From an uncultured Gemmatimonadaceae bacterium (lineage in GTDB: Bacteria; Latescibacterota; UBA2968; UBA8231): a DNA stretch of 64,000 nucleotides. Positions 1-64,000 of this stretch are shown here, in pieces (within the stretch, counting starts at the first letter, position 1; each line of letters starts with the position of its first letter). Both the position numbers and the translations under genes were made by a program. The stretch is taken from positions 545-64,544 of the forward strand of contig CAZEHQ010000003.1 of assembly GCA_964512165.1 (NCBI GenBank), in the 5' to 3' direction. The notes under the pieces are model-generated. The model was not told the DNA's origin. It worked only from the letters and a program-made list of their open reading frames with translations, and ran no database searches.

Positions 1-272
1 TGCGTCCTGTCTGCGGTGGGTCCCTTCATGTCGAGGGGTCTCCGTGAATGCCCGGTCGGCGTCGTGGGTGGGCGGCCAATAATAGGCGGTCCCGGAGACC
101 GGCGCCTCAACCGCCGGCCTCCCGGCGGCCCCCGATCCGGAGAGGGGGCCATAGTGGCAAGTCGCAGAATAGGTTGCATCTGTTCCCCGGGCCTTGCGGC
201 GGGTGGTCAGGGTCCCTCGGGCCCGAGGGAATCCAGAAAAGGTTTGGAGATCGTCCGATTGCGCCTTAAGTT

Positions 273-302
273 GGTGAGATATCACCGTACCGCCGTACGG
301 TG
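273..302. promoter_or_regulatory. Two overlapping palindromes upstream of the first gene (possible operator or hairpin)
   Basis: GGTGAGATATCACC (273-286) is self-complementary at 6 of 7 pairs. It overlaps CACCGTAC-cgcc-GTACGGTG (283-302). Both lie about 55 nt upstream of the ATG at 358. Confidence 0.25.
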
Positions 303-357
303 GCCACGATTCATCGTCGATCAACCCTCTCTTACACTGAATCAGGAGCAAAAGCGC

Positions 358-2268
358 ATGAGAGTCGCACGACTCGTCTTCGTCACCGGGGCCCTGGTAG
401 CGCTCACCGCCGGCATGGCGGTGGCCCAGGGAGCCATCGGCGGCGAGGACAACCAGATCACCGAGAGCCGCATGCCCACGGCGCTCACGGTCGAGGTGGC
501 GGACATGACCGTCAGCAGCTTCCCCGTGGACATCCCCTTCACCACCAGCGGCTCGGCGGCCACGGTCTACCTGGCCGTGTACACCAATCTCTCCGACGCC
601 GACCTGCCGGGGCTCACCACCGAGGGCGATCTGAACTGGCATTCCTACCAGGAGATCGACTACGCCCTCCACGTCTCCCCCGGCTCGCGCTTCGAGCCCG
701 GCTCCCACTCCATCGCCTGGGACGGCACCGACATGAACGGCAACGCCGTCGACCCGTCGGGCAGCTACCGGTTCTTCATCATCGCCCTCGACGATGAGGC
801 GCCGGTCAACATGGTGGGCTACACCAACGCCCGCCACACCTCCGAGTCCTGCCTGGCCCGCGACCAGAACGGCGACCTCTACATCCTCAGCGGCGGTTCC
901 GTGGTGCGGCTCACGGACGGCGGCCCCCGGCACCTGATCATCAGCAAGGTCGGAACCAACTGGCTGGAGACGCCGGGCGCCTGGCAGGCGATCGACGTGG
1001 AGGACATGGTGGCCTCGGTGCGCCATGAGGACGACATCGTGCCCGTCGAGTGGGCCGGCGGCGGCAACGGCAAGCAGTACGGCTCGCTGCCCGGCGACTT
1101 CTACGGCGATTCCTGGGACGGCACGATCTACGGGTCGATCAAGTTCAACGTCGATCCGGCCAACGGCCAGGTCACCCTCGACAACAACTTCGGCGACCAG
1201 GGCGACGGCCGCCTGAAGTTCGAGCCCTTCAGCGACGGCAACCTCATCGTCGGCTCCACGGGCATCGATTCCTGGGACGGTCTCATCTACTACCCGATCT
1301 ACGACCGGGGCCGCGAGACCGCTCCGCACTCGAACGTGGGGGTCCAGGACCCGACCACCGGCGAGGTCGTCGATGTCCTCGACCTGTCCGAGTGGAACGT
1401 GGTGCAGGTGGAGGATGCCGACGGCAACCCGACCCAGTCCGCCTTCAGCCCCCACGACATCTGGGTTGACGGCACCGGCGTCTACGTGGTCGGATACGCC
1501 GCCGCGCTGCACCTCAAGGTCACCCTCGACGGCGAGCTCAAGTGGATCAACAACAACGGCGACGGCTTCGCCGACAGCATCAACCCCGACACCGGCGAGT
1601 TCGACTACGGTTCCTTCGCCCTCACGCCCTGGAACACGTCGGGCTCGGGGAGCAAGGACGGCTGGGGCTTCGCCTACATCCCGCTGCTGGGCAGCACCAC
1701 CAGCACGGTGGACATCCTCGGCCCGGACGGCACGGGGATCCTGCACATGGTCGCCACCCACGCCCCCGCCCACTGGCCGCAGTGGGTCGAGTCGATCGAG
1801 GAGGACGGTCCCTACGACGGTCTCTACTGGGACATCGGCTCGCGGCGCGGCGGCGGCGCCGACCCCTGGGACCTGCCCGACTTCACCGGGTTCCCGGCGC
1901 GTCAGGCGATCCACTTCCCCTTCGACCTCAAGTCGGCCGTGATCAACAGCGACACGGCCGTCGAGGAGGTCGCGGGCGCCGGCAAGCCCGGTTCCTACAG
2001 CCTCGGGGACGCCTATCCCAACCCCTTCAACCCGGAGTCTACGATCCGCTTCAGCCTCCCCCGGGAGGAGCACGTGACCCTTCAGGTCTTCAGCCTGACG
2101 GGCCAGCTGGTCAAGACTCTGCACGAGGGCTACGTTGAGGCCGGCGTCTACGAGAGCGTCTGGGACGGCATGGACGAGGCCGGGGCGAGCGTGGCCAGCG
2201 GTGTCTACCTGTACAACCTGCAGGCCGGCTCCTTCCAGCAGACCAAGAAGCTGACCCTGCTCAAGTAG
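358..2268 (+). CDS. Secreted protein with a T9SS-type C-terminal sorting domain (Por_Secre_tail / FlgD-Ig-like)
   Basis: Lies in ORF 16..2268. The ATG at 358 gives the signal peptide MRVARLVFVTGALVALTAGMAVAQG. The C-terminus AYPNPFNPESTIRFSLP...GVYLYNLQAGSFQQTKKLTLLK fits the CTD pattern. The N-terminal region has the FlgD-Ig-like motif IAWDGTDMNGNAVDPSGSYRF. Confidence 0.75.
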   Translation: MRVARLVFVTGALVALTAGMAVAQGAIGGEDNQITESRMPTALTVEVADMTVSSFPVDIPFTTSGSAATVYLAVYTNLSDADLPGLTTEGDLNWHSYQEIDYALHVSPGSRFEPGSHSIAWDGTDMNGNAVDPSGSYRFFIIALDDEAPVNMVGYTNARHTSESCLARDQNGDLYILSGGSVVRLTDGGPRHLIISKVGTNWLETPGAWQAIDVEDMVASVRHEDDIVPVEWAGGGNGKQYGSLPGDFYGDSWDGTIYGSIKFNVDPANGQVTLDNNFGDQGDGRLKFEPFSDGNLIVGSTGIDSWDGLIYYPIYDRGRETAPHSNVGVQDPTTGEVVDVLDLSEWNVVQVEDADGNPTQSAFSPHDIWVDGTGVYVVGYAAALHLKVTLDGELKWINNNGDGFADSINPDTGEFDYGSFALTPWNTSGSGSKDGWGFAYIPLLGSTTSTVDILGPDGTGILHMVATHAPAHWPQWVESIEEDGPYDGLYWDIGSRRGGGADPWDLPDFTGFPARQAIHFPFDLKSAVINSDTAVEEVAGAGKPGSYSLGDAYPNPFNPESTIRFSLPREEHVTLQVFSLTGQLVKTLHEGYVEAGVYESVWDGMDEAGASVASGVYLYNLQAGSFQQTKKLTLLK

Positions 2269-2293
2269 CGGACAGCGGCAGTATCGGCAGATG

Positions 2294-2341
2294 GACAAGG
2301 TGGGCGATCTCTTCGAGGGTCGCTCACCTTGTCTGTTTTGT
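2294..2341 (+). terminator. Rho-independent terminator-like hairpin after the first gene
   Basis: GACAAGGTG (2294-2302) pairs with CACCTTGTC (2325-2333). It is followed by TGTTTTG and starts 26 nt after the stop at 2268. Confidence 0.5.
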
Positions 2342-2431
2342 GCCTCTCCTCCGGGCCGGTGACCGGGTGCGCGGCTGTCGGACCCGCTGGTTTGGCGCAG
2401 GCCCCTCCCGGAGCCAATCGCCGGCATCTCC

Positions 2432-4645
2432 ATGATCCGCGGGCCCGGGGGCCGACAGTGGTGGGATCCTCCGCCAGAAAAGGGAAGAAGGCTCTCATTG
2501 CGAACAGGACTTCCTTCGCTCTTGTCGGGTCTGCTGTTCCTCGGCGGCCTCGCGGGGCCGGCCGTGGCCGACGTGCTCCGCATCGGCCACTGGCAGCAGA
2601 CCACCTACTACCGCCACACCTTCCAGGCCGATGAAGCGAGGGACGCCCTGCTGCGGATCACCGCCGTGGGGGAGTACGTCGCCTGGCTCAACGGCGAGGA
2701 GGTCGCCGCCGACGGCGACTGGCGGACCGCCGAGGCGGTCCCCATCTCCGCGCAGCAGGGCGACAACCACATCGCCGTGGCGGTGACCAACGTCCCCGGG
2801 GAGGCCGGCGCCGGGCTCCTCCTCAGCCTCCAGGGCGGCCCCCTCGTCGCCCGCAGCACCTTCTCCGACGAGATCACCCCGTGGTACTGGACGGGGGAGA
2901 GCCAGGAGGGCACGGCCTGGACGACGGCCGACGTGCAGGGCGCGTGGAGCCGGGTCGGCGCCGGGTCTCTCGACAGGGTGGGGGTGAGCGAGGCGATCTT
3001 CCATCCGGAGGCGGAGGTGGTCGCCGGCTATCCGAGCGAGGTCAACGTCGCCAGTTCCCCGGGGGGCCGCATCGTCCTGGCCGATCAGCGCGGGCGCAAC
3101 ATCGCCCTCGGGACCAACGCCAGCGAGGTGGGCGTCACCGACGGGTCCCTGGGCCTTCCGGTGTGGTCCCTGCCCCAGGGGCTCGGAGCGCTGAACCGCG
3201 TCCTCAACATCGCCCTGCCGGGCCTGACCCGGATCAACCGGGTCCGGGTGATCACCAAGCCCCCGGAGGGCAACGAGACCTGGCAGGGCAACTCCCTCCT
3301 CGGGTACTCGGTGCAGGTCAGCGAGGACCAGTCCCGCTGGATCGAGATGGGGGGGGTCAACGACATCGACACCCCCGTCTACACCGAGGTCCGCTTCAAT
3401 CCGGTCCTGGCGCGCCACGTCCGGGTGCAGGTGACCCAGGCCGAGGTCGGCGCCGACCCCGCGAAAGTGGCGGAGATCCAGATCTACGGGGTCGACTTTG
3501 TTCCCGCCGGGGCCTACGTCTCGCCGCCGCTGGACCTGGGGGACCCGGAGGCGGTGAAGAACTACGGCCGCGCCCGCTGGTGGGGGGAGGTTCCCCCCGG
3601 GACGTCCCTCGGTCTGCAGTTCAGCACCGGCGACAGCCCCGACCCGGCCGACGGCAGCTGGAGCGCCTGGAGCGCGGAGTTCGCGGACTCGGGGGCCCTC
3701 ATCCCTTCTCCCGAGCCCCGCCGCTACCTGCGCTACCGCGTGAACCTGCGCACCGACGATCTCGAGTTCACCCCCGCCCTCGACAGCCTCGAGATCGACT
3801 ATGACGCGGCGGCCATCGCGGCGCGCAGCGCCACCGCTTCGGTCGTTCCCAACGAGGCTCCCATGGGGGAAGACGTGGACTTCCGCTTCAGCATCGGCAT
3901 AACCCTCGAAGAAGGGGATGCCCTGGAACGGGTCCGGGTCCGCCTTCCCAGCCTCCCCAGCGCCGTGAACTCGATCCAGCTGCTGGGGCAGGAAGTCGCC
4001 GTGCCGGAGTTCCCCACGAACCCGGAGGGCGTGGACGCGGGCGGCCGGACTCTGCGGGTGGTTCCCGCCGACGTGCGAGACGTGGACATCGCCTTCGATC
4101 CTCCCCTTACCTCCGCCGACGGCAGCGAGATCACCCTGGCCGTCTCGGCGCGGTGCGCCCTCTACACCGATACCCACGATTTCCGCGCCTTCCTCTTCAG
4201 TCCGGGCTCCGACAATCCCCTGAACGTGCTGGAAGAGACCGCCGACGGAGCCTCCTGGACCGTGGTGGTGAGCGATGTCGTGGCCGGAGACCTGCTCGAG
4301 GTCCGAGCGCAGCCATCGGCCTTCTCCCCCAATGGAGACGGCATCAACGACTTCACGATCATCGAGTTCGCCCTCACCAAGGTGACCGAGCCCCGCCGGG
4401 TGGACGTCGATCTGTACGACCTGGGGGGGCGCCGGGTCCGGAGGCTGGAGACGCCGCGCCTCATCGGCGGCCGGTACCTCCATCCCGGCCTGGGCGCCGC
4501 GGGGTCGGCGTTTTCTCCCGGGTTCTGGGACGGCAGGGACGATGCCGGCAACCTGGTGCCGCCGGGGATCTACCTGTTCTCGGTGCGGGCGAAGCTGGAC
4601 GACGGCGACGAGGCCGTCTCCGGAGTGGTGCATGTGGTCTACTGA
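2432..4645 (+). CDS. Secreted protein with a discoidin (F5/8 type C)-like domain and an FSPNGDG-type FlgD-Ig / CTD C-terminus
   Basis: Signal-like LSGLLFLGGLAGPAVADV. An alternative TTG start at 2498 is preceded by AGGGAAGAAGG. Discoidin-like segment: RINRVRVITKP...ARHVRVQVTQ...VAEIQIYG. C-terminus: SAFSPNGDGINDFTIIEF...FWDGRDDAGNLVPPGIYLFSV. Confidence 0.75.
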   Translation: MIRGPGGRQWWDPPPEKGRRLSLRTGLPSLLSGLLFLGGLAGPAVADVLRIGHWQQTTYYRHTFQADEARDALLRITAVGEYVAWLNGEEVAADGDWRTAEAVPISAQQGDNHIAVAVTNVPGEAGAGLLLSLQGGPLVARSTFSDEITPWYWTGESQEGTAWTTADVQGAWSRVGAGSLDRVGVSEAIFHPEAEVVAGYPSEVNVASSPGGRIVLADQRGRNIALGTNASEVGVTDGSLGLPVWSLPQGLGALNRVLNIALPGLTRINRVRVITKPPEGNETWQGNSLLGYSVQVSEDQSRWIEMGGVNDIDTPVYTEVRFNPVLARHVRVQVTQAEVGADPAKVAEIQIYGVDFVPAGAYVSPPLDLGDPEAVKNYGRARWWGEVPPGTSLGLQFSTGDSPDPADGSWSAWSAEFADSGALIPSPEPRRYLRYRVNLRTDDLEFTPALDSLEIDYDAAAIAARSATASVVPNEAPMGEDVDFRFSIGITLEEGDALERVRVRLPSLPSAVNSIQLLGQEVAVPEFPTNPEGVDAGGRTLRVVPADVRDVDIAFDPPLTSADGSEITLAVSARCALYTDTHDFRAFLFSPGSDNPLNVLEETADGASWTVVVSDVVAGDLLEVRAQPSAFSPNGDGINDFTIIEFALTKVTEPRRVDVDLYDLGGRRVRRLETPRLIGGRYLHPGLGAAGSAFSPGFWDGRDDAGNLVPPGIYLFSVRAKLDDGDEAVSGVVHVVY

Positions 4646-4675
4646 GAGGTCCTCCCGGGGAGGCGCCGAGGGGCC

Positions 4676-7381
4676 GTGAAGGTCAGAGTCCTCACACGAT
4701 CCGCTCTCGCGGCACTGGCGGCGCCCCTGCTGCTGTGGTCGTCCGCCGAGGCCCAGATGCTCTCGCGCGACGACTATCCTCTGTGGCAGAAGGAGGACTA
4801 CGAGAATATCGGCCGCTTCGGCTACCGCGACTTCGACGAGCGCGACGTGGAGCGGCGGGTCTACGACCCCTTCGGCGTCTACCTCATCGACGGCGTTCCG
4901 GTCTTCGCCCTCGAGGAAACCCGCACCCGGGGGCCCGAGCGCGGCAGCGGCATCTTCAAGAGCCCGCTCTATCCGAGCATCTTCCGCAACCTGATGATCG
5001 GCATGGACTCCTACCGGGGCTGGGCGGCGTCGGTCATGGTGGGCGACGCCGTGCCCACGCGGTTCTCCTCCCTCACCCTGAACCTGAGCCGCCTCAACGG
5101 CATCCGCTTCGACGCCTCCTCCCGCAAGTCGAGCTTCAGCATCGTGGGGTCGCGCATATCCGACCCGGTGCTGCTGGCCACGGGCCTGACCCAGAGCGGC
5201 GTGCAGGTCAACCCCGAGGGCGTCTTCGGAAGGCCGACCTTCGGCAGCTACCTCATCGGCGGCCACTGGGAGACGACCCTGGGCAACGTCCTCACCCTCG
5301 GATCGACGTACGTCAACGTCCACAACTTCGACAGCGTCGCCGGCCGCGACGAGGGCTCCCTGAAGGGGGTCGTCCCGTTCTCCGGCCTGGATGAGGCGAG
5401 GTCGGTCTTCGTCATCGTGAGCGACGACTCCCACTGGGACGGCGACGGCCCCAAGATCTTCCGCATGGAGATGTACGTCGACGGCGAGCTGAGGGACGAC
5501 ATCGAGCCCATGATCCGCATGCTGCCCTCGGTGCCCGTTCTCGTGGGGGAGGCGAACCGCGAGATCGGCCTCGGAACGAGCGAGATCAACCTGCGGCGGG
5601 CGGACCGGCCTTCGTGGCTGATCGAGAGCTACCGGATGGAGGAGATCGTCCGCGAGGGCTACGACCCGCGGGGCCGGCTCAGCAACTTCACCAGCGGCGG
5701 ACTGTTCTTCAAGGGAGGCGTGCCCGTTGAGCATGAGGGGGTCCCCTTCCTGCGGGCCGAGGGCACCGACGTCCTCGTGTACCGGTTCGAGGTGCCCCCG
5801 GGGACGAGGGAGGTCCGCTTCCGGGCCCTCGCCGCCGGGGACTACGTGATCGACGTGGCCAGCGCCCTCGGCTGGGTCGGGACGGACGTGCAGTGGCGCG
5901 ACTGGCACACGGTGAAGCGCGCCGCCAACAACGTCCGCGACGACGGCAACATGGGGTGGGTCACCTTCCGCTACGGCTTTCCCACCGGCATGGCCCTCTT
6001 CGGCATGGACTTCGAGGCCAGCTTACTCGGCTTCCGGGCCTGGGGGGAGTTCGCCCGCAACCGGTCGTACTTCAAGTTTCCCTCCGGCCGGGGGGAGCGC
6101 CTGTCCACCACCGAGGACGCCTGGTTCATCAACCTCCACCGGGACATGGGCGCCTGGGACCTGGGCTTCGAGTACATGAACATGCCCTCGACCTTCGCCA
6201 CGAGCTTCCCGGCCCTCATGCAGAATCCGCGGCAGAACGTGGTGGCCCCCTTCGAGCTGGTGGACGACAACGACGACCGCGACGAGTGGCCCGACCGCTG
6301 GGAGCAGCAGCGCGACTTCGCCTCCCTCAACCTCACGCCGGCTCCGGGGGCGGGACTGGGCTTCGGCGTCTTCCCCGGCCTCGACGTCGACAACGACGGC
6401 AGGCGGGACAACGTCTGGTACCGCGGCGGCGACCGGATCCTGACCTACTACGACCAGCCCTTCGTCTTCGGCGACGACTTCAACAACAACGGGCTGGTGG
6501 ACGGGTGGGAGAACGACAACCGGGCGGACTACCCCTACGACCAGGACCGCAGGGGAGGGCACGCCTTCCTCACCTGGAGGCCGTTCTCCGACCGGAAGAG
6601 CGTGTGGATGCGCCTCGGCGGTTACGACGTGCGCCAGCCCGACGGCGGCGGCCGGGACCGGGCCACCTACCTGAAAGCCAACTACCTGCGGCGCTGGGAG
6701 GGGCTCGGGCGGGTGCAGCTGAGCTACTACGGCAAGAGGGTCCGGGACGACGTGCCCAACGACCTCTATGTCCTCAGCGCCAGCTACAGCGTCATGCCCG
6801 ACCGGCTGCTGCTGCGCAACAGCCTGGTGAACACCGTCCTGGCGGGTGCCCACCTGAATACCGACGCCTTGCCGGATCTCAACATCTACAACGACATCCG
6901 GCTGTCGGTGAACGACCAGCGGGAGCTGGCGGATGAGCACTGCCAGCAGCCCGAGGCCCGGGTGACGAGCGTGGGCTACGTGGCCCGGGCCGACTACACC
7001 TGGCACCTCGGACCGAGCCTGAGCTTCGGCCCCATGTTCAAGGCCACCGTCAACCGCACCCTGGCGCGCCTGCCCAGCCTACGGAACCACACCTATACCC
7101 TGACACCCCTCTTCCGGGGCGACTACCGGCTCGCGTCGAAGACCGTGCTCAGAGGGGGGCTTCTGGGCCTGCCCTTCCGGGCGCGCTCCCGGAACCTGCT
7201 GTGGCCGTTCCTCGACAACGACTCCTGGTACTACATCCTGCTGCTGGAGAACCTCGGCAACTACCGCGGCATCGACGTGAGCACCAGCATCGGCTTCCAG
7301 AAGAACTTCATCCGTTACGTCTCCTCGCACCGGGTCCCCTCCGGGTCCGAGCGCTACTTCATCCGGCTGCGGATCGGTTAG
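4676..7381 (+). CDS. Giant outer-membrane-type protein, paralog 1 of 3 (Asp-rich calcium-binding-like loops)
   Basis: GTG start. Signal peptide MKVRVLTRSALAALAAPLLLWSSAEAQ. Shares blocks with the next two genes: FSSLTLNLSRLNGIRFD, GPKIFRMEMYVDGELR, VDDNDDRDEWPDRW, VFPGLDVDNDGRRDN, DDFNNNGLVDGWENDNRADYPYDQD. Confidence 0.75.
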   Translation: MKVRVLTRSALAALAAPLLLWSSAEAQMLSRDDYPLWQKEDYENIGRFGYRDFDERDVERRVYDPFGVYLIDGVPVFALEETRTRGPERGSGIFKSPLYPSIFRNLMIGMDSYRGWAASVMVGDAVPTRFSSLTLNLSRLNGIRFDASSRKSSFSIVGSRISDPVLLATGLTQSGVQVNPEGVFGRPTFGSYLIGGHWETTLGNVLTLGSTYVNVHNFDSVAGRDEGSLKGVVPFSGLDEARSVFVIVSDDSHWDGDGPKIFRMEMYVDGELRDDIEPMIRMLPSVPVLVGEANREIGLGTSEINLRRADRPSWLIESYRMEEIVREGYDPRGRLSNFTSGGLFFKGGVPVEHEGVPFLRAEGTDVLVYRFEVPPGTREVRFRALAAGDYVIDVASALGWVGTDVQWRDWHTVKRAANNVRDDGNMGWVTFRYGFPTGMALFGMDFEASLLGFRAWGEFARNRSYFKFPSGRGERLSTTEDAWFINLHRDMGAWDLGFEYMNMPSTFATSFPALMQNPRQNVVAPFELVDDNDDRDEWPDRWEQQRDFASLNLTPAPGAGLGFGVFPGLDVDNDGRRDNVWYRGGDRILTYYDQPFVFGDDFNNNGLVDGWENDNRADYPYDQDRRGGHAFLTWRPFSDRKSVWMRLGGYDVRQPDGGGRDRATYLKANYLRRWEGLGRVQLSYYGKRVRDDVPNDLYVLSASYSVMPDRLLLRNSLVNTVLAGAHLNTDALPDLNIYNDIRLSVNDQRELADEHCQQPEARVTSVGYVARADYTWHLGPSLSFGPMFKATVNRTLARLPSLRNHTYTLTPLFRGDYRLASKTVLRGGLLGLPFRARSRNLLWPFLDNDSWYYILLLENLGNYRGIDVSTSIGFQKNFIRYVSSHRVPSGSERYFIRLRIG

Positions 7382-7387
7382 GCGGCC

Positions 7388-10216
7388 ATGGGCAGGTCCC
7401 GCATCCTCCTTCGTCTCGCCGCCGCCGCCCTGGTCCTGCAGGGAGGGCCGGCGGACAGCGCCGTGCGCGGTCCCGGCCTCTTCCTCTACCGGCCGGGCGA
7501 GGGCTACACGACCCATGCCCGGGAGCCCTACAAGCACTGGCCGCGCTCCTACCTGGTGCGCCCCGAGGACCTCGTCTTCGACGAGCTGGGCAACTTCGTG
7601 GTCGAGGGCATCGAGGTCTTCCGGCTGCGGGAGTCCCGGACCCTGAATCCGGAGCCGGGCAGCCTCATCGACAAGAGCCGCTATTTCAAGGACTACCTCA
7701 GCCGGCTCTCCGTCGCCTCCGACTCCTACGGGGACTTCCACACCACCCTCGCCGTGGGCGACCAGATCCGCACCAAGTTCACATCTCTCACCCTGGACCT
7801 GGCGGCGATGAACGGCATCCGCTGGGACATGAGCACCTCCCGGGGGGACTTCACCCTCGTCAACTCCCGCCTCGACTACCCGATCTTCGACGTCACCGCC
7901 AACGACGACAACCGGCAGCACAACTACAGCGCCGTCGGCACCAAGCCGCCGTTCTTCGCCACGTACCTGCTGGGCTCCCACGTGCGCACCCGCATCGGGG
8001 CCCTGAACCTCGGGGCGGCGTGGGTCAACCAGTACCGCATCAACAGCCTCCTGGGGCGCGGGGAGTGGGACCTGCGCGGCGCCATCCCGGGGAACACGCC
8101 CGCCATCGACTACCTGGTGATCCGCTTCGCCGACGGATCGATCGAGGACGGCGGCGGGCCCCGCGTCTACGATCTCGACGTCTACATCAACGGCGAGCTG
8201 CGGCCGGAGCTGCGGGTCCACCCGGACGCCGCCTCGGCGGCGGGCATCGACGACACGGGGCGCATCATCGTGACCCGCCACCACGTGGAGGACATCGATC
8301 CCGCCTTTCCGAACGGCGACAAGCTGTACCCCCGGGAGCTGGGCCGCGAGATCCCGCCCTACGTGGAGTTCATCAGCGGCCTCCTGCCCGAGGAGTTCCC
8401 CGGCGAGCGGGGGTACCTGGAAGCCCACGGCAAGGAGTACCTCCTCTACTGGGTGCCCCTGGGCGAGGAGGACGTGAACGAGGTTTCCTTCAGGGCCAAG
8501 GTGGCCAACGACTACCGGATCAGCATGTCCGAGGTCTATGCCAACGTCCCTGCCCGAGCGCGCAAGGACCGGACCCCGCGCGACCGCAACCGGGCCCTCT
8601 ACTTCCAGGACGTGGCCCACGCCCGGGGCCGGATCCAGGATCTCTCCAACCTGGGGGTGGTGGAGTTCCAGTACGGCCGGCAGACGGGCCGGATGCTCGC
8701 CGGCGTGCACGCCGACCTGGAGGTGGACGACTTCTCCTTCCGGGCGGAGTACGACGTGAGCACCGACTTCCGGCGCTATCCCGTGGCTGCCGGCAAGCGC
8801 AGCCGCTCACGGGGCGACGCCTTCTTCGCCAACGCCACCCTGCGGCGCGGAGACTGGTCCTTCGGCGGCGAGGTGTTCTCCATGGACCCGGAGTACGGCA
8901 CCTCCCTGCACGTGCAGGACCCGTCCTACCAGAGCTTCGTCACCCTGCCCTTCGCCCCCCTGGACAGCGAGATCGCGGGCGGTCTCAAGGGCATCGACGG
9001 GTTCAACCAGAGCTCCCTCAACGGCACCCTGGTCTTCGACACGGTAGAGGACAACGACGACAAGGACCGCTTCGCCGACACACACTACATCGAGTCGAGG
9101 CGCGATCTCGACGGCGTCTTCCCGGGCCTCGATCTCGACCAGGACGGCCGGCCCGAGACCAACCGCAACAACAACGGCATTCCCGACTACCTCGAGCCCT
9201 TCCTGCTCTTCGAGGTCAACCCCGAGGAGTACGACTACGGCGACGACCTCAACAACAACGGCATCATCGACATCCGCGAGGACGACCCCACCGTCGACTA
9301 CCCGTACGACCCCGACCTGGCGGGAGTCCACCTCTTCGCCAGCCTCCATCCGCTGCGGGGGGCCTCCCTCACCGTCGGCCGCTACCAGACCCGCCAGATC
9401 GCCGCTGGGGGGGAGAACAATGTTCTGTACGGCAAGGCGGAGTACGAACGCCACCTTCCCTTCTGGGGGAGGTTCACCCTCATCGACTTCGTCAAGAGGG
9501 TGGAGGACGACATCCGCAACGACGTCTTCCTCTTCCCCCGCAACGCCACCTTCGAGTTGCAGGAGGACGTGAGCGGACGCCTCACCGGCACCGGGCTGGG
9601 CGTGACCTTGATCGAGGATCCGCTGCGCATGCAGGACAGTTTCGTCAACACGGCGTACGCCGCCCTCGACTTCGCCGGGCTGAAGCCGATCGACATCCAC
9701 CTCGACTACAAGCACGACTTCAACCACCAGTACGGCCGGGACGGCGGGCCTTCGAACCGCATCATCCGCTCCACCTCCGTGGTCAAGGGCAAGTACTCCC
9801 GGCCTCTCTCGGGGCGCTTCCGGGGGATCACCGTCACCCCCATGGCCAAGCTCATGTCCCAGAAGCTGACGGACGGGCGCTTCCCGGTCTCCGTGCTGCA
9901 CGAGCTGTTCTTCTATCCCATCCTCCGCGTGGACTGGAGGCTCACCCCCCTCACCAGCGTGCGCGTGGGCGCCCAGGGGTTCCCCTTTCTGCGCAGCCGC
10001 TCCCTCGACCTGGTCAATCCCTCCCGCGACTTCGACGGTGAGGACTACGTGGCCATCCTGGCCAACACCTTCACCTACCAGGGCTACGAGGTGAACTTCA
10101 ACGTCGGCTACCAGGTCCAGAAGCGGACCTTCGCCTCCCCGCTCCGGGCCCAGTCCAACGTGGACACCTCCATCTTCTTCTTCCGGGCCCTGGTGGGTCT
10201 GCGTCCGGTGATATAG
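7388..10216 (+). CDS. Giant outer-membrane-type protein, paralog 2 of 3
   Basis: Starts 6 nt after paralog 1. Signal-like MGRSRILLRLAAAALVLQGGPADSA. Blocks: FTSLTLDLAAMNGIRWD, GPRVYDLDVYINGELR, VEDNDDKDRFADTHY, VFPGLDLDQDGRPETNRNNNGIPDYLEPF, DDLNNNGIIDIREDDPTVDYPYDPD. Confidence 0.8.
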   Translation: MGRSRILLRLAAAALVLQGGPADSAVRGPGLFLYRPGEGYTTHAREPYKHWPRSYLVRPEDLVFDELGNFVVEGIEVFRLRESRTLNPEPGSLIDKSRYFKDYLSRLSVASDSYGDFHTTLAVGDQIRTKFTSLTLDLAAMNGIRWDMSTSRGDFTLVNSRLDYPIFDVTANDDNRQHNYSAVGTKPPFFATYLLGSHVRTRIGALNLGAAWVNQYRINSLLGRGEWDLRGAIPGNTPAIDYLVIRFADGSIEDGGGPRVYDLDVYINGELRPELRVHPDAASAAGIDDTGRIIVTRHHVEDIDPAFPNGDKLYPRELGREIPPYVEFISGLLPEEFPGERGYLEAHGKEYLLYWVPLGEEDVNEVSFRAKVANDYRISMSEVYANVPARARKDRTPRDRNRALYFQDVAHARGRIQDLSNLGVVEFQYGRQTGRMLAGVHADLEVDDFSFRAEYDVSTDFRRYPVAAGKRSRSRGDAFFANATLRRGDWSFGGEVFSMDPEYGTSLHVQDPSYQSFVTLPFAPLDSEIAGGLKGIDGFNQSSLNGTLVFDTVEDNDDKDRFADTHYIESRRDLDGVFPGLDLDQDGRPETNRNNNGIPDYLEPFLLFEVNPEEYDYGDDLNNNGIIDIREDDPTVDYPYDPDLAGVHLFASLHPLRGASLTVGRYQTRQIAAGGENNVLYGKAEYERHLPFWGRFTLIDFVKRVEDDIRNDVFLFPRNATFELQEDVSGRLTGTGLGVTLIEDPLRMQDSFVNTAYAALDFAGLKPIDIHLDYKHDFNHQYGRDGGPSNRIIRSTSVVKGKYSRPLSGRFRGITVTPMAKLMSQKLTDGRFPVSVLHELFFYPILRVDWRLTPLTSVRVGAQGFPFLRSRSLDLVNPSRDFDGEDYVAILANTFTYQGYEVNFNVGYQVQKRTFASPLRAQSNVDTSIFFFRALVGLRPVI

Positions 10217-13200
10217 TGGCCCGCTTCGGAAACTTGCGGGGCTTCGGCCCGCGGAGGGCCCTCGTGGCGGCCGTCGTCGCCGCCGGCTCCCTCGGGCCGG
10301 CGCCCGCAGAGGCCCAGGAGACCGGGAGCTGGAGCTGGGGGCCGCGCACGGACATCGAGATCCCCGAGGTGCCGCGCATCCAGCCCGACCGGATGTTCCT
10401 CCGGCGGCCGTGGGAGCCCTACAGGAACTACGCCCACCGCGAGAGGATGTACACCAACTACCCGACGATCCTGTCGCCGTACCGGGACCCCAAGCGGTTC
10501 TACTACGGCCCCCTGGGCAACCGTCTGGCCTACGGGATCCCCGGCTACGACTGGGTGGAGACGCGGGGCCTGGGCCCCCAGGGACGGGGCAGCTCGTCGC
10601 AGGCGATCACCGGGAACCTCTACCACTATCCCGGCCGCGAGCAGACCACCTACCGGCGCTACTTCGAGGATGTGCTCACGGTCTCGGAGCAGACCGACAC
10701 CTGGTCGGGGAGCCTCACCATCGCCCAGGAGATGCGGGGGCGCTTCACGCCCCTGACCCTCAAGGTCAACGCCTTCCCCGGTTTCCGCCTCGACTGGGGT
10801 ACCGAGCGCACCGACATGTCGGCCCTGTTCATGACCTGGAGCACGGTGCGCATGGGCGCCCTCCACATGCAGCGCCGCGTCGGCCTCCTCGATTTCGGGC
10901 TGACCTACGTGAACGCCCACGAGAGCTTCAGCGACAGCTACGGCCACGCCTTCTCCCGCAAGGGCGTGCTGCGCCACAACCAGCCCTACCCGGAGATCAT
11001 CGCCGTCAAGTTCTCCGACGACTCGCCCGGGGACGGCCGCGGCGGACCCCATATCGTGGACCTGAACATCTACGTGAACGGGGTCCTGCGGAAGGACATC
11101 GTCCCCGACGTGATCGAGCAGATCGACGGGGTCACCCAGTCCTCCGTGGGCAAGCTCAGCGCCCAGGGCCTGGTGCGCAACGTCTACGCCGAGCTGTCGT
11201 CGGCCTTCACCTCCTCCGTGCCCACGGGGACCACGTACATGCGCTACCGCCACAACGAGGCGCCACTGTACATGGACTACCTGTTCTTCCGGGATCTCCG
11301 GCTGCACGATCCTGTCGACCCGGAGCGCGAGTTCACCACTTACGTCTGGCGCGACGTGGAGTTCCCCGTGGAGGAGCCGTGGCACCTGGCCGTCAACCTG
11401 CAGCCCGACGCATCCACCAGCCGCAACCACTACAAGGACAACGCCGCGGAGATCCTGGCCGAGCGGTTCACCGAGGAGGAGGTCGTGCGCATCCTCCTCC
11501 GCAACAATGCCCTGAACAACACCTACAGGCCCCTGGAGCAGTCCTTCCGCTGGCGCAGCGACGAGACGGGGCCCATCGAGGTCTCCGGCGACGACTTCGT
11601 CGTCTACTACTTCAACCTGGAGGGGCTGGGCTTCGTCCAGTCCGTCTCCTTCGATGCCCTGGTGGCCAACGACTACAAGGTCGAGGTGGGCACCGTGGCC
11701 CGGAAGAGAAGGTTCGACCTCGACGATCCGTTGGCCGCCATCGACGTTCCCTACACGGGCCGCTACGGGGCGCCGACGCTCTATCGCACCGTGAAGCGGG
11801 CGCCGGGCAACGTGCAGGACCGGTCCAACCTGCAGCGCATCAGCTTCGACATCGGCTCCGAGACGGGCATGGAGATCTTCGGCGCCGACTTCAGCACCAA
11901 CATCCTCGGCCTGAAGATCGACGGCGAGTACGCCCGCAGCCTGCACCACTTCCAGTACCCCGACGGCGTCGTCGGCCCCGATCCCACCACCCCCGTGCGC
12001 GCCGGCAAGCGCTTCGGCTCGAAGGGCGAGGCGTACTACCTCGTGGTGCGCAAGGAGCACGAGCGCTTCGACTGGGGCGCCGAGTACTTCCACATGGGGC
12101 CGAACTACAACACCGAGCTGCTGCTGCTGGGCACGCCTGCCGTGCCCCACTTCAACAGCACCCTGCGGCTCATGATGGTGGACGACAACGACGACGACGA
12201 CCGCTTCCCCGACGCCTGGTTCCAGCAGTACATCTCCGGTTTCGTCAACGAGGGGGTCGACGCCGACGGCGTCTTCCCGGGCAAGGATCTCGACGGCGAC
12301 GGCCGGCCGGACACCAACCGCAACGGCAACCGACTGCCCGACTATCTCGAGCCCTTCCTGATGTACGACGTGGAGTCGGACGACTACGTCTACGATCTCG
12401 ACATGAACAACAACGACCGTCCCGACAGCCGCGAGGACGATCCCGAGCCCGACTACCCCTACGCCGAGGACCTGGAGGGCTACCACGCCATCGGCACCTG
12501 GCGGCTGACGAACAACCTGGCCCTCTCCCTGGGGCGCCTCGACTCCCGCCAGGTCCACGGCGGCGGCGCCAATCTCATGAACTACGGCCGCCTGAGCTGG
12601 ACCGCCAGGCAGCCCCGCCTCGGCCAGCTCCACGTGGAGAACACCCTCAAGCGCGTCCGGGACTCCGTGCCCGACCGCGTCCTGGTCTCCTCCGACTTCT
12701 CGCGGGGGCCCTTCGGCAAGGTCCACCTCGCCGGCTTCGGGTACCAGCAGCAGTGGGACCTGAACCTGATCGAGGACGAGCTGAGGTACCGCAACAGCTG
12801 GGCCAACCGGTTCTTCGTGCAGGCGGACCTGAGCCCCCTGCGGGGCCTGAGGATGCACCACGACCTGCGTTTCGAGCTGAACCGCCAGCAGCGGGGTTTC
12901 CTGGACGACGGCACTCACCAGAGGAGCAACGAGATCCGCGCCCTGAGCTCGGTCCACCGCGCCGACTACACCTGGCGCCGGTTCAAGAACCGGCTGGAGA
13001 TCGGCCCGGCCTTCAAGCTGCTCTTCCTCAAGCGTACCCAGGAGACCGTGGACGTGCCGCTGGCGGACGAGACGACGGTGATCCCCATCTTCAAGGCCAG
13101 CTACCACGTGACCCCCAGGACCACCTTCCGCTTCGGCGTCCAGGGCCTGCCCTTCTGGAAGTACCGGCTGAAGGACAACGGCAACGACTGGAACAGCTTC

Positions 13201-13380
13201 GAGCAGAACGTCTACGTTCTGATGATGACCAACCGCTCCGACTACTTCGGCTACGAGATCGTGACCAATGCCGGCATAACCCTCGACAGCCGCACCTACG
13301 ACGACCCCTTCCGGGGGGCGGACAACACCGACATCATGGCCACCTTCGTGCAGATCGTGGCAGGAGCACCCCGGCTGTGA
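10216..13380 (+). CDS. Giant outer-membrane-type protein, paralog 3 of 3
   Basis: The GTG start overlaps the TAG stop of paralog 2 by 1 nt. Signal-like RRALVAAVVAAGSLGPAPAEAQE. Blocks: FTPLTLKVNAFPGFRLD, GPHIVDLNIYVNGVLR, VDDNDDDDRFPDAWF, VFPGKDLDGDGRPDTNRNGNRLPDYLEPF, DLDMNNNDRPDSREDDPEPDYPYAED. Confidence 0.8.
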   Translation: MARFGNLRGFGPRRALVAAVVAAGSLGPAPAEAQETGSWSWGPRTDIEIPEVPRIQPDRMFLRRPWEPYRNYAHRERMYTNYPTILSPYRDPKRFYYGPLGNRLAYGIPGYDWVETRGLGPQGRGSSSQAITGNLYHYPGREQTTYRRYFEDVLTVSEQTDTWSGSLTIAQEMRGRFTPLTLKVNAFPGFRLDWGTERTDMSALFMTWSTVRMGALHMQRRVGLLDFGLTYVNAHESFSDSYGHAFSRKGVLRHNQPYPEIIAVKFSDDSPGDGRGGPHIVDLNIYVNGVLRKDIVPDVIEQIDGVTQSSVGKLSAQGLVRNVYAELSSAFTSSVPTGTTYMRYRHNEAPLYMDYLFFRDLRLHDPVDPEREFTTYVWRDVEFPVEEPWHLAVNLQPDASTSRNHYKDNAAEILAERFTEEEVVRILLRNNALNNTYRPLEQSFRWRSDETGPIEVSGDDFVVYYFNLEGLGFVQSVSFDALVANDYKVEVGTVARKRRFDLDDPLAAIDVPYTGRYGAPTLYRTVKRAPGNVQDRSNLQRISFDIGSETGMEIFGADFSTNILGLKIDGEYARSLHHFQYPDGVVGPDPTTPVRAGKRFGSKGEAYYLVVRKEHERFDWGAEYFHMGPNYNTELLLLGTPAVPHFNSTLRLMMVDDNDDDDRFPDAWFQQYISGFVNEGVDADGVFPGKDLDGDGRPDTNRNGNRLPDYLEPFLMYDVESDDYVYDLDMNNNDRPDSREDDPEPDYPYAEDLEGYHAIGTWRLTNNLALSLGRLDSRQVHGGGANLMNYGRLSWTARQPRLGQLHVENTLKRVRDSVPDRVLVSSDFSRGPFGKVHLAGFGYQQQWDLNLIEDELRYRNSWANRFFVQADLSPLRGLRMHHDLRFELNRQQRGFLDDGTHQRSNEIRALSSVHRADYTWRRFKNRLEIGPAFKLLFLKRTQETVDVPLADETTVIPIFKASYHVTPRTTFRFGVQGLPFWKYRLKDNGNDWNSFEQNVYVLMMTNRSDYFGYEIVTNAGITLDSRTYDDPFRGADNTDIMATFVQIVAGAPRL

Positions 13381-13427
13381 GGCTGGCCGCACCCACGCAA
13401 CCCGATTCACCACGAGGTCGGACCGCC

Positions 13428-13970
13428 ATGAGGAACCTCATCCTGACCCTCGCCCTCTCCGGGGTCCTGCTGCCCTGCCGCGCCCACGCCGAGGAGGACA
13501 TCTTCGCCGCCCGCAAGACCGCCTCCCGCAAGGAGGCCGTGATCCTGTCGGCCCTGTTCCCGGGGCTGGGGCAGCTCTCCACCGGGCGCAAGGTGACGGG
13601 GACGATCCTCCTCGTCGCCGAGATCGGCTCCCTGGCCACGGTCCTGACGGCCAACGAGAACTACAACACCCGCCTCGACAACTTCGAGCGGCTGAAGTCG
13701 GAGTACGAGCAGATGGCGGCGGGCAACAGCTGGCACGACCTGGCCGAGCAGCGCTGGCAGGAGCTGACCGCCGAGGCCGACGACCTCGACAGCCTGCACA
13801 ACCTGCGCCGGGCCTACACGGCCGCCGCCGTGGGCATCTACGTCTACAACCTCGTCGACATCCTTCTCCTCAACCCTCCCGAGGCCGCGGCGGCCAGGTC
13901 CTGGAGCCTGCGCGCCGTGCCGGGTCTGGGGGAGGGCCCCGCCCGGCTGATGGTGACGGGGAGCTTCTGA
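13428..13970 (+). CDS. DUF5683-like small envelope protein
   Basis: ATG at 13428, in frame with ORF 10410..13970. Signal peptide MRNLILTLALSGVLLPCRAHA. The motif SALFPGLGQLSTGRK followed by a hydrophobic helix is as in DUF5683-type proteins. Confidence 0.6.
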   Translation: MRNLILTLALSGVLLPCRAHAEEDIFAARKTASRKEAVILSALFPGLGQLSTGRKVTGTILLVAEIGSLATVLTANENYNTRLDNFERLKSEYEQMAAGNSWHDLAEQRWQELTAEADDLDSLHNLRRAYTAAAVGIYVYNLVDILLLNPPEAAAARSWSLRAVPGLGEGPARLMVTGSF

Positions 13971-13989
13971 AACCTCTCGGAGATTGAGC

Positions 13990-14367
13990 ATGAGCAAGGC
14001 TCTGTGGCCGTTGCTGGCTATCCTGATCGTCTACATCTCGGCGTGCGGCGAGGAACACAGCCTCCCCTCGAAGTTCCACGACGGCCGGGTGGAGACCCCA
14101 GCCGACCTGGAGGCGAGGTTCGACGGGGACGACGTCGTCCTGGATTGGAGCGTCGCCGCGCCCGGGGAGATCCTCTACTACATCGTCACCATGGCGGAGG
14201 GCACCACCGGCGCCGAGCGGCAGTTCACAGCTCCCGGGGACAGCGCCTCGTACGCCCTGGTGGAGTTCGCCTGGACCGACTCCTTCTACGTCTTCCAGGT
14301 GCAGGCGGTGGACCATACCGACTTCGTGGGCCAGGCCTCCAACGTGGACACTCTCTTCGTCCCATGA
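13990..14367 (+). CDS. Lipoprotein with an FN3-like beta-sandwich
   Basis: GGAG lies 8 nt upstream of the ATG at 13990. Lipobox-like LAILIVYISAC. FN3-like pattern: DLEARFDGDDVVLDWSVA...YYIVTM...YVFQVQAVD. Confidence 0.6.
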   Translation: MSKALWPLLAILIVYISACGEEHSLPSKFHDGRVETPADLEARFDGDDVVLDWSVAAPGEILYYIVTMAEGTTGAERQFTAPGDSASYALVEFAWTDSFYVFQVQAVDHTDFVGQASNVDTLFVP

Positions 14368-15617
14368 TGCCAAGTCAGACACGGGGCCGCTTCGGAGCCC
14401 CCTCCGACGCGCTCAACCTGCGGCGGCTCCACCGCGAGAACCGCAAGGTCGCCTGGGTCTCCTACGCGCTGGCGGCGACCATGGCGGCCTCGGTCCTGGG
14501 CTACTTCATCGCCGTCAAGCGGGAGAAGCCGGCGGCCAAGCCTCTGGCGATGGAGTTCATCATCCGCAAGCCGCTGGCCAAGAAGTCCTTCCGCATGCGC
14601 AAGGCCCAGGTGCAGAAGCGCGTCATGACGAGGCGCGTCGTCGCCTCCAAGCCGAAGCTCGCCCACACCCCCCCGAGGGAGATCCGCCGCGCCGACGCCT
14701 TGGGCAACGTGGCGGTCTTCGCCCACCAGATCGACGCCGGCACGAGCGTCGGCACCGGCACCGTCACCCCCGAGATCGCCGCCGTCCAGATCCGCAGCTC
14801 CAAGGACCCGGAGAAGCGCATCAGCATGCAGGAGGAGTTCCTCGATCTCAACGCCCTCGACACCGGCAAGTACCGGGGCATGGTGATCCAGGACCCGACG
14901 GACCGCAGGAACATCCGCGGCTTCGTCTACCTCGCCCTGGCCTGGGGCAACGACCTGCAGCCCGACGCGCCGCGCTCGGTCTCGCGCCTCGCCGACGGCA
15001 TCAACTCCTACACGGGGATCCAGGCCAAGGTGGCCGACCACATGTTCCTCGACTCGCCGGAGCTGTTCAAGACTCCCTTCGTCTACATCACCGACAAGGA
15101 CGGCTTCGAGCTCACCGACAACGAGATCGAGAGCCTCGGCCGCTACATGCGCAGCGGCGGCTTCATCCTCGCCGACAACGACCGGCCGGACCTCAACTTC
15201 GGGCCCGCGGAAGCGTCGCTGCGGGCCATGTTCGGCCAGGCCCTCGGGCGCGACGGCCAGCTCGAGAGGATCCCCAACAGCCATCCCATCTTCAACAGCT
15301 TCTTCGACCTCGACGGCCCTCCCGTGGGGGGGGAGTACCTGAGCGTGCGGGGCAATCCCGACATCTTCTACCTCAACTCCGCCGAGGCCACCGACGTCTA
15401 CTACCAGCCGGACGAGGTGCAGTTCCTCGAGGGGGTCTTCCTCGACGGACGCCTGGTGGCGGTCTACTCCGACATGGGCTACGGCAGCATCTGGCAGGAC
15501 GAGTTCGAGAACGAGCCCCAACTGAGGATGGGGGTGAACCTCGTGGTCTTCGCCCTCACCCAGGAGGGCTCCATCGCGCAGCAGCAGATCGACTTCTACA
15601 CGCAGCTCACCGACTAA
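14364..15617 (+). CDS. Membrane-anchored DUF4159 domain protein with a Lys/Pro-rich linker
   Basis: ATGA start/stop overlap with the upstream gene. One TM segment (VAWVSYALAATMAASVLGYFIAV). A basic linker follows (KREKPAAKPLAMEFIIRKPLAKK...SKPKLAHTPP). DUF4159-like C-terminal domain: FVYITDKDGFELTDNEIESLGRYMRSGGFILADN...NLVVFALTQ. Confidence 0.7.
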   Translation: MMPSQTRGRFGAPSDALNLRRLHRENRKVAWVSYALAATMAASVLGYFIAVKREKPAAKPLAMEFIIRKPLAKKSFRMRKAQVQKRVMTRRVVASKPKLAHTPPREIRRADALGNVAVFAHQIDAGTSVGTGTVTPEIAAVQIRSSKDPEKRISMQEEFLDLNALDTGKYRGMVIQDPTDRRNIRGFVYLALAWGNDLQPDAPRSVSRLADGINSYTGIQAKVADHMFLDSPELFKTPFVYITDKDGFELTDNEIESLGRYMRSGGFILADNDRPDLNFGPAEASLRAMFGQALGRDGQLERIPNSHPIFNSFFDLDGPPVGGEYLSVRGNPDIFYLNSAEATDVYYQPDEVQFLEGVFLDGRLVAVYSDMGYGSIWQDEFENEPQLRMGVNLVVFALTQEGSIAQQQIDFYTQLTD

Positions 15618-15648
15618 GGCCGGCACGGGCGGCGAAGGAGCATTCGAG

Positions 15649-16377
15649 ATGTGGGAGATCATAAAGAGCGGCGGCCCCCTCATGGTCCCCCTCACCATCT
15701 GCGCGGTCCTGGCCGTGGCCTACACCATCGAGAGGCTCTGGGTCCTCGGCCACATACCGGCTCCCGGCCGCGCCAAGGAGGAGCTGGACCGGCTCGAGGC
15801 GTCCCTCCTCAACGGCGGCCGCGAGGCGGTGGTGGAGGAGTGCAACGAGGGCAAGGGCGTGCTCAACTTCATCTTCTCGTCGCTGCTGAGGCGCCACGAC
15901 ACCCTGCTCATCGAGCAGCGGGAGTTCCAGGAGACGAACCAGGAGATCGTCCGTCTCGCCGAGTCGGCGGGGGGAGGCGAGGTGGGCCGCTTCATGGTCA
16001 TGCAGAGAGAGCAGACCGACATGAAGGGCGAGCTGGTGATCGAGACGGAGGCGGCGGCGCGCACCTACCTGGCCCGGAACCTGCCCACGCTGTACACCAT
16101 CGGCAACATCAGCCCCCTCCTGGGCCTGCTGGGCACGATCATGGGCATGATCATCGCCTTCGAGTCGATCGCCGTGGCCGGCGCCGGGGACCCGAGGGTG
16201 GTGGCCGGGGGCATCTCCCAGGCCCTGGTGACGACCGCCTCGGGGCTGATCATCGCCATCCCCACGATCGTCGCCTACCGCTACCTGTCACGCCGCGCCG
16301 ACAAGGCCCTGGAGCAGGTCGAGGTCTACGGCCACGCCTTCGCCAACACCCTGCTCCTGTCCCGGCAGCCGGCCTAG
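15649..16377 (+). CDS. MotA/TolQ/ExbB-family proton channel
   Basis: GAAGGAG RBS upstream. N-terminal GGPLMVPLTICAVLAVAYTIERLW. Family core: GNISPLLGLLGTIMGMIIAF...ISQALVTTASGLIIAIPTIVAY. Confidence 0.9.
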   Translation: MWEIIKSGGPLMVPLTICAVLAVAYTIERLWVLGHIPAPGRAKEELDRLEASLLNGGREAVVEECNEGKGVLNFIFSSLLRRHDTLLIEQREFQETNQEIVRLAESAGGGEVGRFMVMQREQTDMKGELVIETEAAARTYLARNLPTLYTIGNISPLLGLLGTIMGMIIAFESIAVAGAGDPRVVAGGISQALVTTASGLIIAIPTIVAYRYLSRRADKALEQVEVYGHAFANTLLLSRQPA

Positions 16378-16398
16378 GGGGGCGTTCAGGAGGACGGC

Positions 16399-16815
16399 AT
16401 GGCCAGACACCGCGTAGAGCACATCCGCTCCGTCGCCGAGGAGGGGGAGCCCGACATGACCCCCCTCATCGACTGCGTCTTCCTGCTGCTGATCTTCTTC
16501 ATGGTCACCACCGTCTTCCTGCACACGAAGGGGCTGGACGTGGACCTGCCGGCCCCGAGCGAGGCCGAGGAGGAGCAGAAGAAGGACATCAACGTCATCC
16601 TGAGTGAGGAGGGGGCGATCGAGATCGGCGGCGAGTCGGTGGCTGCCGCCGACCTCGGGGCGCGGCTGACCACCGCCATGGAAGAGGCCAACAACGAGAA
16701 CATCATCGTCCAGGCCGACGAGGAGTGCGCCCAGAAGCACGTGGTCTACGTGGTGGACACGGCCAAGGGGGTCGGGGTGAAGGGGATCGCCCTCGTGCGG
16801 GTCGAGGAGGAGTAG
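16399..16815 (+). CDS. ExbD/TolR-family protein (copy 1)
   Basis: AGGAGG RBS. Signature EPDMTPLIDCVFLLLIFFMVTTVF. Periplasmic domain: IIVQADEECAQKHVVYVVDTAKGVG. Confidence 0.9.
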   Translation: MARHRVEHIRSVAEEGEPDMTPLIDCVFLLLIFFMVTTVFLHTKGLDVDLPAPSEAEEEQKKDINVILSEEGAIEIGGESVAAADLGARLTTAMEEANNENIIVQADEECAQKHVVYVVDTAKGVGVKGIALVRVEEE

Positions 16816-16818
16816 GGC

Positions 16819-17229
16819 ATGGCCAGGCAGCGGAGCACCGAGCGCGAGCCCGACTTCAACCTGACGCCGATGATCGACTGCGTCTTCCTGCTGTTGATCT
16901 TCTTCATGGTCACCACCGTCTTCAAGCAGCCCTACAGCCTGCAGCTGGAGCTGCCAGAGGCGCAGCAGGCGCAGCGGGTGCAGGAGAAGAAGCTGGTGAG
17001 CTCCATCACCGCCGACGGGCGCATGGAGATCAACCGCGAGCTGGTGAGCGCCGCCGACCTGGAGCAGGTGCTGCTGCGCCACAAGCAGGGGACGAGGAGC
17101 CTGACCCTGATCGTGCGCACCGACAGGGAGACCAAGCACAGGCACCTCCTGGACCTGATCGAGGTGGCCAAGCGCCTGCGCATCGAGAAGGTGGTCCTGG
17201 CCACCGAAGACGAGAAGGTCGAGCTCTGA
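16819..17229 (+). CDS. ExbD/TolR-family protein (copy 2)
   Basis: Starts 3 nt after copy 1. Signature EPDFNLTPMIDCVFLLLIFFMVTTVF. Periplasmic domain: LIVRTDRETKHRHLLDLIEVAKRL. Confidence 0.9.
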   Translation: MARQRSTEREPDFNLTPMIDCVFLLLIFFMVTTVFKQPYSLQLELPEAQQAQRVQEKKLVSSITADGRMEINRELVSAADLEQVLLRHKQGTRSLTLIVRTDRETKHRHLLDLIEVAKRLRIEKVVLATEDEKVEL

Positions 17230-17233
17230 TTCC

Positions 17234-18577
17234 ATGAACCTCCGCACCGCCCTTCTCGTCAGTCTCCTCTTCGTCCTCGTCCTCGGCGCCTTGCTCTGGT
17301 CCAACCGGCGGGAGGGGCAGAAGGAGGAGGCCGACGTCCTCTCCCGGGAGCTGCTGGTCTTCGACAAGAAGGAGGCGGACGAGCTCACCGTCGACGGCCC
17401 CAAGGGCCGGGTGGTCTGCCGCAAGGTGGGGGACCAGTGGAGGATCGTCGAGCCCGTGGAGGTCGACGCCAGCCGCGGCGCCGTGGAGACGGTGCTGGTC
17501 AACCTGGAGCGGGCGCGCCTGAAGAAGTACCTGCCCCTCGAGGACGTGGGTGACCGCGACGTCCTCGAGGAGTTCGGCCTCGACCCGCCTCACCTCATGG
17601 TGACCCTTCGCGTCAAGGGCAGCGTCCTCGACACCGTCCTCTACGGGGACAGCCCCATGGGCGTGTACGTCTACGTCAAGAAGACCTCCGAGGACCGCGT
17701 CGGCATGGTCGAGTTCTACCGGCGCACCGGAGTCGACCGGGGGCTCGCCCAGCTCCGCGAGAAGCGGGCCCTCAAGCTCGACTGGGACCAGGCCCGGGAC
17801 CTGCGCGTCGAGAGCGCCGGGGCCACCGTGGAGGTGGCGATGGCGGAGGACGGCTGGCGGATGACGAGCCCCCGGGAGACGAGGGGCGACGAGGAGGGGA
17901 TCGAGGAGGTCCTCAAGGGTCTGAGCGCGCCGGTGAAGGAGTTCGTCGACGACCGTCCCGCGAGCCTCGAGGAGTACGGCCTCGAGGCGCCGCGGATCCG
18001 CATCGAGGTGACAGGCTCCGACGGCGGGACCCATGGCCTGTGGATCGGCGGCGGCGCGGAGAACGGGTTCTACGCGAAGAGCCTCTCCCAGCCCTCGGTC
18101 TTCACCGTCGACTCCGCTCTCGTGGAGCGGCTCGACGAAGCCGCCTTCGGCCTGAGGTTCAAGCGTCTCCTCGCCTTCGAGAGGAAGGCCGTGGACCGCG
18201 TCGAGTTCGCCTACCCGGGCCGGACCGTCCTCTGCGTGCGGCAGGGACAGGCGTGGCTGGCGGTGCCCGACCAGCAGCCGGTGAACGGCCTCGAGCTCGA
18301 GGCCATCCTCTACACCATGGAGGAGCTGCGGGCGGAGGACTTCCTCGCCGGCGACGCCGGTTCCGCCGCCTACGGGCTCGAGCCGCCGCGGGCGCGGATC
18401 CGGGTGTGGGCCGCGGACCGGCTCGTGGGCGATCTGGCCCTCGGTCGGGTGCAGGGAGAGATGGTCTACGCGAAGGGCAGCGAGACCGACCTCGCCTGCC
18501 TCGTCGACAGGGAGACGGTCGGGCTCCTGGGGGTGGACCGGATCTTCAAGGAACAGGGCTCGAGCGGTGGCGGATGA
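17234..18577 (+). CDS. Membrane-anchored periplasmic protein, DUF4340-like
   Basis: N-terminal TM segment LLVSLLFVLVLGALLW. It is followed by repeated modules resembling DUF4340 (ELTVDGPKGRVVCRKVGDQWRIVEPVEVDA...). No Pro-rich spacer or TonB C-terminal motif was seen. Confidence 0.55.
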   Translation: MNLRTALLVSLLFVLVLGALLWSNRREGQKEEADVLSRELLVFDKKEADELTVDGPKGRVVCRKVGDQWRIVEPVEVDASRGAVETVLVNLERARLKKYLPLEDVGDRDVLEEFGLDPPHLMVTLRVKGSVLDTVLYGDSPMGVYVYVKKTSEDRVGMVEFYRRTGVDRGLAQLREKRALKLDWDQARDLRVESAGATVEVAMAEDGWRMTSPRETRGDEEGIEEVLKGLSAPVKEFVDDRPASLEEYGLEAPRIRIEVTGSDGGTHGLWIGGGAENGFYAKSLSQPSVFTVDSALVERLDEAAFGLRFKRLLAFERKAVDRVEFAYPGRTVLCVRQGQAWLAVPDQQPVNGLELEAILYTMEELRAEDFLAGDAGSAAYGLEPPRARIRVWAADRLVGDLALGRVQGEMVYAKGSETDLACLVDRETVGLLGVDRIFKEQGSSGGG

Positions 18578-19821
18578 AGCGCGTCCTCTGGCTCAAGTGG
18601 GGCGGCGCGGCCGTGGTGGCCGCCGGCCTCGGAGGGGGTCTGTACTACCACTTCGGCGTCGCCGAGCCCCGGCGGAACCGCGCCGAGGCCCAGGCCCTCT
18701 TCGAGGAGGGCAACGCCCGCCTGCACGAGGGGGAGACGGCCGCCGCCATCGAGGTCTACCAGCAGGCCTTGGACCGCGATCCCGCCTTCGTGCCCGCCTA
18801 CAACGGCCTGGGCATGGCCTACCGGGCCTCGGGAGACTCCCCGCGGGCCGAGGCGCTCCTGCAGCAGGCCCTGTCCATCGATTCCACCGTGGCGGAGACC
18901 TACAACAACCTGGCCATCGTCTACTCCGAGAGCGGCCGTGTGGCGCAGGCGGAGGCGGTCTACAGGAAAACCCTCGCCATCGACCCGAACTCCGCCGTGA
19001 CCTACTTCAACCTGGGCGCCTTCTACTCCCAGGTCGGGCGCTACGCCGACGCCTTGGAGGAGTACGGCAGGGCGTTGCAGCTGCGGCGCGGCCTCTACCA
19101 GGCGCACAACAACATGGCCCTGGCCAGCATCGCCCTCGGCCGGTCCTCGCAGGCGGTGCGGGAGCTGAAGCGCTCGATCGAGGTCAACCCCCGCCAGGGC
19201 CGGGCCTGGTACAACCTCGGCCTGGTCCACGAGGAGGAGGGCCGCTACGAGGAGGCGGCCGGCTGCTTCCGCACGGCCCTGGAGCACGAGCCCGGGGTGG
19301 CCGCCATCCACTACCACCTCGGCGTCGTCTACGAGGGGCTGCAGCGCGAGACCGAGGCCATGGAGAAGTACCGGGAGGCGATCTCCATCAAGCCGTCCCA
19401 CAGGGAGGCCCACTACCGCATGGGCCGGCTGCTGGCGGCGCGGGGCCGGCACGAAGAGGCGGAAGCCGGGTTGAGGAAGGCGATCGAGATCGATCCGGAG
19501 TACGCCGACGCCCGCTACAACCTGGGCCGTCTCTACATGAGGCAGGGCCGGACCGCCGAGGCGCAGCGGCAGATGGAGCTGTTCCGCCAGATGAGCGAGT
19601 ACGCCAAGGAGAGGGAGAACGTCAGCCGCATCCTGCGATACATGCCCGGCGACGCCAACTCCCGCTGGAAGCTGGGCCAGGTGCACGAGAAGCACGGTAA
19701 GCACGGCCGCGCCATCGAGGAGTACCGGAAGGCCCTGGCCATCCGTCCCGGCTTCGAGGAAGCCCGGCAGGCCCTCGAGTCGCTGCTCGAGGCGCGTTCC
19801 CGGGAGGAGGACCGCAGATGA
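18574..19821 (+). CDS. Membrane-anchored TPR repeat protein (415 aa)
   Basis: ATGA overlap with the upstream gene. TM segment WGGAAVVAAGLGGGLYY. About 10 consecutive TPR-like units, for example AIEVYQQALDRDPAFVPAYNGLGMAY and AEAVYRKTLAIDPNSAVTYFNLGAFY. Confidence 0.85.
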   Translation: MKRVLWLKWGGAAVVAAGLGGGLYYHFGVAEPRRNRAEAQALFEEGNARLHEGETAAAIEVYQQALDRDPAFVPAYNGLGMAYRASGDSPRAEALLQQALSIDSTVAETYNNLAIVYSESGRVAQAEAVYRKTLAIDPNSAVTYFNLGAFYSQVGRYADALEEYGRALQLRRGLYQAHNNMALASIALGRSSQAVRELKRSIEVNPRQGRAWYNLGLVHEEEGRYEEAAGCFRTALEHEPGVAAIHYHLGVVYEGLQRETEAMEKYREAISIKPSHREAHYRMGRLLAARGRHEEAEAGLRKAIEIDPEYADARYNLGRLYMRQGRTAEAQRQMELFRQMSEYAKERENVSRILRYMPGDANSRWKLGQVHEKHGKHGRAIEEYRKALAIRPGFEEARQALESLLEARSREEDRR

Positions 19822-22800
19822 GCTTGATCGGACTGTCGATCGTCGGCGTCACCCTGGGCATCTCCCTCCTCGCCCGGGACGTGCCCACCGAGGACTACAT
19901 GCTCTCCACCTTCCAGGCGGGACAGAGCTTCTACTCCGAGGGCGCCTACGACCAGGCGATAGAGAAGTACAGCGACGTGGGCGGCGTCCGCAGCCTCCTC
20001 CTCGACGACGCCGCCATCGTCGTCGTCGTGGGCGACGTGGAGACCACGGTCAAGGACGCGGCCATCTACCAGGTGGGCAACTCCTACTTCAAGATGTTCG
20101 AGGAGGAGTTCCAGGCCGCCGAGGCCGCGGGCCATGAGCGCCAGCGGCAGCAGCGCCTCGAGAGGGCCAACGAGTACCTGGAGGAGGCGGTGAGCCACTT
20201 CTCCCGGGTCGAGAAGCGGTCCGGCTCCGAGGAGCTGCGCGTCCTCGCCATGAGCCGGATCATGACGAGCTGGTACACCGCCCGGCGCTACCAGGACGTG
20301 ATCCGCGTGGGCCGCGAGTTCGTCGACAGGTATCCCGACAGCGCCTACCTCGTGGAGGCCCTCTACAACATCGGCTGGTCCTGGTACGAGCTCGGCGACT
20401 ACGGCCGCAGCATCGAGGCCTTCACCGGGCTGACGGAGCGCTTCGAGTCCGGCTTCCACGTGAGCCGGGCCCTGTTCCAGATCGGGGAGTGCTGGTACGA
20501 CCAGGGCCGCTACGCCGAGGCGATCCCCTGGTACCAGCGGCTGGTGGACCGCGCCGACATCCTCGAGCTGACCGAGCAGGAGATCCAGCGGATGCAGTTC
20601 GAGAAGGTCGCCGGCCTCGTGGACGAGACCGAGTACGAGCTGACCGCCAAGGCCCAGATCCGCATCGGCGACAGCTACAGCCGGCTGGGGGAGTTCGAGC
20701 AGGCCGAGGAGTCGTACCGCGTGGTGATCTCGGTCTTCGCCCAGGAGCGGCGCCTCGTGGAGCGCGCCTACCAGAGCCTGGCGGACATGCACTTCGAGAA
20801 CCGCCGCCTGGAGCGCTGCGTCGCCGCCTACCGCGAGGCCATCGACAACATCCCGAACCGCATCTTCAAAGCGCGCATGCAGTTCCAGCTGGCCAAGCGC
20901 TACGCGGAGGCGAGCCGGGAGTGGGGCGAGGACCTCTTCGACGACGCCGTCCGCGAGTACAACGTCTACCTGAAGGGCTACGCCGAGGTGGCGCAGCAGG
21001 CCGGGTTCACCCCGGCCAACGCCTGGTTCGAGATCGGCCAGGCCCGCTACGCCGAGGCCGAGGGCCTCGCCCAGGCCGGAGAGGAGAGCCGTGAGGCCTA
21101 CGGCCGGGCCCTGCATGCCTACGACACCATCCTGGAAGAACATCCCGACCCCGCATTCCTCACCGCCGCCCGCTTCAACGCCGCCCTGTGCCGGCAGCGG
21201 ATGGGCGGCGAGGCGGAACTCGCCGAGGCGGTGGCGGCCTTCCGCGGCATCATCGACGAGGACCCCGCCGGCACCTGGGCCCGCAGCTCGCGGTTCCAGC
21301 TGGCGCGCATGTACTTCGGCCGCCAGGAGTTCGACCGCTCCGCCGGCGTCTACGCCGAGATCATCGCCGAGGCCCGCGACTCCACCCACCTCGACATCGC
21401 CCGCTTCGAGCTGGGCCTCGTCCTGCAGAAGGGGGGCGACCTGGAGGGCGCCGTGGAGGAGTTCCTCGCCGTGCGCCCCTCGGCGCCGCAGTTCTCCCTC
21501 TCCCGCCTGGAGGCCGGCCGCGCCTGCGTGAGCCTCGAGAGCTACGACCGCGCCCTGGAGGTGCTCTCCGCGGGCATGGAGGCCGCCGGGGACGACGGCG
21601 AGCGCGCCCAGTACCACTACCTGACGGGCAAGGCCCGGGCCGGCCGGCAGGAGTACGGGCCCGCCGTGGAGGCCTTCACGCGGACCATCGCCCTCACCGC
21701 CGACCCGGCCCTGGTGGAGATCGCCCGCTACGACCGGGGGACGGGCTACTCCCGCCTCGAGCGCTACGCCGAGGCCGAGAAGGACCTGCGGGTGCTGGTC
21801 GATTCGGGCAACGAGCGCATCCGCGGCCCGGCGCAGAAGATGCTCGGACTGGCCTACCTGCGCCTCGACCGCCAGCAGGAGGCCCTGGCCAGCTACGGCC
21901 GGCTCGCCGAGACCGCCGCCGACGCCGGCGAGCGGGCCGAGTACATGGTGCTCATGCTCGAGCTGTTCTTCGAGCTGGAGCAGTACGACATGGCCATCGC
22001 CACGGGCCGGCAGATCCTGGACCAGGAGTTCGAGGACAGCCTCGAGCACAAGGACTACTGGATCGACGAGCTGGTGTACTACCTCATCGGCGAGAGCCAG
22101 TACCGCAGCGGCCAGGCCGGCGCCGCCATGGCCACCTACGCCGAGGGCCTGCGGCGTTTCCCCGCCTCCTACTACTCGCCCGACATGGCCTACGGCCTCG
22201 GCACCCTCTACTTCGAGAGCGACCGCCTCGACGACGCCACCGGCACCCTGGCCGACTTCGTGAAGCGCTTCCCGCGCTCCCCCAACGCCCTGTACGGCCA
22301 ATACTACCTCGGGTACGCCCACTTCAACCTCAGGGAGTGGGACCAGTCCCTGGAGGCCTTCCAGGGCCTCGTGGACAGGTTCCCCGACGCCGAGGTGGCC
22401 GCCGAGGCGCTCATGCGCTCCGCCGAGAGCGCCTTCAACCTGGGCCGCTTCGACGAGGTGGCCGCCCTCTACGGGCGGCTTCTGGAGAGCCATCCCGAGT
22501 CGCCCTTCAGCGACGACGCCATGTACAACCTCGCCTGGGCCCACTACGAGTCCAAGGACGAGGATGCCTTCATCGCCGGCCTGGAGCGGCTCCTGGGCGC
22601 CTTCCCGCGGAGCGAGTTCGCCCCCGACGCCCGGTTCACCCTCGGCGACTACTACTTCAACAAGGAGGAGTACGAGAAGGCCCAGGCCGAGTACCAGATC
22701 GTGCTCTCCGAGTACGGCAGCTCCACCATCGCCCGCGAGGTCCCCGAGGTGTTGCACAAGGTCCGGGAGATCATCGCCTACGGCGAGTACGAGCAGGCCA

Positions 22801-23099
22801 TGGCGGTCTTCAGCGAGGGCCTGAGCCTCGAAAAGGAGGCGCAGCGGGACGAGGCGGTGCGGAAGTTCGAGGAGGCCGCCCCCCTCTTCGTGGCCCTCAT
22901 GGAGAAGTACCCCGGCACCGAGGTCGAGGTCGGCGCCCTGAGCAACCTCGGCATCTGCTACGAGTTCCTGCGCCGGTGGCAGGAGGCGGTGCAGACCTAC
23001 GACAAGGTCATCGCCCTCTACGAGCAGGAGAAGGCGAGCCAGGAGGCGTTCCAGTTCGCCAAGGGCCACCGCGACTGGATCGTCACCTCCCGGCTCTGA
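19818..23099 (+). CDS. Large TPR / YbgF(CpoB)-like repeat protein (1093 aa)
   Basis: ATGA overlap with the upstream gene. N-terminal hydrophobic segment MSLIGLSIVGVTLGISLLA. Many YbgF-type TPR units, for example YPDSAYLVEALYNIGWSWYELGDYGRSIEAF and FPRSPNALYGQYYLGYAHFNLREWDQSLEAF. Confidence 0.85.
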   Translation: MSLIGLSIVGVTLGISLLARDVPTEDYMLSTFQAGQSFYSEGAYDQAIEKYSDVGGVRSLLLDDAAIVVVVGDVETTVKDAAIYQVGNSYFKMFEEEFQAAEAAGHERQRQQRLERANEYLEEAVSHFSRVEKRSGSEELRVLAMSRIMTSWYTARRYQDVIRVGREFVDRYPDSAYLVEALYNIGWSWYELGDYGRSIEAFTGLTERFESGFHVSRALFQIGECWYDQGRYAEAIPWYQRLVDRADILELTEQEIQRMQFEKVAGLVDETEYELTAKAQIRIGDSYSRLGEFEQAEESYRVVISVFAQERRLVERAYQSLADMHFENRRLERCVAAYREAIDNIPNRIFKARMQFQLAKRYAEASREWGEDLFDDAVREYNVYLKGYAEVAQQAGFTPANAWFEIGQARYAEAEGLAQAGEESREAYGRALHAYDTILEEHPDPAFLTAARFNAALCRQRMGGEAELAEAVAAFRGIIDEDPAGTWARSSRFQLARMYFGRQEFDRSAGVYAEIIAEARDSTHLDIARFELGLVLQKGGDLEGAVEEFLAVRPSAPQFSLSRLEAGRACVSLESYDRALEVLSAGMEAAGDDGERAQYHYLTGKARAGRQEYGPAVEAFTRTIALTADPALVEIARYDRGTGYSRLERYAEAEKDLRVLVDSGNERIRGPAQKMLGLAYLRLDRQQEALASYGRLAETAADAGERAEYMVLMLELFFELEQYDMAIATGRQILDQEFEDSLEHKDYWIDELVYYLIGESQYRSGQAGAAMATYAEGLRRFPASYYSPDMAYGLGTLYFESDRLDDATGTLADFVKRFPRSPNALYGQYYLGYAHFNLREWDQSLEAFQGLVDRFPDAEVAAEALMRSAESAFNLGRFDEVAALYGRLLESHPESPFSDDAMYNLAWAHYESKDEDAFIAGLERLLGAFPRSEFAPDARFTLGDYYFNKEEYEKAQAEYQIVLSEYGSSTIAREVPEVLHKVREIIAYGEYEQAMAVFSEGLSLEKEAQRDEAVRKFEEAAPLFVALMEKYPGTEVEVGALSNLGICYEFLRRWQEAVQTYDKVIALYEQEKASQEAFQFAKGHRDWIVTSRL

Positions 23100-23122
23100 C
23101 GAAGCAAGGAAAGGGTGAGGAA

Positions 23123-23911
23123 ATGAGCTCCCGGCGAAAGTCGATCTGTCGGATCCTGGTGTGCTGCGCCCCCCTGGCCGCGGCGGGGTGCATCATCTTC
23201 CCGCCCAAGATCCACTACAACTCCTACATGGTCCCCGCCACCCAGGCCGGCGAGGTCTACCGCACCGAGGAGGACGGCTCCATCTCCTACGTCATGGAGG
23301 GGCTCCGCCTCAACGTGCGCTTCCTCACCGACGCCGAGCTGAACGCCCTGCTGCCGGAGGATTCCGTCAAGGGGAAGTACTCCACGAATCCCTACACCTA
23401 CGGCGACCACGTGGACGGCGACGTGGGCTACGTCCCCGACCGCTTCACCACCTTCCGGGTCAGCGTCTTCAACCAGACCTTCGCCAAGGTGCAGCTCAAC
23501 CCCATCGAGGTCGTCCTGCTCACCGACCAGGGCGAGGAGCTGAACTCCTACGGCATTCCCTCCACCTCGCCCTTCAACAGCTTCGAGCGCTACTACCGGG
23601 GCCTGAGGGGGCAGAGCGGCAACGAGTTCTACCGCTTCGAGGTGCGCATGGGGCACGTGCGCAGCCTCAACTACGCCGAGAGCCAGCCGATCTTCAAGGG
23701 CGAGAACTACAGCGGCCTCATCGCCTTCGACGCCCTCGACCGGGACGTGCGCCGCGTGCGCCTCGTGCTCAAGGAGTTCACCCTCAAGTTCGACGAGTTC
23801 GGCGTGCCCCTCGAGACGATCGACTGCCGTTTCGACTTCCGCCGCCGGATCGAGCTCTGGGAGGTGGAAGAGGAAGAGACGCTGGTGAGCGACGGCGGCC
23901 GCCAGCCCTAG
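23123..23911 (+). CDS. Lipoprotein, function unknown
   Basis: AAGGAAAGGGTGAGG lies upstream of the ATG at 23123. Lipobox: RILVCCAPLAAAGC. No named domain recognised. Confidence 0.6.
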   Translation: MSSRRKSICRILVCCAPLAAAGCIIFPPKIHYNSYMVPATQAGEVYRTEEDGSISYVMEGLRLNVRFLTDAELNALLPEDSVKGKYSTNPYTYGDHVDGDVGYVPDRFTTFRVSVFNQTFAKVQLNPIEVVLLTDQGEELNSYGIPSTSPFNSFERYYRGLRGQSGNEFYRFEVRMGHVRSLNYAESQPIFKGENYSGLIAFDALDRDVRRVRLVLKEFTLKFDEFGVPLETIDCRFDFRRRIELWEVEEEETLVSDGGRQP

Positions 23912-23919
23912 CCGCGTCC

Positions 23920-24861
23920 GTGCCCGCCCCGGGGAGTCCCCGCCGGCCGCCCGTCCGGTGGCCCGTCCGACTGCTGCTCTCCGCCCTGATCCTGTCCCCG
24001 GTGGGCTCACCGGCCGCCCAGCCGGGGGAGCGGGTCCTGGTGGTATCCTTCGAAGACCAGAGCGACTTCCGCGGCACCTGGGACCTCCGGCAGGGGGTGC
24101 CCCGGCTGCTGGCCGAGCTGCTGCACGGCAGCGGCGTCTTCGAGGTCCTCCCCTTCGACAGCCTGGCCGTCCTTCCCGCCGGGGCCGGAGAAACCGATGC
24201 CAGGCGACTGGAGCGACAGCTGCAGGCCGGCCGCGAGGCCGGCGCCGACCTGGTCCTCGGCGGCCGGATCCGCCGCTTCGCCATCAAGCGCTTCAACGTC
24301 GGCAGCCCCCTCGTGGGCGGGTTCACCTCCTATTCCGTGCTCGTCGAGGTCGACGCCCGCCTGACGCGGGTCCTCACGGGGTCCCGCGACGGGGAGGAGG
24401 CCAGCGGCCGGGCGGAGGTGAAGGACCAGGACCTGGGCCTGACCCTGCTGGGCCGGACCACCGAGACCGAGGCCGCCCTCGCCCGCCTCAACGAGGTCCC
24501 CTTCGGGGCGCCGGAGTTCCGCGAGACGATCGTCGGCGCCGCCACCCTCGACGCCCTCGGGCAGATCGCCGGGGAGCTGTCGGCCCAGGTCGTGGTCGCC
24601 GCGGTGGAGGGCAAGGTCCTCAGCCTCCAGAGCGGCGGCGGATTCGTGGACGTCGGCCTGGCCGACCGGGTCGAGGCCGGTCACCGGCTGGCCGTGCACT
24701 CCCGGCGGGACACGCAACGGGTGGGCACGGTGCAGATCGTCGAGGTTCTGGCGGCGCACCTGTCGAGATTCCGCGCCCTGGAGGGCGGGGGAGCCATCCG
24801 CGAGGGGGATCTCCTTCGGTCCCCGTCCCAGGGTGATCCCGGAAGGGGAGACCACCGATGA
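23920..24861 (+). CDS. CsgG / LpoB / FlgT-like periplasmic protein
   Basis: GTG at 23920, in frame with ORF 23161..24861. Signal-like VRWPVRLLLSALILSPVGSPAAQP. CsgG-type pattern: VLVVSFEDQSDFRG...GVPRLLAELLHGSGVFEVLPFDSL...GADLVLGGRIRRFAI. The start codon is uncertain. Confidence 0.5.
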   Translation: MPAPGSPRRPPVRWPVRLLLSALILSPVGSPAAQPGERVLVVSFEDQSDFRGTWDLRQGVPRLLAELLHGSGVFEVLPFDSLAVLPAGAGETDARRLERQLQAGREAGADLVLGGRIRRFAIKRFNVGSPLVGGFTSYSVLVEVDARLTRVLTGSRDGEEASGRAEVKDQDLGLTLLGRTTETEAALARLNEVPFGAPEFRETIVGAATLDALGQIAGELSAQVVVAAVEGKVLSLQSGGGFVDVGLADRVEAGHRLAVHSRRDTQRVGTVQIVEVLAAHLSRFRALEGGGAIREGDLLRSPSQGDPGRGDHR

Positions 24862-26696
24862 GCACCGATGCCCGCGACCTCGAGCCTGCCTGGGCGCATC
24901 GCACGGACGACGTCGACACCAAGGTCGGGATCCTGCGGCGAGCGCTGCGCGCGGGGAACCACGAACTGGCACTGGGCGTGGCCGACTCCATCAGGGACAC
25001 CGTCGCCAACGAGCGCATGATGCGGGCCGACCCGGGGCCCGCCGACCTGCCCGGCCACGGCTGGCAACGGACCGGGCGCCTGCCGGAGCCCTGGTCCCGG
25101 TGGGCCGACGGCTGGGAGCTGTGGCAGAGCGTGCGGCTCAGCGAGCCCATCGGCCAGGCGCGGCAAGCCGAGCCGCTCGACCTCCTCGTCGGCATGCCCG
25201 CGGAGCGGGTAGCGTCGCCGCAGCGCGAGCTGCGGGTAGCGCGCCTCGAGGACGGCCGGCCCTGCGAGGTCCGCAGCCAGGTCTACGGCGAGGTCCGCCG
25301 GGGGCCGCACTGGTTCGCCCACCTGGTCTTCGAGGCCTCTGTCCCCGCCACCGGCGCGGCGGTGTTCCTGGTCTTCTGCGGCAACCCCGCCGCCGAGCTG
25401 CCCGACTACCCGAGCCGCCTGAGCATCCGGGGCGAGGGCGTGGGCCTCGAGATCGAGACCCCCCACTATGTCGCCACCCTCTCCCGGCAGATGGGCCAGC
25501 TGGAGTCTCTGACGCCCAAGTGGCACCTGGGCGGGCTGCGCTTGTCCACCCACGGAGACGGCCACGGCGAGCCACCCAACCTCGACTGGGCCCACGACTA
25601 CACCACGGCCGGCGCCTTTCAGAAGATGCGGGTCACGAACTGGGCCGAGTGCCCCCACCACGAAGTGGTGCGCGGTCCCTTGTGCGCCATCGTGCGGCGC
25701 TTCGGCTTTCCCCACAGCCCGGTGCATCCCCTGTTCACCCCCAGCCGCCTGTTCATGGACCTGACCTACACCTTCTACGCCGGGGTCCCCTGGTTCCTGA
25801 AGGATGGCCGCATGGAGGCGGCGCGCGACTTCTGCGCCCACGTGGCCCGCGACGACGAGTGGTACTTCGGCGGCCGGCCCTTCGACGCCTCCCTGTGGAT
25901 GGACCGGGGAGGCCGCGTGCACGAGGGCCCGGTGCCGCCGGAGCAGATCGACCACGTCTGGGGCGCCGGCTTCTTCCATCGTCAGAGCCGGGACAGCATG
26001 TTCGTCATCTACCTGGACCACCATCTCGAGGGATCGCCCGGCGCCGGACCGGAGGCGACGACGCCGGCGAAGCTCCATCAGCACCTCGACATCACCCTCG
26101 ACCATGCCAGGCCGGGGCAGCCGCCGCACGCGTCGGTCTGGTGCCGTCCCATGCTGCGCGACAGCGCCTGGCTGCAGACCGGATCGTCCCTCGTGCAGCG
26201 CAACGCCTACCTGCTGGCGCCCTATCCCCGGCAGGGCGGCGCCGCGGGGCTGGAAGCGCTTCGCCAGCGCCTGCTGTCGCCGCTGGTGGCCGAAGCCGGT
26301 GGGACCCCGCCGGCGGCTCCGGCCGGCGCGTCCTCCGAGGCCGGCCAACCCCTGGCCCGGGTCGGCGAGCGCCCCTCGGACCGGCCCCGGAAACGCGCCC
26401 TCTGGGAGGCCATGGGGGAGGTTCGCGAGGACCAGCTCGGCAGCGTCGACGCCAGCCTGGTCGACATGGGCTACATCTACGACGTGCGCACCCGCGGCGC
26501 CGACGTTCGCGTGGTGATGACGATGCCCCACCGGGGGCGGCCGAAGTACGACTTTCTCGCCAAACCGCTGCGGGCGCGGCTGGAACAGCTGCCGGGCGTC
26601 GGCTCGGTGGTTGTCGAGCTCACCTGGGAGCCGGCCTGGACACCCAACCGCCTCACGGATGTGGGCCGCAGGCTGATGGGTCTGGCCGACGGCTGA
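24858..26696 (+). CDS. Cytoplasmic protein: ~500 aa unknown N-terminal region fused to a C-terminal DUF59 (MIP18/SufT-like) domain
   Basis: ATGA overlap with the upstream gene. No signal peptide. C-terminus matches the DUF59 pattern: ALWEAMGEVREDQLGSVDASLVDMGYIYDVRTRGADVRVVMTMPHRGRPKYDFLAKPLRARLEQLPGVGSVVVELTWEPAWTPNRL. Confidence 0.7.
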   Translation: MSTDARDLEPAWAHRTDDVDTKVGILRRALRAGNHELALGVADSIRDTVANERMMRADPGPADLPGHGWQRTGRLPEPWSRWADGWELWQSVRLSEPIGQARQAEPLDLLVGMPAERVASPQRELRVARLEDGRPCEVRSQVYGEVRRGPHWFAHLVFEASVPATGAAVFLVFCGNPAAELPDYPSRLSIRGEGVGLEIETPHYVATLSRQMGQLESLTPKWHLGGLRLSTHGDGHGEPPNLDWAHDYTTAGAFQKMRVTNWAECPHHEVVRGPLCAIVRRFGFPHSPVHPLFTPSRLFMDLTYTFYAGVPWFLKDGRMEAARDFCAHVARDDEWYFGGRPFDASLWMDRGGRVHEGPVPPEQIDHVWGAGFFHRQSRDSMFVIYLDHHLEGSPGAGPEATTPAKLHQHLDITLDHARPGQPPHASVWCRPMLRDSAWLQTGSSLVQRNAYLLAPYPRQGGAAGLEALRQRLLSPLVAEAGGTPPAAPAGASSEAGQPLARVGERPSDRPRKRALWEAMGEVREDQLGSVDASLVDMGYIYDVRTRGADVRVVMTMPHRGRPKYDFLAKPLRARLEQLPGVGSVVVELTWEPAWTPNRLTDVGRRLMGLADG

Positions 26697-26782
26697 GGGC
26701 CGCGGCGGCGCGCTCGAAGCCCTCCGGAGCGGCCGGCGAAGCAGCCCGTGGGCGGCAGCCGTTGGGCTGCGGGCGCGGCGTC

Positions 26783-26811
26783 TGGACCGGAATCAGCCGG
26801 CAGGGTATATT
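26783..26811 (+). promoter_or_regulatory. Sigma70-like promoter candidate for the PspA-polyamine operon
   Basis: TGGACC (26783-26788), 17 nt spacer, TATATT (26806-26811). It lies 43 nt upstream of the GTG at 26854 and is the only AT-rich hexamer in this intergenic region. Confidence 0.3.
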
Positions 26812-26853
26812 GCCGATTCGCTGCTCCCGCTGCCGCCGCCAACGGTCGATTCC

Positions 26854-27201
26854 GTGTCCGGAGACCTCCTCCGCCGACTCTTCCACCTCACCCGCGCCCA
26901 CGTCGGGTCCCCGTCGCCGCCGCCGTCGACCGGCGGTGATCCTGGGCCCGGCGGGCCGGACCATGCCTCGCAGGCACCCGATGACGAACTGGCCGGGTAC
27001 TACGCCAATCTGGAGATTCCCCCCGGTTCGGACCTGGAGACGGTGCGGGCGGCCTGGAAGGGCATGATGCGCAAGTACCACCCCGACCTCCACGGCGCCG
27101 ACCCCGAGAAGCGGCGGCTGGCCGGAGAGCTCACCGCCAACTTGACGAGAGCCTACCAGGAGCTTGCGGCGGCCCTGGAGCAGAAGGGCCGGAGAGGTTA
27201 G
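26854..27201 (+). CDS. J-domain (DnaJ-like) protein
   Basis: YYANLEIPPGSDLETVRAAWKGMMRKYHPDLHG contains the HPD tripeptide in J-domain context. GTG start. Confidence 0.8.
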   Translation: MSGDLLRRLFHLTRAHVGSPSPPPSTGGDPGPGGPDHASQAPDDELAGYYANLEIPPGSDLETVRAAWKGMMRKYHPDLHGADPEKRRLAGELTANLTRAYQELAAALEQKGRRG

Positions 27202-27268
27202 CGCCGCGCCAACCACGTCAGAGCCGGCGGTCCGAGGCCGCCGCAACCGAGCAACTACAAGAGGGGCC

Positions 27269-27664
27269 ATGGCAGATCACTTCGACCGCGTCAAGGAGTA
27301 CATCCTCGAGCTGGGCTTCTCCATCGACGAGGAGATTCCCGAGGAAGAGATCGTCGTCATCAACGACGCCGAGCGCGGAATCCACGAGCTCGTCATCGAC
27401 TGCGAGGACGACCTTGTGGTGCTGGAGCAGCTCATCCTCAAGTTCGAAGGCGAGGTGCCCGCGGCCGTCTACCGCCGCATCCTGCAGATGAACCGCAGCC
27501 TCGTCTTCGGCGCCTTCATTCTCAACGAGGACGGCAACCTCCTCCTCTACCGCAACACCCTCGCCCTCGACAATCTCGACCTGAACGAGCTGGAGACGAC
27601 CATCAACGCCCTCAGCCTGGGCCTGGCGGAAAACGGCGACGAGCTCCTCGGCTTCGTCACCTGA
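27269..27664 (+). CDS. Small acidic YjfI/DUF2170-like (YbjN/chaperone-like) protein
   Basis: 131 aa. MADHFDRVKEYILELGFSIDEE...LVVLEQLILKF...LNRSLVFGAFILNEDGNLLLYRNTL. Sits directly upstream of a PspA gene, as yjfI sits upstream of yjfJ in E. coli. Confidence 0.65.
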   Translation: MADHFDRVKEYILELGFSIDEEIPEEEIVVINDAERGIHELVIDCEDDLVVLEQLILKFEGEVPAAVYRRILQMNRSLVFGAFILNEDGNLLLYRNTLALDNLDLNELETTINALSLGLAENGDELLGFVT

Positions 27665-27709
27665 GCCCGGCCCGCTGCGGCGCGTCACACGACACAAGGA
27701 AGGCGGACA

Positions 27710-28417
27710 ATGGCTGGCATCTTCAATCGCCTCTTCAAAGCCGGTGAGGCCGAGGCCCACTCCCTCGTGGACAAGCTCGAGGACCCCATCAAGATGAGCG
27801 AGCAGGCGATCCGAGATCTGCGCAAGGACCTGCAGGAGAGCCTGAGGAGCCTCGGCGAGGTCAAGTCCCTCGCCATTCGCATGGCCAAGGACGCCGAGGA
27901 CGCCAAGCGCCTGGCCGGGGACTACGAGCGCAAGGCCATGCTGCTGCTGCAGCGGGGGCAGGCCGGAGACGTGGAGACCGCCGAGGCGGAGCGCCTCGCC
28001 ATGGAGGCCCTGAGCCGCAAGGAGGAGGCCGCCGCGCGGGCGCTGCAGGCGACCCAGCAGGCCCAGACGCAGCAGCAGATGGTGGAAACCCTCCAGAACA
28101 ACGTCAACCAGCTCAAGTCGAAGGTCGCTTCCTACGAGAACGACCTGGTCATGCTCAAGGCGAGGGCGCGGACGGCCAATGCCACACGCAAGATCAACCA
28201 GCGCCTCTCCAACGTCGACACCAACGGCACTGTGGCTCTCCTCGAACGCATGAAGGAGAAGGTCTCCGAAGAGGAGGCCCTGTCCGAGGCCTACGGCGAG
28301 ATGGCCGAGGCGGGCGGCTCCGTCGACCAGGAGATCGACAAGGCCCTGGCCAGCGGCAGCACGGGCAAGTCCCAGGACTCGCTGGCCGAGCTCAAGTCCA
28401 AGATGGGCATCAGCTGA
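27710..28417 (+). CDS. pspA: PspA/IM30 family protein (YjfJ-like)
   Basis: MAGIFNRLFKAGEAEAHSLVDKLEDPIKMSEQAIRDLRKDLQESL... is followed by a long coiled coil typical of PspA/IM30. Confidence 0.9.
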   Translation: MAGIFNRLFKAGEAEAHSLVDKLEDPIKMSEQAIRDLRKDLQESLRSLGEVKSLAIRMAKDAEDAKRLAGDYERKAMLLLQRGQAGDVETAEAERLAMEALSRKEEAAARALQATQQAQTQQQMVETLQNNVNQLKSKVASYENDLVMLKARARTANATRKINQRLSNVDTNGTVALLERMKEKVSEEEALSEAYGEMAEAGGSVDQEIDKALASGSTGKSQDSLAELKSKMGIS

Positions 28418-28487
28418 CGGCGGCCGCGCTCCTCCGCCCGGCAGCAGACCGTCGCCAGCAGTTCCCGGTCCTACAGAGTACCCGTCC

Positions 28488-30167
28488 ATGACACAGGTGC
28501 CGCGCAGGAGCTTCCTCAAGACGCTCCTGGCCGGCTCCCTGGGCCTTTCCTCCGCCTGCAGCGAGCGCCGGCCGTCGCCCCCCGACGGCGATGTGGAGGC
28601 GCGCTTCGTCGATGCCGTGTCGCCGCAGCGCGGCCACCTGCTGCGAGGCCCCGTCGATCCCGCGGAATTCGCCGCCGCCGTGCCGACCCCCGTCGATGTC
28701 CTCGTCGTCGGCGGCGGCGTGTCGGGCCTGGCGGCCTGCTGGAAGCTCCGGCAGGCCGGGGTGGAGCGCCTGCTCCTGGTGGAGCTCGCCGACACTCTCG
28801 GCGGCAATGCCGTGGCCGGGCAGGCAGGAGACCTGGTCTTTCCCTGGGGGGCCCACTACATCAACGTGCCGCCGGCGGAGGCCGACTGCGTCCACGAGGT
28901 GCTGGCCGATCTCGGCGTGATCTCCGGGTACGACGCGGCCGGGCGCCCCCGGGTCGACCCCGGCCACCTGTTGCGCTGGCCCGCCGAGAGGTTGTGGACA
29001 GACGGGGACTGGGTCGAGGGGCTCGATCCCTTCGCCGGCGCCGGGGACGGCGAGATGGAAGAGCTGCTGGCCTTCGAGGACGACATCCTGCGCTGGACCC
29101 TGCACCGCGGGCGGGATGGCCGCCGGGCCTTCGCCATGCCCCTGGCCTACAGCACCGCCGACGCCGGGGTGCGCGAGCTCGACGGCCTGACCATGGCGGA
29201 GTACGTGGAGCGCCGCGGCTGGCGCGGCGACCGCCTGGCCTGGCTCATCGACCAGGCCTGCAAGGACGACTACGGCAGCCTCGCCGCCGACGTCTCGGCC
29301 TGGGCGGGCATCCACTACTTCGCCTGCCGCTTCTACGACCACCGCCTGCGGGACGACTACCCCTCCGACACGCTCACCTGGCCCGAGGGCAACCAGTTCC
29401 TCGCCGACGGCCTGGCCCGCGGGCTGACGGCCGGGGAGCAGTGGCTGGCGACGGCCGTCGTCGGTCTGCGCGGGGAGGGAACGGCGGCCGAGGCCCTGTG
29501 CATCCACGCCCCCACGGGCCAGCGGCGGCGGGTCCGGGCCCGGTCCGTGGTCTACGCCGGCAAGCTGCACACGGCCCCGCGCGTGGTCGCGGATCTGCCC
29601 GCCGCCCAGCGGCGGTCCATGGAGGGACTGACCTACGTCCCCTGGATCGTGGCCGCCGTGAGGCTGTCCGCGGAGCTGGGCGACGCGGGTCTGGCCTGGG
29701 ACAACGTGGTCATGGACAGCCCTTCCGTCGGCTATGTCTCCGCCCGCCACCAGGCCTCCCCGGCCCCGGAGCGGGCGGGGGAGGTCCTCGTCTACTACCT
29801 GCCCCTGGTGGACGATCCGGCCGCCTCCAGGCACGAGCTGCTGGTCGACGATCCGCAGCCGTGGGCCCGGAGGGTGATGGCCGACCTGTCGCGCGTCCAT
29901 CCGCAGCTGCCCGCCCTGGTGGAAGGGATCGACATCTGCCGCTGGGGCCACGGCATGGTCCGTCCGGCCCCGGGCGTCATCTGGGGGGCCGGCAGCGGTC
30001 TGCGGCGCCGGCCCTGCGGGGTCGTGTCCTTCGCCTCGTGCGACGCCACCGGCCTGCCCCTCTTCGAAGAGTCCCTGTTCGCCGGCATCGCCGCGGCCGA
30101 GCGCTGTCTCGACGTGCTCGACGCTCCCTACACGACCTCTCTCCACGGCATGCCGGCCCATGGGTGA
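28488..30167 (+). CDS. Tat-exported, probably lipidated FAD-dependent amine oxidase-like oxidoreductase
   Basis: Twin-arginine motif plus Cys: MTQVPRRSFLKTLLAGSLGLSSAC. Dinucleotide fold: VDVLVVGGGVSGLAACWKL. Overall amine-oxidase-like length and pattern. Confidence 0.8.
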   Translation: MTQVPRRSFLKTLLAGSLGLSSACSERRPSPPDGDVEARFVDAVSPQRGHLLRGPVDPAEFAAAVPTPVDVLVVGGGVSGLAACWKLRQAGVERLLLVELADTLGGNAVAGQAGDLVFPWGAHYINVPPAEADCVHEVLADLGVISGYDAAGRPRVDPGHLLRWPAERLWTDGDWVEGLDPFAGAGDGEMEELLAFEDDILRWTLHRGRDGRRAFAMPLAYSTADAGVRELDGLTMAEYVERRGWRGDRLAWLIDQACKDDYGSLAADVSAWAGIHYFACRFYDHRLRDDYPSDTLTWPEGNQFLADGLARGLTAGEQWLATAVVGLRGEGTAAEALCIHAPTGQRRRVRARSVVYAGKLHTAPRVVADLPAAQRRSMEGLTYVPWIVAAVRLSAELGDAGLAWDNVVMDSPSVGYVSARHQASPAPERAGEVLVYYLPLVDDPAASRHELLVDDPQPWARRVMADLSRVHPQLPALVEGIDICRWGHGMVRPAPGVIWGAGSGLRRRPCGVVSFASCDATGLPLFEESLFAGIAAAERCLDVLDAPYTTSLHGMPAHG

Positions 30168-31698
30168 GCCGGCCGTCGAGCGCGGCCCCTGGGGGGCGGC
30201 CCTGCTCCTGGCCGCCATCTTCACGGCGGCGGCCTGCGCCATCGTCTACGAGCTCCTCATCGGCAGCACCTCGGCCTACTTCCTCGGCGACAGCGTTCAG
30301 CAGTTCTCGGTCACCATCGGCCTCTTCCTCGCCTCCATGGGCCTGGGCTCCTGGATCTCGCGGGCCGTCACGGAGCGCCTGCTGGAGCGCTTCATCGCCC
30401 TCGAGCTGTGGCTGGCGGCCGTCGGCGGATGCTCGGTACCGGTCCTCTACCTCGCGTACCTGCACAGCGGTCAGTTCCGCTACGCCATGGTCCTCCTCAT
30501 CGTCGCAGTGGGCGCCCTCGTCGGCCTGGAGCTGCCGCTGCTGACCCGCATGCTTCAGCGCTACGGCGAGCTGCGCACGGTGCTGTCCAACGTCCTGCTC
30601 CTCGACTACCTGGGCTCCCTGGTGGCGGCGCTGCTCTTTCCCTTCCTGCTGCTGCCCCTGCTGGGCGCCTTCGACACCGCCCTGGCGGCGGGCCTGCTCA
30701 ACGCCGGCGTCGGCCTCGCGCTGCTGGGCGGGTTCTGGTCCAGGCTCGGGCGAGGCGCGCGGGGCCGGCTCCTGGCCCTGGGACTCGTCATCACCTGCGG
30801 ACTGGGCCTGGCCCTGGCGGCGGCCAACCCCCTCCGCCAGCGGCTGGAGAGCGATCTCTACACCGACCGGATCGTCCACAGCGAGCGCTCGCCGTACCAG
30901 CAGATCGTCCTCACCGAGTGGCGGGACGACGTCCGCCTCTACCTGGACCGCCACCTGCAGTTCTCCTCCGTCGACGAGTACCGCTACCACGAGTCCCTCG
31001 TCCATCCGGCCATGGCCCTGGCCCCCCACCGGCAGCGGGTCCTCGTCATCGGCGGCGGCGACGGGCTCTCGGTGAGGGAGGTGCTGCGCCACCGCGCCGT
31101 GGAGCGGGTCGACGTGGTCGATCTGGACCCGGCGGTGACGGACCTGGCCCGGCGCGACCTGCGCCTCACGCGCCTCAACGACAACGCCCTCAGCCGGCCG
31201 GGTGTCCGTATCTTCTCCGAGGACGGTTTCTCCTTCCTCCAGCGGGCCCACGAGCCCTATGGCGTCATCATCATCGATCTGCCGGACCCCCGGGACGAGG
31301 CCCTCTCCAAGCTCTACTCGATCGAGGTCTACCGCCTGTGCGCCCGCCACCTCTCCCCGGGAGGGGTGGTGGTCACGCAGGCCTCGAGTCCCTACTATGC
31401 GAGGACGACGTTCTGGAGCATCGCCGCCACCATGGCCGAAGCCGGGTTGCGCGTCGTGCCCTACCACACGCTCGTGCCGTCCTTCGGCGAGTGGGGGTTC
31501 GTCGCCGGCCTCAGCGGTCCCGGTGAGCCGCGGGAGGTGACCTTCGACGTGGACGGCCTTCGATTCATGACACCCGGGATCTTCCGGCAGATGCTGACCT
31601 TCCCCGGCGACATGAGCCGGCCGGAGGAGGTCGTCGTCAACCGCCTCGACCGGCCGCTGCTGTCGCGGCAGTACCGGGAAGACTGGAGCCGCTGGTGA
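30160..31698 (+). CDS. Polytopic-membrane-anchored spermidine/spermine synthase-like aminopropyltransferase
   Basis: 8-nt overlap with the oxidase gene. About 7 N-terminal TM helices. Spermidine-synthase core: YQQIVLTE...LYLDRHLQFSSVDEYRYHESLVHP...VLVIGGGDGLSVREVLRH..VERVDVVDLDPAVTDLAR. Confidence 0.85.
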   Translation: MGEPAVERGPWGAALLLAAIFTAAACAIVYELLIGSTSAYFLGDSVQQFSVTIGLFLASMGLGSWISRAVTERLLERFIALELWLAAVGGCSVPVLYLAYLHSGQFRYAMVLLIVAVGALVGLELPLLTRMLQRYGELRTVLSNVLLLDYLGSLVAALLFPFLLLPLLGAFDTALAAGLLNAGVGLALLGGFWSRLGRGARGRLLALGLVITCGLGLALAAANPLRQRLESDLYTDRIVHSERSPYQQIVLTEWRDDVRLYLDRHLQFSSVDEYRYHESLVHPAMALAPHRQRVLVIGGGDGLSVREVLRHRAVERVDVVDLDPAVTDLARRDLRLTRLNDNALSRPGVRIFSEDGFSFLQRAHEPYGVIIIDLPDPRDEALSKLYSIEVYRLCARHLSPGGVVVTQASSPYYARTTFWSIAATMAEAGLRVVPYHTLVPSFGEWGFVAGLSGPGEPREVTFDVDGLRFMTPGIFRQMLTFPGDMSRPEEVVVNRLDRPLLSRQYREDWSRW

Positions 31699-32267
31699 TC
31701 AGCCGGGTCAGGAAGTGGTTCGGGGGCAGCGACCCCGAGGACGACCACGCCGGTCTCGCCGACCTGCGCCTCGATTCCATGGGCCCGGGCGATCTCGTCG
31801 ACTACGACCTGAAGACCTGGGAGGTCACCGGCCGGAGCGTCTACGACTACGACGGTTTCCCGGCCCGGGAGTGGCAGCTGACCTGCGGGGAGGAGGTGCG
31901 TTTCCTCGAGCGCTCCGAGGAGGACGGGCGGGTCGGGTGGACGTTGACGCGCAGCATCGCCATCGGTGACATTGATGAGGACGTGACCGCCGCCATCGCC
32001 GCCGACGAAGACCCGCCCGGGACCCTCCACTTCGAGGGCCGGCGGTACGCGGCCTCGGAATCGACCGCCGGGGTGCAGTGGGACCTGGCCGGCGACGGCT
32101 CGAAGGACGAGGGATCGGCGCGCGAGTTCGTCAACTGGAGCTACGAGGCCGAGGACGGCCGCGTCCTCTTTGTCGTGCAGTGGGGTGAGCAGCGGTTCTC
32201 CGCCTACGAGGGCGAGAACGTCGAGGAGTACTCCTTCACCGACATCCTGCCTGGAGGTGAACGGTGA
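31695..32267 (+). CDS. DUF4178 domain protein
   Basis: GTGA overlap with the upstream gene. DLVDYDLKTWEVTGRSVYDYDGFPAREWQLTCGEEVRFLERSEEDG fits the DUF4178 pattern. The start could instead be the internal Met (MGPGDLV). Confidence 0.7.
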   Translation: MISRVRKWFGGSDPEDDHAGLADLRLDSMGPGDLVDYDLKTWEVTGRSVYDYDGFPAREWQLTCGEEVRFLERSEEDGRVGWTLTRSIAIGDIDEDVTAAIAADEDPPGTLHFEGRRYAASESTAGVQWDLAGDGSKDEGSAREFVNWSYEAEDGRVLFVVQWGEQRFSAYEGENVEEYSFTDILPGGER

Positions 32268-32995
32268 GGCAAGCGAGGGGGCCCCGCCCCCGGACCCGTA
32301 GAGCTTCGGCCCGCGGCGCGGCGATCGCCGGGGCCGCCCTGATCGCCGCCGCCGGCTGCGGCCGGACCCCCGACCCCGTGGAGCAGACGGTCCGCGACCT
32401 CGAACGCTACCCGGAGTACGCCGTCATCATCGAGGATCTGAAGGTGGAGGACGGGTTCTTCCCCGACTACTTCCTGCGCCTGCGGCTCATGACGGCCAGC
32501 GGCCAGCGGGTCGCCGGGAAGGACACCCTGGTCTACGAGGACCGGGTCACGGACTGGCTGGAGGTGGAGGAGGAGGTCATGGCCCGCTACCAGCACTACC
32601 TGGGCATGGTGGTGGCCGGCAAAACCCTCGACGGCAGGCGCACCACCTCCCGGCAGGCCCACCCGCCGGGGTACCAGTACGTCGGCAACAGTCAGTACGG
32701 CACCTGGGGCGCCGGCGGGTTCTGGCAGTTCTACGGCCAGTACGCCTTCATGAGCGCCATGCTCGGCGGATTCGGGGTGGGCCGCGGCGACTACGCCGAC
32801 TACCGCCGCAACCGCGAGGTCGGCCGGCCTCACTTCGGCCCCACCCGCCAGGGGCGGCGGACCTTCGGCACCGCCGGGACGCAGACCCAGAAGACCCGTC
32901 CCGACTTCTACCAGCGCTACCGGCAGCGCTCCGCCGGCGGACGCGGTTTCGCGACGCGGACCTCCAGTGTCGGCGGCCGGCGCTTCGGCAAGTGA
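32264..32995 (+). CDS. Lipoprotein with a Gly/Arg-rich tail, function unknown (sits where yjfM-like genes sit)
   Basis: GTGA overlap with the upstream gene. Lipobox: AIAGAALIAAAGC. Tail: GGFWQFYGQYAFMSAMLGGFGVGRGDYADYRRN. Confidence 0.55.
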   Translation: MRQARGPRPRTRRASARGAAIAGAALIAAAGCGRTPDPVEQTVRDLERYPEYAVIIEDLKVEDGFFPDYFLRLRLMTASGQRVAGKDTLVYEDRVTDWLEVEEEVMARYQHYLGMVVAGKTLDGRRTTSRQAHPPGYQYVGNSQYGTWGAGGFWQFYGQYAFMSAMLGGFGVGRGDYADYRRNREVGRPHFGPTRQGRRTFGTAGTQTQKTRPDFYQRYRQRSAGGRGFATRTSSVGGRRFGK

Positions 32996-33027
32996 CCCGA
33001 TCTCGACAAGTGAGAGGGAGGTAGCCA

Positions 33028-33873
33028 ATGGAATCCATCCTGATGCCCATGGGCCGGTCGGCGGTGTACCTGCTCGAGGCCTTCGTCCTGCTGGTCATCG
33101 CCAAGTGGGCGTACACCAGCTTCTACCGGCGGGTCCATCTGAAGGAGGAGCTCTTCGACAAGGGCAACGCCGCCCTCGCCGTGTCGACGGCGGGCTACCT
33201 CTTCGGCATCGTCATCGCCCTGGGAGGCGTTCTTCTGGGTCCCTCCGCGGGATGGCAGGCGGATCTGACGGCGATCGGCCTGTACGGCCTCATGACCATC
33301 GCCATGATGCTGGCGGCCAGCTGGCTGTGCGAGAAGGTCCTGCTCTCCCGCTTCGACAACACCAAGGAAGTGGTGGAGGACCAGAACCTGGGCACCGCCT
33401 TCGTCGAGGCCGGGGTCCACATCGCCAACGGCCTCATCCTGCTGGCCATTCAGCAGGGCGCCGGCCCCTGGTGGGCGGGCCTCGTGTTCTGGGCCCTGGC
33501 CCAGGCCGTGCTGCTCGTCCTCGGGCGGATCTACGAGATGGCCACGCCCCACAGCGTCCACGACGAGCTCGAGCGCGACAACGCCGCCGTGGGGCTCGCC
33601 CTCGCGGGAGCCCTGGTGGGGATGGGCAACATCATCAGCCTCGCCGTGGCCGGCGACTTCACGGGCTGGAAGGACGGTCTGACCACCTTTGGCGCCGATG
33701 CCGCCTTCGGTCTGGTCATCCTCCTCGTCATCCGGCGGCTGAGCTGCGTCCTCCTGGCTCCCGGCGTCAGCCTGGCCGCTCAGCAGACGCAGGAGACGCC
33801 CCGCACCGGCGCCGGTCTGCTGGAGGCCTTCGGCTACGTGGGCGGCAGCATGTTGGTCGTCTGGGTGCTCTGA
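33028..33873 (+). CDS. Integral membrane protein with three DUF350 (YjfL-like) repeats
   Basis: Three units of the D/E-x-N-x-A pattern, each followed by a TM helix: KEELFDKGNAALAVSTAGYLFG, KEVVEDQNLGTAFVEAGVHIANG, HDELERDNAAVGLALAGALVG. Confidence 0.75.
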   Translation: MESILMPMGRSAVYLLEAFVLLVIAKWAYTSFYRRVHLKEELFDKGNAALAVSTAGYLFGIVIALGGVLLGPSAGWQADLTAIGLYGLMTIAMMLAASWLCEKVLLSRFDNTKEVVEDQNLGTAFVEAGVHIANGLILLAIQQGAGPWWAGLVFWALAQAVLLVLGRIYEMATPHSVHDELERDNAAVGLALAGALVGMGNIISLAVAGDFTGWKDGLTTFGADAAFGLVILLVIRRLSCVLLAPGVSLAAQQTQETPRTGAGLLEAFGYVGGSMLVVWVL

Positions 33874-33912
33874 CACCCGCCCCGGAAGAGACCCGCCCGA
33901 CCCGAGATCGCC

Positions 33913-34956
33913 GTGCCCATCTGGCTGCCCCTAATGCGCGTCTGGCGGCGGGTCGTCCACCGCCATTCCCTGGCGTGGATCTCCCTGCTGTCGGCGTCGC
34001 TCATCGTCGTCGGCGGGGTGCTGTTCTCGTTGATAGAGGGCCAGCCCCTCGGCGACGGCCTGTGGTGGGCGGTGGTGACGACGACGACCGTCGGCTACGG
34101 GGACTACTCGCCGGTGACCGCCCAGGGCCGGGTGGTGGGCGCCTTTCTGATGGTGCTTGGCATCGGCGTCCTCGGCGGTTTCACGGCGGAGCTGGCCACC
34201 TTCATCATCGAGCACCGGAGCCGGAAAGACAGGGGGATCAAGCCCGTGAAGACGAGTGGACACATCCTGGTCTGCGGCTGGAACGAGACGGGCGAGGACC
34301 TGGTCCGCAACCTCCTCGCCGACAGCCAGCGAGTGGAAGTCGTGGTTCTCGCCGAGCTTCCCGGCCACCCCATGCCCGCCGAGGGCGGGGCCAACCGCGT
34401 GAACTTCGTCCGCGGGCGGGTGGACGCCGAGGCCCTCGACCGCGCTTGCGCGCGGGACTGCTCGGGGGCGGTGATCCTGGGAGACCAGGAGATCGAGGAC
34501 ACCGCCGGCCGCGACGCCAAGACGCTGATCCGGGCGCTGACGATCAAGGAGTACGAGCCGGGCCTGCACGTGTGCATTCAGCTCTTCGATCCCGGCTCCA
34601 CCCGGCACGCCGACATCTCCCGGGCCGACGAGGTCGTGGTCGTGGGCGCCCTCTCCAGCGGCCTGCTGAGCCGCGCGGTCCTCGACCCGGGCAGCTCGCG
34701 GGCGGTCTCGAGCCTGGTGCGCGCCGAGGAGCAGTGCGAGATCTACCTCGTCGAGGTGCCCCCCGACTGGCCGGGAAGACGCTTCGATGAGATGCTCCCG
34801 GTCGCCAAGGAGACCCACGATGTGCTGCTCGTCGGCGTCGAACCGGCGGGAGGGAGCCTGGTGGTGAATCCCCCCGGCGACTACGCCTTCTCCACCGGCG
34901 ACCGGCTGGCCGTCATCTCCGAGGACCGCCCCGACATCCGGACCCTCCACGGATGA
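33913..34956 (+). CDS. Two-TM K+ channel with a cytoplasmic RCK/TrkA-N domain
   Basis: Selectivity filter VVTTTTVGYGDYSP. RCK-type GHILVCGWNETGEDLVRNL. GTG start. Confidence 0.85.
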   Translation: MPIWLPLMRVWRRVVHRHSLAWISLLSASLIVVGGVLFSLIEGQPLGDGLWWAVVTTTTVGYGDYSPVTAQGRVVGAFLMVLGIGVLGGFTAELATFIIEHRSRKDRGIKPVKTSGHILVCGWNETGEDLVRNLLADSQRVEVVVLAELPGHPMPAEGGANRVNFVRGRVDAEALDRACARDCSGAVILGDQEIEDTAGRDAKTLIRALTIKEYEPGLHVCIQLFDPGSTRHADISRADEVVVVGALSSGLLSRAVLDPGSSRAVSSLVRAEEQCEIYLVEVPPDWPGRRFDEMLPVAKETHDVLLVGVEPAGGSLVVNPPGDYAFSTGDRLAVISEDRPDIRTLHG

Positions 34957-35348
34957 GCCCGTCTCTCCCGGCACCCGTCGACACCCGGGTGAGGTCCGCC
35001 CTGGGCCGCCATCTCCTGGTCGATCTCTACGGTTGCGCCCGGGGGCTGCTCGACGACGTGGACCATGTCCGCCGGGGCCTGCTGGCCGCCGCCGAGGAGG
35101 CCGGCGCCACCGTCGTGGACGCCCACTTCCACAGCTTCTCGCCGTGCGGCGTCACCGGCACCGTGTCGATCCAGGAGAGCCATCTCTCCATCCACACCTG
35201 GCCCGAGCACCTCTACGCCGCCGTCGACATCTTCACCTGCGGCGACTCCATCGATCCCTGGCGCGCCTACGAGTCTCTCAAGACCGCTCTCGAGGCCGAC
35301 AGGGGTTCGGCCATGGAGATCCGCCGGGGCCGGCCCGACCTCCTGTAG
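34953..35348 (+). CDS. speH: S-adenosylmethionine decarboxylase proenzyme, class 1B (SpeH/SpeD type)
   Basis: ATGA overlap with the channel gene. GRHLLVDLYGC...VTGTVSIQESHLSIHTWPEHLYAAVDIFTCG contains the Glu-Ser self-processing site in its canonical context. Confidence 0.85.
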   Translation: MSPSLPAPVDTRVRSALGRHLLVDLYGCARGLLDDVDHVRRGLLAAAEEAGATVVDAHFHSFSPCGVTGTVSIQESHLSIHTWPEHLYAAVDIFTCGDSIDPWRAYESLKTALEADRGSAMEIRRGRPDLL

Positions 35349-35570
35349 GGGGCCCGGCCACGGGCGGAGAGGCTTCGGCTGTGCTGACGGCGACGTCCAG
35401 GCCAGGAGCAAGGCCCTCCGTCGGCCCCGGCAAAGCCGAGACCCGCCGCCGCTGACGTGCCCGGCGCCTTGTTCGAGGCGCTGAACTACCGGAACCCTTG
35501 GGATTGACGCTCGACCCGAACATATTCTAGGCTGATAGCTGGTCAGTCAGGATGCCAGAGGAGGTCGGAC

Positions 35571-35831
35571 ATGAGCAGGAAATGGCCAGTCCAGGACGCC
35601 AAGATGCGGTTCAGCGAACTCCTGGATACAGCTCTTGCCGAAGGGCCCCAGATCGTCACCAAACGAGGCGTCGAGACCGCTGTGCTCCTTCCGATTGAGC
35701 AGTGGCGCAGGATGGAGCGCATGACCAGACCCAACCTGAAGGAACTCCTTCTTGTATCCGGAGCGCGCACCGACAACCTCACTCCACCGCGCCAGCAGCG
35801 CCGCCGTCGGGGACCGATGGCGATGGAGTAA
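35571..35831 (+). CDS. Phd/YefM-type (VapB-like) antitoxin with no cognate toxin
   Basis: WPVQDAKMRFSELLDTALAEGPQIVTKRGVETAVLLPIEQWRRM is the classic Phd/YefM N-terminal fold pattern. GAGGAGG RBS. Lower local G+C. Confidence 0.7.
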   Translation: MSRKWPVQDAKMRFSELLDTALAEGPQIVTKRGVETAVLLPIEQWRRMERMTRPNLKELLLVSGARTDNLTPPRQQRRRRGPMAME

Positions 35832-35861
35832 GCTGCATGTTTGAGGCGGAGCGGCCCCTTC

Positions 35862-35883
35862 GGTGAATCGGTGACCGATCACC
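35862..35883. promoter_or_regulatory. Near-perfect 22-nt palindrome between two antitoxin genes (possible TA operator)
   Basis: GGTGAATCGGTGACCGATCACC. The arms are complementary apart from one extra A. It lies about 95 nt upstream of the ATG at 35976. Confidence 0.25.
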
Positions 35884-35975
35884 CACGGAACCGCAGACCG
35901 CGTCGTCCCAATGGTCCCGCACACTCTCGAAAGGGCGCTGCCTTCGTTGGCCCCTCGCGATGGAGAGCAACCAAG

Positions 35976-36203
35976 ATGTCCAAGCTCCTGGAAGAGGCGT
36001 TCAGGAGAGCTTCCGAACTGCCCGAAGATCGACAGGACTTCCTGGGCCGCATGTTGCTCCAGGTCGTTGGCGAAAAGGGAACCCTCTCCAAGTTGACGGA
36101 TGAGCAGGTCGCTCAGGCGCGAGGGTCCCTCGCTCGGGCCGAAGCGGGGGAATTCGCCTCCGACGAAGCGGTGAAGGAACTGTGCGAGAAGCATGGGGCA
36201 TGA
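35976..36203 (+). CDS. Small antitoxin-like protein (addiction-module antidote type); a downstream toxin is not recognisable
   Basis: MSKLLEEAFRRASELPEDRQDFLGRMLLQ... resembles antitoxins usually paired with RelE/ParE toxins. The stop overlaps ATGAGGATCCGGTAA (M-R-I-R-stop), where a toxin ORF would start. Confidence 0.4.
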   Translation: MSKLLEEAFRRASELPEDRQDFLGRMLLQVVGEKGTLSKLTDEQVAQARGSLARAEAGEFASDEAVKELCEKHGA

Positions 36204-36403
36204 GGATCCGGTAATACCTCGACCGTGCCCTCGTCGTGCCGGCCATGGGAGTACCAGGCGCGGCCTTCTTCGAGTCGCCCGGGTGACCGAGTCCCTGTGC
36301 CGGCTGCCGGCCCGGGTGCGCCGCGGCTTGGCAAGCGCGACCCGACACTTCCGTGGCCTGATCGAGCGGGGCCTGCTGCGAGCCCTGCCGCAGGAGTGAT
36401 CGC

Positions 36404-38128
36404 GTGCACCACCCTCCCTCCTGCCTCTCCGCCGCCCTCCTCCTCACCCTCACCGCCCCCTCCGCCGACGGCCAGGTCACCTTCGTCGACGTGACGGACC
36501 CGGCCGGCATCACCTTCCACTACACCCACGGCGGCACCGGCCGCAAGCACTTCATCGAGACCATGGGGCCGGGGTGCGCCTTCCTCGACTACGACGGCGA
36601 CGGCGGCCTCGATATCTACGCCGTCAACGGCCACGCCCTGGGAGGCTCCGAGTCCGCCGAGACCAACGAGCTCTACCGCAACTTGGGGGACGGCAGCTTC
36701 CGCGAGGTCGGCGGCGAGGCCGGCGCCGACGACCGCGGCTACGGGGTGGGCGTCACCGCCGCCGACTACGACAACGACGGCGACGCCGATCTCTACCTCA
36801 CCAACTACGGGCGCAACGTGCTGCTGCGGGGGCGGGGGGACGGGACCTTCGCCGACCACACCACTCAAGCCGCGGTGGGGGACTCCTCGTGGGGCACGGG
36901 GTGCGCCTTCCTCGACTACGACAACGACGGCCTCCTCGACCTCTACGTGGCCAACTACGTGGAGTACTCCCTCGACGCCGGGGGCCGGGATCTGACGCCC
37001 TACTTCCTCGCCGCCCCGGGCCAGGAGCCGGCGGCGGACCTGCGCGCCTATCCCAGCCCGGAGAATTTCCCCGGCTCCCCCGATGTCCTCTACCGCAACG
37101 GCGGCGACGGCACTTTCACCGACGTCACCGCCGCGGCCGGGGTCCACGATCCCGCGGGCAAGGGGATGGGCATCGCCGCCTCCGACTACGATGACGACGG
37201 CGACATGGACGTCTTCGTGGCCAACGACCAGACCGCCAACTTCCTCTACCGGAACAACGGCGACGGCACCTTCACCGACGTGGCCCTGCTGGCGGGGGTG
37301 GGGTACAGCGGCGACGGCCGGCCGGAGGCGAGCATGGGCGCCGACTTCGGGGACTACGACAACGACGGCCTCCTCGATCTCGTGGTCCCCAACTTCCACC
37401 GCGAGCCCACCAGTCTCTACCGCAACGAGGGGGACGGGCTGTTCGCCTGGGAGTCGATGCGGTCGGGCCTCGGCCGGCCGTCTCTCGCCTACGTCGGCTG
37501 GGGGACCGCCTTCCTCGACTACGACAACGACGGCTTCCTCGACGTCTTCGTCGCCAACGGCCACACTCTGGACAACATCGAGCTCTTCGACGCCTCCTCC
37601 TCGTACCCGCAGCCCGACCAGCTCTTCCGCAACACCGGGGCCGGCCGCTTCGAGGACGTCTCCGGCGCCGCGGGGGAGGCCCTGACCGCGCCCCGGGTGA
37701 GCCGGGGAGCGGCCTTCGGCGATTATGACGACGACGGCGATACGGATATCTTCGTGGTCCATTCCACGGGCCGCGCCGTCCTGCTGCGCAACGAGGGAGG
37801 CGACAAGGGGCACTGGCTGCAGGTGAAGACCGTGGGCGTGAAGGCGAACCGCGACGGCGTGGGGGCGCGGATCGAGGTCGTGTCCGGGGACCTGCGGCAG
37901 GTCCGGGAGATCCGCACCGGCTCCGGCCTCTACAGCCAGAACGACCCGCGCGCCTGCTTCGGCCTGGGGCAGAGGGAACGGGTGGACCTGCTGCGGGTGC
38001 GGTGGCCGGGTGGCGGCGTCGACCGCATCGAGGGCCTGCCCGTCAACCGGCTGGTGGTGGTGGCGGAAGGCATCGGGTTGATCGAGGGAGAGGAAGATCT
38101 GCCGCCGGCGGGCGGGAGTGCCGAGTGA
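36404..38128 (+). CDS. Secreted CRTAC1/ASPIC-UnbV family protein with FG-GAP/VCBS repeats
   Basis: Signal peptide, then FVDVTDPAGITFHYTHGG...GPGCAFLDYDGDGGLDIYAVNG. Repeated DYDNDGxxDLxV units. UnbV_ASPIC-like tail: NRDGVGARIEVVSGDLRQVREIRTGSGLYSQNDPRACFGLG. Confidence 0.85.
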   Translation: MHHPPSCLSAALLLTLTAPSADGQVTFVDVTDPAGITFHYTHGGTGRKHFIETMGPGCAFLDYDGDGGLDIYAVNGHALGGSESAETNELYRNLGDGSFREVGGEAGADDRGYGVGVTAADYDNDGDADLYLTNYGRNVLLRGRGDGTFADHTTQAAVGDSSWGTGCAFLDYDNDGLLDLYVANYVEYSLDAGGRDLTPYFLAAPGQEPAADLRAYPSPENFPGSPDVLYRNGGDGTFTDVTAAAGVHDPAGKGMGIAASDYDDDGDMDVFVANDQTANFLYRNNGDGTFTDVALLAGVGYSGDGRPEASMGADFGDYDNDGLLDLVVPNFHREPTSLYRNEGDGLFAWESMRSGLGRPSLAYVGWGTAFLDYDNDGFLDVFVANGHTLDNIELFDASSSYPQPDQLFRNTGAGRFEDVSGAAGEALTAPRVSRGAAFGDYDDDGDTDIFVVHSTGRAVLLRNEGGDKGHWLQVKTVGVKANRDGVGARIEVVSGDLRQVREIRTGSGLYSQNDPRACFGLGQRERVDLLRVRWPGGGVDRIEGLPVNRLVVVAEGIGLIEGEEDLPPAGGSAE

Positions 38129-38165
38129 AGGCAGCGATCACAGTGCGACAAGGAGTCCATCGAAC

Positions 38166-39443
38166 ATGAACAGAGGCGGGGTGCTGGTCGGGTTGGTTTT
38201 CCTGTGGGCGGGTGGGGCCGCCGGCGAGGTGACGCTGTCCCTCGGAGAGCGGGACGGCCAGCCGGTCTACGTCTTCGAGAACGAGTACCTGCGCAGCGAG
38301 ATCGCCCACACGCGCGGCCGCTCTCCCCTGAGCTACTTCGACAAGATCTCGGGGGTGGAGCAGCTGCGGCAGCTCGAGCCCCTCGACCGCAACCACGGCC
38401 GCCACTACTCCCACGGCGGCGTCGCCGAGTGCGTCCCCTGGACGGGGGGCGACCCGTACATGGGGTACCTGTGGACCCAGCCGTGGGAGATGACGGCGCG
38501 CACCCACGACCGCCGCGCCGTGCTGGTGGGGGAGGTGACCTTCCCCTACGCCGACCCGGTCACCGGCCGCCTGTGCGAGCTGAGGTTCGAGAAGCGCATG
38601 ACCGCGTACGAGGGCTCCACGCGCCTGAAGATGGACTACCGCATCACCAACGTGGGCGAGCGCCGGGCCCGCTTCCAGCACTGCGTCCACGGCAGTCCCT
38701 GCGTCGGCGGCGAGTGCGACGAGGGCGACTACTTCTACGCCCCGGGGAGCCGCTGCTGGGTCGTCTGGAGCGGCCTCCTGCCCCAGTACGAGATCCCCGA
38801 CGAGTCCTGGCACGGCTGGCCGATCCCCGAGGCCGTCGACTTCCGCCCGGGAGGCGAAGGCGGCCTGCAGCTCTTCGTGCCGGCCGCGTGGGGCGTCGTG
38901 GGCGACGACAAGACCCGCGAGGTGATGGCCATGGTCAGCTCCCCCGTGATCGCCGGCGGCGAGGAGATCCCCGTGTACATGGGCTACACCCGGGGCAAGG
39001 ATTCCTACTACCTGGAGCCCTCCATCACCAAGCACATCTCCAACCAGGCCGAGCGCTGGGAGCGGGAGGGCTACTCCGTCGACCTGGAGCGGGGCGAGGC
39101 CTGCGTCTACACGGTGGACATGGCCATGTTCCACGGCATCACCCAGGAGCAGGTGCGGTCCGTGCACACCCTCACCGGGGACTACGTGCTTCTGGAGGAA
39201 CCGCGCCTGGCGGGGGGGGAGGGCGCCGCGTCCGTGGAGATCGCCCTCGGTGTCTCCGGCGACGCGCGGGTCGTCCTGCGGCCGGCGGCGGGCGGGGAGG
39301 CCATGTTCGAGCGCGAGGTCGCCCCGGGCGAGGTGGCCCGCATCTCAAAGAAGGTCTCGCTGCCGGAAGGCGCGGGAGAGCTGGTCCTGCTGCTTGAGAA
39401 CGCCGCCGGCGAGCAGGTCCTGGCCCGGGGAGGCGGGGAGTGA
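38166..39443 (+). CDS. Secreted hypothetical protein
   Basis: ATG at 38166 gives MNRGGVLVGLVFLWAGGAAGE. The composition looks like a real protein. No named domain recognised. Confidence 0.6.
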   Translation: MNRGGVLVGLVFLWAGGAAGEVTLSLGERDGQPVYVFENEYLRSEIAHTRGRSPLSYFDKISGVEQLRQLEPLDRNHGRHYSHGGVAECVPWTGGDPYMGYLWTQPWEMTARTHDRRAVLVGEVTFPYADPVTGRLCELRFEKRMTAYEGSTRLKMDYRITNVGERRARFQHCVHGSPCVGGECDEGDYFYAPGSRCWVVWSGLLPQYEIPDESWHGWPIPEAVDFRPGGEGGLQLFVPAAWGVVGDDKTREVMAMVSSPVIAGGEEIPVYMGYTRGKDSYYLEPSITKHISNQAERWEREGYSVDLERGEACVYTVDMAMFHGITQEQVRSVHTLTGDYVLLEEPRLAGGEGAASVEIALGVSGDARVVLRPAAGGEAMFEREVAPGEVARISKKVSLPEGAGELVLLLENAAGEQVLARGGGE

Positions 39444-40453
39444 GCGCTCCGAAGCTGAGATCGCGGAACTACCCCCCCGAGCACGGGATCCTGGTCCCCG
39501 TGGAGCACCAGCGCCGCGTGATCCGGGACCTCCTCGCCACCACGGCGATGCGGCCCTCGGACGCCGACTACCTCACCGAGCGCCTCGTGACCAACGACGC
39601 CCGCTCCCTCTACAGCCACGGCAGCCGGCAGCTGCGCCACTACCTGGAGAACCTCGACAACGGCAACGTCAACCCCGAGCCCGATGTCCGGGTGATTGCC
39701 AGCGACGGCGCCGCCGCCGTGGTCGACGGCGACGGCGGCCTGGGGTACCTGGCCTGCCGCGTGGGCATGGAGCAGGTCCTGGAGCGCACCCGGTCCCTGG
39801 GCGTGGGCGCCTGCTCCACGGGCAACCACTTCCACATCGGCTCGGCCGGGATCTGGTCGCGCATGGCCGTCGAGCAGGGCTACGTAGGCATGGCCATGTC
39901 CGCCCACCGCAACCGCCTCGACCCGGAGAGCTCGGTGGTGGGAGTGATGAGCTCCTCGCCCCTGAGCATCGGCTTCCCCTCGGGGGAGCAGCCGCCCTTC
40001 ATCCTCGACATGGGGGGCGTCATCCTCCCGGGCCGGCAGGACCTGATGGAGGAGATCCCCCACAGCTTCTTCAAGGCCATGGGGGTCTCCACGGCGATCC
40101 AGGTCTTCGCCGGCATCCTCGCCGGGATCTACCGGACGAGCGTGGCTCCCCCCGAGTCGAGGTGGACGGCGAACCAGGGCGCCTTCCTGTGCGCCTGGGA
40201 CGTGCGGCGCTTCATGGACCTCGACGAGTTCACGGCGGAGATGGACCGCTTCATCGGCGAGGCGAGGGCCATGCAGCCACTGCCCGGCCTGGAGCGCGCC
40301 GAGCTGCCGGGGGGCATGGAGTGGCAGTGGGAGAAGGACAACCGCGAGCGGGGCATCCCCCTCGGGGACGCGCACCGCCAGGAGCTGGAGGAGCTGGCCG
40401 CCGAGGCCGGCGTCGACTGCGGCTACGCCCAATACGAGGAGACGAGATTCTGA
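39440..40453 (+). CDS. Ldh_2 family (malate / L-lactate / sulfolactate-type) dehydrogenase
   Basis: GTGA overlap with the upstream gene. GGLGYLACRVGMEQVLERTRSLGVGACSTGNHFHIGSAGIWSRMAVEQGYVGMAMS fits the Ldh_2 core. Confidence 0.75.
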   Translation: MSAPKLRSRNYPPEHGILVPVEHQRRVIRDLLATTAMRPSDADYLTERLVTNDARSLYSHGSRQLRHYLENLDNGNVNPEPDVRVIASDGAAAVVDGDGGLGYLACRVGMEQVLERTRSLGVGACSTGNHFHIGSAGIWSRMAVEQGYVGMAMSAHRNRLDPESSVVGVMSSSPLSIGFPSGEQPPFILDMGGVILPGRQDLMEEIPHSFFKAMGVSTAIQVFAGILAGIYRTSVAPPESRWTANQGAFLCAWDVRRFMDLDEFTAEMDRFIGEARAMQPLPGLERAELPGGMEWQWEKDNRERGIPLGDAHRQELEELAAEAGVDCGYAQYEETRF

Positions 40454-41739
40454 TGACGGACAATTGGCGCACCGGGATCTACCTGACCCCAAGTGTCATC
40501 ACCGGGCACCCCGACTACGTGAAGCGGCTGCGGGACGAGATCGGCCTCGACACGGTGATCATCCCCTTCACCGGCCAGCTGCCGCCGGAGGTGGAGGCCC
40601 TCAGCCCCTACTCCAGCCGCACCCCGGACGACGCCGAGCTGGACGGCCTGGTGCTGCGCCACTTCGACGGCCGCCCCGTCGACCCGCGCGAGTACCCCCA
40701 GGCCGCCGGCTACGGCCCCGCCGTCCACGCCCCGGGCGACGACGCCGCCTTCCGGGCCGTGGTGGACCAGCTCAAGGGGGACGGTCTCGAGGTCTGGACC
40801 TACGGCGGCGCCTGGACCATCCGGCGCCTCATGTACTGCCCCTCCCAGGAGGCGACGCGGCGCTGGTTCGAGGCCGTGTACGTGCACTGGGCCACGCAGT
40901 ACGGCCTCGACGCCCTCGACAACACCCACTCGCGGTACCCCATGGGCAGCTTCCCCCTCGGCCTCTTCGGCTGCACCTGCGCCTCGTGCGCCGCCGCCGC
41001 CGCCGAGCTGGGCTACGACATGGACCGCATGGTGGCGGACCTCAAGAGCGCCCGCCAGGGGCTCAACCAGCTCGACGGCGCCCGCCTCGGCGAGGTGACC
41101 CGCCTCGGCTTCGGGTTCTTCGACGTGGTCCACGCCCTGGGGCTGAAGTCGGGCGTCCTCGACTGGGTCCGGTTCCGCTGCGACCTGCTCACCCGCAACC
41201 TCGCCCGCTTCCGCTCGGTGGTGAAGGCAGCGGCGCCGCAGGTCGCCTTCGGCACCGACACCTATCCCAGCTCCATGGCGCTCACCGCCGGCCACGACCA
41301 CCGCCGCTGGGGGGAGATGGCCGACTTCGCCAGCCCCCTCGTCTCCCACATCTCGGCCTTCGTCTGCAACACCTTCATCGAGTGGGCCCGCTTCCTCCAG
41401 GAGGAGGTTCCGGGCCTTACGGAGGAGGACGCCCTGCAGGTCGTGTACCGCTTCAACGGCTACGACGGCATGGGCCTGCCCGAGACGATCGAGGCCTACC
41501 GCCACGAGGAGGCCGCCACCCTCGCCTACCGCATCCCCACGGCCGACCTCGTGCTGCGGGACCTGACCAAGGCGAAGCTCTACCTGCCGACGGACATGCC
41601 CTCCTATCCGATCATCCACGGCGAGGGCTGGCCCCGGGAGACGATCGACCGCATCGTCGACGAGGCCCGCCGCCTCGGCCACAACGGCATCATGTGGCAG
41701 GGCACGGAGGAGTTGATGGAGTACGACTTCAACGGCTGA
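40453..41739 (+). CDS. Hypothetical protein (428 aa), co-operonic with sugar-acid enzymes
   Basis: TGATG overlap with the Ldh_2 gene. In frame with ORF 39250..41739. No named domain recognised. Confidence 0.6.
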   Translation: MTDNWRTGIYLTPSVITGHPDYVKRLRDEIGLDTVIIPFTGQLPPEVEALSPYSSRTPDDAELDGLVLRHFDGRPVDPREYPQAAGYGPAVHAPGDDAAFRAVVDQLKGDGLEVWTYGGAWTIRRLMYCPSQEATRRWFEAVYVHWATQYGLDALDNTHSRYPMGSFPLGLFGCTCASCAAAAAELGYDMDRMVADLKSARQGLNQLDGARLGEVTRLGFGFFDVVHALGLKSGVLDWVRFRCDLLTRNLARFRSVVKAAAPQVAFGTDTYPSSMALTAGHDHRRWGEMADFASPLVSHISAFVCNTFIEWARFLQEEVPGLTEEDALQVVYRFNGYDGMGLPETIEAYRHEEAATLAYRIPTADLVLRDLTKAKLYLPTDMPSYPIIHGEGWPRETIDRIVDEARRLGHNGIMWQGTEELMEYDFNG

Positions 41740-41755
41740 GACAGGAGGAGGAGGG

Positions 41756-42724
41756 ATGCTGATCCAGGACCAGTTGAACCACGCCCACGTGAACGACGAG
41801 AACCTGGCCTTCTACAAGGCCATCGGCGTCGACTACCTGACCGTCAACCCGCCGCCCTTCGCCGCCGGCAACCACGGGCCCATGTCGACCCGGGAGGAGA
41901 TGGCGGAGTACCTCTCGGGCGTGCGCCGCCTCGCCGAGTCCCACGGCCTGAAGTTCATGAACATCGCCTTCGTGGGGCCCGACGAGATCACCCTGGCGCG
42001 GCCGGACCGGGACGAGAAGATCCAGCAGTGGATCGAGGCCCTGCGCGCCATGAGCGACGCCGGGGTGCCGACCCTGGGCTACAACTTCAAGCCCATCGGC
42101 AACTTCCGCACCACCTCGGCCACCGGCCGCGGCGGGTCGAAGTACAGCACCTTCGACTACGACGAGTGGCAGCGCACCAAGGGGGAGTGGCCCGACAAGC
42201 AGATCGACGAGGCCTCCATGTGGGCCAACATCCGCTACTTCCTGGAGCGCATCGTCCCCGAGGCCGAGGCCTGCGGCGTGCGCCTGGCCCTGCACCCGGA
42301 CGACCCGCCCATCCCCGAGGCCATGGGCGGCGCCATGCGCATCGTCTCCACCCTCGACCAGTACGAGCGCATCTTCGGCATGGTGCCCAGCGACGCCAAC
42401 GCCATGCTGTTCTGCCAGGGCTGCGTCACCGAGATGGGCGTCGACGTGTACGACGCCATCCGCCGCATCGGCTCCCAGGGCAAGATCGTCTACGTCCACT
42501 TCCGCAACGTGAAAGGGTCGGGCCACTACTTCGAGGAGGTTTTCATCGACGAGGGCGACGTGGACATGCTCAAGGCGATGCAGGTCTACAAGGAGATCGG
42601 TTTCGAGGGGCCCTTCATGATGGACCACACCCCGGGGATCCCCGGCCAGCACGGCGGCCTGGCGGGCCACGCCCTGGCGGCCGGTTACATGAGGGCCGCG
42701 ATTCAGGCGGTCTACGGGAATTGA
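41756..42724 (+). CDS. Mannonate dehydratase (UxuA)-family / xylose-isomerase-like TIM barrel protein
   Basis: LALHPDDPPIPEAMGGAMRIVSTLDQYERIF...MLFCQGCVTEMG.DVYDAIRR....IVYVHFRNVKG matches the UxuA family pattern. Confidence 0.7.
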   Translation: MLIQDQLNHAHVNDENLAFYKAIGVDYLTVNPPPFAAGNHGPMSTREEMAEYLSGVRRLAESHGLKFMNIAFVGPDEITLARPDRDEKIQQWIEALRAMSDAGVPTLGYNFKPIGNFRTTSATGRGGSKYSTFDYDEWQRTKGEWPDKQIDEASMWANIRYFLERIVPEAEACGVRLALHPDDPPIPEAMGGAMRIVSTLDQYERIFGMVPSDANAMLFCQGCVTEMGVDVYDAIRRIGSQGKIVYVHFRNVKGSGHYFEEVFIDEGDVDMLKAMQVYKEIGFEGPFMMDHTPGIPGQHGGLAGHALAAGYMRAAIQAVYGN

Positions 42725-42749
42725 TGGATCGACGCGAACTTGGCGCGGC

Positions 42750-42809
42750 CGGGATTTGGGGCCGGGAGACGATCTGACCCCGGGCAGTTGGAACAGCATT
42801 CTGAAGCGT
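42750..42809 (+). pseudogene. HicA toxin 3'-terminal remnant
   Basis: In-frame translation ...GRDLGPGDDLTPGSWNSILKR runs straight into the hicB ATG. DDLTPGSWNSILKR matches the HicA C-terminal consensus (DLpPGTLrSILKQ). The 5' part of the gene is missing, abutting or overlapping the preceding gene end at 42724. Confidence 0.3.
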
Positions 42810-43265
<456 letters not shown>

Positions 43266-43289
43266 CCCCCCTCACTGGGGAGACACGAG

Positions 43290-43631
43290 ATGATCCCGGA
43301 GCTTGAGGAGAGGGGCGACGAGCTGAGACGACTCTGTCTCCAGTACGGCGTGCAGAGGCTCGCCCTGTTCGGTTCTGCGGCAGGCGGTCGGTTCGATGAA
43401 GACAAGAGCGACCTTGACTTCCTGGTGGAGTTCAAGGAGTTGCCGCTGAGAGCGTATGGCGCTGCCTATTTCGGGCTGCTGAAGTCCCTGGAGCAGATGT
43501 TTGGGCGCTCCGTCGACTTGGTGGACGACTCCAGTATCAAGAACCCGTATCTGCGGGAATCGGTTGATGAGAGCAAGGTAGAGGTCTATGCAGCGTGTAC
43601 GAGCGGATCATCAGTTTTCGCAACACACTGA
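43290..43631 (+). CDS. MNT-type nucleotidyltransferase (antitoxin of HEPN/MNT pairs)
   Basis: LRRLCLQYGVQRLALFGSAAGGRFDEDKSDLDFLVEF contains the GS...D.D nucleotidyltransferase motif. The tail after ...VEVYAA looks non-native. Confidence 0.75.
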   Translation: MIPELEERGDELRRLCLQYGVQRLALFGSAAGGRFDEDKSDLDFLVEFKELPLRAYGAAYFGLLKSLEQMFGRSVDLVDDSSIKNPYLRESVDESKVEVYAACTSGSSVFATH

Positions 43632-43702
43632 TCCACGGCTACTCCGACGTGAATGACCGGGTGGTGTGGTTTGTTGACGCCCTGTTGGCGGAGGCCGGCT
43701 GA
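43571..43702 (+). pseudogene. HEPN (DUF86) toxin remnant; only the C-terminal ~35 codons remain
   Basis: This frame reads ...VYERIISFRNTLIHGYSDVNDRVVWFVDALLAEAG-stop. It contains the R-N-x-x-x-H-x-Y HEPN motif, but the frame opens only at 43571. About two thirds of a normal DUF86 gene is absent. Confidence 0.5.
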
Positions 43703-43736
43703 TGGTGAGGGCCCAGGCGGTGCACGGCCATCGACC

Positions 43737-44327
43737 TCAGCGCGCCCTGCCGCTCGCCTTGACCACGCCCCAGCTCGAACTCGCCACCGCCGTGACTTGG
43801 CCGTCCCGCACCCGCACCTCCACCTCGTGAAAGACGATCGTCCCCAGGGCCACCAGCTCGATGTTGTCGGCCCGGGTGCCGGTGGGGAAGGGCACCTCCG
43901 TCCACGCATCGGTCACCCTCGAGTGGTTTGCCGCGGAGGCGGTCCTCGTGCCCTCGGGCTCACGCAGGGTCCCGGTCTCGTCGAGACGACCCCCCACGTA
44001 GGCGCGGATCTCGTAGTCGTTGCCGATGGAGCCGATGTAGACGCGCACCGCCTCCAGGTCGAGGGGCTCCTCCCACTCGAAGACCAGGATGCCCCCGCCA
44101 TGCCAGAGGAAGCCCCCGGCCTGCGGATCGTCGGCGGGTGTCTCGCCATCGACCAGAGACGCGAGATCGCCCTCCGAGGTGTTCCAGGTGGTGGCCCGGG
44201 TCACGGCATCGACGGCGGCGTTGCGGCCGGCCCCGGTCGCCGCCGCGGAGACCAGCACCAGCCAGACCGCCGCCGCGGCCAGAGCCAGGGCGCCGGTCCT
44301 CGTTTCAAGGAGTGAAGAGGATGTCAC
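43737..44327 (-). CDS. Secreted or membrane-anchored protein with a discoidin-like carbohydrate-binding-type domain
   Basis: Hydrophobic N-terminus GALALAAAAVWLVLVSAAATGAG. LASLVDGETPADDP...ILVFEWEEPLDLEAVRVYIGS...IVFHEVEVRV resembles F5/8-type-C modules. GTG start with no obvious RBS. Confidence 0.6.
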   Translation of the reverse strand: MTSSSLLETRTGALALAAAAVWLVLVSAAATGAGRNAAVDAVTRATTWNTSEGDLASLVDGETPADDPQAGGFLWHGGGILVFEWEEPLDLEAVRVYIGSIGNDYEIRAYVGGRLDETGTLREPEGTRTASAANHSRVTDAWTEVPFPTGTRADNIELVALGTIVFHEVEVRVRDGQVTAVASSSWGVVKASGRAR

Positions 44328-46513
44328 GACGGAAGAAGAGAACGCTTGCCGCGGCCGTCCTGCTGATCGCCGCTCTCGCCGGCTGGGATATCCATGCCCA
44401 TCGCGCCACCATCTGGTTCGTGGGGCCGGCCGGGGCCGCCCTGGGCGAGGACGAGCCGGTCCGGGTCGAGGGCCTGCCGATCATCCGGCCCAACACGATC
44501 ACCCTGGGGGAGGGGCATCCCACGGTGGCCGTCGCCGCCTCCATCGACGCCGAGCTGGCCGAGCCCGCGCCCCTCGACGCCGTCCTGAGCTACGACCAGC
44601 TCGACGCGGTGGTCAGCCGCGCCCTCGACCTGGACCGCTCCGGCCGCTCCCTGCGCGACGTCATCGAGGCCGGCGACGAGGTGCTGATCAAGGTCAACAA
44701 CATCACCAACCGCGGCAATCGCAACTCCTCCTACCACGCCCGGGGCTTCGAGCACCCGGGGCAGATCACCGACCTGCGGGTGGTGAAGAGCGTAATCGCC
44801 TACCTCATACGGCACGTGGGGCCCGAGAGAATCACCGTCGTCGAGGGCGGCTCCCAGTCGCCCCGCAAGGGCGCCCCCGGGTTCCCCACCAACGCCACCA
44901 ATGACAGCTGGTCGGTGACCTATCCCGAGTTCGACGGACTCTCCTACGAGAAGATCCTGGAGGAGTTCGCCGCCATGGAGGTGGCCACCGTCGTCGACAC
45001 GGCGGACCTCAACTACGCCCCCTTCAGCCGCAAGTACGTGCCCGGCGGCGCCTTCCAGCGGCTGGGGGTGACCCGCCTGAACTACCCCAACGCCCAGCAG
45101 GGCTTCCACGTGGCCGGCACCGGCCGGTTCCGCGACGCGCCGCTCACGGTGCCCACCATCCTCCTCGAGGCGGACAAGGTCATCTCCCTGCCGGCGATGA
45201 AGACCCACGTCTACGGCCCGACCCTGGGCATCAAGAACTTCGTGGGCGCCCTCTCGCCCCGGGGGCGCGGCACCAGCAGCCTCTCCAAGGGCGAGCTGTT
45301 CCAGTTCAACCCGGAGCACGGCCAGGTCGACATCTTCACCTTCCACCCGGCGGACTACACGATCCTCCAAGGCTTCTGGGGCACCGAGGGCGACGGCCCC
45401 CAGGACGGCGTCAACATCCAGCACAACATCGTCGTCGCCGGCGCCGACCCGGTGGCCACGGAGGCCGTGGGCAGCGTCGCCATGGGCTACAACCCGCTCG
45501 ATCTGGAGCTGCTCTACCTGGCGGCGATCAAGGGCTTCGGCACCTTCGACCTGGACAGGATCGAGGTGGTGGGGCGGCCCGTGGAGAGCATCCGGCACGA
45601 CTACATCAAGTCCCGCATCCACACCCTCGGCGCCCGCCATCCCCCCTTCTACGGGCGCGGCATCCGCCGCTGGCTTGTGGCCGGGCCCTTCCCGGGGGCC
45701 GATCTCGACGCCGTCCACCTGCCCGACGAGGCCGACCTGCGGCCCGTGGAGGGGCAGGCCGCTCTCGACCGCACCTGGACCCGGGTGGAGCACCTGGGCT
45801 ACTCGGCCGAGGTCCTCGACCTGGGGCAGGTCAACGGCGAGACGGAGGACGCCGCCCACTACGCCTTCACCCTGGTCCACGCCGACCGGGCCATGGACGG
45901 GTTCCTCGCCCTCGGGTACGGCGATCTCGTGCCGAAGGGGCAGGGAGGCGGCGACGTGGCCCGGGTCTGGCTGAACGGGGAGGTCGTCCACGACGGCAGC
46001 GAGCGCCGCGGCTTCCGCCTCGCCGACAAGACCTTCCCGCCCATCGAGGTCCAGCTCCGTCAAGGCGAGAACCGGCTGCTCTTCAAGGTGGGCAACTTCG
46101 AGCGCGACGCGTGGCTGGCCGCCCATCTCGTGGACGAGGACGGGGACCGGCTCTTCGGCATCGAGTACTCCCTGACCGGGGAGATGCCCACCGCCGTGGA
46201 CGAGGGCGCGGCGGAGGCGGAAGCCCTTCCGGCGCAACCGGTTCTGCTGGCGAACTACCCCAATCCCTTCAATCCGGCCACCCGCCTCCGCTTCGTGATG
46301 CCCCACGAGGCCCGGGTCCGCCTGGAGATCTACGATCTGGCCGGACAGCGGCTGCGCCGGCTGATGGACCGGACCGTGGCAGCGGGGCGCTACGAGGTCG
46401 CCTGGGACGGACGCGACGCCTCCGGATTCAACGCCGCCAGCGGCGTCTACCACGCCGTGCTGCGCGACGACGGCGGCCGGCGCTGGTCCAGGGCGATGAC
46501 GCTGATCCGATGA
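44321..46513 (+). CDS. Secreted DUF362 domain protein with a T9SS-type C-terminal sorting domain
   Basis: AAGGAG RBS, ATG at 44321. Signal/TM segment RTLAAAVLLIAALAG. DUF362 motifs: GDEVLIKVNNIT and VISLPAMKTHVYGPTLGIKNFVGAL. CTD: NYPNPFNPATRLRFVMP...VAWDGRDASGFNAASGVYHAVL. Confidence 0.8.
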   Translation: MSRRKKRTLAAAVLLIAALAGWDIHAHRATIWFVGPAGAALGEDEPVRVEGLPIIRPNTITLGEGHPTVAVAASIDAELAEPAPLDAVLSYDQLDAVVSRALDLDRSGRSLRDVIEAGDEVLIKVNNITNRGNRNSSYHARGFEHPGQITDLRVVKSVIAYLIRHVGPERITVVEGGSQSPRKGAPGFPTNATNDSWSVTYPEFDGLSYEKILEEFAAMEVATVVDTADLNYAPFSRKYVPGGAFQRLGVTRLNYPNAQQGFHVAGTGRFRDAPLTVPTILLEADKVISLPAMKTHVYGPTLGIKNFVGALSPRGRGTSSLSKGELFQFNPEHGQVDIFTFHPADYTILQGFWGTEGDGPQDGVNIQHNIVVAGADPVATEAVGSVAMGYNPLDLELLYLAAIKGFGTFDLDRIEVVGRPVESIRHDYIKSRIHTLGARHPPFYGRGIRRWLVAGPFPGADLDAVHLPDEADLRPVEGQAALDRTWTRVEHLGYSAEVLDLGQVNGETEDAAHYAFTLVHADRAMDGFLALGYGDLVPKGQGGGDVARVWLNGEVVHDGSERRGFRLADKTFPPIEVQLRQGENRLLFKVGNFERDAWLAAHLVDEDGDRLFGIEYSLTGEMPTAVDEGAAEAEALPAQPVLLANYPNPFNPATRLRFVMPHEARVRLEIYDLAGQRLRRLMDRTVAAGRYEVAWDGRDASGFNAASGVYHAVLRDDGGRRWSRAMTLIR

Positions 46514-48477
46514 GCGAGGGCGCCGGCCAGGCGCCCGCACGCGCCCCGCCCCGCCGCCCGAGGACCCTGGCCCTCGGCCTCACCGGCTGCCTGTGCATCG
46601 GCCTCGGCACCCAGCTCGGGGAGATGATCACCGGCGGGTCGCGCATGGCCAGCGGTTTCACCACCGGGGCGGCCCTCGTCCTGCTCTTCCTGATCGCCGG
46701 CGGCCTCAACCCCGCTCTGAAGCTCCTGCGTCCGGCCTGGGCCCTGCGCCGCGGCGAGCTGATGGTGGCCCACGGCATGATGATGGTCGCCTGCGCCCTG
46801 CCCACCACCGGGCTGGTGGCCTACCACCTGCCGATCCTGATCCTCGGCTTCTACTACGCCACCCCCGAGAACGAGTGGGCCAAGGTGATCCTGCCCCACG
46901 TCCCGGAGTGGATGGCTCCCCGGGACCCGGGGGCGATCCGCTACTTCTTCGAGGGGCTGCCCGAAGGGGAGGCGATCCCCTGGGACGCCTGGGTCCTGCC
47001 CCTGGCCTGCTGGGCCGCCTTCTTCGCCGCCCTCTACCTGGTGATGATCTCGGTGGCGGTCATCCTGCGCCGCCAGTGGATGGAGGCGGAGCACCTCGTC
47101 TACCCGGTGGCCCAGGTGCCCCTGGCCATGGCCCGCGAGGAGCCGGGCTCGGCGGTGAACCCCTTCTTCAGGAGCTGGCTCATGTGGCTGGGCTTCTCCC
47201 TGCCCGTGCTGCTCACGACCACCGAGGCCCTGCACCAGTACGACCCCTCCTTCCCCTCGGCGCGGGGCCTCCTCTACCCGGGCACGAGCCTGTCGATCCT
47301 GCGGAACACCACCGCCGTCGGCTTCCTCCTCAGCTTCCCGATCCTGGGGTTCTCGTACCTGGTCCGCCTCGACATCGCCTTCGGCCTGTGGTTCTTCAAC
47401 CTCCTGGCCAAGCTCCTGCTGGGGGTCTTCCGGGTCACCGGCATCCACAGCACCGAGCACCTCGACTTCGCCGCCAACTCGCCGATCCTGGCGCACCAGG
47501 GGATGGGGGCGATGATCGTCCTCGTCCTCGGCGGGTTGTGGCTCGCCCGGGGCCACCTGAAGGGCGTGCTGCGGTTGGCCCTCGGCCGCCGCGGGGGGGC
47601 GGACGACAGCGGCGAGATCATGTCGTACCGGGCTGCCCTGCTTTCCACCTTGGGCGGCTCCGCCTTCATGCTCCTCTTCCTCCGCGCCGGCGGCCTGCCC
47701 CTGTGGGCGGGGGCGACGATGCTGGTCATCGCCTTGATCCTCTTCGTCGGCATCACGCGCATCGTCGTCGAAGGGGGGATGGCCTCGTGCCGGGCGCCGC
47801 TCATCGCCCCCAACTTCGTGGTCTCGGGGATGGGGACCGGCGCCGTGGGGGCGCGGGGCCTGACCACCCTGGCCTACACCTACGGCTGGACCGGCGATAT
47901 CCGCACCTTCGTCATGGCCTCGGCGGCCCACGCCCTCAAGCTGCTCGACGAGGTGCGGGAGTCCGGCGGGCGCCGCTGGGTCTTCTGGTGCCTGGCCGCG
48001 GCCGTGGCGGTGACCACCTCGGCCTCGTGCTGGATCATGCTTACCCTCGCCTACGAGTACGGGGGCACCAACCTCAACGCCGGTTACTTCCAGCACATCA
48101 CCATGATCCCCATCCGCTACCTGGACTTCTATCTGAAGAACCCCGCGCCCCCCAACTGGGACGGCTGGATGCACACCGGCCTCGGCGCCGGGGTGATGGC
48201 GGTGCTCATGTTCGTGCGCCAGCGCTTCCTGTGGTGGCCGCTGCACCCCCTGGGGCTGCCGATCAGCGCCACCCGGATCATGGACCTGGTCTGGTTCAGC
48301 GTCTTCCTGGCCTGGCTCGCCAAGCTGACCATCCTCAGGTACGGCGGCCCCCGGCTGTTCCTGCGGCTGCGCCCGTTCTTCCTGGGCATGATCCTGGGGC
48401 AGTTCGTGGTCGCCGGCGTGTGGATCGTCATCGACTACCTTACCGGCATGAGAGACAACATGGTCTTCGTCATCTGA
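46510..48477 (+). CDS. Polytopic membrane protein (~655 aa, more than 12 TM), unnamed family, paralog A
   Basis: ATGA overlap with the upstream gene. Shares long collinear blocks with 60234..62207(-): LRRGEL, YYATPENxW, PHxPEWM, ILRRQWxxxExLxxPxAQVP, ILGFSYL, SYRAAL, LWWPLHPxG, FLGMxLGQ. Confidence 0.8.
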   Translation: MSEGAGQAPARAPPRRPRTLALGLTGCLCIGLGTQLGEMITGGSRMASGFTTGAALVLLFLIAGGLNPALKLLRPAWALRRGELMVAHGMMMVACALPTTGLVAYHLPILILGFYYATPENEWAKVILPHVPEWMAPRDPGAIRYFFEGLPEGEAIPWDAWVLPLACWAAFFAALYLVMISVAVILRRQWMEAEHLVYPVAQVPLAMAREEPGSAVNPFFRSWLMWLGFSLPVLLTTTEALHQYDPSFPSARGLLYPGTSLSILRNTTAVGFLLSFPILGFSYLVRLDIAFGLWFFNLLAKLLLGVFRVTGIHSTEHLDFAANSPILAHQGMGAMIVLVLGGLWLARGHLKGVLRLALGRRGGADDSGEIMSYRAALLSTLGGSAFMLLFLRAGGLPLWAGATMLVIALILFVGITRIVVEGGMASCRAPLIAPNFVVSGMGTGAVGARGLTTLAYTYGWTGDIRTFVMASAAHALKLLDEVRESGGRRWVFWCLAAAVAVTTSASCWIMLTLAYEYGGTNLNAGYFQHITMIPIRYLDFYLKNPAPPNWDGWMHTGLGAGVMAVLMFVRQRFLWWPLHPLGLPISATRIMDLVWFSVFLAWLAKLTILRYGGPRLFLRLRPFFLGMILGQFVVAGVWIVIDYLTGMRDNMVFVI

Positions 48478-48489
48478 CGGGAGAGGCGA

Positions 48490-49260
48490 ATGGAGCGGAT
48501 CGATTTCCAGAGCTGGATGCCCGGCGCCTTCGACGGAAAGCCCTTCGGCCCGGGGGAGCTGGAGGCGTTGGAGGAGGAGGCCGGCGTCGGGCGCTGCGTC
48601 GTCATGCCCGGGGCGGAGGACCGGCCCGAAAACGACGGTCTGGCCACCCGCATCGAGGGCCGGCCCCGCATGGTCGGGTGCGCCGCCGTGAACCCGCTCC
48701 TCGGGGCGGAGGCGGTGGAGGAGCTGGAGCGGGCCGTCCGGCAGCTCGGCTTCCGGGGGCTGCGCCTGTTCCCGGCGGACCACGGATTCCCCATGGACGG
48801 CGGGGCCGTCGATCCGGTGCTGGACAAGGCCCGGGAGCTGGGCGTGCCCGTCACCGTGGACGGGTGCCGGGAGCACTGCGAGCCCGCCCGCATCGCCGCC
48901 GCGGCGGAGAGGTTCCCCGAGGTGCCCTTCATCGTCGACGTGGGATTCCGCCCGAGCGCGCCTCCGGCGTCGATGGGAGTGCCCCTGCCCCCGGAGGGGC
49001 GCATCGCCGAGACCGCCAGGGAGGTCCCCAACGTCTACCTGGGGCTCACCGCCATGGCGGCGGTGGAGCTCTACTGCATCAAGCGCCTCATGGGGGTCTG
49101 CGGGCCGGAGAAGCTGGTCTTCGGCTCCAACGCCCCCTGGGGCCTGCCCCGCCTCGCGGTGCGCGGCTTCCGCCTGGTCCGCCTGCCGCGCCACCAGGAG
49201 GAGGCGGTCCTCGGCGGCACCCTGGCCGCCCTCTACCGGCTGACAGGAGGTGAGGCGTGA
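48490..49260 (+). CDS. Amidohydrolase-fold (amidohydrolase_2-like) protein without an N-terminal HxH
   Basis: FRGLRLFPADHGFPMDGGAVDPVLDKARELGVPVTV...LVFGSNAPWG is TIM-barrel metal-hydrolase-like. First strand reads IDFQSW where HxH is expected. Confidence 0.65.
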   Translation: MERIDFQSWMPGAFDGKPFGPGELEALEEEAGVGRCVVMPGAEDRPENDGLATRIEGRPRMVGCAAVNPLLGAEAVEELERAVRQLGFRGLRLFPADHGFPMDGGAVDPVLDKARELGVPVTVDGCREHCEPARIAAAAERFPEVPFIVDVGFRPSAPPASMGVPLPPEGRIAETAREVPNVYLGLTAMAAVELYCIKRLMGVCGPEKLVFGSNAPWGLPRLAVRGFRLVRLPRHQEEAVLGGTLAALYRLTGGEA

Positions 49261-50003
49261 GGATCTTCGACTGCGAGGCCTACCTGCCCAACAGCGGCAA
49301 CCCGTACCTGTGCGGCGACTCCTTCGAGCCGGCCGACCTGATCCGCCTCGTGGACGAGGTCGACACCGAGGCCGTCCTGACCATCCCCGCCCCCGAGGCG
49401 CCCCTGGAGGGGTCGGGATGGGAGCAGACCAACAACCGCACCCTGAAGCGGGCCATGGACGAGTACCCCGGCCGCCTGCTCGGCTGCTGCGTCGTCCGGC
49501 CTGCCGACGGCCACGCGGCCGTGGACGAGTTCGTGATCACGGTGAAGGAGTGGGGGTTCTCGGGCCTGAAGTACGCCCCGGGCCTGGAGGGCACGGCGGC
49601 GGACCTCGCCAGGGCCGCGGAGGAGATGGAGGTCCCCGTCACCATCCACACCAACGGATCGGCCGTGCTCTACGAGCGCATCGCGGCCCTGGCCCGCCGC
49701 CATCCCCGCCTGGAGATGGTCCTGGAGCACATGGGGTACCGCTTCAACGTGGACCTGGCCATCGACCTGGCCCGCCGCTTCGCCAACGTCCACCTCGCCC
49801 CCACCGTAACCGCGGCGGCCGAGCCCCTCGCCGTGAGGAAGGCGGTCGACGAGGTGGGGGCGGAACGGGTCGTCTTCGGGTCCAACGCGCCCTGGGTCGT
49901 GCCCGCCCTCGGCGTCGAGGGGATCCGCAGCCTCGGACTGGGTGAGGCCGCCGAGGAGCTGATCTTCCGCGAGAACTTCCGGAGGATCTACCGGCTGGCC
50001 TGA
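49257..50003 (+). CDS. Amidohydrolase-fold (amidohydrolase_2-like) protein without an N-terminal HxH
   Basis: GTGA overlap with the upstream gene. GFSGLKYAPGLEG...AEEMEVPVTIHTN...LEMVLEHMGY...VVFGSNAPW...LIFRENFRRIY. First strand reads FDCEAY. Confidence 0.7.
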   Translation: MRIFDCEAYLPNSGNPYLCGDSFEPADLIRLVDEVDTEAVLTIPAPEAPLEGSGWEQTNNRTLKRAMDEYPGRLLGCCVVRPADGHAAVDEFVITVKEWGFSGLKYAPGLEGTAADLARAAEEMEVPVTIHTNGSAVLYERIAALARRHPRLEMVLEHMGYRFNVDLAIDLARRFANVHLAPTVTAAAEPLAVRKAVDEVGAERVVFGSNAPWVVPALGVEGIRSLGLGEAAEELIFRENFRRIYRLA

Positions 50004-50018
50004 GGCCGGGTCCCGCGT

Positions 50019-50105
50019 CCTGCTCGAAGCCCGGCAGCCGCGAGGCGTTGTCGCGGATCACGTCCTCCACCTGCCGGTCGGGGGGCAGGCCCTCTTGAGC
50101 GAGAG
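50019..50105 (-). pseudogene. Fragment of an amidohydrolase gene 3' end (paralog of 51534..52532)
   Basis: 50041-50081 matches 51555-51595 at about 36 of 41 positions by eye (cgNggcgttgtcgNgga..acgtcctccacctgccggtcgg). It encodes ...DRQVEDVIRDNASRLPGFE versus DRQVEDVFHDNAARLLGFE-stop in the intact gene. The stop codon has changed to CAG and the upstream frame is broken. Confidence 0.55.
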
Positions 50106-50110
50106 CAGCA

Positions 50111-50175
50111 GCGCGGAGCGTTCACGGTGTCCTCGATGGACGGCCCGCGATAAGGAGCAGGCGCGGAGCGTTCAC
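50111..50175. repeat. Perfect 15-nt direct repeat, 50 bp apart, spanning the sulfatase stop codon
   Basis: GCGCGGAGCGTTCAC occurs at 50111-50125 and 50161-50175. The second copy contains the TCA (TGA on the minus strand) stop of 50172..51524. Confidence 0.7.
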
Positions 50176-51524
50176 TGGGAGTTCCCGCCCACCGCCGCGA
50201 GCTGGTCCTCGATGAACGCCTCGGCGCGCGCGTTCTCGGCTTCCGGGTCGCAGATCCCGCGCAGCTCCGCCTCCAGGCCGCGGGCGACGGCGGGTTCCGT
50301 CGCGCAGCGGTCTTCCAGCTCGCCCGGGTCGTCGAGCACGTGGAACAGCTGATGGGGGGCCTCCACGTGGTAGATCAGCTTCCACGGCCCGCGGCGGATC
50401 ATGAAGCTGCTCGCCCTTGTGCCGTGGCCGTGGTACTCGCTGAAGACGGGGCGGGTGTCGTCGTGGTCGGCGACCTCCTGCAGCGGCTCCCCGTGCCGGT
50501 CCCCGGGCATGACCACCCCGGCGCTGGCGAAGAGGCTCGCCTGCAGGTCCATCAGGCTCACCGGGGTGCTCACGCGGCCCCGGCCGTCGAAGTCCGGCCC
50601 CGCCGCGATGAGCGGCACCCGCACCGAGTCCTCGTAGAGCGAGCACTTCCACCACATGCCGAAGCGCCCGAGCATCTCCCCGTGGTCGGAGCAGTAGACC
50701 AGGTTCGTCGTCCCCCGGAGGCCGGCGGCCTGAAGCGCCTCCCGCAGCCGGCCGAGCTGCTGGTCCACCCAGTCGACGCAGGCCAGGTAGCCCCGCCGCA
50801 GGCCTCTCGTCTGGGCCTCGGTGAATCCCTCGGTCTGGAAGTGGGCCCGCAGGTCCGCGGCCCTCGGGTGCCGGGCCGTGGGGTGCTCCGGACCGTGCTC
50901 GGGCAGGTCGCCGCAGCCGGCGTACTTGTCCCACAACTCCGGAGTCGCCACGTGAGGGAAGTGAGGCGGCCCCACGCTGACGAACAGGACCCAGGGCCGG
51001 CCCAGGGCCGGGGCCGTGTCCCGGAGCCAGTCGACGGCCTCGCCCACAACCCTCCCGGGTCCGGCGAAGGCGCCCGGCCTCTCGCCGTACCCGTCGGCCC
51101 GCTTGCCGGCCCCCTCGCGGATCGCCAGCGGGTTTCGGCGGCACTCCCGATCCCCTGGCGGGCGGCGGTCCGAGGGGCGCACCACCTCGCTGTACCCCAG
51201 CTCGCCCACCGGCCGCCACAGGTCCGCCTTGCCCATGTGCACGGTATGCACGCCGTGCTGGCGCAGGATGCTGCCGAAGCTGGTCAGCCCCTCCGGCAGG
51301 TTGACGTTGCAGTTGTTGTAGCAGCGGCTCTCGTGGACGCGGCGGCCGCTGTGGAAGGCGGACCGCGCCGGCAGGCACAGGGGCGAGGGGGTGTAGGCGT
51401 GCTCGAAGAGGGCGCCCTCCCCGGCCAGGGCCCGCATGTGCGGCGTCTCGACCACCTCATGTCCGTACGGCTCGCTGCAGAGCGGGTTGTGCTCGTCGGA
51501 CATGAAGACGACGGTGTTCGGCAT
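50172..51524 (-). CDS. Sulfatase (formylglycine-dependent type) with no signal peptide
   Basis: MPNTVVFMSDEHNP... and the sulfatase signature SPLCLPARSAFHSGR (C-x-P-x-R). Confidence 0.85.
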   Translation of the reverse strand: MPNTVVFMSDEHNPLCSEPYGHEVVETPHMRALAGEGALFEHAYTPSPLCLPARSAFHSGRRVHESRCYNNCNVNLPEGLTSFGSILRQHGVHTVHMGKADLWRPVGELGYSEVVRPSDRRPPGDRECRRNPLAIREGAGKRADGYGERPGAFAGPGRVVGEAVDWLRDTAPALGRPWVLFVSVGPPHFPHVATPELWDKYAGCGDLPEHGPEHPTARHPRAADLRAHFQTEGFTEAQTRGLRRGYLACVDWVDQQLGRLREALQAAGLRGTTNLVYCSDHGEMLGRFGMWWKCSLYEDSVRVPLIAAGPDFDGRGRVSTPVSLMDLQASLFASAGVVMPGDRHGEPLQEVADHDDTRPVFSEYHGHGTRASSFMIRRGPWKLIYHVEAPHQLFHVLDDPGELEDRCATEPAVARGLEAELRGICDPEAENARAEAFIEDQLAAVGGNSQ

Positions 51525-51533
51525 GGCCTGGCG

Positions 51534-52532
51534 CTACTCGAACCCGAGCAGCCGCGCGGCGTTGTCGTGGAAGACGTCCTCCACCTGCCGGTCGGTGAGG
51601 CCCACCGCCTGGCAGGCCCACTTGAGCGAGCGCAGGTGCTCCAGGATGATGAGCACCGGGCGGATGGTGGTGTGCTTCTCCTGCCACACCGGGGCGTCGT
51701 CGTAGAGCCACAGGAAGGTGTCGGCCACGGGCACGCTGCGGCCGTGCTGGTGGCTGGCGGGTCCGAAGTCGGTGCCCATCATGAAGCGTTCGTGGCCGAT
51801 GATCCGCAGGATGGCCACGTGGGCCATGGCGTCGCAGTTGGCGCTGGAGTCGAAGTAGAGGTTGTCCAGCCCGCGCAGCGCCGGCAGGCCGTCGAAGTTG
51901 TGGGCCGGCTGGAAGCCCCGGGCCGAGTGCGCCAGGACCAGCTTCATGTCGGGATAGGTCTCGCAGTAGTGGCGGATCCAGTGCTGGTTGCCGGGGTCGG
52001 CGGCGGCGCGGCTCTTGACCATGTGGAGGGTGATGATCCAGCCCTCCTCGTGGGCCACCCGCACCACCTCCTCCGGCAGGTAGTCGGGGATGTCGGCCTC
52101 CCAAGTCGGCTTCGTCCGCGAGAAGGTGTGGTAGCACTTGAGGCCCCGCAGGCCGAGGCGCTTGCCCTGCTCGCGCACCCACTCCGGGTCGTCGCCGGGC
52201 CGGATCAGGAAGGCCCCGGCGAACCGCGGCCGCCCGGCGATCGTGTCGGAGACCCACTCGCTCTGCACCAGTGAGGTCTCCGGGTCGCGCAGGGCCACCG
52301 TCGGCAGGATCCAGGCGCCCACCTCGCGCCCCGGGAAGACCGGCTCCACCAGCTTCAGGTACTCCTCGCACCCCACGTCCTCCGGGAACCCCGGCGGCGT
52401 CATGGCCCGGTTGGACTCGCGGCTCCACAGGTGGCAGTGCATGTCGATGACGCGCTCCGGCAGGAAGGCGGCCAGCTCGCGCTCGAAGAACTCCTGGTCG
52501 TGTTCCTGGAAGGAGGCTCGGGGGTCCAGCAT
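51534..52532 (-). CDS. Amidohydrolase_2 family metal-dependent hydrolase
   Basis: VIDMHCHLW (HxH). TIM-barrel hydrolase pattern through ...LAHSARG...FDSSAN...RFMMGTDFGP. The C-terminus RQVEDVFHDNAARLLGFE is typical of the family. Confidence 0.8.
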   Translation of the reverse strand: MLDPRASFQEHDQEFFERELAAFLPERVIDMHCHLWSRESNRAMTPPGFPEDVGCEEYLKLVEPVFPGREVGAWILPTVALRDPETSLVQSEWVSDTIAGRPRFAGAFLIRPGDDPEWVREQGKRLGLRGLKCYHTFSRTKPTWEADIPDYLPEEVVRVAHEEGWIITLHMVKSRAAADPGNQHWIRHYCETYPDMKLVLAHSARGFQPAHNFDGLPALRGLDNLYFDSSANCDAMAHVAILRIIGHERFMMGTDFGPASHQHGRSVPVADTFLWLYDDAPVWQEKHTTIRPVLIILEHLRSLKWACQAVGLTDRQVEDVFHDNAARLLGFE

Positions 52533-52660
52533 GGGAGGGCGGCTCCAGGGGATGAGTGGCGGTGTTGTGGGGGGAGAAGCCTAGCGCGGGCGGGGTACCC
52601 CTGCAAAGCCCGATCCGCCGCGGCTGGCGCACCCTCGGCTACAGGGGTCGCGCTCCGGGC

Positions 52661-52830
52661 GCCTCTGCTGGGGCGCCGCTGGTGGCGCCACTTCCGGTCC
52701 CCCGCCCTTGGCGCGGGCTCGACTCTCGGTGCGCCGCTCCGCGCGGCCTCTGCTGGGGCGCCGCTGGTGGCGCCAGTTCCCGTCCCGCCGCCCTTGGCCG
52801 CGGGCTCGACTCGGAGCGCCGCCGCTCCTG
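52661..52830. repeat. Two tandem copies of an ~85-bp GC-rich intergenic repeat
   Basis: Copies start at 52661 and 52746. The first 30 nt are identical (GCCTCTGCTGGGGCGCCGCTGGTGGCGCCA) and the rest is similar with small indels. Each copy contains GGCGCC-n6-GGCGCC. A partial echo (GGCGCGCCACTTCCG) occurs near 52905. Confidence 0.7.
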
Positions 52831-52972
52831 GGCGCCATGTTCGCCGAGTCGCCGGTGGACTCCCGCAGAGAGCCGTGCTGCCGGGCTGGCGCATATTGGG
52901 CTCTCGGCGCGCCACTTCCGAACCCGGGCCTCGGGCGCCCGGCGGTCCACGTTGCCCAACCCGTGGGGACCC

Positions 52973-55900
52973 TCAACGGATCAGGACGAACTTGCGCGCC
53001 GAGACCTGCCCCGCCGTCGCCAGCCGGTAGAGGTAGGTGCCGCTGGCCAGGGGCCGTCCGCGGTCGTCGCGGCCGTCCCAGCGCAGGCGGTGGAGGCCGG
53101 CCTCGTGGTCCCCCTGGCTCAGGACCGCCACCCGCTGCCCGTTCAGGGCGAAGACCTCCAGGCGCGCCGGCCCGGATTGCAGCAGGAACCAGGAGATGAC
53201 GGTCCCGCTGTTGAAGGGGTTGGGCCAGTTCTGCTGCAGTTGCGGGCCGTCCGGCAGCCCGATCCGCTCCCGGGCCAGGGCCATCAGCTTGGCCCGCGCC
53301 GGCTGGCCGAAACTCTCGGCAAAGAGGAAGAAGTCGGCGAAGTCCACCGAGCCGCTGCCGTCCAGGTCGAAGCGGGGATCGCTGCCGCCGAAGGCCTCGG
53401 CGAAGAGGAAGAAGTCGGAGAAACCGACCTCGCCGTCGCCGTCGAAGTCGCGGGTGGCCCTGGCCGTGGCTGTGAAGAGCGCGGCCTCCAGTCCCTCGAC
53501 GGTAACCTCCACCGTGTTGGGGCCCGGGCGACCCCCCAGGGTCAAGGTGGCCGCGGCCCGTCCCCTCGAGTCGGTCGTCGCTGTCACCGTGGAGAGGGTG
53601 CCGTCGCCGCCGGTGACGGTGAAGGTGACCTCGGCCCCCTCCATCAGGTCGCCGTTCTCGTCCCTCACCTCGACCACGAGAGACTGGCCCAGAAGCGTCC
53701 CGGGCTCTCCCCCCTGGCCGTTGCCCGAGACGATCCTCATCGCATGGGGCCGGGGGTTGAGGTCCCAGAGCAGGACGGTGCCGTCCCGGGACCCGGAGGC
53801 TAGGGTGGCGCCGTCGAGGGAGAAGGCCAGGGAGTTGACATCGGCGACATGCCCCTCGAGGGCGGCGGCCCTTCGCCAGGTCTCCGTGTCCCACAGCAGC
53901 ACGGTTCCGTCCTGGGATCCGGCGGCGAGGGTGCCGCCGCCGGGGGAGAAGGCCAGGGCGTTGATATAGGGTCCCGGGAGGGTGTGGACCTCGTTCCAGG
54001 TCTTCGGGTCCAGGAGGCGGACGCCGCCAGGGGATGTGACGGCGAGGGCGGCCCCATCGGCGGAGAAGGCCACGGCGCCCGTCCCGAGATACCCCTCGAG
54101 AGTGCGGATCTCCCGGCCCGCTGCCAGGTCCCACAGTCGGGCGGTGCCGTCCCAGGAGCCGCTGGCGAGGATCGCTCCGTCAGGGGAGAAGGCCATGGAA
54201 GGGATCAGGGCGGTGTGCCCCTCGAGAGTGAGGAGGTTCCGGCGATCGCCCACGTCCCACAGCTGGATGTCGCCGTACCAGTATCCGGCGGCGAGGGCGG
54301 CGCCATCCGGCGAGAACGCCAGGGACTGGACCGAGGAAGGTCCCTCGAGGGCGCCGATGCCGCGACTGCGAGCGACATCCCACAGGGTGATCCGGTTCGC
54401 TCCCACGCCGAGGATGGAACCATCGGGCGAGAAGGCCAGCGCCAGGACGTCCCCCCTGACCTCGGGAGCGCCGGCATCCCGGCCGGTCCCGACGTCCCAC
54501 ACTCTGGCCGCGCCGGCCGAACCGATGGCGAGGGTGGCGCCGTCCGGCGCAAGGGCCACGGTGTGGACGCTCAGGCCATGCCTCCGCATCCGGGCGGCGC
54601 TCCCGGTCTCGATATCCCAGAGGAGGATGTCGTCCCACGACATGGAGGCGAGGGTGGCGCCATCGGGCGAAAGTGCCAGGGACTGAACCGGAGCGGCCGT
54701 AGCGAAGGCGGCAGCACTCGCCTCGGCGGCCAGGTCCCACAGACGGACGGTGTTGTCCCAGGAGCCGCTGGCCAGGGTGGTGCCGTCGGAGGAGAAGGCC
54801 AGGGAGGTGATCGGTTCCGTGTGGCCCGTGAGGGTGGCGAGCTCCTGACCTCGAGCCACGTCCCACAGCTTGATCGCTCTCAGGGATCCCGCGGCGAGAG
54901 TGGCACCGTCGGGCGACAGGGCGACGCGTCGTATCTCCCTCCCGTCGAAAGCGGCGGCATCGAGAGTGGTGACCCTGGTCGCCGAGGCCACCCTCCACAA
55001 GGTGACCGTGCTGCGGCCGGTGGCCACGAGGAGGGCGCCGTCCGGAGAGAAGGCCAGGGGCTCGGAGCCTCCGGAGGCCGCATTCCACAGTTCGGTCCCG
55101 CCGGCCACATCCCAGACGATGGTCCTGCTCCAGGATCTTGAGGCGAGGAGGGTGCCATCCGGGGAAAAGGCCACCGACTGGACATCTCCGTCATGCCGGT
55201 GGAGAACGGCACCCTCTCCACCGCCCGCGTCCCACGACACCACGGTGCCGTCCCGGGATCCGGCGGCGACGGTGCCATCGGGGGAGAACGCCGCGGAAGT
55301 GACCCAGGCGCCGGGGAGCAGGCGGAGGGCAACGGCCGTGGCCGGGTCATGGATCCAGGTGCCTATGCTGGTGGCCACGGCCAGCCGCCGGCCGTCGGGC
55401 GAGAACGACAGGGGCAGGCCGCTCCCCCCCAGCGCCGCTTCCATGCTGCCCCTGCCGAGACGAACCGTGGCGCGGTCCGGCAGATGCCACTTCCGGGGAT
55501 CGCCATCCCCGAGGGGGAAGTCGGGGGTCTCCACCGCCACCAGATCGAAGGTCACGGGATCGGCCGCCAGGAGCCTCGCCTCCACGGTGACGGGCCCCGG
55601 GTTGGTGCCGAGGGAGAGCAGGGCCACCGCCCGGCCGTCGGCATCGGTCTCCTTCCTCTCGACGGTGAACCTGCCATCGAGCCGGCCATCCCCCTCGGTC
55701 ACGACAAAGGTGACGGGGGCGCCCGCAATCACGTTTCCATACTGATCCCGTACTTCCACCACCAGGGGACTCTCGAGTGCGGCGCCGGCTGCGCCCTCCT
55801 GTCCGCCGCCCGAGATCTCCACCAGCTCGTGGGGTCGCGGCTCCAGCCACTCGGAGCCGTCCCACAGCTCGATCCGCTGCCATGCTCCGGAGGCCAGGGT

Positions 55901-57457
55901 CTCGCCGTCGGGGGAGAAGGCCACGACCTGCACAAGGTCCCCGTGCGCCAGGGAGTCGATCCGGACCCTGGTCCCCACGTCCCAGAGCTTGACCAGCTGT
56001 CCCGAGGCGCAGGCGAGGGTGGCGCCATCCGGGGAGAAGGCCAGGGCCGCGCCGCCGCGGACATTCTCGATGGTGGCGGCGCTGCGCCGGGTCTCGACAT
56101 CCCAGATCCTGAGGAGGCCGTCCCATCCCGACTGGGAGGCGAGGGTGGCGCCATCGGGGGAGAAGGCCACGGCACCGACCCAGTGCGAATGAGCTTCCAG
56201 GGTGGTGACATGGTTCCCCGAGGCCGGATCCCACAGGGTCACCGTGCCGTCTCCCCCGGCGACGGCGAGCCTCGATCCATCGGGGGAGAAGTCCATGGAG
56301 GCGATCCAGGTGTCGTGCTCCAGCTCGGCGGATCGTGTCTCCGTCGCCAGGTCCCACAGTTGGACGGTGTTGTCCCCGGACATGACGGCCAGGGTCCTTC
56401 CATCCGGTGAGAAGGCGATGGCCTTGAACCGGGAATCCCCCCGTCGTCCCTCCAGGTTGGCGGTGCTGTCTCCGGTGGCCAGGTCCCACAGTCTGGTGGT
56501 CCCGTTGTGCTCGGAGGCGAGGGTGGCCCCGTCCGGAGAGATCGCCACCGCCCAGACGGCCGGTGCGGGTCCGAGGCTCGCGATGGTCTCTCGAGTTCTC
56601 CGGTCCCGCAGCGTGACCAGGGAGTCTCCCCCTGCCGAGGCCAGCGAGGCCCCGTCGGGCGAGAACGCCAGGGAGGTGACACTGGCGGGCTCCTCGATGG
56701 TGGCGACATGGCGTTCGGAGGTCTGGTACAGGGGGAAGAAGTGGCGGGTGGTCCTGCCGGATGTGTCCACGGCCCGGACGTGCATCCTGTGCACGATGGG
56801 ATTGGCGAGACTGGAGGAGCCCATGGACGGAATGCCGCCGTCGTAGTCGAACTCGACGACCGCCGCCGGTTCGCCGGAGAAGGAGCGGCACTCCCTCAGC
56901 TCGGCGCCGCCGGCGGAGAAGTGCGGCAGCTCTGTCGTTGCGAAGAGGAGGACCTGGTGAAGCCCTGACGACTCGCTGATCCGCAGTCGGACGGGAGTGC
57001 TGTCCGAACCAGCTTGATAGCGAACAGGAGAGACGAGGTCGATCGTCGATGGAGGGTTTTCTCGAGATAGATCGACATCCGGGTTCAGGTAGGGGTGGAC
57101 GGCCAGGAACTCGGCGGCGCAGGCGGAGAGCCGGGCGCGGATGGCGCCGCCGTAGGACATGATGTACCCGCTGTCCCTGAAGTCGTGCTTCAGGCCGAAG
57201 GTATGGCCCAGCTCATGGGCGACCGTTCTCCAGGAGAACGTGCCGGGAAGCATCAGGGTGCCGAAGGTCTGGCCATTCCGGTCCTGCGTGAAGGCCAGGC
57301 CGCCCGCCCGCCCGGAGAGGGTGGGCAGCGAGTGCGAGCTGAGGTCGATGACCACAACCTCGATAGGACTTCGTCCCAGGGCTTTCCATACCTCCCGGGT
57401 AGTGCCACCGTGTTCGACGTAGTGCCGGTCGGCATGCTCTCCGTCCACGCGGTGCAC
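52973..57457 (-). CDS. Giant secreted mosaic protein: metzincin protease + 7-blade WD40 + Big_1-like Ig + 14 WD40 blades + Big_1-like Ig + dockerin/EF-hand-like pair + T9SS-type CTD
   Basis: HELGHTFGLKHD (HExxHxxGxxH). 21 AFSPDG(A/T)LAS-type blades, arranged 7 + 14. Two VVEVRDxxGNxxxGAxVTFxVTxGDG Ig modules. DFDGDGEVGFSDFFLFAEAFG and DLDGSGSVDFADFFLFAESFG. CTD: NWPNPFNSGTVISWFL...LRWDGRDDRGRPLASGTYLYRL. The listed start (57457) is only the first GTG after the frameshift; see the next feature. Confidence 0.85.
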   Translation of the reverse strand: MHRVDGEHADRHYVEHGGTTREVWKALGRSPIEVVVIDLSSHSLPTLSGRAGGLAFTQDRNGQTFGTLMLPGTFSWRTVAHELGHTFGLKHDFRDSGYIMSYGGAIRARLSACAAEFLAVHPYLNPDVDLSRENPPSTIDLVSPVRYQAGSDSTPVRLRISESSGLHQVLLFATTELPHFSAGGAELRECRSFSGEPAAVVEFDYDGGIPSMGSSSLANPIVHRMHVRAVDTSGRTTRHFFPLYQTSERHVATIEEPASVTSLAFSPDGASLASAGGDSLVTLRDRRTRETIASLGPAPAVWAVAISPDGATLASEHNGTTRLWDLATGDSTANLEGRRGDSRFKAIAFSPDGRTLAVMSGDNTVQLWDLATETRSAELEHDTWIASMDFSPDGSRLAVAGGDGTVTLWDPASGNHVTTLEAHSHWVGAVAFSPDGATLASQSGWDGLLRIWDVETRRSAATIENVRGGAALAFSPDGATLACASGQLVKLWDVGTRVRIDSLAHGDLVQVVAFSPDGETLASGAWQRIELWDGSEWLEPRPHELVEISGGGQEGAAGAALESPLVVEVRDQYGNVIAGAPVTFVVTEGDGRLDGRFTVERKETDADGRAVALLSLGTNPGPVTVEARLLAADPVTFDLVAVETPDFPLGDGDPRKWHLPDRATVRLGRGSMEAALGGSGLPLSFSPDGRRLAVATSIGTWIHDPATAVALRLLPGAWVTSAAFSPDGTVAAGSRDGTVVSWDAGGGEGAVLHRHDGDVQSVAFSPDGTLLASRSWSRTIVWDVAGGTELWNAASGGSEPLAFSPDGALLVATGRSTVTLWRVASATRVTTLDAAAFDGREIRRVALSPDGATLAAGSLRAIKLWDVARGQELATLTGHTEPITSLAFSSDGTTLASGSWDNTVRLWDLAAEASAAAFATAAPVQSLALSPDGATLASMSWDDILLWDIETGSAARMRRHGLSVHTVALAPDGATLAIGSAGAARVWDVGTGRDAGAPEVRGDVLALAFSPDGSILGVGANRITLWDVARSRGIGALEGPSSVQSLAFSPDGAALAAGYWYGDIQLWDVGDRRNLLTLEGHTALIPSMAFSPDGAILASGSWDGTARLWDLAAGREIRTLEGYLGTGAVAFSADGAALAVTSPGGVRLLDPKTWNEVHTLPGPYINALAFSPGGGTLAAGSQDGTVLLWDTETWRRAAALEGHVADVNSLAFSLDGATLASGSRDGTVLLWDLNPRPHAMRIVSGNGQGGEPGTLLGQSLVVEVRDENGDLMEGAEVTFTVTGGDGTLSTVTATTDSRGRAAATLTLGGRPGPNTVEVTVEGLEAALFTATARATRDFDGDGEVGFSDFFLFAEAFGGSDPRFDLDGSGSVDFADFFLFAESFGQPARAKLMALARERIGLPDGPQLQQNWPNPFNSGTVISWFLLQSGPARLEVFALNGQRVAVLSQGDHEAGLHRLRWDGRDDRGRPLASGTYLYRLATAGQVSARKFVLIR

Positions 57458-57765
57458 CAGCGGTTGCCCCCGGTCGTCGGTCTCGAAAAGGCCTGGGATC
57501 GGAGGACGGCCGCCTTCATCGAGTCCACCACCTCGGCGCGGAAGGGCCGGTCACTGGGCCGGAAGTAGATCAGTCGCACGGTGCGAGGCTCATCGGCCGA
57601 GAGAGCAGCGGACTTGGCCGCGTAGGGAGGCTGGCCCTCCGGGGAAGGGATGACCCGGCAGTAGGCCACCTCCTCCGAGGCCGGGGCCGGAGTGGAAGCA
57701 TCGGCGGGTGGCATCGGAGCCAGGAGGAGGCCGGCCAGGGCAAGGCTGATCAGAGGATGTCCCAT
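57253..57765 (-). pseudogene. Signal-peptide / pro-region segment of the same metzincin gene, separated by a 1-nt frameshift
   Basis: MGHPLISLALAGLLLAPMPPADA signal, then TVRLIYFRPSDRPFRAEVVDSMKAAVLRSQAF. One extra A in the A4 run at 57486-57489 would join it to ...FETDDRGQPLVHRVDGEHADRHY of ORF 52973..57457. That gives 4794 nt, or 1598 codons including the stop. Confidence 0.6.
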
Positions 57766-57859
57766 GGGGGTCGGAAAGTAGGGGTCTGCCGGACTGCGGC
57801 CAGGTCTGTCGTTGGTCGACTGCCCGGAACCTGGGGCGGCCAGTCGCAGGGCAGGTGAC

Positions 57860-59050
57860 TCACCCCGGCCGCCTCGGAATCACGCGCACCAGCGCCAGCA
57901 CCCCCCCCGCCAGCGACACCGCCGCCGCCAGGTGGAACACGGCGTCCAGGCCGGCGGCCTGCGCCAGGTAACCCGACGCCGCGGGTCCCGCGAACATGCC
58001 GAAGGCGTAGATCGCCTGGTAGACGCCCATCCCGGTGGCCCGGTCCTCGGGGGCGATGGCCCGCAGACTGAGGGCGATGAGCACGGTGTTGGCCACGCCG
58101 CGGCCGACGCCGCCCAGCCCCTGCAGCGCCGTGAGGGTCCACACGGCCGTGGTGAAGGGGACGAGGACCATGCTCAGAGCCACGAGTACCGACGCCAGGA
58201 AGAGGGCGGCGCGGTTGCCGCAGCAGTTGACGAGCCGCGTCGTCCCCAGCGTTCCGAGGACCTGGGTGAAGAGCATGGCCGTGGTCACGTAGCCGACCTC
58301 GGCGTCGCTGGCGCCGATGCGCTCGGCGTGGAGGGGCACAAAGCCGTAGCTGCCCCCGAAGGTGACGAACTGGGCGAGGATGCCGATGCCGCCGGCGACC
58401 AGCAGCAGGGGCGTGCGCGCCACTCGCACGAAGGTCGCCGCCGAGTAGGAGCCCGTGCGCCGCGATTCCGGCTCCCGGGCGGCGAGCATCAGCACCGCGC
58501 CCGCGGCGCCGGTGGCGGCGGCGGCGTAGAAGGCGGTGCCGGTGCCGAGGTGCTCGGAGATCAGCCCGCCGGCGAAGGTGGCGGCGAGCAGGCCCGTGGT
58601 GTTGATGGTCATCAGGCGCGACAGGGCGTACAGGGTGCGGTGGGGCGGGTAGTAGGAGGAGTAGAGGACGCTGATGGCCACCCATCCCGCGGCGCCGATG
58701 CCGACCACCGTCCGCGCCGCGAACAAGCTCCACGGGTCGGGGGACAGGGCCAGCCCCACGGCGCCGGCTGCCGAGCACGCCAGGGCCCCGGCGGCGAAAG
58801 GCTTGCGCCGCCCCAGCATGTCGGCGGCGACGCCGATGGGGATGCGCAGCAGCAACTGGGCGATGGCGTACGAGGCGACCACCAGGCCCACCATGGACAG
58901 GCTGGACCCCAGCTCCTCGGCGTGCAGGGGCAGGACCGGCACGTAGAGATAGAGGGCCAGCCAGAAGGCGAAGGTCCCGGCCCCCACCAGAGCCACCGAC
59001 CGCCGGTCGACGGGCGGATGCCGGTCCCGGCCGGTTGAGGTGGCTACCAA
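57860..59050 (-). CDS. MFS transporter
   Basis: 12-TM pattern with the MFS loop motif GVAADMLGRRKP. The start is taken as TTG at 59050, in frame with ORF 57860..59953. The GTG about 17 codons downstream is an alternative. Confidence 0.75.
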   Translation of the reverse strand: MVATSTGRDRHPPVDRRSVALVGAGTFAFWLALYLYVPVLPLHAEELGSSLSMVGLVVASYAIAQLLLRIPIGVAADMLGRRKPFAAGALACSAAGAVGLALSPDPWSLFAARTVVGIGAAGWVAISVLYSSYYPPHRTLYALSRLMTINTTGLLAATFAGGLISEHLGTGTAFYAAAATGAAGAVLMLAAREPESRRTGSYSAATFVRVARTPLLLVAGGIGILAQFVTFGGSYGFVPLHAERIGASDAEVGYVTTAMLFTQVLGTLGTTRLVNCCGNRAALFLASVLVALSMVLVPFTTAVWTLTALQGLGGVGRGVANTVLIALSLRAIAPEDRATGMGVYQAIYAFGMFAGPAASGYLAQAAGLDAVFHLAAAVSLAGGVLALVRVIPRRPG

Positions 59051-59127
59051 TCTGCTGGTTTCCGGGTGAATGGTTTCCGGGTGAAGGCGCGCGCTGCGGC
59101 GGTTTCCGGGCGGGGCCTTCCGGCGGC

Positions 59128-60225
59128 TCAGTCCGGCAGCCGGTGCGCGTCCACGACGCCCATGTCCAGCTCCACCCCGAGGCCGGGGGCCTCCGCCACC
59201 GCAAGGCGCCCCCCGGCGATCCTCTCGGCCGGCCGGATCAGCTCCGCCCGCCACGGCGCCTCGCCCCAGGCGTACTCGAGGATCAGGAACTCCGGGTGGG
59301 CGGCCATGACCTGCGCCGCGGCGGCGGTGACCACCGGGCCGAAGGGCCCGTGGGGTGCCGTGGGGATCCCCCGGGCGGCGGCCATGGCGGCCACCTGGTG
59401 CAGCTCCCAGATCCCGCCGACGATGGTGACGTCGGGCATGGCCGCGTCGATGGCGCGGCGCTCCAGGACCTCCCACCAGCCGCGGCGCAGGGCGCGGCTC
59501 TCGCCGCCGGCCACCGGCATGCCGCACTCGGCCTGCACCCGTCCGTAGCCGTCGTAGTCGTCCTGGGGAACGGGCTCCTCGAACCAGAACAGGTCCAGGT
59601 CGCCCAGCGCCTCGGCGACCTCGAGGGCCCCCTTCGTCGTGAAGCGGGAGTGGCAGTCGACGAGCAGGTCCACCTCGGGCCCGACCGCCTCGCGCACGGC
59701 TCGCAGGCACTCGATGCCGCCGCGCGCCGGCTCCAAGCCGTCGACGGCGGGCGGCAGGCCGTCGAAGGGGGCCAGCTTGACGGCGTCGTGGCCCTCGCTC
59801 ACCGCCGCCGCCGCGTTGCGGGCGAAGGCCCCGGGCGACCGGTCCGGACGGGTGGCGCGGTTGATGTTGGCGTAGACGCGGATCTCCTGGCGGCAGGCGC
59901 CCCCGAGCAGGGCGTGCACCGGCGCCTGCAACGACTTGCCGAGGAGGTCCCACAGGGCCTGCTCCAGGCCGCTGAGGGCGCGCACCCCCGCGGCGTCGAG
60001 CTCGGCGGGGCGCAAGCTCTCCACGAGCTGCCGGACACGGCGCGGGTCCCGCCCGACGAGGGAGCCGGCCATCTCCCGCGCCAGGGGCAGGTGGCCCCTG
60101 CGCCGCACCGAGGGGTTCAGCTCGCCGAGACCGCTCAACCCGTCGTCGGCGTGGATCTGCGCGAAGGTCCAGTCCACGTGCGGGGCCGCGCGGACGGTGT
60201 GGAACTCGATCTGTTCGATTCTCAT
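59128..60225 (-). CDS. Enolase-superfamily (mandelate racemase / sugar-acid dehydratase-like) enzyme
   Basis: ATG at 60225 (MRIEQIEFHTV...). ALWDLLGKSLQAPVHALLGG, metal-ligand context LLVDCHSRF, FWFEEPV, PVAGGES. This is the C-terminal 366 codons of track ORF 59128..62328. Confidence 0.85.
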   Translation of the reverse strand: MRIEQIEFHTVRAAPHVDWTFAQIHADDGLSGLGELNPSVRRRGHLPLAREMAGSLVGRDPRRVRQLVESLRPAELDAAGVRALSGLEQALWDLLGKSLQAPVHALLGGACRQEIRVYANINRATRPDRSPGAFARNAAAAVSEGHDAVKLAPFDGLPPAVDGLEPARGGIECLRAVREAVGPEVDLLVDCHSRFTTKGALEVAEALGDLDLFWFEEPVPQDDYDGYGRVQAECGMPVAGGESRALRRGWWEVLERRAIDAAMPDVTIVGGIWELHQVAAMAAARGIPTAPHGPFGPVVTAAAAQVMAAHPEFLILEYAWGEAPWRAELIRPAERIAGGRLAVAEAPGLGVELDMGVVDAHRLPD

Positions 60226-60233
60226 GGCGCCTC

Positions 60234-62207
60234 TCAGTAGACGGGGATCACGTTGCCCACCTTGCCGGTGAAGCCGTCGACGACGAGCCACAGGCCGCCG
60301 GAGACGATCTGCCCGAGGGCCATCCCGAGGAACAGGGGGCGGCTGCGGGAATAGGCGCGGGCCCCGCCGAAGCGCAGGACGACGACCTTGAAGGCCCACG
60401 CCAGGAACACGGGGAACCACAGGGTCCTCATGGCCCAGCCCATGGCCACGGGGTAGCCGATCGGATGCAGGGGCCACCAGGGGAGTTGCTGCCGCGCCAG
60501 GAAGAGCAGTCCCATGACGGCGGCGCCGGCGCCCGTGTGGACCCACCCCTCGGTGCTGAGCTGCACGGGGGCGGTCAGCTGCTTGGCGGCGAAGTCCGCG
60601 GGTCTGGTGGCGAAGCTCTTGAAGTACTGGGAGTGCAGGTTGATGCCCCCGTGCTGGTGGGCCAGGTCCAGCAGGAACCAGCACGAGACGACGAGGGCCG
60701 CCGCCATGGCCAGGGCCACGGCCCCGGAGATGCGCCGGCGGTGGGGGCCGGTTTCGCTGCTCAGCCGCAGGCCGTTGGCCAGGGGGGCGCTCATGAAGAC
60801 CAGGAAGTCGCCGGTCCAGATGTAGGAGTAGCCGAGGGCCACCAGGCCCGTCGGCCCCAGGGCCGGGGCGCCGACGCCGGAGAGCACGAAACCGGCGGGG
60901 ATCATGGCAGGTGTCACCGTGGGCAGGCCGGCCTCGGCGATGACCCGCGCCAGGCCGATGAAGAGCACCAGGGCGCAGGCCACCGCCAGGGGCACCACCA
61001 GGGGAGGCAGCCCCGAGCGCCACAGCCACAGGGACATGATGGCAACGCCCGCCGCCAGGCCGAGCAGGGCGGCGCGGTAGGAGAGGATCTCGTCCGAGTC
61101 GTCGACGTCGGGGGCGCGGCCGAAGGCCTTGGCCAGGGCCTGCCGGAGATGGTCCCGCGCCGTCCACAGTCCGAAGAGGACGAGCACGGCGAGGGCCCCC
61201 GTCATCTCGTGACCGACCCCCGGCTGGCTCCAGTCGCCCAGCGACTGCTCGTAGCCGCGGATGCCGAGGAGATGGAAGACCCGGTCCTGGACCTGGTGCA
61301 GCAGGTAGAAGACCCACAGGCCCATGGAGACGGAGGAGCCGATGAGATAGGAGAACCCGAGGATCAGGAAGTTCACCGACAGGTTCAGGGGGATGCCGAA
61401 GACGACGACACTCTCCGACAGCCGGACCGCGGGCCAGGCCGCGTCGTACTTCGACAGGCCGTTGGCCAGGTTGATGAGGAGGGGGATCGACAAGCCGATC
61501 CAGGTGAGTGGGTTGGTGAAGAACGGGGGCAGCCACCGGCGGCCGGCGCCCTCGAGCATGGCCATCGGCACCTGGGCCATGGGGAAGGCGAGGCGCTCGC
61601 GGTCCACCCACTGGCGGCGCAGCAGCACCATGGCGCACAGCTGCGCCAGGTAGAGGCCGAGGTAGAACACGGCCCACGACCCCAGGGCGGGCAGCCAGGC
61701 CTCCCAGCGCACGGCGCCGCCGCCCTCGAAGAACAGCAGCGCCGCCTCGGCGTCGGTGATCACCATCCACTCCGGCAGGTGGGGGTGGACCAGCTCCTCC
61801 CAGCGGTTCTCGGGTGTCGCGTAGTAGTCGTGGCCGCTGATCATGGGCAGGAGCATGCCCATCACCCCCCGGGTGGGGATGGCGGAGGCCACCATCGTCA
61901 TGAAGAACACGACGATCAGCTCGCCGCGGCGCAGGACCCAGCCGGCGTGCAGGCGGCGCAGCATCGGCTGCACGAAGAGCAGCAGCAGGAAGAGGGCGAA
62001 GAAGGCGGCGGGCGTGGCCGAGCTGAGCCCCAGGCGGCTGCCGCGGATCAGCATGCTCCCGTAGGGCACGCAGACGGCGATGAGCACGCAGAAGGCGAGA
62101 CCGATGACGATGCTTCGGAGGGTGACCGCCGGACCCGTGCCGGCGGCGGCGGTGTCTCCGCGCCGCTCGAGGTGGGCCCGGTACTCGGAGGGCAGGATGC
62201 GTCTCAC
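60234..62207 (-). CDS. Polytopic membrane protein (~657 aa), unnamed family, paralog B
   Basis: Collinear with 46510..48477, roughly 35-50% identical in the segments I aligned by eye. Ends 8 nt before the enolase-superfamily gene. Confidence 0.8.
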   Translation of the reverse strand: MRRILPSEYRAHLERRGDTAAAGTGPAVTLRSIVIGLAFCVLIAVCVPYGSMLIRGSRLGLSSATPAAFFALFLLLLFVQPMLRRLHAGWVLRRGELIVVFFMTMVASAIPTRGVMGMLLPMISGHDYYATPENRWEELVHPHLPEWMVITDAEAALLFFEGGGAVRWEAWLPALGSWAVFYLGLYLAQLCAMVLLRRQWVDRERLAFPMAQVPMAMLEGAGRRWLPPFFTNPLTWIGLSIPLLINLANGLSKYDAAWPAVRLSESVVVFGIPLNLSVNFLILGFSYLIGSSVSMGLWVFYLLHQVQDRVFHLLGIRGYEQSLGDWSQPGVGHEMTGALAVLVLFGLWTARDHLRQALAKAFGRAPDVDDSDEILSYRAALLGLAAGVAIMSLWLWRSGLPPLVVPLAVACALVLFIGLARVIAEAGLPTVTPAMIPAGFVLSGVGAPALGPTGLVALGYSYIWTGDFLVFMSAPLANGLRLSSETGPHRRRISGAVALAMAAALVVSCWFLLDLAHQHGGINLHSQYFKSFATRPADFAAKQLTAPVQLSTEGWVHTGAGAAVMGLLFLARQQLPWWPLHPIGYPVAMGWAMRTLWFPVFLAWAFKVVVLRFGGARAYSRSRPLFLGMALGQIVSGGLWLVVDGFTGKVGNVIPVY

Positions 62208-62346
62208 CGGGGCGGAAGATAGCGGCCCCGGGGCGGCCTACCCAAAGGCGAGGCGCCGGCCGGCGACCATGCCGGGCAAGGAGGCCCGGCGGCCAGAAGG
62301 AGGCGACGGCTGCCGGATCCCGCGCCAACCTGTCCCTGGGCAGGTC

Positions 62347-62373
62347 AGGAGGCCCGGGGCCCCCGGGCCTCCT
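62347..62373 (-). terminator. GC-rich hairpin downstream of the BNR gene (no U-tract)
   Basis: AGGAGGCCCGG (62347-62357) pairs with CCGGGCCTCCT (62363-62373). It lies 65 nt past the stop of 62438..63739 on the minus strand. Confidence 0.3.
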
Positions 62374-62437
62374 TGGCCTGTGGATCCGGCGCCGGAGGCT
62401 CGCGGGTTGGCGGGCCCTCGCAGCTTGGAGCCTCTCC

Positions 62438-63739
62438 TCAGAGGCCCTGGTCCGCCGCCTCGGCGGCGTCGGCGTCCCCCGTGCTCTCGGTCCACCCGCC
62501 GCCGCCTCCGGGCTCGTGCAGGTCGCCGGCGATGGGCAGCACCTCCACGCCCTCGCCCTCCCCCTCGTCGAGGATGCGGAAGCGGCAGGCCACCACCTCG
62601 GCTCCGAAGGGGCCGAAGCGGTTGGCGAAGCCCTGGTGGTCGCCGACCATGAAGAGGCTGTCGTCGGGCAGGACGCAGGCCGAGGGGTAGTAGGCGAGGG
62701 GGTCGGCCTGGAAGCCCCGGTCGGCAGCGGGCGTGACCCAGGTCTCGCCGCAGTCGCGGCTGTAGAGGACCTGGCCGTTGCCGCCGGGGCCGCTGCAGGT
62801 GATCAGCACCACCGTCCCGTCCGAGAGCACCAGCAGGTCGCCTTTCTTCATGGCGTTCGGGTGGGGCCTGCTCTCGGGGACGGGCAGATCCAGCAGCGGC
62901 TGCGGCGCAGACCAGGTGCGGCCGTCGTCGGCGCTCGTCGTCCACAGCCCCCAGGGGCGGGAAGCGGTGGCCAGGCGTCCGTCGGGCAGCCGCGCCAGGT
63001 GACCCTCCTCCATGTCCCGCTCCGGGTCGCCGAAGATCGACCGGGTCTCCCAGGTGGCGCCGCCGTCGCCGGAGTGCAGCAGGGCCATCACCCAGCGGGT
63101 CTCGGCCGCTCCCGGCACCGCGTGGCCGTCGACCAGCATCCACAGCCCGCCGTCGGATGCCTCGGAGAGCGAGCAGGGGTGCTCCAGCCGCGTCAGGAAG
63201 GGGCCGCTGGTGCGCCCCGTCTCCTCCCAGCTCTCGCCCCCGTCGCGGCTGCGGAAGACGGCGATCTGCTCGGGGAAGGTGCGGTCCATGCGCCGCAGGA
63301 ACTCCACCGGGTCGGAGGGCAGCCGCCCGGCCCAGAACCAGCCCGTCTGGATGAGCGCCGCCATGTACAGGGTGCCGTCGCCGTGCTCGAAGAGGGCGCC
63401 GGGGGCGTAGGCGTCGGGCACGTCGGCCAGCACCCGGGGGGGCGACCAGGTGGCGCCGTCGTCGCGGCTGCGGGTCCAGAGGATGCGGCCCCCCGTGGGC
63501 GCCTCCCAGGTGCCGCCGCCCTCGAACTGGGACTCCATGTAATCGGCGTGGTCCGGCGGCAGCTCGGGCCGCGGGTTGACCCACGAGGCGTGCCAGTACC
63601 CGGCGCCGAAGGCGACGAAGAGGGTGCCGTCCCGCAGCCGGCAGATGCGCGGCCAGCCGCAGAACCCGCCGAAGCCGGGAAACGGGTCCGGCGCGTTGAC
63701 CTCGGGGGAGACGACGATCTTGCGGAGTCCGGTTGTCAT
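62438..63739 (-). CDS. BNR/Asp-box repeat sialidase-like beta-propeller protein with no signal peptide
   Basis: Five Asp-boxes: SRDDGATWS, SRDGGESWE, SGDGGATWE, SADDGRTWS, SRDCGETWV. Confidence 0.8.
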   Translation of the reverse strand: MTTGLRKIVVSPEVNAPDPFPGFGGFCGWPRICRLRDGTLFVAFGAGYWHASWVNPRPELPPDHADYMESQFEGGGTWEAPTGGRILWTRSRDDGATWSPPRVLADVPDAYAPGALFEHGDGTLYMAALIQTGWFWAGRLPSDPVEFLRRMDRTFPEQIAVFRSRDGGESWEETGRTSGPFLTRLEHPCSLSEASDGGLWMLVDGHAVPGAAETRWVMALLHSGDGGATWETRSIFGDPERDMEEGHLARLPDGRLATASRPWGLWTTSADDGRTWSAPQPLLDLPVPESRPHPNAMKKGDLLVLSDGTVVLITCSGPGGNGQVLYSRDCGETWVTPAADRGFQADPLAYYPSACVLPDDSLFMVGDHQGFANRFGPFGAEVVACRFRILDEGEGEGVEVLPIAGDLHEPGGGGGWTESTGDADAAEAADQGL

Positions 63740-63743
63740 GGGG

Positions 63744-64000
63744 TCAGTCCGTCAGGTCGGGGAGGCCGAGCACTCGGGCGAGGGACTCCAGGTCGGCCGG
63801 GGAGGTGCGGCCCTGGCGGGAACGATGCAGGGCTGACAGCAGCCGGACGGCGTTCTTCGGAGAGCGCAGGAGATGCACGGTCTCCTGGAGACTCCGCAGC
63901 TCGTCCGCCGGCAGCAGGGCCATGGCGTCGTGGCCCCGTCGTTCGAGAATCGCCGGTTCCCGGCTGGTCTCCACCTCGTCCCAGATCTCGGCCAGCCTCG
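63744..64000 (-). CDS. Phd/YefM-family antitoxin, 5'-partial (runs off the window)
   Basis: The frame stays open to the window edge: ...RLAEIWDEVETSREPAILERRGHDAMALLPADELRSLQETVHLLRSPKNAVRLL, the YefM-type pattern. The next gene, 4 nt downstream, is the BNR protein rather than a toxin. Confidence 0.65.
   Translation of the reverse strand, partial: RLAEIWDEVETSREPAILERRGHDAMALLPADELRSLQETVHLLRSPKNAVRLLSALHRSRQGRTSPADLESLARVLGLPDLTD

Follow-up and report, generated by a model that had tools for sequence, protein, structure and literature searches.

Our combined findings suggest, with a probability that we put at about 50%, that a gene block at 358-26696 of the window (the whole 64,000-nt stretch of Latescibacterota DNA analysed) encodes a dedicated trans-envelope machine driven by the proton motive force, one that would use the Tol/Ton/Agl-Glt principle with new partners and have an Agl-Glt/Nfs-like surface output. 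Such an apparatus, from an uncultured phylum, would be undescribed so far: its Tol/Ton-type motor is linked at the gene level with three giant outer-membrane barrels, large TPR scaffolds, a new TonB-shaped membrane protein and two surface proteins. What the analysis shows is which genes the block holds, that a core of them is conserved and that a motor recurs beside it, together with the TonB-like topology of the g8 protein, the predicted barrel fold and, in sister loci, a g15 with a TonB-C-type domain.

Results

Third-position GC phase and ORF analysis place 17 same-strand genes in the block (g1-g17, Table 1), not the 18 counted in a sequence-only reading whose own list also sums to 17. The five start/stop overlaps given there (10216, 14364, 18574, 19818 and 24858) were borne out by the ORF analysis; the g1-g2 gap is 163 nt, and the remaining non-overlapping gaps are 3-47 nt. 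The hairpin noted after g1 is indeed the sole terminator-like match on the + strand of the block, a weak one, and the count of such matches is not above the shuffled expectation. Pfam and NCBIfam profile searches with the 17 proteins upheld nearly all domain assignments made from the letters, including one ExbB/TolQ and two ExbD/TolR homologs, the DUF5683-like and DUF4340-like proteins, the TPR proteins of 415 and 1093 aa and the DUF59 fusion. The reported absences hold for the block too, with TonB_C, plug, TolA/TolB/Pal and T9SS core models matching 0/17 proteins at E<=0.1.

Table 1 Features of the block, and places taken by the motor genes beside the core
Feature	Position	Strand	Basis, or loci
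g1, secreted 636-aa protein, C-terminal FlgD_ig / T9SS type-A sorting domain	358..2268	+	Pfam, NCBIfam
Weak terminator-like hairpin just 3' of g1	2314..2331	+	5-pair stem, then T-rich tail
g2, secreted 737-aa protein, F5/8 type C (discoidin, glycan-binding type) domain	2432..4645	+	Pfam
g3, putative giant outer-membrane beta-barrel paralog 1, 901 aa, signal peptide	4676..7381	+	paralogy to g4
g4, putative giant outer-membrane beta-barrel paralog 2, 942 aa	7388..10216	+	AF2 model, Foldseek
g5, putative giant outer-membrane beta-barrel paralog 3, 1054 aa	10216..13380	+	paralogy to g3
g6, 180-aa DUF5683 membrane protein	13428..13970	+	Pfam 28.7 bits
g7, 125-aa lipoprotein, weak fn3-like domain	13990..14367	+	lipobox in translation
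g8, inner-membrane-anchored DUF4159 protein	14364..15617	+	Pfam DUF4159 102 bits
g9, ExbB/TolQ-type stator subunit	15649..16377	+	Pfam MotA_ExbB 100.5 bits
g10, ExbD/TolR-type subunit A	16399..16815	+	Pfam ExbD 93 bits
g11, ExbD/TolR-type subunit B, heterologous partner of g10	16819..17229	+	Pfam ExbD 104 bits
g12, TM-anchored DUF4340 protein	17234..18577	+	Pfam DUF4340 155 bits
g13, 415-aa TM-anchored TPR protein	18574..19821	+	TPR families
g14, 1093-aa TPR scaffold, N-terminal anchor	19818..23099	+	CpoB/YbgF-like and BamD-like repeats
g15, 262-aa lipoprotein, short form	23123..23911	+	no family
g16, 313-aa secreted protein	23920..24861	+	no match for window protein
g17, DUF59 fusion	last gene of block	+	C-terminal FeS_assembly_P/DUF59, 33 bits
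Motor arrangement 1, between g8 and g12			window, L005, L006, L007, L009, L010, L017
Motor arrangement 2, same strand, upstream			L033, L035, L037, L041
Motor arrangement 3, divergent, upstream			L034, L053, L060
Motor arrangement 4, after g16			L085, L087 and nine further loci
Motor arrangement 5, between g6 and g8			L072, L081

Gene order in related MAGs, a check proposed with the earlier reading, is kept for a core of two surface proteins, three barrels, a TPR protein of ~1090 aa, the DUF4159 protein and the g15 lipoprotein, to which DUF5683, a small lipoprotein and g16 are often added. This neighbourhood persists down to 33-40% protein identity. With the same gene set recurring in 79 related loci of 52 genomes, the arrangement is not due to chance. 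Presence was counted over the 55 full-length loci: g1 homologs (28-37% identity) occur in 48, g2, frequently duplicated, in all 55, g6 in 25 and g8 in 49. Genes of the g1 and g2 types head nearly all loci, and g7 follows g6 in many. The suggestion that the whole 26 kb is one unit thus stands for the core; g17, found in 0/79 related loci, is outside the system, and g12 and g13 are clade-specific accessories, both confined to the window's close clade (L005-L019 for g12, which g13 accompanies). Even where a Na+/solute symporter (SSF) separates g8 from g12, as in the L011 group, g12 keeps its place.

Two secreted proteins with C-terminal sorting domains (CTDs) had been proposed, and this is clear for g1, whose C-terminus matches FlgD_ig (61.5 bits) and the T9SS type-A sorting model TIGR04183 (38.3 bits, cutoff 23); its N-terminal ~550 aa have no family match in Pfam or NCBIfam. 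For g2, which carries an F5_F8_type_C domain (29.8 bits in Pfam), the C-terminal matches are sub-threshold (FlgD_ig 21.3 and CHU_C 22.7, cutoff 27). Another FlgD_ig CTD protein lies in the window at 43796-46510, with no three-barrel locus beside it.

The three large proteins g3-g5 are true paralogs, as had been claimed: g3 and g4 are 30% identical across their full length (E 7e-93) and g5 and g3 32% identical (E 6e-56), the start of g5 overlapping the stop of g4 by 1 nt. Profile searches suggested for them assigned no known family, Pfam and NCBIfam both being blank, and PDB gave no sequence match. The AF2 model of g4 (pLDDT 68, pTM 0.64) has ~28-30 long strands, a beta-sandwich inserted at ~240-420 and an Asp-rich, Ca-binding-like segment at ~515-640, and Foldseek returned only generic large barrels (SlpA, MtrB and LptD, TM ~0.2). 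On this modelling, g3-g5 define a new outer-membrane beta-barrel family with very large members, which comprises 843 representative clusters, is restricted to Latescibacterota MAGs and shows 26-42% identity in distant loci.

Among the proteins of the locus, g8 is one of the best conserved, with 41-57% identity across distant loci. A cytoplasmic RFxxPSD motif is followed by a TM helix, a basic, Pro-containing disordered linker of ~100 residues and a flavodoxin-like/GATase1-like head. Its AF2 model agrees with the membrane anchor proposed earlier, with a helix at 19-50, a low-confidence stretch at 59-162 and an alpha/beta domain at 172-416; the top Foldseek match was 4i66 (TM 0.79 normalised to target). 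The modelled topology of TM helix, disordered linker and globular head is TonB/TolA-like, and g8 is a candidate force transducer. In the alignment, however, its TM helix lacks the SHLS/His motif that mediates stator binding in TonB and TolA.

Homologs of g14 in distant loci (31-42% identity) lie directly 3' of the barrels, and g14 itself matched the tol_pal_ybgF model TIGR02795 (211 bits across six stretches) and YfiO/BamD. The matches of g13 to GltE, Tgl and PilW were all sub-threshold. The FN3-like lipoprotein of the sequence-only reading, g7, has its lipobox, and the fn3 match is weak (19 bits, under cutoff). Orthologs of g15 are 45-58% identical, and searches of Pfam, NCBIfam and PDB with the window form were blank. 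In 33 related loci, however, g15 has a long form with a fused TonB-C-type AgmX/PglI domain (NF033768, 60 bits, cutoff 40), to which GltG, GltJ and tonB_Cterm match more weakly, GltG on the C-terminal domain only. The absence of a TonB C-terminal domain thus holds for the block and fails for these relatives. No Pfam or NCBIfam profile matched g16 of the window, and its orthologs gave weak, sub-threshold matches to CsgG (1/9), DUF3280 (3/9) and FlgT_C (2/9), leaving the label 'CsgG/LpoB-like' unproven.

The motor proteins g9-g11 score best against the TolQ and TolR models of NCBIfam (for g9, TolQ at 86 bits, under the equivalog cutoff). Both ExbD paralogs retain the TM aspartate (in 'LIDCVF' in g10) but share just 38% identity, in keeping with a heteromeric axle of the AglQ/AglS kind (PMC11761067). 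Orthologous ExbB-ExbD-ExbD sets, 45-99% identical, adjoin the core in five different arrangements (Table 1). The L085 operon ends at ExbD2, before a convergent gene, and TonB, TolA, TolB and Pal are all absent after the motor, which sets it apart from the housekeeping Tol-Pal system; a TonB or TolA gene was found alongside the motor in none of the loci examined. A SurA-like rotamase gene lies downstream of the motor in L087. A motor is present within the fetched flanks of ~29% of loci, ~70% having none inside 10 kb. It is thus a non-obligatory neighbour of the core, and the view of the stator as a block member holds in part. Motor presence and the form of g15 with g16 are complementary across loci: a motor was adjacent in 9/9 informative cases with short g15 and g16, the window's type, versus 3/21 loci in which g15 bears the fused TonB-C-like domain. 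The lack of known families, the conserved core, the five arrangements and L085 together support the earlier idea of a stator wired to unnamed periplasmic and outer-membrane partners.

Discussion

From these data we infer all physical contacts within the machine and the nature of its output. At the inner membrane, a TolQ-like g9 pentamer around a heterodimeric TolR-like axle (g10 and g11) would convert proton flow into movement. This would pass to g8, with its TM helix on the stator, its linker spanning the periplasm and its DUF4159 head docking on periplasmic partners. Here g14 and g16, together with the lipoproteins g7 and g15, may form a scaffold beneath the outer membrane, in which g3-g5 would build a hetero-oligomeric platform that carries or handles g1 and g2. 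The output would most likely be mechanical work on g1/g2 or on bound glycan, i.e., adhesion, surface transport or gliding, on the model of Agl-Glt and Agl-Nfs in Myxococcus. For the output, energised import has no less standing than the earlier suggestion that the CTD proteins are exported, anchored or moved.

The main rival, possible though in our judgement unlikely, is energised import of nutrient glycans by analogy with polysaccharide-utilisation loci. The barrels would be a large outer-membrane channel, g1/g2 surface glycan-binding analogues of SusD/E/F, and TolQ-TolR-TolR would open or drive the channel via g8 and g15, much as TonB acts on TonB-dependent transporters. The occurrence of several paralogous loci in a genome, divergence of g1 and g2 between loci (28-40% identity), the discoidin-type carbohydrate-binding domain of g2 and the TonB-C-type domain of sister g15 proteins fit this reading, and the conserved Y40 and Y48 of g4, which alignment and model place in a low-confidence N-terminal segment (17-61), could act like a TonB box. 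Carbohydrate-utilisation genes in some loci likewise hint at nutrient uptake and count against a surface machine: an oligogalacturonate-lyase-like gene between g5 and the TPR gene (L033, L035, L037, L041), the SSF sugar/solute symporter of the L011 group, and flanking sulfatase, CBM9, UxuA and FG-GAP/ASPIC genes. Yet these accessories are variable and missing from most loci, the g4 model is plug-free with no TonB_dep_Rec or Plug profile match, and three distinct barrels are maintained as a set. In addition, each locus has its own g8 and giant TPR scaffold, and we know of no TonB-dependent locus that brings its own inner-membrane-anchored g8-type protein and such a scaffold, whereas Nfs carries its own GltD/E/G paralogs.

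A device for secretion or surface attachment of the adjacent CTD proteins seems distinctly improbable. The barrels would then act as a translocon or an anchor, with export powered by the motor in the manner of GldLM in the T9SS; the sorting domain of g1, the g1- and g2-type genes at the head of loci and the L087 rotamase are compatible with this. A five-member cluster (including L024, L072, L075 and L081) also has a PorV/FadL-like 320-aa barrel between g2 and g3, but its PorV match is sub-threshold (23.3 bits, cutoff 27), and GldK-N, SprA and PorU models in Pfam/NCBIfam matched none of the 17 proteins. Moreover, the CTD protein at 43796-46510, with no such locus adjacent, implies that a general exporter must exist elsewhere. 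The present loci are multi-copy, and to our knowledge secretion systems seldom come as three or four complete paralogous sets in one genome.

We give little credence to a Tol-Pal-like or SlpA-like role in stabilising or tethering the envelope, with barrels as structural anchors, the CpoB-like TPR protein coordinating and no cargo. The TolQ/TolR and CpoB/YbgF scores, PD40/TolB-like propellers in some loci, sub-threshold SlpA_C matches in two remote barrel-family members and Deinococcus SlpA as top Foldseek match of g4 point that way; however, the SlpA TM-score is only ~0.19, and Pfam/NCBIfam searches of the 17 proteins revealed no peptidoglycan-binding domain, whether Pal/OmpA-like, SLH or of another type. 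These loci are also multi-copy with diverging lectin-type surface proteins, and we know of no housekeeping tether that is multi-copy or coupled to such proteins. Finally, an ordinary Ton/Tol motor lying by an unrelated outer-membrane protein cluster is disfavoured and hardly credible: the many loci with no motor nearby and the L011-group symporter fit it, but the same motor subfamily in five independent arrangements, the terminal, in-operon motor of L085, the 9/9 versus 3/21 contrast and the lack of neighbouring TonB/TolA genes in the loci examined do not.

For the proposed surface machine, the closest known analogue is Agl-Glt/Nfs, Agl-Glt being the Myxococcus gliding machine. Against it, Glt, Nfs and Agl equivalog cutoffs were reached by no protein (GltE 101 bits on g13, cutoff 225; GltG 28-31 bits on long g15, cutoff 650). 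GltA/B have ~250-280 aa, whereas g3-g5 are three to four times as long, and the block has no cytoplasmic components (GltI, MglA, FHA-type). The missing SHLS/His motif of g8, the figure of only ~29% of loci with a motor in the fetched flanks and the L011-group symporter weigh against the machine as well. The likeness to Agl-Glt lies in one TolQ-like and two TolR-like proteins and in three outer-membrane barrels with an outer-membrane lipoprotein and a surface adhesin (PMC11761067; PMC3169522), as well as in TPR proteins in the size class of GltD and GltE, by residue ranges (PMC11761067). Nfs uses the Agl motor, according to the Agl-Nfs report (PMC3858216), and the several paralogous clusters of a Latescibacterota genome, of which many have no motor themselves, bring to mind the multiple Glt-like clusters found in M. 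xanthus (PMC3169522).

Gene content of the block

Because the window is about 70% G+C, reading frames were assigned from third-position GC phase. The calls gave 17 genes in the block at 358-26696, all on the + strand, rather than the 18 counted in the sequence-only reading, whose own list of contents also sums to 17. The five start/stop overlaps that it named are all real. Its statement that most gaps are shorter than 50 nt holds for the remaining junctions (3-47 nt), with the exception of 163 nt 3' of the first gene, g1. The sole + strand terminator-like site in the block, at 2314-2331, lies in this g1-g2 gap, as had been described, and is weak. [quoted passage not shown] The CsgG/LpoB-like assignment of g16 was dropped, as its matches were weak, inconsistent and all below threshold.

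Genes called in the window block, with coordinates and assignments
Gene	Position	Strand	Assignment
g1	358-2268	+	FlgD_ig and T9SS type-A sorting domain
g2	2432-4645	+	F5/8 type C; sorting-domain matches sub-threshold
g3	4676-7381	+	Giant barrel paralog; no Pfam/NCBIfam model
g4	7388-10216	+	Giant barrel paralog; no Pfam/NCBIfam model
g5	10216-13380	+	Giant barrel paralog; no Pfam/NCBIfam model
g6	13428-13970	+	DUF5683
g7	13990-14367	+	fn3, weak
g8	14364-15617	+	DUF4159
g9	15649-16377	+	MotA_ExbB
g10	16399-16815	+	ExbD
g11	16819-17229	+	ExbD
g12	17234-18577	+	DUF4340
g13	18574-19821	+	TPR, 415 aa
g14	19818-23099	+	TPR, 1093 aa; CpoB/YbgF-type TPR units
g15	23123-23911	+	Lipoprotein, short form
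g16	23920-24861	+	No family
g17	24858-26696	+	612 aa; C-terminal DUF59/FeS_assembly_P; N-terminal ~500 aa without family

The surface protein g1 carries the C-terminal type-A sorting domain that defines T9SS cargo (TIGR04183, 38.3 bits, cutoff 23; Pfam Por_Secre_tail, 27.7 bits, cutoff 27); matches of g2, the second surface protein, stayed below threshold. No significant match to PDB sequences was found for g12, g15 or g16. The start of g17, the DUF59 fusion that had been counted as a member of the block, overlaps the stop of g16 by 4 nt. From this layout g17 looks translationally coupled with g16, yet it lies outside the conserved system: a homolog was present in 0 of 79 related loci, and we therefore do not consider it a part, despite the overlap. 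Immediately downstream of the block is an envelope-stress pair, a YbjN/CesT-like gene followed by PspA/IM30 (27146-28414, + strand).

Elsewhere in the window, two paralogous large membrane proteins with DUF6785 and DUF6784 (E 1e-115) are encoded at 46501-48474 (+) and 60237-62237 (-), and L005, a related locus, has a third such gene immediately 5' of g1. A 1525-aa protein with many WD40 repeats forming several beta-propellers is encoded at 52976-57550 (-). Glycan-related genes are abundant (36362-38125, 41717-42721, 48478-52580 and 62441-63751) and include FG-GAP/ASPIC, UxuA-like, three amidohydrolase_2, sulfatase and BNR/sialidase-like genes. The gene at 43796-46510 (+) codes for a protein with a FlgD_ig C-terminal domain (CTD) and a DUF362 domain and has no three-barrel locus beside it, so a general export route must exist elsewhere in the genome.

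A conserved core in Latescibacterota

Whether the gene order is conserved in related metagenome-assembled genomes (MAGs) had been put forward as a check on the sequence-only reading. We scanned one genome per GTDB species and found 180 matching stretches, from which 79 distinct loci in 52 genomes were kept; a common core recurs in these 79 loci. Nearly all of the genomes are labelled Candidatus Latescibacterota, with a few Gemmatimonadetes or Handelsmanbacteria. The nearest locus (L006; g4 92% identical) is on chromosome 2 of a Latescibacterota MAG, and at least 17 genomes hold two to four of the loci kept. Several related MAGs have isolate names such as COS4, IRC4, SB0661 and PNGco (L009, L015, L019, L047, L049 and others), which may point to a marine-sponge origin.

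To determine gene content, all fetched loci were searched by tblastn for the 17 proteins of the block; Pfam labels precomputed for five contigs agreed with the result. The conserved core consists of g1, g2, the barrels, the ~1090-aa TPR protein g14, g8 and g15, often with g6, g7 and g16. Among the 55 loci of at least 20 kb used for counting, g2 was found in all 55, g8 in 49 and g1 in 48. The g8 protein ranks among the best conserved, with 41-57% identity even in distant loci, and g15 is 45-58% identical across related loci. By comparison, g12 (DUF4340) and g13 (the 415-aa TPR protein) are confined to the window's close clade, L005-L019. In most of the distant loci the barrels are immediately followed by the large TPR gene, without a motor between the DUF4159 and TPR genes.

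An unnamed family of giant outer-membrane barrels

The paralogs g3, g4 and g5 are pairwise 30-32% identical. For g4 an AlphaFold2 model was built on 27 aligned sequences (mean pLDDT 68, pTM 0.64). In the predicted structure some 28-30 long strands form a very large beta-barrel, with a beta-sandwich insert at ~240-420 and an Asp-rich segment of low confidence at ~515-640. Two strongly conserved motifs, VDDNDDKD and GVFPGLDxDxDGRPD, lie within this segment and by eye look like calcium-binding thrombospondin-type repeats. Model confidence is also low at residues 17-61 (window 7388-7570), yet Y40 and Y48 are invariant there. The barrel N-terminal consensus, LLYRPGExYxNYARExYRxY, is shared by g4 and the matching regions of g3 and g5, and this segment could be a TonB-box-like docking site.

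Searches with Pfam, NCBIfam, a PDB profile and Foldseek placed the barrels in no family beyond that of a large outer-membrane barrel, and found neither sequence nor close structural homology to LptD, BamA or SlpA. Foldseek against the PDB returned generic giant barrels alone for g4 (Deinococcus SlpA, MtrB, LptD and SprA; TM 0.13-0.25), the barrel profile retrieved nothing relevant among PDB sequences, and sub-threshold SlpA_C matches occurred in 2 of 10 remote family members. When 1.84 billion representative proteins were searched exhaustively with a profile, 843 clusters passed E<=1e-3 and 276 passed E<=1e-30, showing that the family is real, moderately large and unnamed. A profile-based second homolog search recovered the same 28 proteins and missed the g3 and g5 ortholog groups. 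The number of barrels per locus is not strictly three, as L035 has four (10001-15646), with the g4-type gene in tandem duplicate.

A TolQ-TolR-TolR'-type motor beside the core

The motor genes scored 100.5 bits with MotA_ExbB (g9) and 93 and 104 bits with ExbD (g10 and g11). Their best matches were TolQ and TolR, below the equivalog cutoffs (86 vs 221 bits; 66 and 58 vs 127 bits), and the NCBIfam equivalog cutoffs for exbB and exbD were likewise not reached. The two ExbD-type proteins are 38% identical and both keep the transmembrane (TM) aspartate ("IDCVF"), which fits a heteromeric axle like that of AglQ/AglS (PMC11761067).

ExbB-ExbD-ExbD sets 45-99% identical to g9-g11 adjoin the core in five different arrangements, and a motor was present within the fetched flanks in 23 of the 79 loci.

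Arrangements of the motor genes relative to the core
Arrangement	Position of motor	Loci
1	Between g8 and g12	Window, L005, L006, L007, L009, L010, L017
2	Upstream, same strand	L033, L035, L037, L041
3	Upstream, divergent	L034, L053, L060
4	Directly after g16	L061, L062, L063, L068, L070, L074, L078, L082, L083
5	Between g6 and g8	L072, L081

Extension of one locus of the fourth arrangement (as L085) gave the order barrels, TPR, DUF5683-like, small protein, DUF4159, g15, g16, ExbB, ExbD, ExbD, and the next gene is convergent. The operon thus ends with the motor, with no TonB, TolA, TolB or Pal after the second ExbD, which excludes the reading of these genes as a housekeeping Tol-Pal set. The order is the same in L087, with a 547-aa SurA/PpiC-type rotamase (14724-16367) directly 3' of the second ExbD; farther downstream in this locus are an FG-GAP/ASPIC-TPR protein and another F5/8-plus-CTD protein. 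In L086 unrelated genes follow g16. A canonical TonB or TolA was sought beside the motor elsewhere and none was found, the gene after the second ExbD coding for a 184-aa lipoprotein in L037 and being the convergent gene and the rotamase in L085 and L087.

Not every close relative has the motor at the window's position. In L011 that position is occupied by a 498-aa Na+/solute symporter (SSF, E 8e-45; 18583-20079) between DUF4159 and DUF4340, with DUF4340 and the 415-aa TPR protein in place, and the other members of this group (L012-L016 and L019) also have no motor between g8 and g12. A first count of one motor per genome was withdrawn because several loci end where the motor would lie, and because L087 suggests that the genome holding L006 may have a second motor-bearing locus, with the motor after g16. 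Our combined findings make it likely that motor and core are coupled.

A candidate force transducer

A structure of g8 modelled from 35 homologs predicts a TM helix (19-50), a basic, proline-containing linker of low confidence (59-162) and an alpha/beta globular domain (172-416). TM helix, linker and globular head make up the layout that defines TonB and TolA. The head belongs to the widespread orphan domain DUF4159 and is of the flavodoxin/GATase1-like (ThuA-like) type; its sole close structural relative is the uncharacterised DUF4159 structure 4i66 (TM 0.79, target-normalised), which it also matches by sequence. The same three-part layout is found in the vWA-headed "force transducers" of Williams-Jones et al. 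(PMC12204202). In both the window and L072, g8 and the motor are immediate neighbours. In the alignment its TM helix lacks the SHLS/His motif, and we therefore infer the role of g8 as a candidate force transducer from topology, conservation and context. Our literature search found no functional study of DUF4159, DUF4340 or DUF5683.

Two forms of the lipoprotein g15

Orthologs of g15 come in two forms. The short form, which the window has, is ~255-262 aa and is followed by g16. The long form (~400-415 aa) has an additional C-terminal ~150 residues that match NCBIfam NF033768 ("AgmX/PglI C-terminal domain"; 60 bits, cutoff 40) and, more weakly, GltG, GltJ and tonB_Cterm. From the name of this model and the weaker GltG and GltJ matches, the extension is of the type that these two Myxococcus gliding proteins have as their C-terminal domain. 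An HMM built from BLAST-delimited tails found the extension in 33 loci (L038, at 3452-4663, L040, L043-L050, L052-L055, L059, L067, L069 and others), always fused to g15, and had no match in the window. In the sister loci the TonB-C-type domain is thus borne by a lipoprotein, not by a TM protein. We also considered whether g16 could be a divergent TonB-C-like domain, and rejected this as hhalign against the g15 extension gave a probability of 0.1%.

The form of g15 goes along with the presence of the motor. Short g15 with g16 had an adjacent motor in 9 of 9 informative loci, to which L087 adds a positive and L086 a negative case. Long-g15 loci are without g16 and mostly without a motor (adjacent in 3 of 21). 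The division into motor with short g15 and g16 versus motor-less fused g15 provides a testable prediction on how paralogous outer-membrane modules may relate to a motor.

A proposed proton-driven trans-envelope machine

Based on sequence, predicted structure and comparative context, from which all functional statements here are drawn, we suggest that the locus encodes a trans-envelope machine driven by the proton-motive force (pmf). The TolQ-TolR-TolR' stator would act via g8, via g14 as TPR scaffold, and via two lipoproteins, g15 and g16. Force would thereby reach the three-barrel outer-membrane platform, by which g1 and g2, the surface proteins, would be held or handled, and the output would most likely be mechanical work on these proteins or their bound glycan, as in the Agl-Glt and Nfs machines of Myxococcus xanthus. 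We give this statement as a whole a probability of about 0.5. The observation made in the sequence-only reading is confirmed, and its interpretation, a stator that is wired to other envelope partners and may energise export, anchoring or movement of the CTD proteins, is partly supported and sharpened.

Energised import of glycans is the main rival. It would account for the discoidin domain of g2, for loci that are multi-copy and diversifying, and for the carbohydrate-related genes in and near them: the SSF symporter, sulfatase, CBM9 and UxuA genes nearby, and an oligogalacturonate-lyase-like/PD40 protein in four loci. PD40/TolB-like beta-propellers are embedded in L037 (15860-17179; also L033, L035 and L041) and in L022 (3813-5059), and one propeller type also matches oligogalacturonate lyase (41 bits, cutoff 30). 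Against import speak the lack of a plug domain and the presence of dedicated inner-membrane and TPR components in every locus, and we consider it unlikely, though the strongest of the rivals. A dedicated device for secretion or attachment of the CTD proteins is a lesser alternative. It would be in keeping with the SurA-like gene of L087 and with a PorV-like barrel encoded in five loci that cluster together. This ~320-aa outer-membrane barrel comes after the F5/8 protein and before the first of the giant barrels (L072, 8472-10000; also L024, L075 and L081), and its PorV/FadL similarity is weak and below threshold (23.3 bits, cutoff 27). Two further readings, a structural tether and a mere adjacency of motor and core, also carry lesser weight.

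In a wider reading, the system could represent a new, Latescibacterota-specific class of proton-driven trans-envelope machine, with a new DUF4159-headed transducer family, a three-paralog platform from a new giant-barrel family and a lipoprotein-borne TonB-C-type adaptor, g15. The machine would move or power lectin-type surface proteins and would then be an independent counterpart, in the FCB superphylum, of Myxococcus focal-adhesion gliding or spore-coat transport. We advance this wider reading tentatively, as the less probable outcome. Were it true, satellite loci without a motor might, through the g15 adaptor, draw on one encoded at another site of the genome.

Gliding, the import of nutrients and the stabilisation of the envelope are all known to be powered by ExbBD/TolQR-family motors, and trans-envelope machines driven by such a motor are a known kind. 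The system itself appears undescribed, since searches of the literature with the DUF names and Latescibacteria returned nothing relevant. A 2025 survey argued that more trans-envelope systems of this kind remain to be found (PMC12204202). For one such system the components can now be listed concretely and fairly completely from this locus: a motor, giant TPR scaffolds, a candidate transducer with the shape of TonB, a new giant-barrel family and surface proteins that bind glycans. With a host phylum that is uncultured and MAG names that read as sponge-derived, the system may bear on attachment, movement or feeding on glycan matrices.

Comparison with known systems

Membership in the TonB/TonB-dependent transporter, Tol-Pal, T9SS and vWA-transducer groups fails on at least one defining feature in each case. 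Like T9SS (GldLM, SprA, PorV), the window system combines a pmf motor with very large outer-membrane barrels and cargo-like proteins with T9SS-type C-terminal domains, and some loci have the weak PorV-like barrel. Unlike T9SS, its motor is of the ExbBD type rather than GldLM, its loci are multi-copy, and GldK/L/M/N, SprA/Sov and PorV/PorU have no match among the 17 window proteins. With Tol-Pal it shares the TolQ and TolR best matches of g9-g11 and the CpoB/YbgF-type units of g14. In contrast to Tol-Pal, the block has no TolA, TolB or Pal/OmpA-like domain, misses all equivalog cutoffs, and belongs to a system that is multi-copy and linked to surface proteins.

TonB-ExbB-ExbD/SusC-D loci resemble ours in having an ExbB/ExbD-family motor, and g9-g11 include the ExbB and the ExbD with TM aspartate that characterise these systems. 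Further likenesses are the pairing of multi-copy outer-membrane modules with surface proteins that bind glycans, occasional embedded carbohydrate genes and, in sister loci, a domain related to TonB-C. However, the block is without TonB, plug domain, TonB_dep_Rec or SusD homology: TonB_C/tonB_Cterm was absent from the 17 proteins, no TonB-like ORF followed the second ExbD in L037, L085 or L087, and the barrels had no Plug or TonB_dep_Rec match, the AlphaFold2 barrel having ~28-30 strands and no plug versus the 22 strands of a TonB-dependent transporter. Each module here also has three barrels and its own inner-membrane and TPR components. The SlpA/LptD/MtrB class has barrels of comparable size and supplied the top Foldseek matches of g4, but at TM-scores of just 0.17-0.25; the window barrel has no SLH or coiled-coil region, and the beta-sandwich insert and Asp-rich segment are peculiar to its family. 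The vWA transducers (PMC12204202) have a similar gene set, with a TPR gene, one TolQ-like gene and a heterologous TolR pair, and their TM-anchored protein likewise joins a disordered linker to an alpha/beta head that is not of the TonB type. They differ in that the g8 head is DUF4159 (nearest to 4i66) and not vWA, in that g8 has no SHLS/His motif, and in that outer-membrane partners are identifiable in the window locus.

The nearest parallel is the Agl-Glt gliding machine of M. xanthus, together with its paralog Agl-Nfs (PMC3169522, PMC11761067 and PMC3858216). The differences are that the TM-anchored transducer candidate is headed by DUF4159 and not by TonB_C, a TonB-C-like domain is instead found on a lipoprotein (in sister loci), the barrels are of 900-1050 aa and form a new family, the surface proteins have T9SS-type sorting domains rather than lipidation, the block has no cytoplasmic GltI, MglA or FHA module, and the host phylum is Latescibacterota. 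In NCBIfam searches no Glt/Nfs/Agl equivalog threshold was reached. The match of g13 to GltE (NF033758; 101 bits, cutoff 225) reflects generic TPR similarity, GltD, GltC and GltG (the "core complex" of Luciano 2011) had no match in the window, and the barrels, lipoproteins and surface proteins showed no homology to GltA/B/H/K or CglB. On these profile comparisons, the window system is not a member of the Agl-Glt/Nfs family, though the two parts lists are closely parallel. Both have one TolQ-like and two distinct TolR-like motor proteins (here g9, and g10 and g11) and two size classes of TPR protein, GltD (>1100 residues) and GltE (~455 residues; PMC11761067) corresponding to g14 (1093 aa) and g13 (415 aa). 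The Myxococcus platform of three barrels with a lipoprotein and a surface adhesin has a putative counterpart in the three barrels, lipoproteins and two surface proteins that are encoded together here. An AgmX/PglI-type TonB-C variant is a possible further likeness, carried by g15 of sister loci and absent from the window. Finally, as in the Myxococcus systems (PMC3169522, PMC11761067 and PMC3858216), one genome can have several paralogous clusters, and many of these have no motor gene set to themselves.

Follow-up and report, generated by a model that had tools for sequence, protein, structure and literature searches.

What do three very long consecutive genes, here named G1, G2 and G3, encode, and do they act together with the genes around them? 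We address this for a window of 64,000 nucleotides (the whole stretch of DNA that was analysed), the relevant features of which are listed in Table 1.

Table 1. Genes of the array and acidic modules of the three barrel proteins, in window coordinates.
Feature	Coordinates	Strand	Description
U1	358..2268	+	~636-aa secreted protein; type-IX-secretion type A C-terminal sorting domain
U2	2432..4645	+	737-aa secreted protein; F5/8 type C (discoidin-like) domain; type-B-like C-terminal domain (CTD); directly upstream of G1
G1	4676..7381	+	901-aa giant outer-membrane beta-barrel (predicted), paralog 1; first in the conserved G1-G2-G3 order
G1 acidic module	6260..6550	+	Residues 529-625; Asp/Asn-rich, EF-hand/TSP3-like
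G2	7388..10216	+	942-aa giant outer-membrane beta-barrel (predicted), paralog 2
G2 acidic module	~9044-9319	+	Residues 553-644; equivalent module
G3	10216..13380	+	1054-aa giant outer-membrane beta-barrel (predicted), paralog 3; longer predicted surface insertion
G3 acidic module	~12178-12474	+	Residues 655-753; equivalent module
DUF5683 protein	13428..13970	+	180-aa small membrane protein; PF18935, E 1.5e-6
Lipoprotein	13984..14367	+	127 aa; lipobox 'ISAC'; faint fn3 (fibronectin type III)-like match, E 0.0017
DUF4159 protein	14364..15617	+	PF13709, E 6e-29
ExbB-ExbD-ExbD block	15649..17229	+	One ExbB/TolQ-like and two ExbD/TolR-like genes
ExbB/TolQ-like gene	15649-16377	+	PF01618, E 7.5e-29
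ExbD/TolR-like genes	16399-16815, 16819-17229	+	PF02472, E 2e-26 and 7e-30
DUF4340 protein	17234..18577	+	Membrane-anchored; N-terminal transmembrane helix; PF14238, E 2.8e-45
TPR1	18574..19821	+	415-aa TPR protein; many TPR families matched
TPR2	19818..23099	+	1093-aa TPR protein; CpoB/BamD-like repeats
Y	23123..23911	+	Conserved 262-aa lipoprotein; no separate ORF-tool entry
X	23920..24861	+	~313-aa secreted protein, start codon uncertain; conserved after DUF4159/Y

Three paralogs of an unnamed protein family

The sequence-only reading had described three consecutive, collinear paralogs, and this description holds: G1 and G2 are separated by 6 nt (TAG, gcggcc, ATG), G2 and G3 overlap by 1 nt (taGtg), and the third-position GC of the three genes (0.95-0.96, in a window of 68-70% GC) is typical of real genes. 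Pairwise BLASTP gave 30% identity over 932 columns for G1-G2 (E 2e-92), 32% over 642 columns for G2-G3 (E 2e-74) and 32% over 580 columns for G1-G3 (E 2e-55), and the three proteins align collinearly from end to end; judged from these alignments, their similarity is well above chance. The signal peptides proposed for all three also appear sound by eye, the N-termini resembling Sec signals with AEA-Q type sites.

Against Pfam and NCBIfam, G1, G2 and G3 returned nothing at E<=1 beyond noise, and a profile search of PDB sequences found no match. The earlier failure to assign the proteins to a named outer-membrane (OM) family is consistent with these results, as no characterised family was matched in Pfam, NCBIfam, PDB sequences or Foldseek. 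Four candidate assignments were rejected: TonB-dependent transporters (no plug domain, PF07715, or TonB_dep_Rec, PF00593, at E<=1, and ~24 strands vs 22); the PorP/SprF family (no PorP_SprF model match at E<=1 in Pfam/NCBIfam); SlpA-type barrels (PF21620), for which G3 scored 13.8 bits (E 0.019) against a SlpA_C cut-off of 35, G1 and G2 gave no SlpA_C match, and Pfam detected no SLH domain or coiled coil in the trio; and chaperone-usher, LptD and SprA translocon barrels (no Pfam matches, Foldseek TMq 0.14-0.23).

The family is nevertheless large. Clustered at 50% identity, it comprises 1,012 representatives with E<=1e-3, 326 of them with E<=1e-30, and GTDB species genomes hold at least 550 loci, almost all labelled Latescibacterota/Gemmatimonadota. 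All members carry the annotation 'hypothetical', and the family also occurs as single genes, many times in one genome. To our knowledge, no member has been characterised and no experiment is on record. In our view, G1, G2 and G3 are paralogs that separated long ago within a family of giant OM beta-barrels that had no name before.

A predicted giant barrel with two large insertions

The AlphaFold2 model of G1 (pLDDT 85.2, pTM 0.85) has about 24 long antiparallel strands; that of G2 has a pLDDT of 66.9. Soluble non-barrel folds did not arise in the predicted structures, which are giant beta-barrels. Very large barrels had been expected in the C-terminal regions; the barrel itself was recovered, but its predicted start is around residue 90 and it runs through the entire protein. 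In the G1 model, all turns of 2-3 residues lie on one side, and insertions of 215 and 121 residues on the opposite one. The family-averaged hydrophobicity alternates along the strands (e.g. 9 0 9 0 7 1 9). According to the modelling, each protein would start with a signal peptide, followed by a conserved stretch of ~65 N-terminal residues and a ~24-strand barrel with two large loop insertions. The first is a predicted alpha/beta domain of about 215 residues; the second, a predicted acidic module of ~120 residues, contains a single EF-hand-like motif and two of the DxDxDG/TSP3 type.

Foldseek matched only large OM barrels, namely SlpA (E 3e-8 to 6e-9), MtrB, LptD, SprA, TonB-dependent transporters and ushers. 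The top matches, SlpA/SDBC, reached E values of 1e-9 to 3e-8, yet their TM-score was ~0.2, and the TM-score against every solved barrel was about 0.2-0.3 (TMq 0.16-0.24 for the TonB-dependent transporters BtuB, FemA, XusA and FptA).

A conserved acidic module

Regular-expression searches located the shared motifs at homologous positions in G1/G2/G3: F[TS]xLTL (residues 130/131/177), GP[KRH][IV]x5Y[VI][DN]G[EV]LR (258/257/277), V[DE]DNDDxD[ER][WF]xD (529/553/655), VFPGxDxDxDGR (565/577/686) and DxNNN[GD]xxDxxE[DN]DxxxDYPYxxD (601/620/729). The motif list of the sequence-only reading was thereby recovered with one variant: at the NGIR(F/W)D site, G3 reads PGFRLD. PDYLEPF was found in G2 and G3 only, as proposed.

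In the Asp-rich block, Asp and Glu make up 24-31% of residues vs 13-14% across the whole proteins; in the G1 model the module lies in a 121-residue loop between strands 494-503 and 625-634. Across 122 diverse family members, conservation is highest in the Asp-rich columns, and the columns of the EF-hand/TSP3-type motifs are at least 90% conserved in these sequences. The DxDxDG and DxNxNGxIxxxE spacing, likened earlier to EF-hand and TSP3 sites, occurs in all three proteins: the EF-hand-type loop reads DFNNNGLVDGWE in G1, DLNNNGIIDIRE in G2, which conforms to DxNxNGxIxxxE, and DMNNNDRPDSRE in G3, and VFPGxDxDxDGR is common to all. Pfam TSP_3 and EF-hand models gave no match to the module. From the spacing of its acidic residues, we infer that the module may bind Ca2+.

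Neighbouring genes

Two genes for secreted proteins precede G1. U1, whose start we placed at the signal-peptide-like position 358 (the ORF tool gave 16), matches TIGR04183 (37.8 bits vs a cut-off of 23), FlgD_ig (E 8e-17) and Por_Secre_tail (27.7 bits). U2 matches F5_F8_type_C (29.8 bits vs 28.2), and its type-B-like CTD carries 'FSPNGDGINDF' and scores 22.7 bits with CHU_C, below the cut-off of 27. Downstream, the DUF4159 protein has an N-terminal transmembrane helix, a Lys/Arg/Pro-rich linker and a periplasmic DUF4159 domain, a TonB/TolA-like layout that is kept in four loci; its structural-genomics relative, PDB 4i66, carries no functional assignment. The array holds no TonB_C protein and we saw no TonB box, a motif that is hard to recognise from sequence; a fused lipoprotein homologous to Y in locus L011 has a sub-threshold TonB_C match (E 0.007, 17 bits vs 24.6). 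TPR1 scores 101 bits with the NCBIfam model GltE and 142 with Tgl, both under cut-off. X has no family match.

Gene order across loci

Of the 25 triplet loci found in other MAGs, 22 keep the orthologs in the order G1-G2-G3, with the G3 ortholog in third position. The sequence-only reading had raised the idea of a hetero-oligomeric or modular component encoded in one operon; this idea is strengthened because three distinct orthogroups keep their order in this way, and the three barrels may indeed associate with one another. A constant occurrence in threes next to exbB/exbD was not seen: the 90 gene clusters include 54 with one barrel gene (singlets) and 11 with two (doublets). Such single-copy members show that one barrel can function on its own.

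The gene immediately before the barrel genes encodes a U1/U2-like CTD protein in 22/22 triplets, 10/10 doublets and 32/46 singlets. The strict PNGDGxND-type motif is present in 39 of the 70 upstream ORFs, most others carrying variants by eye (e.g. TPNGDNIND), and CHU_C exceeds its cut-off in L036 and L062. A U1-like gene is also found upstream at most triplet loci. On the other flank, a TPR2 homolog is located downstream of 21/24 triplets, directly after G3 in most other loci, and the gene for the membrane-anchored DUF4159 protein comes after the TPR gene; tblastn matches of X adjoin DUF4159 in most triplet loci. The DUF5683 gene is found at the equivalent position in L001, L017, L020, L027 and others, and the 127-aa lipoprotein is conserved downstream of it.

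ExbB-ExbD follows DUF4159 in the subtype of the window. DUF5683, the lipoprotein, DUF4159, Y/X and ExbB-ExbD are all found downstream in L020, L021, L023, L026 and L029, and ExbB comes after the DUF4159 block in these five loci and in L040; in L036/L038, the TPR gene and DUF4159 flank ExbB-ExbD. Kryptoniota/Bacteroidota-labelled MAGs contain a minimal module with a single barrel; it is bordered by housekeeping genes and consists of a CTD protein, one barrel, a TPR protein, ExbB, ExbD and DUF4159. ExbB/ExbD are linked to the barrels in the window's subtype and in this minimal module. Several triplet subtypes lack them, and L006/L032, the closest relatives, have an unrelated transglutaminase-like gene in that slot. 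Single-copy loci hold a fixed cassette of rotamase, CTD proteins, FG-GAP/ASPIC and TPR genes. Genes for CBM9, DUF5107, GH42 (faint) and sulfatase lie in the vicinity of barrel loci.

A putative OM end of an envelope machine

The trio is a fixed part of a conserved cluster that also encodes lectin-like surface proteins and, in the subtype of the window, a proton-driven motor; it is therefore probably the OM end of a cell-envelope machine, not described before, of Latescibacterota/Gemmatimonadota-type bacteria. More specifically, we tentatively favour, at a little short of an even chance, that G1-G3 make up the OM module, probably as a 1:1:1 hetero-oligomer, of a previously undescribed envelope-spanning system, which a single operon-like array of about 24 kb would encode. 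Its other components would be two secreted lectin-like proteins with type-IX-secretion-style CTDs, a TPR scaffold of ~1,100 aa, small lipoproteins, the DUF4159 protein with its TonB-like layout and an ExbB-ExbD-ExbD proton-driven motor. By analogy with Bacteroidota, where type-B CTD cargo genes are followed by those of their PorP/SprF partners, the CTD-bearing surface proteins whose genes immediately precede the barrel genes would dock at the barrels, and proton-motive force could be relayed via the DUF4159 and TPR proteins to the barrels, where it would gate or drive movement. Uptake of material caught by the lectin-like proteins would be the most likely use; alternatively, the system may export or move these surface proteins. 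Counted against this OM module are the TM-scores of only ~0.2-0.3, the lack of a plug, a recognisable TonB box or an unambiguous TonB C-terminal domain, the triplet subtypes devoid of ExbB/ExbD, the 54/90 single-copy clusters, the CHU_C score of U2 and the lack of a Pfam TSP_3 or EF-hand match in the acidic module.

Alternatively, the array might be a new energised importer, in which the barrels serve as SusC-like substrate channels, the lectin-like proteins as SusD-like capture proteins and DUF4159 replaces TonB; each barrel may then take a different substrate, or the trio may act together. We consider this rather unlikely. As in SusC/SusD-type TonB-dependent systems, an OM barrel is associated with surface proteins bearing carbohydrate-binding-type domains (here F5/8 type C) and an ExbB/ExbD motor, which shares the array with the membrane-anchored DUF4159 protein and its Lys/Pro-rich linker, minimal module included; the many loci in one genome recall polysaccharide-utilisation loci, and the CBM9, DUF5107, GH42 and sulfatase genes fit this picture. 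TonB-dependent transporters such as BtuB use Ca2+ in surface loops. Unlike SusC, however, G1-G3 match neither Plug nor TonB_dep_Rec, show no recognisable TonB box and have ~24 predicted strands, not 22; their partners bear CTDs rather than SusD-like lipoprotein features, and the candidate transducer is DUF4159, not TonB. The fixed cassette of the single-copy loci, as opposed to variable enzyme sets, also argues against an importer, as does the presence in Latescibacteria of ordinary Plug-domain receptors plus TonB/ExbB/ExbD (PMC4454575).

We likewise think it improbable that the array is a secretion or anchoring device only, whose barrels would act like PorP/SprF shuttles, or even like the SprA translocon, though at a larger size, and would release, anchor or move the CTD proteins, with ExbB/ExbD in the role of the GldLM or AglRQS motor. 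PorP/SprF proteins are about one third the size of the G1-G3 barrels, which counts against this. None of the PorP/SprF, SprA and Glt family models was matched at its cut-off, and the scores for GltE (101 bits vs 225) and PorW/SprE (78 vs 250) are generic TPR scores. In its favour, type B substrate genes are commonly followed directly by porP/sprF-like genes, in some cases together with a PorE-like gene (PMC12618676), and the barrel loci follow the same rule: a PNGDGxND-CTD protein, an OM barrel directly downstream and a TPR protein mirror the substrate, SprF-like, PorE-like order, and in both cases the partners resemble adhesins or lectins and many pairs occur in one genome. SprA is among the Foldseek matches, and PpiC-type rotamase genes are found in single-copy loci. 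Unlike PorP/SprF, the barrels have ~900-1050 aa, ~24 strands and an acidic Ca-type module and are triplicated, and the array of the window, in contrast to the Bacteroidota operons, includes ExbB/ExbD and DUF4159. The array resembles the Agl-Glt/Nfs 'core complex' (AglR, AglQ, AglS, GltC/D/E/G) of Myxococcus and other bacteria (PMC3169522): each combines a single TolQ/ExbB-like gene and a pair of TolR/ExbD-like genes with TPR proteins, a Pro-rich single-pass protein, more than one OM barrel and surface adhesins, and is present in multiple copies per genome. This likeness is one of composition, GltE, below its cut-off, being the only Glt model hit. The Glt barrels (GltA/B/H), by contrast, are small.

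Finally, that G1-G3 are three independent general porins or structural OM proteins like Deinococcus SlpA, in tandem through recent duplication and with no link to their neighbours, is very unlikely, even though SlpA/SDBC are the top Foldseek matches, G3 weakly matches SlpA_C and single-copy members exist: the duplication is ancient, because the paralogs are only ~30% identical and the gene order of their orthologs is the same in distant MAGs, the neighbours are conserved, the SLH domain and coiled coil are absent, and the TM-score is only ~0.2. SlpA of the S-layer deinoxanthin-binding complex, whose barrel has 30 strands, shares with the trio a very large barrel and is its best structural match. 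It was solved as a trimer (PDB entry title).

A new family of predicted giant outer-membrane barrels

The three tandem paralogs G1, G2 and G3 are real genes, as their third-position GC of 0.95–0.96 indicates (the GC content of the window is 67–74%). Their junctions are those claimed in the sequence-only reading, with a 6-nt gap between G1 and G2 (TAG, gcggcc, ATG) and a 1-nt overlap between G2 and G3 (taGtg). The view that they are related and collinear also held, since the proteins align over their full length with about 30–32% identity (BLASTP E-values of 2e-92 for G1-G2, 2e-74 for G2-G3 and 2e-55 for G1-G3), and all the motif blocks listed in that reading lie at homologous positions, with the small exception of G3, which reads PGFRLD.

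The acidic block of these proteins contains 24–31% Asp+Glu, against 13–14% overall. Its last motif matches the canonical EF-hand loop (e.g. D-L-N-N-N-G-I-I-D-I-R-E in G2), and the VFPGxDxDxDGR motif is of the DxDxDG type, as in thrombospondin type 3 and dockerin-like sites. The likeness in DxDxDG and DxNxNG spacing proposed earlier was confirmed as a motif fit, and by this motif logic the block fits putative calcium sites; the Pfam EF-hand and TSP_3 models had no match in G1-G3. Conservation across 122 diverse family members peaks in the columns of the Asp/Asn motifs.

Pfam and NCBIfam scans of G1-G3 at E ≤ 1 returned noise only, plus a weak match of G3 to SlpA_C (E 0.019), and a profile built from the three proteins had zero matches among PDB sequences, in line with the earlier failure to name an outer-membrane family. 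A word-indexed homolog search recovered just 28, 13 and 12 proteins, without even the paralogs within the window. Only when 1.84 billion cluster representatives were searched exhaustively with an HMM did the family become visible: 1,012 proteins had E ≤ 1e-3, of which 326 reached E ≤ 1e-30, and most of the best 150 matches listed are 850–1050 aa long. When one genome was scanned for each GTDB species, at least 550 family loci emerged, almost all in metagenome-assembled genomes (MAGs) labelled Latescibacterota or Gemmatimonadota, and a few in MAGs labelled Kryptoniota, Bacteroidota, Myxococcales, Planctomycetota or Nitrospinota. Complete Latescibacterota chromosomes with family loci include OZ244897.1, OZ244561.1 and OZ252098.1, the last of which carries two triplet loci (L034 and L040); a G1 homolog at 90% identity is also on record. 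In every case seen, family members were named 'hypothetical protein' at their source, and neither the family nor the cluster was described in the literature found on Latescibacteria/Gemmatimonadetes and type IX secretion, TonB, outer-membrane barrels or the DUF names. The barrel family is new, comprising about 1,000 sequence clusters with neither name nor domain model; it merits such a model, by which thousands of 'hypothetical proteins' could be named.

An AlphaFold2 run on G2 with 37 homologs proved only moderate (pLDDT 66.9, pTM 0.63), after which G1 was modelled on a 122-sequence alignment with a good result (pLDDT 85.2, pTM 0.85). The G1 model predicts about 24 long antiparallel strands from residue ~90 to the C-terminus, which would form a barrel, and agrees with the very large beta-barrels surmised earlier. 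All predicted 2–3-residue turns lie on one side, which is periplasmic by the usual convention for outer-membrane proteins, and the long connections on the opposite side would form a 215-residue alpha/beta domain (220–434) and a 121-residue acidic module (504–624). The mean hydrophobicity profile of 122 family members shows a residue-by-residue alternation on most strands, the pattern expected of lipid-facing barrel walls; on a single sequence, Kyte-Doolittle values along the predicted strands were uninformative. Foldseek searches of the PDB with the models matched outer-membrane barrels only, with the largest ones at the top (Deinococcus SlpA/SDBC, MtrB, LptD, SprA, TonB-dependent transporters and ushers), with TM-scores of only ~0.2–0.3, which supports a giant outer-membrane barrel as the predicted fold class of G1-G3 but places none of the solved families close to them. 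Few outer-membrane barrels are this large, and the known classes each define one major process of the envelope, namely LPS insertion, pilus assembly, type IX secretion or extracellular electron transfer.

An ancient and ordered trio

In 81 loci, every family ORF was typed as G1, G2 or G3 by whichever of the three it matched best. The resulting 90 gene clusters comprised 25 tandem triplets, 11 doublets and 54 singlets, and linkage to ExbB/ExbD was not universal, so that the family does not always come in threes beside exbB/exbD, a point that the sequence-only reading had proposed to check. The order G1-type, G2-type, G3-type was found in 22 of the 25 triplets, and the other three showed near ties at the third position. 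The singlets form their own group, many per genome, and score slightly nearer to G2.

A recent tandem duplication is rejected on the strength of the fixed order of the orthologs and the low identity among paralogs; the triplication is ancient and ordered. Three distinct orthogroups, a fixed order and tight or overlapping junctions argue that G1, G2 and G3 are needed jointly, as an obligate trio. The simplest reading is that they form a hetero-oligomer derived from a homo-oligomeric ancestor, and the conserved trio would be a natural case of such a change.

A conserved gene array

In the window, the array lies on a single strand, with gaps of at most 163 nt or short overlaps (see table).

Features of the barrel array, of two related loci and of the remainder of the window
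Feature	Array place	Coordinates	Strand	Length (aa)	Remarks
U1	1				type A sorting domain (TIGR04183, 37.8 bits, cut-off 23)
U2	2				F5/8 type C domain and 'FSPNGDGINDF' tail
G1	3	4676-7381	+	901	predicted barrel
G2	4	7388-10216	+	942	predicted barrel
G3	5	10216-13380	+	1054	predicted barrel
DUF5683 protein	6
Lipoprotein	7				faint fibronectin type III (fn3)-like domain
DUF4159 protein	8
ExbB	9
ExbD	10
Second ExbD	11
DUF4340 protein	12
TPR1	13			415
TPR2	14			1093
Lipoprotein Y	15	23123-23911	+	262	MSSRRKSICRILVCCAPLAAAGC..., inside long spurious ORF 21188..23911
Protein X	16
Fused Y homolog		L011 17303-18586			C-terminus with sub-threshold TonB_C match (E 0.007)
Transglutaminase-like gene		L006 18475-20634	-	718	same slot in L032
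Flavoprotein to potassium channel row		28488-34956	+
FG-GAP/UnbV_ASPIC protein		36404-38128	+
Sugar/glycan-use-related genes		41756-42724
		50172-51524	-
		57860-59953	-
		60234-62207	-
		62438-63739	-
DUF362 protein		43928-46513	+	861	FlgD_ig-type C-terminal domain
ORF after DUF362 gene		46593-49253		886	called overlapping with DUF362 gene entry
WD40 ORF		52973-57457	-	1,494	almost all WD40 repeats (several beta-propellers)

A gene like U1/U2, which encode secreted proteins with a type-IX-secretion-style C-terminal domain (CTD), lies directly upstream in 22 of 22 triplets, and a TPR2 homolog downstream in 21 of 24. A strict regular expression for the type-B CTD motif matched 39 of 70 upstream ORFs, which is an undercount, as variants of the motif occur in most of the remainder (tails read by eye). 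The TPR2 homolog is followed by DUF5683 and a lipoprotein in one subtype, then by DUF4159 and Y/X, and homologs of lipoprotein Y are kept after DUF4159 in other loci, in one of them (L011) as a fusion. ExbB comes next in five loci (L020, L021, L023, L026 and L029), with ExbD too where the locus reaches far enough, and directly after DUF4159 in L040. Four loci (L013, L015, L016 and L018) have a second F5/8C/CTD (lectin-like) gene between G2 and G3, and their TPR2-DUF4159-X block lies upstream instead of downstream. In the DUF4159 proteins, the domain is preceded by a transmembrane helix at the N-terminus and a linker rich in Lys, Arg and Pro, the layout of TonB and TolA.

ExbB/ExbD were not found within the flanks of other triplet subtypes. 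In the closest relatives of the window (L006 and L032, ~75% identity), whose isolate names look like those used for sponge-derived MAGs, the ExbB-ExbD-ExbD slot is occupied by a transglutaminase-like gene of opposite orientation, so the motor genes are not always in the array; masked sequence does not explain their absence from L006, which has none there.

Two loci labelled Bacteroidota (L036) and Kryptoniota (L038) contain a compact module flanked by housekeeping genes: an F5/8C-CTD protein, a 305-aa protein, one barrel, a 1051-aa TPR protein, ExbB, ExbD, DUF4159, a 279-aa protein and a second DUF4159-like protein. Singlet loci have a different fixed cassette, with a PpiC-type rotamase, two small proteins, two to three CTD proteins, the barrel, an FG-GAP/ASPIC protein and a TPR protein. 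We firmly conclude that G1-G3 are part of a conserved system with CTD surface proteins, large and predicted periplasmic TPR scaffolds, DUF4159 and, in the subtype of the window, ExbB-ExbD-ExbD.

Relation to known systems and a working model

Searches with Pfam, NCBIfam and Foldseek placed G1-G3 in none of the TonB-dependent transporter, PorP/SprF, SlpA, usher, LptD or SprA families. Since Latescibacteria have ordinary Plug-domain receptors with TonB/ExbB/ExbD (PMC4454575), the trio system is not simply their Ton system. The motor-plus-TPR part of the array resembles the Agl-Glt 'core complex', of unknown function, with one TolQ-like, two TolR-like, TPR and Pro-rich single-pass proteins (PMC3169522); none of the Glt models reached its cut-off in the array proteins. 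Type B substrate genes of Bacteroidota commonly have a porP/sprF-like shuttle gene immediately downstream, in some cases accompanied by a PorE-like gene (PMC12618676), an order mirrored here by type-B-like CTD protein, barrel and TPR protein.

We rate the array as a putative energised outer-membrane barrel system. In our working model, the barrels would dock the CTD proteins encoded upstream, and proton-motive energy would be passed on to the barrels, gating transport. This could serve to import captured material or to export or move surface proteins, two outcomes that are about equally plausible. A bolder reading, which we consider rather doubtful as a whole, is that in Latescibacterota/Gemmatimonadota-type bacteria the trio may act as the outer-membrane translocon of a separate, undescribed envelope machine, with heterotrimeric calcium-stabilised giant barrels, a large TPR scaffold, DUF4159 as a 'TonB substitute' and an ExbB/ExbD motor, handling proteins with type-IX-style CTDs or captured cargo. 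If true, energised transport at the outer membrane would have a new type, distinct from Ton, type IX secretion and Glt rather than a variant of any of them. The working model, if it holds, would reveal the way in which these bacteria capture or display macromolecules, and CTD-type sorting signals would work with a partner quite unlike the Bacteroidota one. The unnamed family, a fixed member of a multi-gene array that also encodes a proton-driven motor and lectin-like surface proteins, is abundant in phyla known almost only from metagenomes.

Other genes in the window

Relatives of two further genes occur near family loci. A DUF362 gene with a CTD also lies near a single-barrel locus (L002), and the FG-GAP/UnbV_ASPIC family flanks two single-barrel loci (L062 and L082) and lies downstream of a triplet locus (L004). 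The 886-aa ORF after the DUF362/CTD gene was compared with the family as a candidate fourth member and lies outside it. The row of amine oxidase-like flavoprotein, spermidine synthase-domain protein, DUF350 protein and RCK-domain potassium channel looks unrelated to the barrel trio. The sugar/glycan-use set comprises a UxuA-like dehydratase, a sulfatase, an MFS transporter, DUF6785/DUF6784 and a BNR-repeat (sialidase-like) protein. The WD40 ORF, with a make-up rarely met in bacteria, may comprise several genes.

Follow-up and report, generated by a model that had tools for sequence, protein, structure and literature searches.

An extended variant of the CesT/Tir-PspA operon with a membrane-fused aminopropyltransferase, an exported amine oxidase and a K+ channel

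Operons that combine PspA with a CesT/Tir-like chaperone have been catalogued in several groups by Ravi et al. 2024 (PMC11237479). In the second of these, with the SO_3765 neighbourhood of Shewanella oneidensis as its prototype, CesT/Tir-PspA is accompanied by 7TM-Spermine_synth, DUF350, the lipoprotein Ctha_1186 and DUF4178. A K+ channel, AdoMetDC and polyamine oxidase are described in sister groups, and PspA-CesT operons have previously been proposed to monitor polyamines or aminopropylation (PMC11237479). The third, E. coli yjfIJKLMC/Alteromonas-type group comprises CesT_Tir-DUF2170, PspA, a K+ channel, DUF2491, a 4TM DUF350 protein, DUF1190 and an ATP-grasp GSS-like ligase (PMC11237479), in agreement with the make-up of the E. 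coli locus given in a first-pass annotation.

The locus described here is an extended variant of this catalogued PspA operon core, with an exported amine oxidase, a K+ channel and a J-protein as extras. It occupies positions 26854-35348 on the + strand of the window, the whole 64-kb stretch of DNA that was analysed. Ten co-directional ORFs had been proposed; their coordinates were confirmed, the family identities were mostly borne out by profile search, and their GC3 of 0.85-0.94 is gene-like. The features are:

26783..26811, + strand: candidate sigma-70-like promoter, TGGACC-17-TATATT, in the 157-nt gap before gene 1
26854..27201, + strand: gene 1, small J-domain protein with HPD motif (Pfam DnaJ 29.7 bits, cut-off 27.8)
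27269..27664 (longest ORF from 27164), + strand: gene 2, CesT/Tir-like chaperone, PspA partner (PF22550 CesT_Tir_1 139 bits; YbjN 35 bits)
27710..28417, + strand: gene 3, PspA/IM30, bacterial ESCRT-III-like membrane-remodelling protein (PF04012 PspA_IM30 148 bits)
28488..30167, + strand: gene 4, Tat-exported, probably lipid-anchored FAD amine oxidase (Pfam Amino_oxidase, NAD_binding_8; RRSFLK Tat motif)
30160..31698, + strand: gene 5, 7-TM domain fused to a dcAdoMet-dependent aminopropyltransferase domain (NF002956 603 bits; Spermine_synth 131 bits)
31695..32267, + strand: gene 6, DUF4178 protein (PF13785 79 bits)
32264..32995, + strand: gene 7, lipoprotein with lipobox Cys32, a folded alpha/beta domain of ~100 aa and a disordered Gly/aromatic/Arg-rich tail
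33028..33873, + strand: gene 8, double DUF350 (YjfL-type) integral membrane protein (PF03994 148 bits, 2 stretches; ~8 TM by hydropathy)
33913..34956, + strand: gene 9, 2-TM K+ channel with TVGYGD filter and cytoplasmic RCK domain (Ion_trans_2 58 bits; Slo-like_RCK 39 bits)
34953..35348, + strand: gene 10, class 1b (SpeH-type) pyruvoyl S-adenosylmethionine decarboxylase (AdoMet_dc; TIGR03330 139.8 bits, cut-off 75.65)

With the yjfIJKLMC/third group the locus shares a CesT-superfamily protein, PspA, DUF350, a lipoprotein and an RCK K+ channel, and both are linked to polyamine-type chemistry. That chemistry is aminopropyl transfer here and ATP-dependent amide ligation in the third group. The locus has a doubled DUF350 and lacks DUF2170, DUF2491, DUF1190 and an ATP-grasp ligase; it belongs to a separate catalogued class and is not, as had been suggested, a yjf locus with its ligase replaced.

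Four overlaps, of -8, -4, -4 and -4 nt, are real (at 30160, 31695, 32264 and 34953), while a fifth in the first-pass annotation (27164 versus 27201) was rejected because it arises only from the TTG at which the longest ORF of gene 2 begins. CesT homology runs from ATG 27269, the likely start, with an SD-like 'agagggg' upstream, and this leaves a 67-nt gap between genes 1 and 2. The other intergenic gaps are 32-70 nt, PspA and the oxidase being 70 nt apart, and SD-like sites are present. Terminator-like matches are at chance level (3 found, 2.7 expected). The promoter candidate is the sole promoter-like match within 26000-37000, and a weak one given that 0.5 matches are expected by chance. The compact spacing, with gaps of <=70 nt, suggests that the ten genes form a single transcription unit.

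A neighbourhood census anchored on DUF4178 covered 45 full-length loci with full 10-kb flanks from about nine phylum-level groups: Latescibacterota, Gemmatimonadota, Acidobacteriota, Desulfobacterota, Binatia, Calditrichia, KSB1, Bacteroidota and one Handelsmanbacteria MAG. CesT and PspA are present in all 45 loci; TM-SpdSyn, the lipoprotein and DUF350 in 44/45; the K+ channel in 39/45; and the J-protein in 34/45. The oxidase (29/45) and AdoMetDC, which lies within 10 kb in 7/45, are therefore lineage-specific add-ons and not core. The core is kept (44-45/45) although gene order and strand vary between phyla: the PspA block and the transferase block are on opposite strands in Acidobacteriota and Desulfobacterota, and the oxidase adjoins TM-SpdSyn in both arrangements. 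In L081-L084 insertion sequences interrupt the cluster, yet it is not dispersed. An LPG_synthase_TM (MprF-like flippase-domain) gene flanks the cluster in ~10 relatives. The census, which the first-pass annotation had called for, supports the PspA part and the 'polyamine' part as one co-conserved module.

The J-protein (115 aa) consists of a conserved N-terminal amphipathic helix, DLLRRLFHLTRAHV, a low-complexity linker and a J domain with HPD. Its orthologues lie 7-190 nt upstream of CesT, mostly <60 nt, in 41/80 loci, and immediately upstream in 34 of the 45 full-length loci; in L042 and L083 the J-protein and CesT are in one ORF. DnaJ or the J-domain is not mentioned in PMC11237479 or its supplement. 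Gene 2 had been called YjfI-like, and its profile search gave no DUF2170 (YjfI) match; the likeness holds at superfamily level, as CesT_Tir_1 and DUF2170 belong to the same superfamily (PMC11237479). The PspA/IM30 protein does not reach the equivalog cut-off of either classical PspA or LiaH.

In the oxidase, RR-x-F and Cys24 are at least 90% conserved among 46 homologues, in lipobox-like contexts, and homologues with 48% identity are also encoded in the same cluster. The top Foldseek PDB matches of its AF2 model (pLDDT 87.8), at E ~1e-24, are a bacterial MAO with putrescine (8p84/9h5p), the spermidine dehydrogenase SpdH (7d9x) and putrescine oxidase (2yg3); the predicted fold is that of a putrescine/spermidine oxidase. 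The DUF4178 protein has no signal peptide and is presumably cytoplasmic; a PDB sequence search gave no match, and PMC11237479 was the only mention of DUF4178 found in a literature search. The lipoprotein has no Pfam, NCBIfam or PDB match, and Foldseek gave no significant match to its AF2 model, in which residues 30-130 reach pLDDT ~80-92 and the tail <50. Its Cys32 is invariant in 40 homologues, homologues at E<=1e-3 fall into 668 representative clusters, and its layout agrees with 'LipoSIG+Ctha_1186+Low-comp' of the PMC11237479 supplement. The DUF350 protein, first read as triple, comprises two tandem 4-TM units.

The AdoMetDC scores 134 bits to T. maritima AdoMetDC 1tlu, with which its intact catalytic residues align: the ES cleavage site, His, Cys and the HTWPE proline, which separates AdoMetDC from derived arginine decarboxylases (PMC10407285). 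A diamine-forming enzyme (arginine or ornithine decarboxylase, or agmatinase) is absent from the operon and from the 64-kb window. The polyamine steps encoded in the operon are aminopropyl-donor formation and transfer only, and 'complete polyamine synthesis' was an overclaim.

The transferase exceeds the cut-off of NF037959 MFS_SpdSyn (62.5 bits, cut-off 40) and falls below that of the canonical SpeE equivalog TIGR00417 (140 against 249.55). Its best PDB matches are 7xif (E 2e-38), Thermus SpeE (3anx/1uir) and thermospermine synthase (6bq2). This places the catalytic domain much nearer to canonical polyamine transferases such as 7xif than one would predict for a 'non-polyamine' enzyme, which counts against the model proposed below. 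Among orthologues, GGGDG is conserved in 66/67, and D[LF][PT]DP, YHE and the catalytic Asp pair in 67/67. The acidic residue of GxG(D/E)G specifies dcAdoMet (PMC10349129), so the Asp of GGGDG in the window protein and 66/67 orthologues marks them as dcAdoMet aminopropyltransferases. The membrane domain has seven clear hydrophobic segments and invariant intramembrane E31/E82/E124. Across 65 orthologues, summed K+R is ~2.4-3.3 in the N-terminus and loops 2-3, 4-5 and 6-7, and 0-0.5 in loops 1-2, 3-4 and 5-6, a pattern that, with the seven segments, indicates an N-in/C-out protein. By this hand-made hydropathy and positive-inside count, the catalytic domain is predicted to face the periplasm, an answer that one miscounted helix would flip.

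The analysis above establishes what the genes encode, their catalytic motifs and export signals, the operon structure and the co-conservation of the module across phyla. Beyond this, the locus is modelled as an extended CesT/Tir-PspA and membrane-aminopropyltransferase envelope module, a reading given about an even chance of working as described. The SpeH-type decarboxylase would supply decarboxylated AdoMet in the cytoplasm, from which the 7-TM-anchored transferase would pass an aminopropyl group to an amine acceptor at the membrane. This acceptor is most likely a small molecule of di- or polyamine-like type other than putrescine. The polycationic product would end up on or beyond the inner membrane, the proposed direction of transport, and the three invariant glutamates may form a path for cationic substrate or product. 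In the periplasm, the Tat-exported oxidase lipoprotein would oxidise or trim the amine, as turnover or as an 'eraser'. DUF4178 in the cytoplasm, the double DUF350 protein in the membrane and the lipoprotein in the periplasm would be the invariant partners and probably form a scaffold or sensor that spans the envelope. The RCK channel may compensate charge or turgor, and coupling to K+ flux is plausible, with the channel in 39/45 loci. PspA would meanwhile protect and remodel the inner membrane, handled by the CesT-like chaperone and the J-protein, the latter possibly recruiting DnaK as an assembly/disassembly motor.

A tentative and rather unlikely alternative is extracytoplasmic aminopropylation of an envelope macromolecule, the transferase domain being periplasmic as that of ER-resident fungal NHMT must face the lumen. 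In this case dcAdoMet would pass through the 7-TM domain to modify a lipid head-group, a peptidoglycan-linked amine, or the N-terminus or a lysine of a secreted protein or lipoprotein, possibly the co-encoded one, and the exported oxidase would reverse or process the mark. The fungal 7TM-SpdSyn-fold enzyme does modify secreted proteins (PMC10349129), and bacterial membrane-APT fusions are reported to make neither spermidine nor spermine (PMC12803844). The N-in, catalytic-domain-out count, intramembrane glutamates that suit a cationic cofactor path, export signals on both oxidase and lipoprotein, and the neighbouring MprF-like gene in ~10 relatives point the same way, but the topology hangs on a hand-made helix count and the catalytic domain bears a strong resemblance to soluble polyamine transferases. 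Periplasmic use of AdoMet-derived cofactors has no known example in bacteria, which also counts against this scheme.

Ordinary cytoplasmic polyamine metabolism is an improbable reading. In it, a standard polyamine would be produced by AdoMetDC together with a membrane-tethered synthase of spermidine/thermospermine type, the oxidase would break down polyamines from outside, and PspA and its partners would be neighbours only because polyamines generally stabilise membranes. This reading is consistent with the 603-bit match to NF002956, named 'polyamine aminopropyltransferase' in NCBIfam, all canonical catalytic motifs, true polyamine transferases as closest PDB relatives and an oxidase fold that fits putrescine and spermidine enzymes, and P. 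aeruginosa surface spermidine made by speD/speE is reportedly a precedent. However, the missing diamine-forming enzyme and the sub-threshold TIGR00417 score argue against it, such fusions are reported to make neither spermidine nor spermine (PMC12803844), and it explains neither the invariant 7-TM domain and its buried glutamates nor the strict DUF4178/lipoprotein/DUF350 linkage (44/45). It is highly improbable that, in this genome, the transferase block has a transcript of its own and no functional tie to the J/CesT/PspA triad: the 70-nt PspA-oxidase gap and the opposite strands in Acidobacteriota and Desulfobacterota would allow it, but the blocks stay within a few kb in 44-45/45 loci across phyla, in any orientation, and insertion sequences have not dispersed them.

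New here are the census of 45 loci, the J-protein upstream of CesT-PspA, the prediction of a periplasm-facing transferase, the GGGDG conservation and the oxidase as a predicted Tat-exported lipoprotein with a polyamine-oxidase-like fold. Li, Kurihara, Kim, Liang and Michael 2019 (Biochem J 476:2579) reportedly noted linkage of AdoMetDC, membrane-SpdSyn and DUF350 and found no spermidine and no speE complementation, for fusions that may not be of this PRK03612 type. Their clusters share with the window a class 1b AdoMetDC, a membrane-fused SpdSyn-like protein and DUF350, and the PspA, oxidase, J-protein and channel context lies outside their subject. P. aeruginosa PA4773-PA4775 reportedly holds a dedicated speD/speE pair that makes envelope-protective surface spermidine (Johnson et al. 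2012). The synthase of that locus is soluble and makes ordinary spermidine under PmrAB control, and the locus is not known to include PspA, DUF350, DUF4178 or the oxidase. The common feature is the dedicated AdoMetDC/aminopropyltransferase pair, envelope protection being the role of PA4773-PA4775. Fungal NHMT, likened by domain layout, likewise carries a 7-TM domain at its N-terminus, ahead of a catalytic domain with the spermidine-synthase fold, and acts on secretory-pathway substrates; its GxG(D/E)G motif contains Ile, and AdoMet serves as its methyl donor (PMC10349129), whereas the window transferase has Asp (GGGDG). In Chlamydomonas, the J-protein/Hsp70 system CDJ2-HSP70B-CGE1 remodels the PspA homologue VIPP1 (cited in PMC12798727). 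A dedicated J-domain co-chaperone with a PspA/IM30-family protein is common to both, here as genomic adjacency only, and the window J-protein has its amphipathic helix in place of a client-binding domain. The closest likeness is to the SO_3765-type group, with which the window shares CesT/Tir-PspA, a TM-fused Spermine_synth, a multi-TM DUF350 protein, a lipoprotein with a low-complexity tail and DUF4178. The optional RHH regulator is absent and gene order differs. The core association is thus already catalogued (PMC11237479), and what stands of the distinctness first claimed is an extended variant that adds the J-protein, the Tat-exported FAD amine oxidase, the RCK K+ channel and AdoMetDC in one operon.

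The interval 26854-35348 holds ten plus-strand ORFs with GC3 values of 0.85-0.94 in a window of ~70% GC, the codon signature of genuine genes. In order, they encode a J-domain protein (gene 1), a CesT chaperone, PspA, an oxidase, a transferase (gene 5, 30160-31698), a DUF4178 protein, a lipoprotein, a DUF350 protein, a K+ channel and an AdoMet decarboxylase (AdoMetDC; gene 10, 34953-35348). Profile searches with Pfam and NCBIfam bear out nearly every entry in the gene list of the first-pass annotation. Gene 2, there called YjfI-like, has no DUF2170 match and is a CesT_Tir_1/YbjN-type chaperone instead, and the DUF350 protein, described as a triple repeat, comprises two 4-TM units in tandem. 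Of the five overlaps claimed between the genes, four are true (-8, -4, -4 and -4 nt) and the fifth arises from an upstream TTG start; for CesT, the ATG at 27269 is favoured by CesT homology and an SD-like site and leaves a 67-nt gap, and the remaining gaps between operon genes span 32-70 nt. The sole promoter-like site adjoins gene 1 upstream, in a promoter scan that was at chance level and uninformative. A terminator scan gave terminator-like sites at chance level only, and no structured RNA or riboswitch was matched in Rfam across the whole 64-kb window. The operon is bordered by the following features:

24858-26696, + strand, upstream flank: 612-aa protein in which a C-terminal DUF59/FeS_assembly_P domain is the only recognisable part
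35349-36403, post-operon interval: ~1 kb of locally lower GC
35571-35831, + strand: Phd/YefM-type antitoxin ORF, 86 aa, 52 bits
35976-36203, + strand: ORF without a family match, 75 aa

No toxin partner for the orphan antitoxin is recognisable in 35349-36403, and an FG-GAP/ASPIC protein lies downstream of the operon, beyond the antitoxin. The flanking genes were rejected as module members, since the flanks are common only to L001 and L002, the two closest relatives of the window in the census of DUF4178 loci, and the unit is therefore taken to be the ten genes. The upstream position of the DUF59-containing protein is kept only in L002. A defence system was also rejected, PADLOC having given nothing beyond a generic methyltransferase-fold match (mad2, 66 bits) and a marginal one to PspA. 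Elsewhere in the window, a 1494-aa protein of several WD40 beta-propellers is encoded on the minus strand at 52973-57457 (WD40 404 bits, with matches to many propeller families), and large secreted-type proteins with FlgD_ig or Por_Secre_tail (type IX secretion sorting) C-termini are encoded on the plus strand at 16-2268, 43928-46513 and 4676-13380; three consecutive ORFs of 900-1050 aa are without any Pfam match.

The gene-neighbourhood census was anchored on the DUF4178 protein, with one genome per species scanned, and 80 of 112 relatives were kept. The ten window proteins were compared with the census loci by tblastn, and occurrences, which are biased to relatives of this particular DUF4178, were counted over the 45 loci with full 10-kb flanks.

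Occurrence of operon proteins in census loci with full 10-kb flanks
CesT: 45/45
PspA: 45/45
TM-aminopropyltransferase: 44/45
Lipoprotein: 44/45
DUF350: 44/45
K+ channel: 39/45
J-protein: 34/45
Oxidase: 29/45
AdoMetDC: 7/45

The first-pass annotation described a PspA part merged with a 'polyamine' part; the two are co-conserved (44-45 of 45 loci), which argues against their independence. In the closest relatives, L001-L004 and L006, from MAGs labelled Latescibacterota or Gemmatimonadaceae, the same ten genes lie in the same order at 65-88% identity, and L005 also keeps the window order in a locus cut at gene 1. In Acidobacteriota the genes run DUF4178-lipoprotein-DUF350-channel-J-CesT-PspA, and the oxidase and transferase lie on the opposite strand; Desulfobacterota and Binatia have channel-CesT-PspA-DUF4178 and a transferase-DUF350-lipoprotein block in divergent orientation. 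Because the same set is kept through these rearrangements across about nine phylum-level groups, as given by NCBI MAG labels that are sometimes unreliable, there is strong evidence that this set forms a functional module. A profile of the lipoprotein retrieved 668 representative clusters among 1.84 billion proteins, indicating a wide but not enormous distribution of the system.

Several census loci carry further genes. In about ten Latescibacterota-type relatives besides L007 (13599-14414, minus strand), an LPG_synthase_TM gene (MprF-like flippase domain, 86 bits) lies just past the K+ channel; it is not in the window and could bear on a lipid-modification reading. In Acidobacteriota versions, a protein of DUF2617, a family also present in the M. 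tuberculosis variant (PMC11237479), adjoins the transferase in L031 (18031-18777, plus strand) and 13 other loci, and an unannotated polytopic membrane protein of ~360 aa sits between PspA and the oxidase in L015 (5507-6664, minus strand) and 14 other loci. IS elements (rve and IS110-type transposases) interrupt the clusters of the metagenomic relatives L081/L082 (6933-8167 and 13641-15468) and L083/L084 (8563-9797), and the DUF4178 gene is truncated in L081/L082, suggesting that the module is decaying or being reshuffled in those genomes.

Membrane-fused aminopropyltransferases are reported by Li et al. 2019 to be present in thousands of genomes. The window transferase, 512 aa long, carries a Spermine_synth domain behind seven TM helices at its N-terminus; it matches NF002956 at 603 bits and the 'fused MFS/spermidine synthase' model NF037959 above its cut-off (62.5 bits), and falls below the canonical SpeE cut-offs (TIGR00417, 140 vs 249.55; NF002010, 168 vs 260). 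Its nearest solved relatives are 7xif, Thermus SpeE and thermospermine synthase, which are broad-specificity or long-chain enzymes. The acidic residue of GxG(D/E)G selects decarboxylated AdoMet (dcAdoMet) and is replaced by Ile in the fungal 7TM N-terminal histidine methyltransferase NHMT (PMC10349129). The window protein has GGGDG at 298, DLPDP at 373 and YHES at 276, and members of its family are predicted to be genuine aminopropyltransferases because the dcAdoMet-selecting GGGDG (66/67 orthologues), the DxxDP pair (67/67) and YHE (67/67) are conserved. A methyltransferase like NHMT was rejected on the conservation of GGGDG. The AdoMetDC is of class 1b (TIGR03330 ~140 bits, above cut-off), and its segment IQESHLSIHTWPE...FTCGD aligns to T. 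maritima 1tlu at the Glu-Ser cleavage site, the His, the Cys and the HTWPE proline. True AdoMetDC is distinguished by the HTxPE proline from the arginine decarboxylases derived from it (PMC10407285), and a neofunctionalised homologue acting as an arginine or ornithine decarboxylase was rejected, given that the catalytic residues and this diagnostic proline are conserved.

An alignment of 65 transferase orthologues contains seven clear hydrophobic segments in the N-terminal region. Lys and Arg cluster at the N-terminus and in loops 2-3, 4-5 and 6-7 (~2.4-3.3 per loop); loops 1-2, 3-4 and 5-6 contain hardly any (0-0.5). Three glutamates, E31, E82 and E124 in TM1, TM3 and TM4, are invariant in the alignment (window 30160-30840, residues 1-227), an acidic position at ~146-150 is also highly conserved, and residues 1-235 alone find at least 13 homologues. 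Taken at face value, the seven segments and the Lys/Arg distribution, read from a simple hydropathy count, provide a lead that the transferase may be N-in and C-out, with its catalytic domain in the periplasm alongside the oxidase and lipoprotein and a cation path through the membrane domain. Such a predicted periplasmic catalytic domain parallels the fungal 7TM enzyme NHMT, which acts on secretory proteins (PMC10349129).

The oxidase matches NAD_binding_8 (46 bits) and Amino_oxidase (25.5 vs a gathering score of 19.8), with an FAD-binding Rossmann motif. Its AF2 model (pLDDT 87.8) matches 8p84, 2yg3 and 7d9x in Foldseek (E ~1e-24, TM 0.63/0.77), and the modelled fold appears closest to a putrescine-bound bacterial MAO, the spermidine dehydrogenase SpdH and putrescine oxidase. 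A predicted Tat and lipobox-like signal (PRRSFLK...LSSAC) includes the twin-arginine motif RRSFLK, with conservation of 90% or more at R6, R7, F9 and C24 across 46 sequences. Homologues at 48% identity remain inside the same cluster, and the oxidase is predicted to be a dedicated, exported partner. The lipobox Cys of the lipoprotein is invariant. AF2 models a folded domain of ~100 aa with confidence, for residues 30-130 only, and the tail, rich in Gly, aromatic residues and Arg, is disordered. Pfam, NCBIfam and PDB sequence searches gave no match for this protein, and nothing significant was found by Foldseek (best E 0.13). In the K+ channel, TTTVGYGD at 58-65 has a TM helix on either side and an RCK domain comes next; the protein matches Ion_trans_2 and Slo-like_RCK.

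In the J-protein, a conserved amphipathic helix at the N-terminus is joined through a linker to a J domain (PF00226, 29.7 vs a cut-off of 27.8) whose KYHPDLH (HPD) motif is conserved in orthologues, and wherever the protein is present in census loci it lies directly upstream of CesT. In two relatives, L083 (6964-7776) and L042 (~4305-4980), the J domain and CesT/Tir share one uninterrupted reading frame; this could be a natural fusion or, alternatively, an artefact of assembly or of a frameshift. No AAA+ ATPase is encoded among the ten operon genes. In Chlamydomonas, assembly and disassembly of VIPP1, a PspA homologue, are carried out by CDJ2-HSP70B, a J-protein/Hsp70 pair (PMC12798727). The simplest reading is that the J-protein of the operon would recruit DnaK to the PspA/CesT complex. 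The conserved J-protein is a candidate for the missing energy source for PspA remodelling in bacteria without PspF or AAA+ partners.

Taken together, the operon may constitute an envelope module of AdoMetDC, membrane aminopropyltransferase, oxidase, scaffold partners, channel and PspA machinery, a reading that we give an even chance of being correct. The cytoplasmic AdoMetDC would supply the membrane-embedded aminopropyltransferase, whose cationic product would reach the inner membrane or beyond and would be turned over by the exported flavin oxidase. DUF4178, DUF350 and the lipoprotein would act as invariant trans-envelope partners, the RCK channel may offset charge, and PspA, CesT and the J-protein, together with DnaK, would guard and remodel the membrane. 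Plain cytoplasmic polyamine biosynthesis would accord with the close resemblance of the enzyme to genuine polyamine transferases but leaves the invariant TM domain and the fixed partners unexplained, and we consider it decidedly unlikely. That the PspA and transferase parts are juxtaposed by chance is very improbable, as the census argues against it.

In a more radical version of the envelope reading, a macromolecule is aminopropylated outside the cytoplasm. The topology count, the predicted export of two partners (oxidase and lipoprotein) and published negative results for spermidine synthesis speak for this version, which is put forward tentatively as a rather unlikely possibility. An equally tentative elaboration, which we also think rather unlikely to hold, is that the 7-TM domain with its three invariant glutamates passes cytoplasmic dcAdoMet to a periplasm-facing transferase domain that attaches cationic aminopropyl groups to a lipid head-group, a cell-wall amine or a lipoprotein, that the oxidase serves as eraser, and that the J-protein makes DnaK the remodelling ATPase for an ESCRT-III-like PspA. 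If true, the J-protein and DnaK would explain the disassembly of PspA homologues that lack an AAA+ partner. This operon brings together, in one putative transcription unit, the PspA machinery, a donor-forming enzyme, a transferase, an ion channel and an oxidase that is predicted to be exported and to have a polyamine-oxidase fold, which would narrow the search for the transferase substrate to the periplasmic face of the membrane.

Among CesT/Tir-PspA operons, group 2 is a six-to-seven-gene unit with Shewanella SO_3765 as its prototype, which combines a spermine/spermidine-synthase-like protein fused to a 7TM domain with an 8TM DUF350 protein, a novel lipoprotein (Ctha_1186 with a low-complexity tail) and DUF4178; group 3, the E. 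coli yjf/Alteromonas type, has a K+ channel and an ATP-grasp ligase (Ravi et al. 2024, PMC11237479). The same paper mentions variants with AdoMetDC and polyamine oxidase and describes a related M. tuberculosis speE-DUF350 locus (proteins CCP45394/5), and it attributes the AdoMetDC linkage and 'aminopropylation of other substrates' to Li et al. 2019 (PMC11237479). Bacterial membrane-aminopropyltransferase fusions are reported, in a later publication by the Li et al. laboratory, not to make spermidine or spermine (PMC12803844). The window shares with group 2 the adjacent CesT/Tir and pspA genes (PF22550, 139 bits; PF04012, 148 bits; 45-nt spacing), the TM-fused Spermine_synth protein (PF01564 covering residues 274-448, with seven hydrophobic segments within 13-224), the 8TM YjfL/DUF350 protein (PF03994 148 bits, two stretches, ~8 TM) and DUF4178 (PF13785 79 bits). 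The window lipoprotein, which occupies the corresponding place in the operon and has a folded N-terminal domain and a disordered Gly/Arg-rich tail, may be the counterpart of the group 2 lipoprotein. The terminal RHH transcription factor found in some group 2 operons, an optional member, does not follow gene 10, where the next ORF is the Phd/YefM antitoxin. DUF4178 itself has no PDB sequence relative and is mentioned, in the literature searched, only in PMC11237479.

The operon had been interpreted as a yjf locus in which the ligase was swapped. It instead belongs to a distinct, already catalogued class, and none of the ten proteins has a Pfam match (E<=0.01) to DUF2170 (YjfI), DUF2491 (YjfK), DUF1190 (YjfM) or the ATP-grasp GSS-like ligase (YjfC). 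In the literature searched, no J-domain protein is reported for such operons, all the accessory genes are not reported together in one operon, and no experimental function is reported for the class. The claim of a complete polyamine pathway in a PSP operon overstates the encoded content, which covers only the aminopropyl donor and transfer steps, with no diamine-forming enzyme in the operon. Of the novelty proposed in the first-pass annotation, the core was already catalogued (PMC11237479) and what stands is an extended variant, whose extra parts (oxidase, J-protein, channel and in-operon AdoMetDC), together with the topology lead, make the chemistry more tractable. The operon is a richer variant of a catalogued, experimentally unsolved system.
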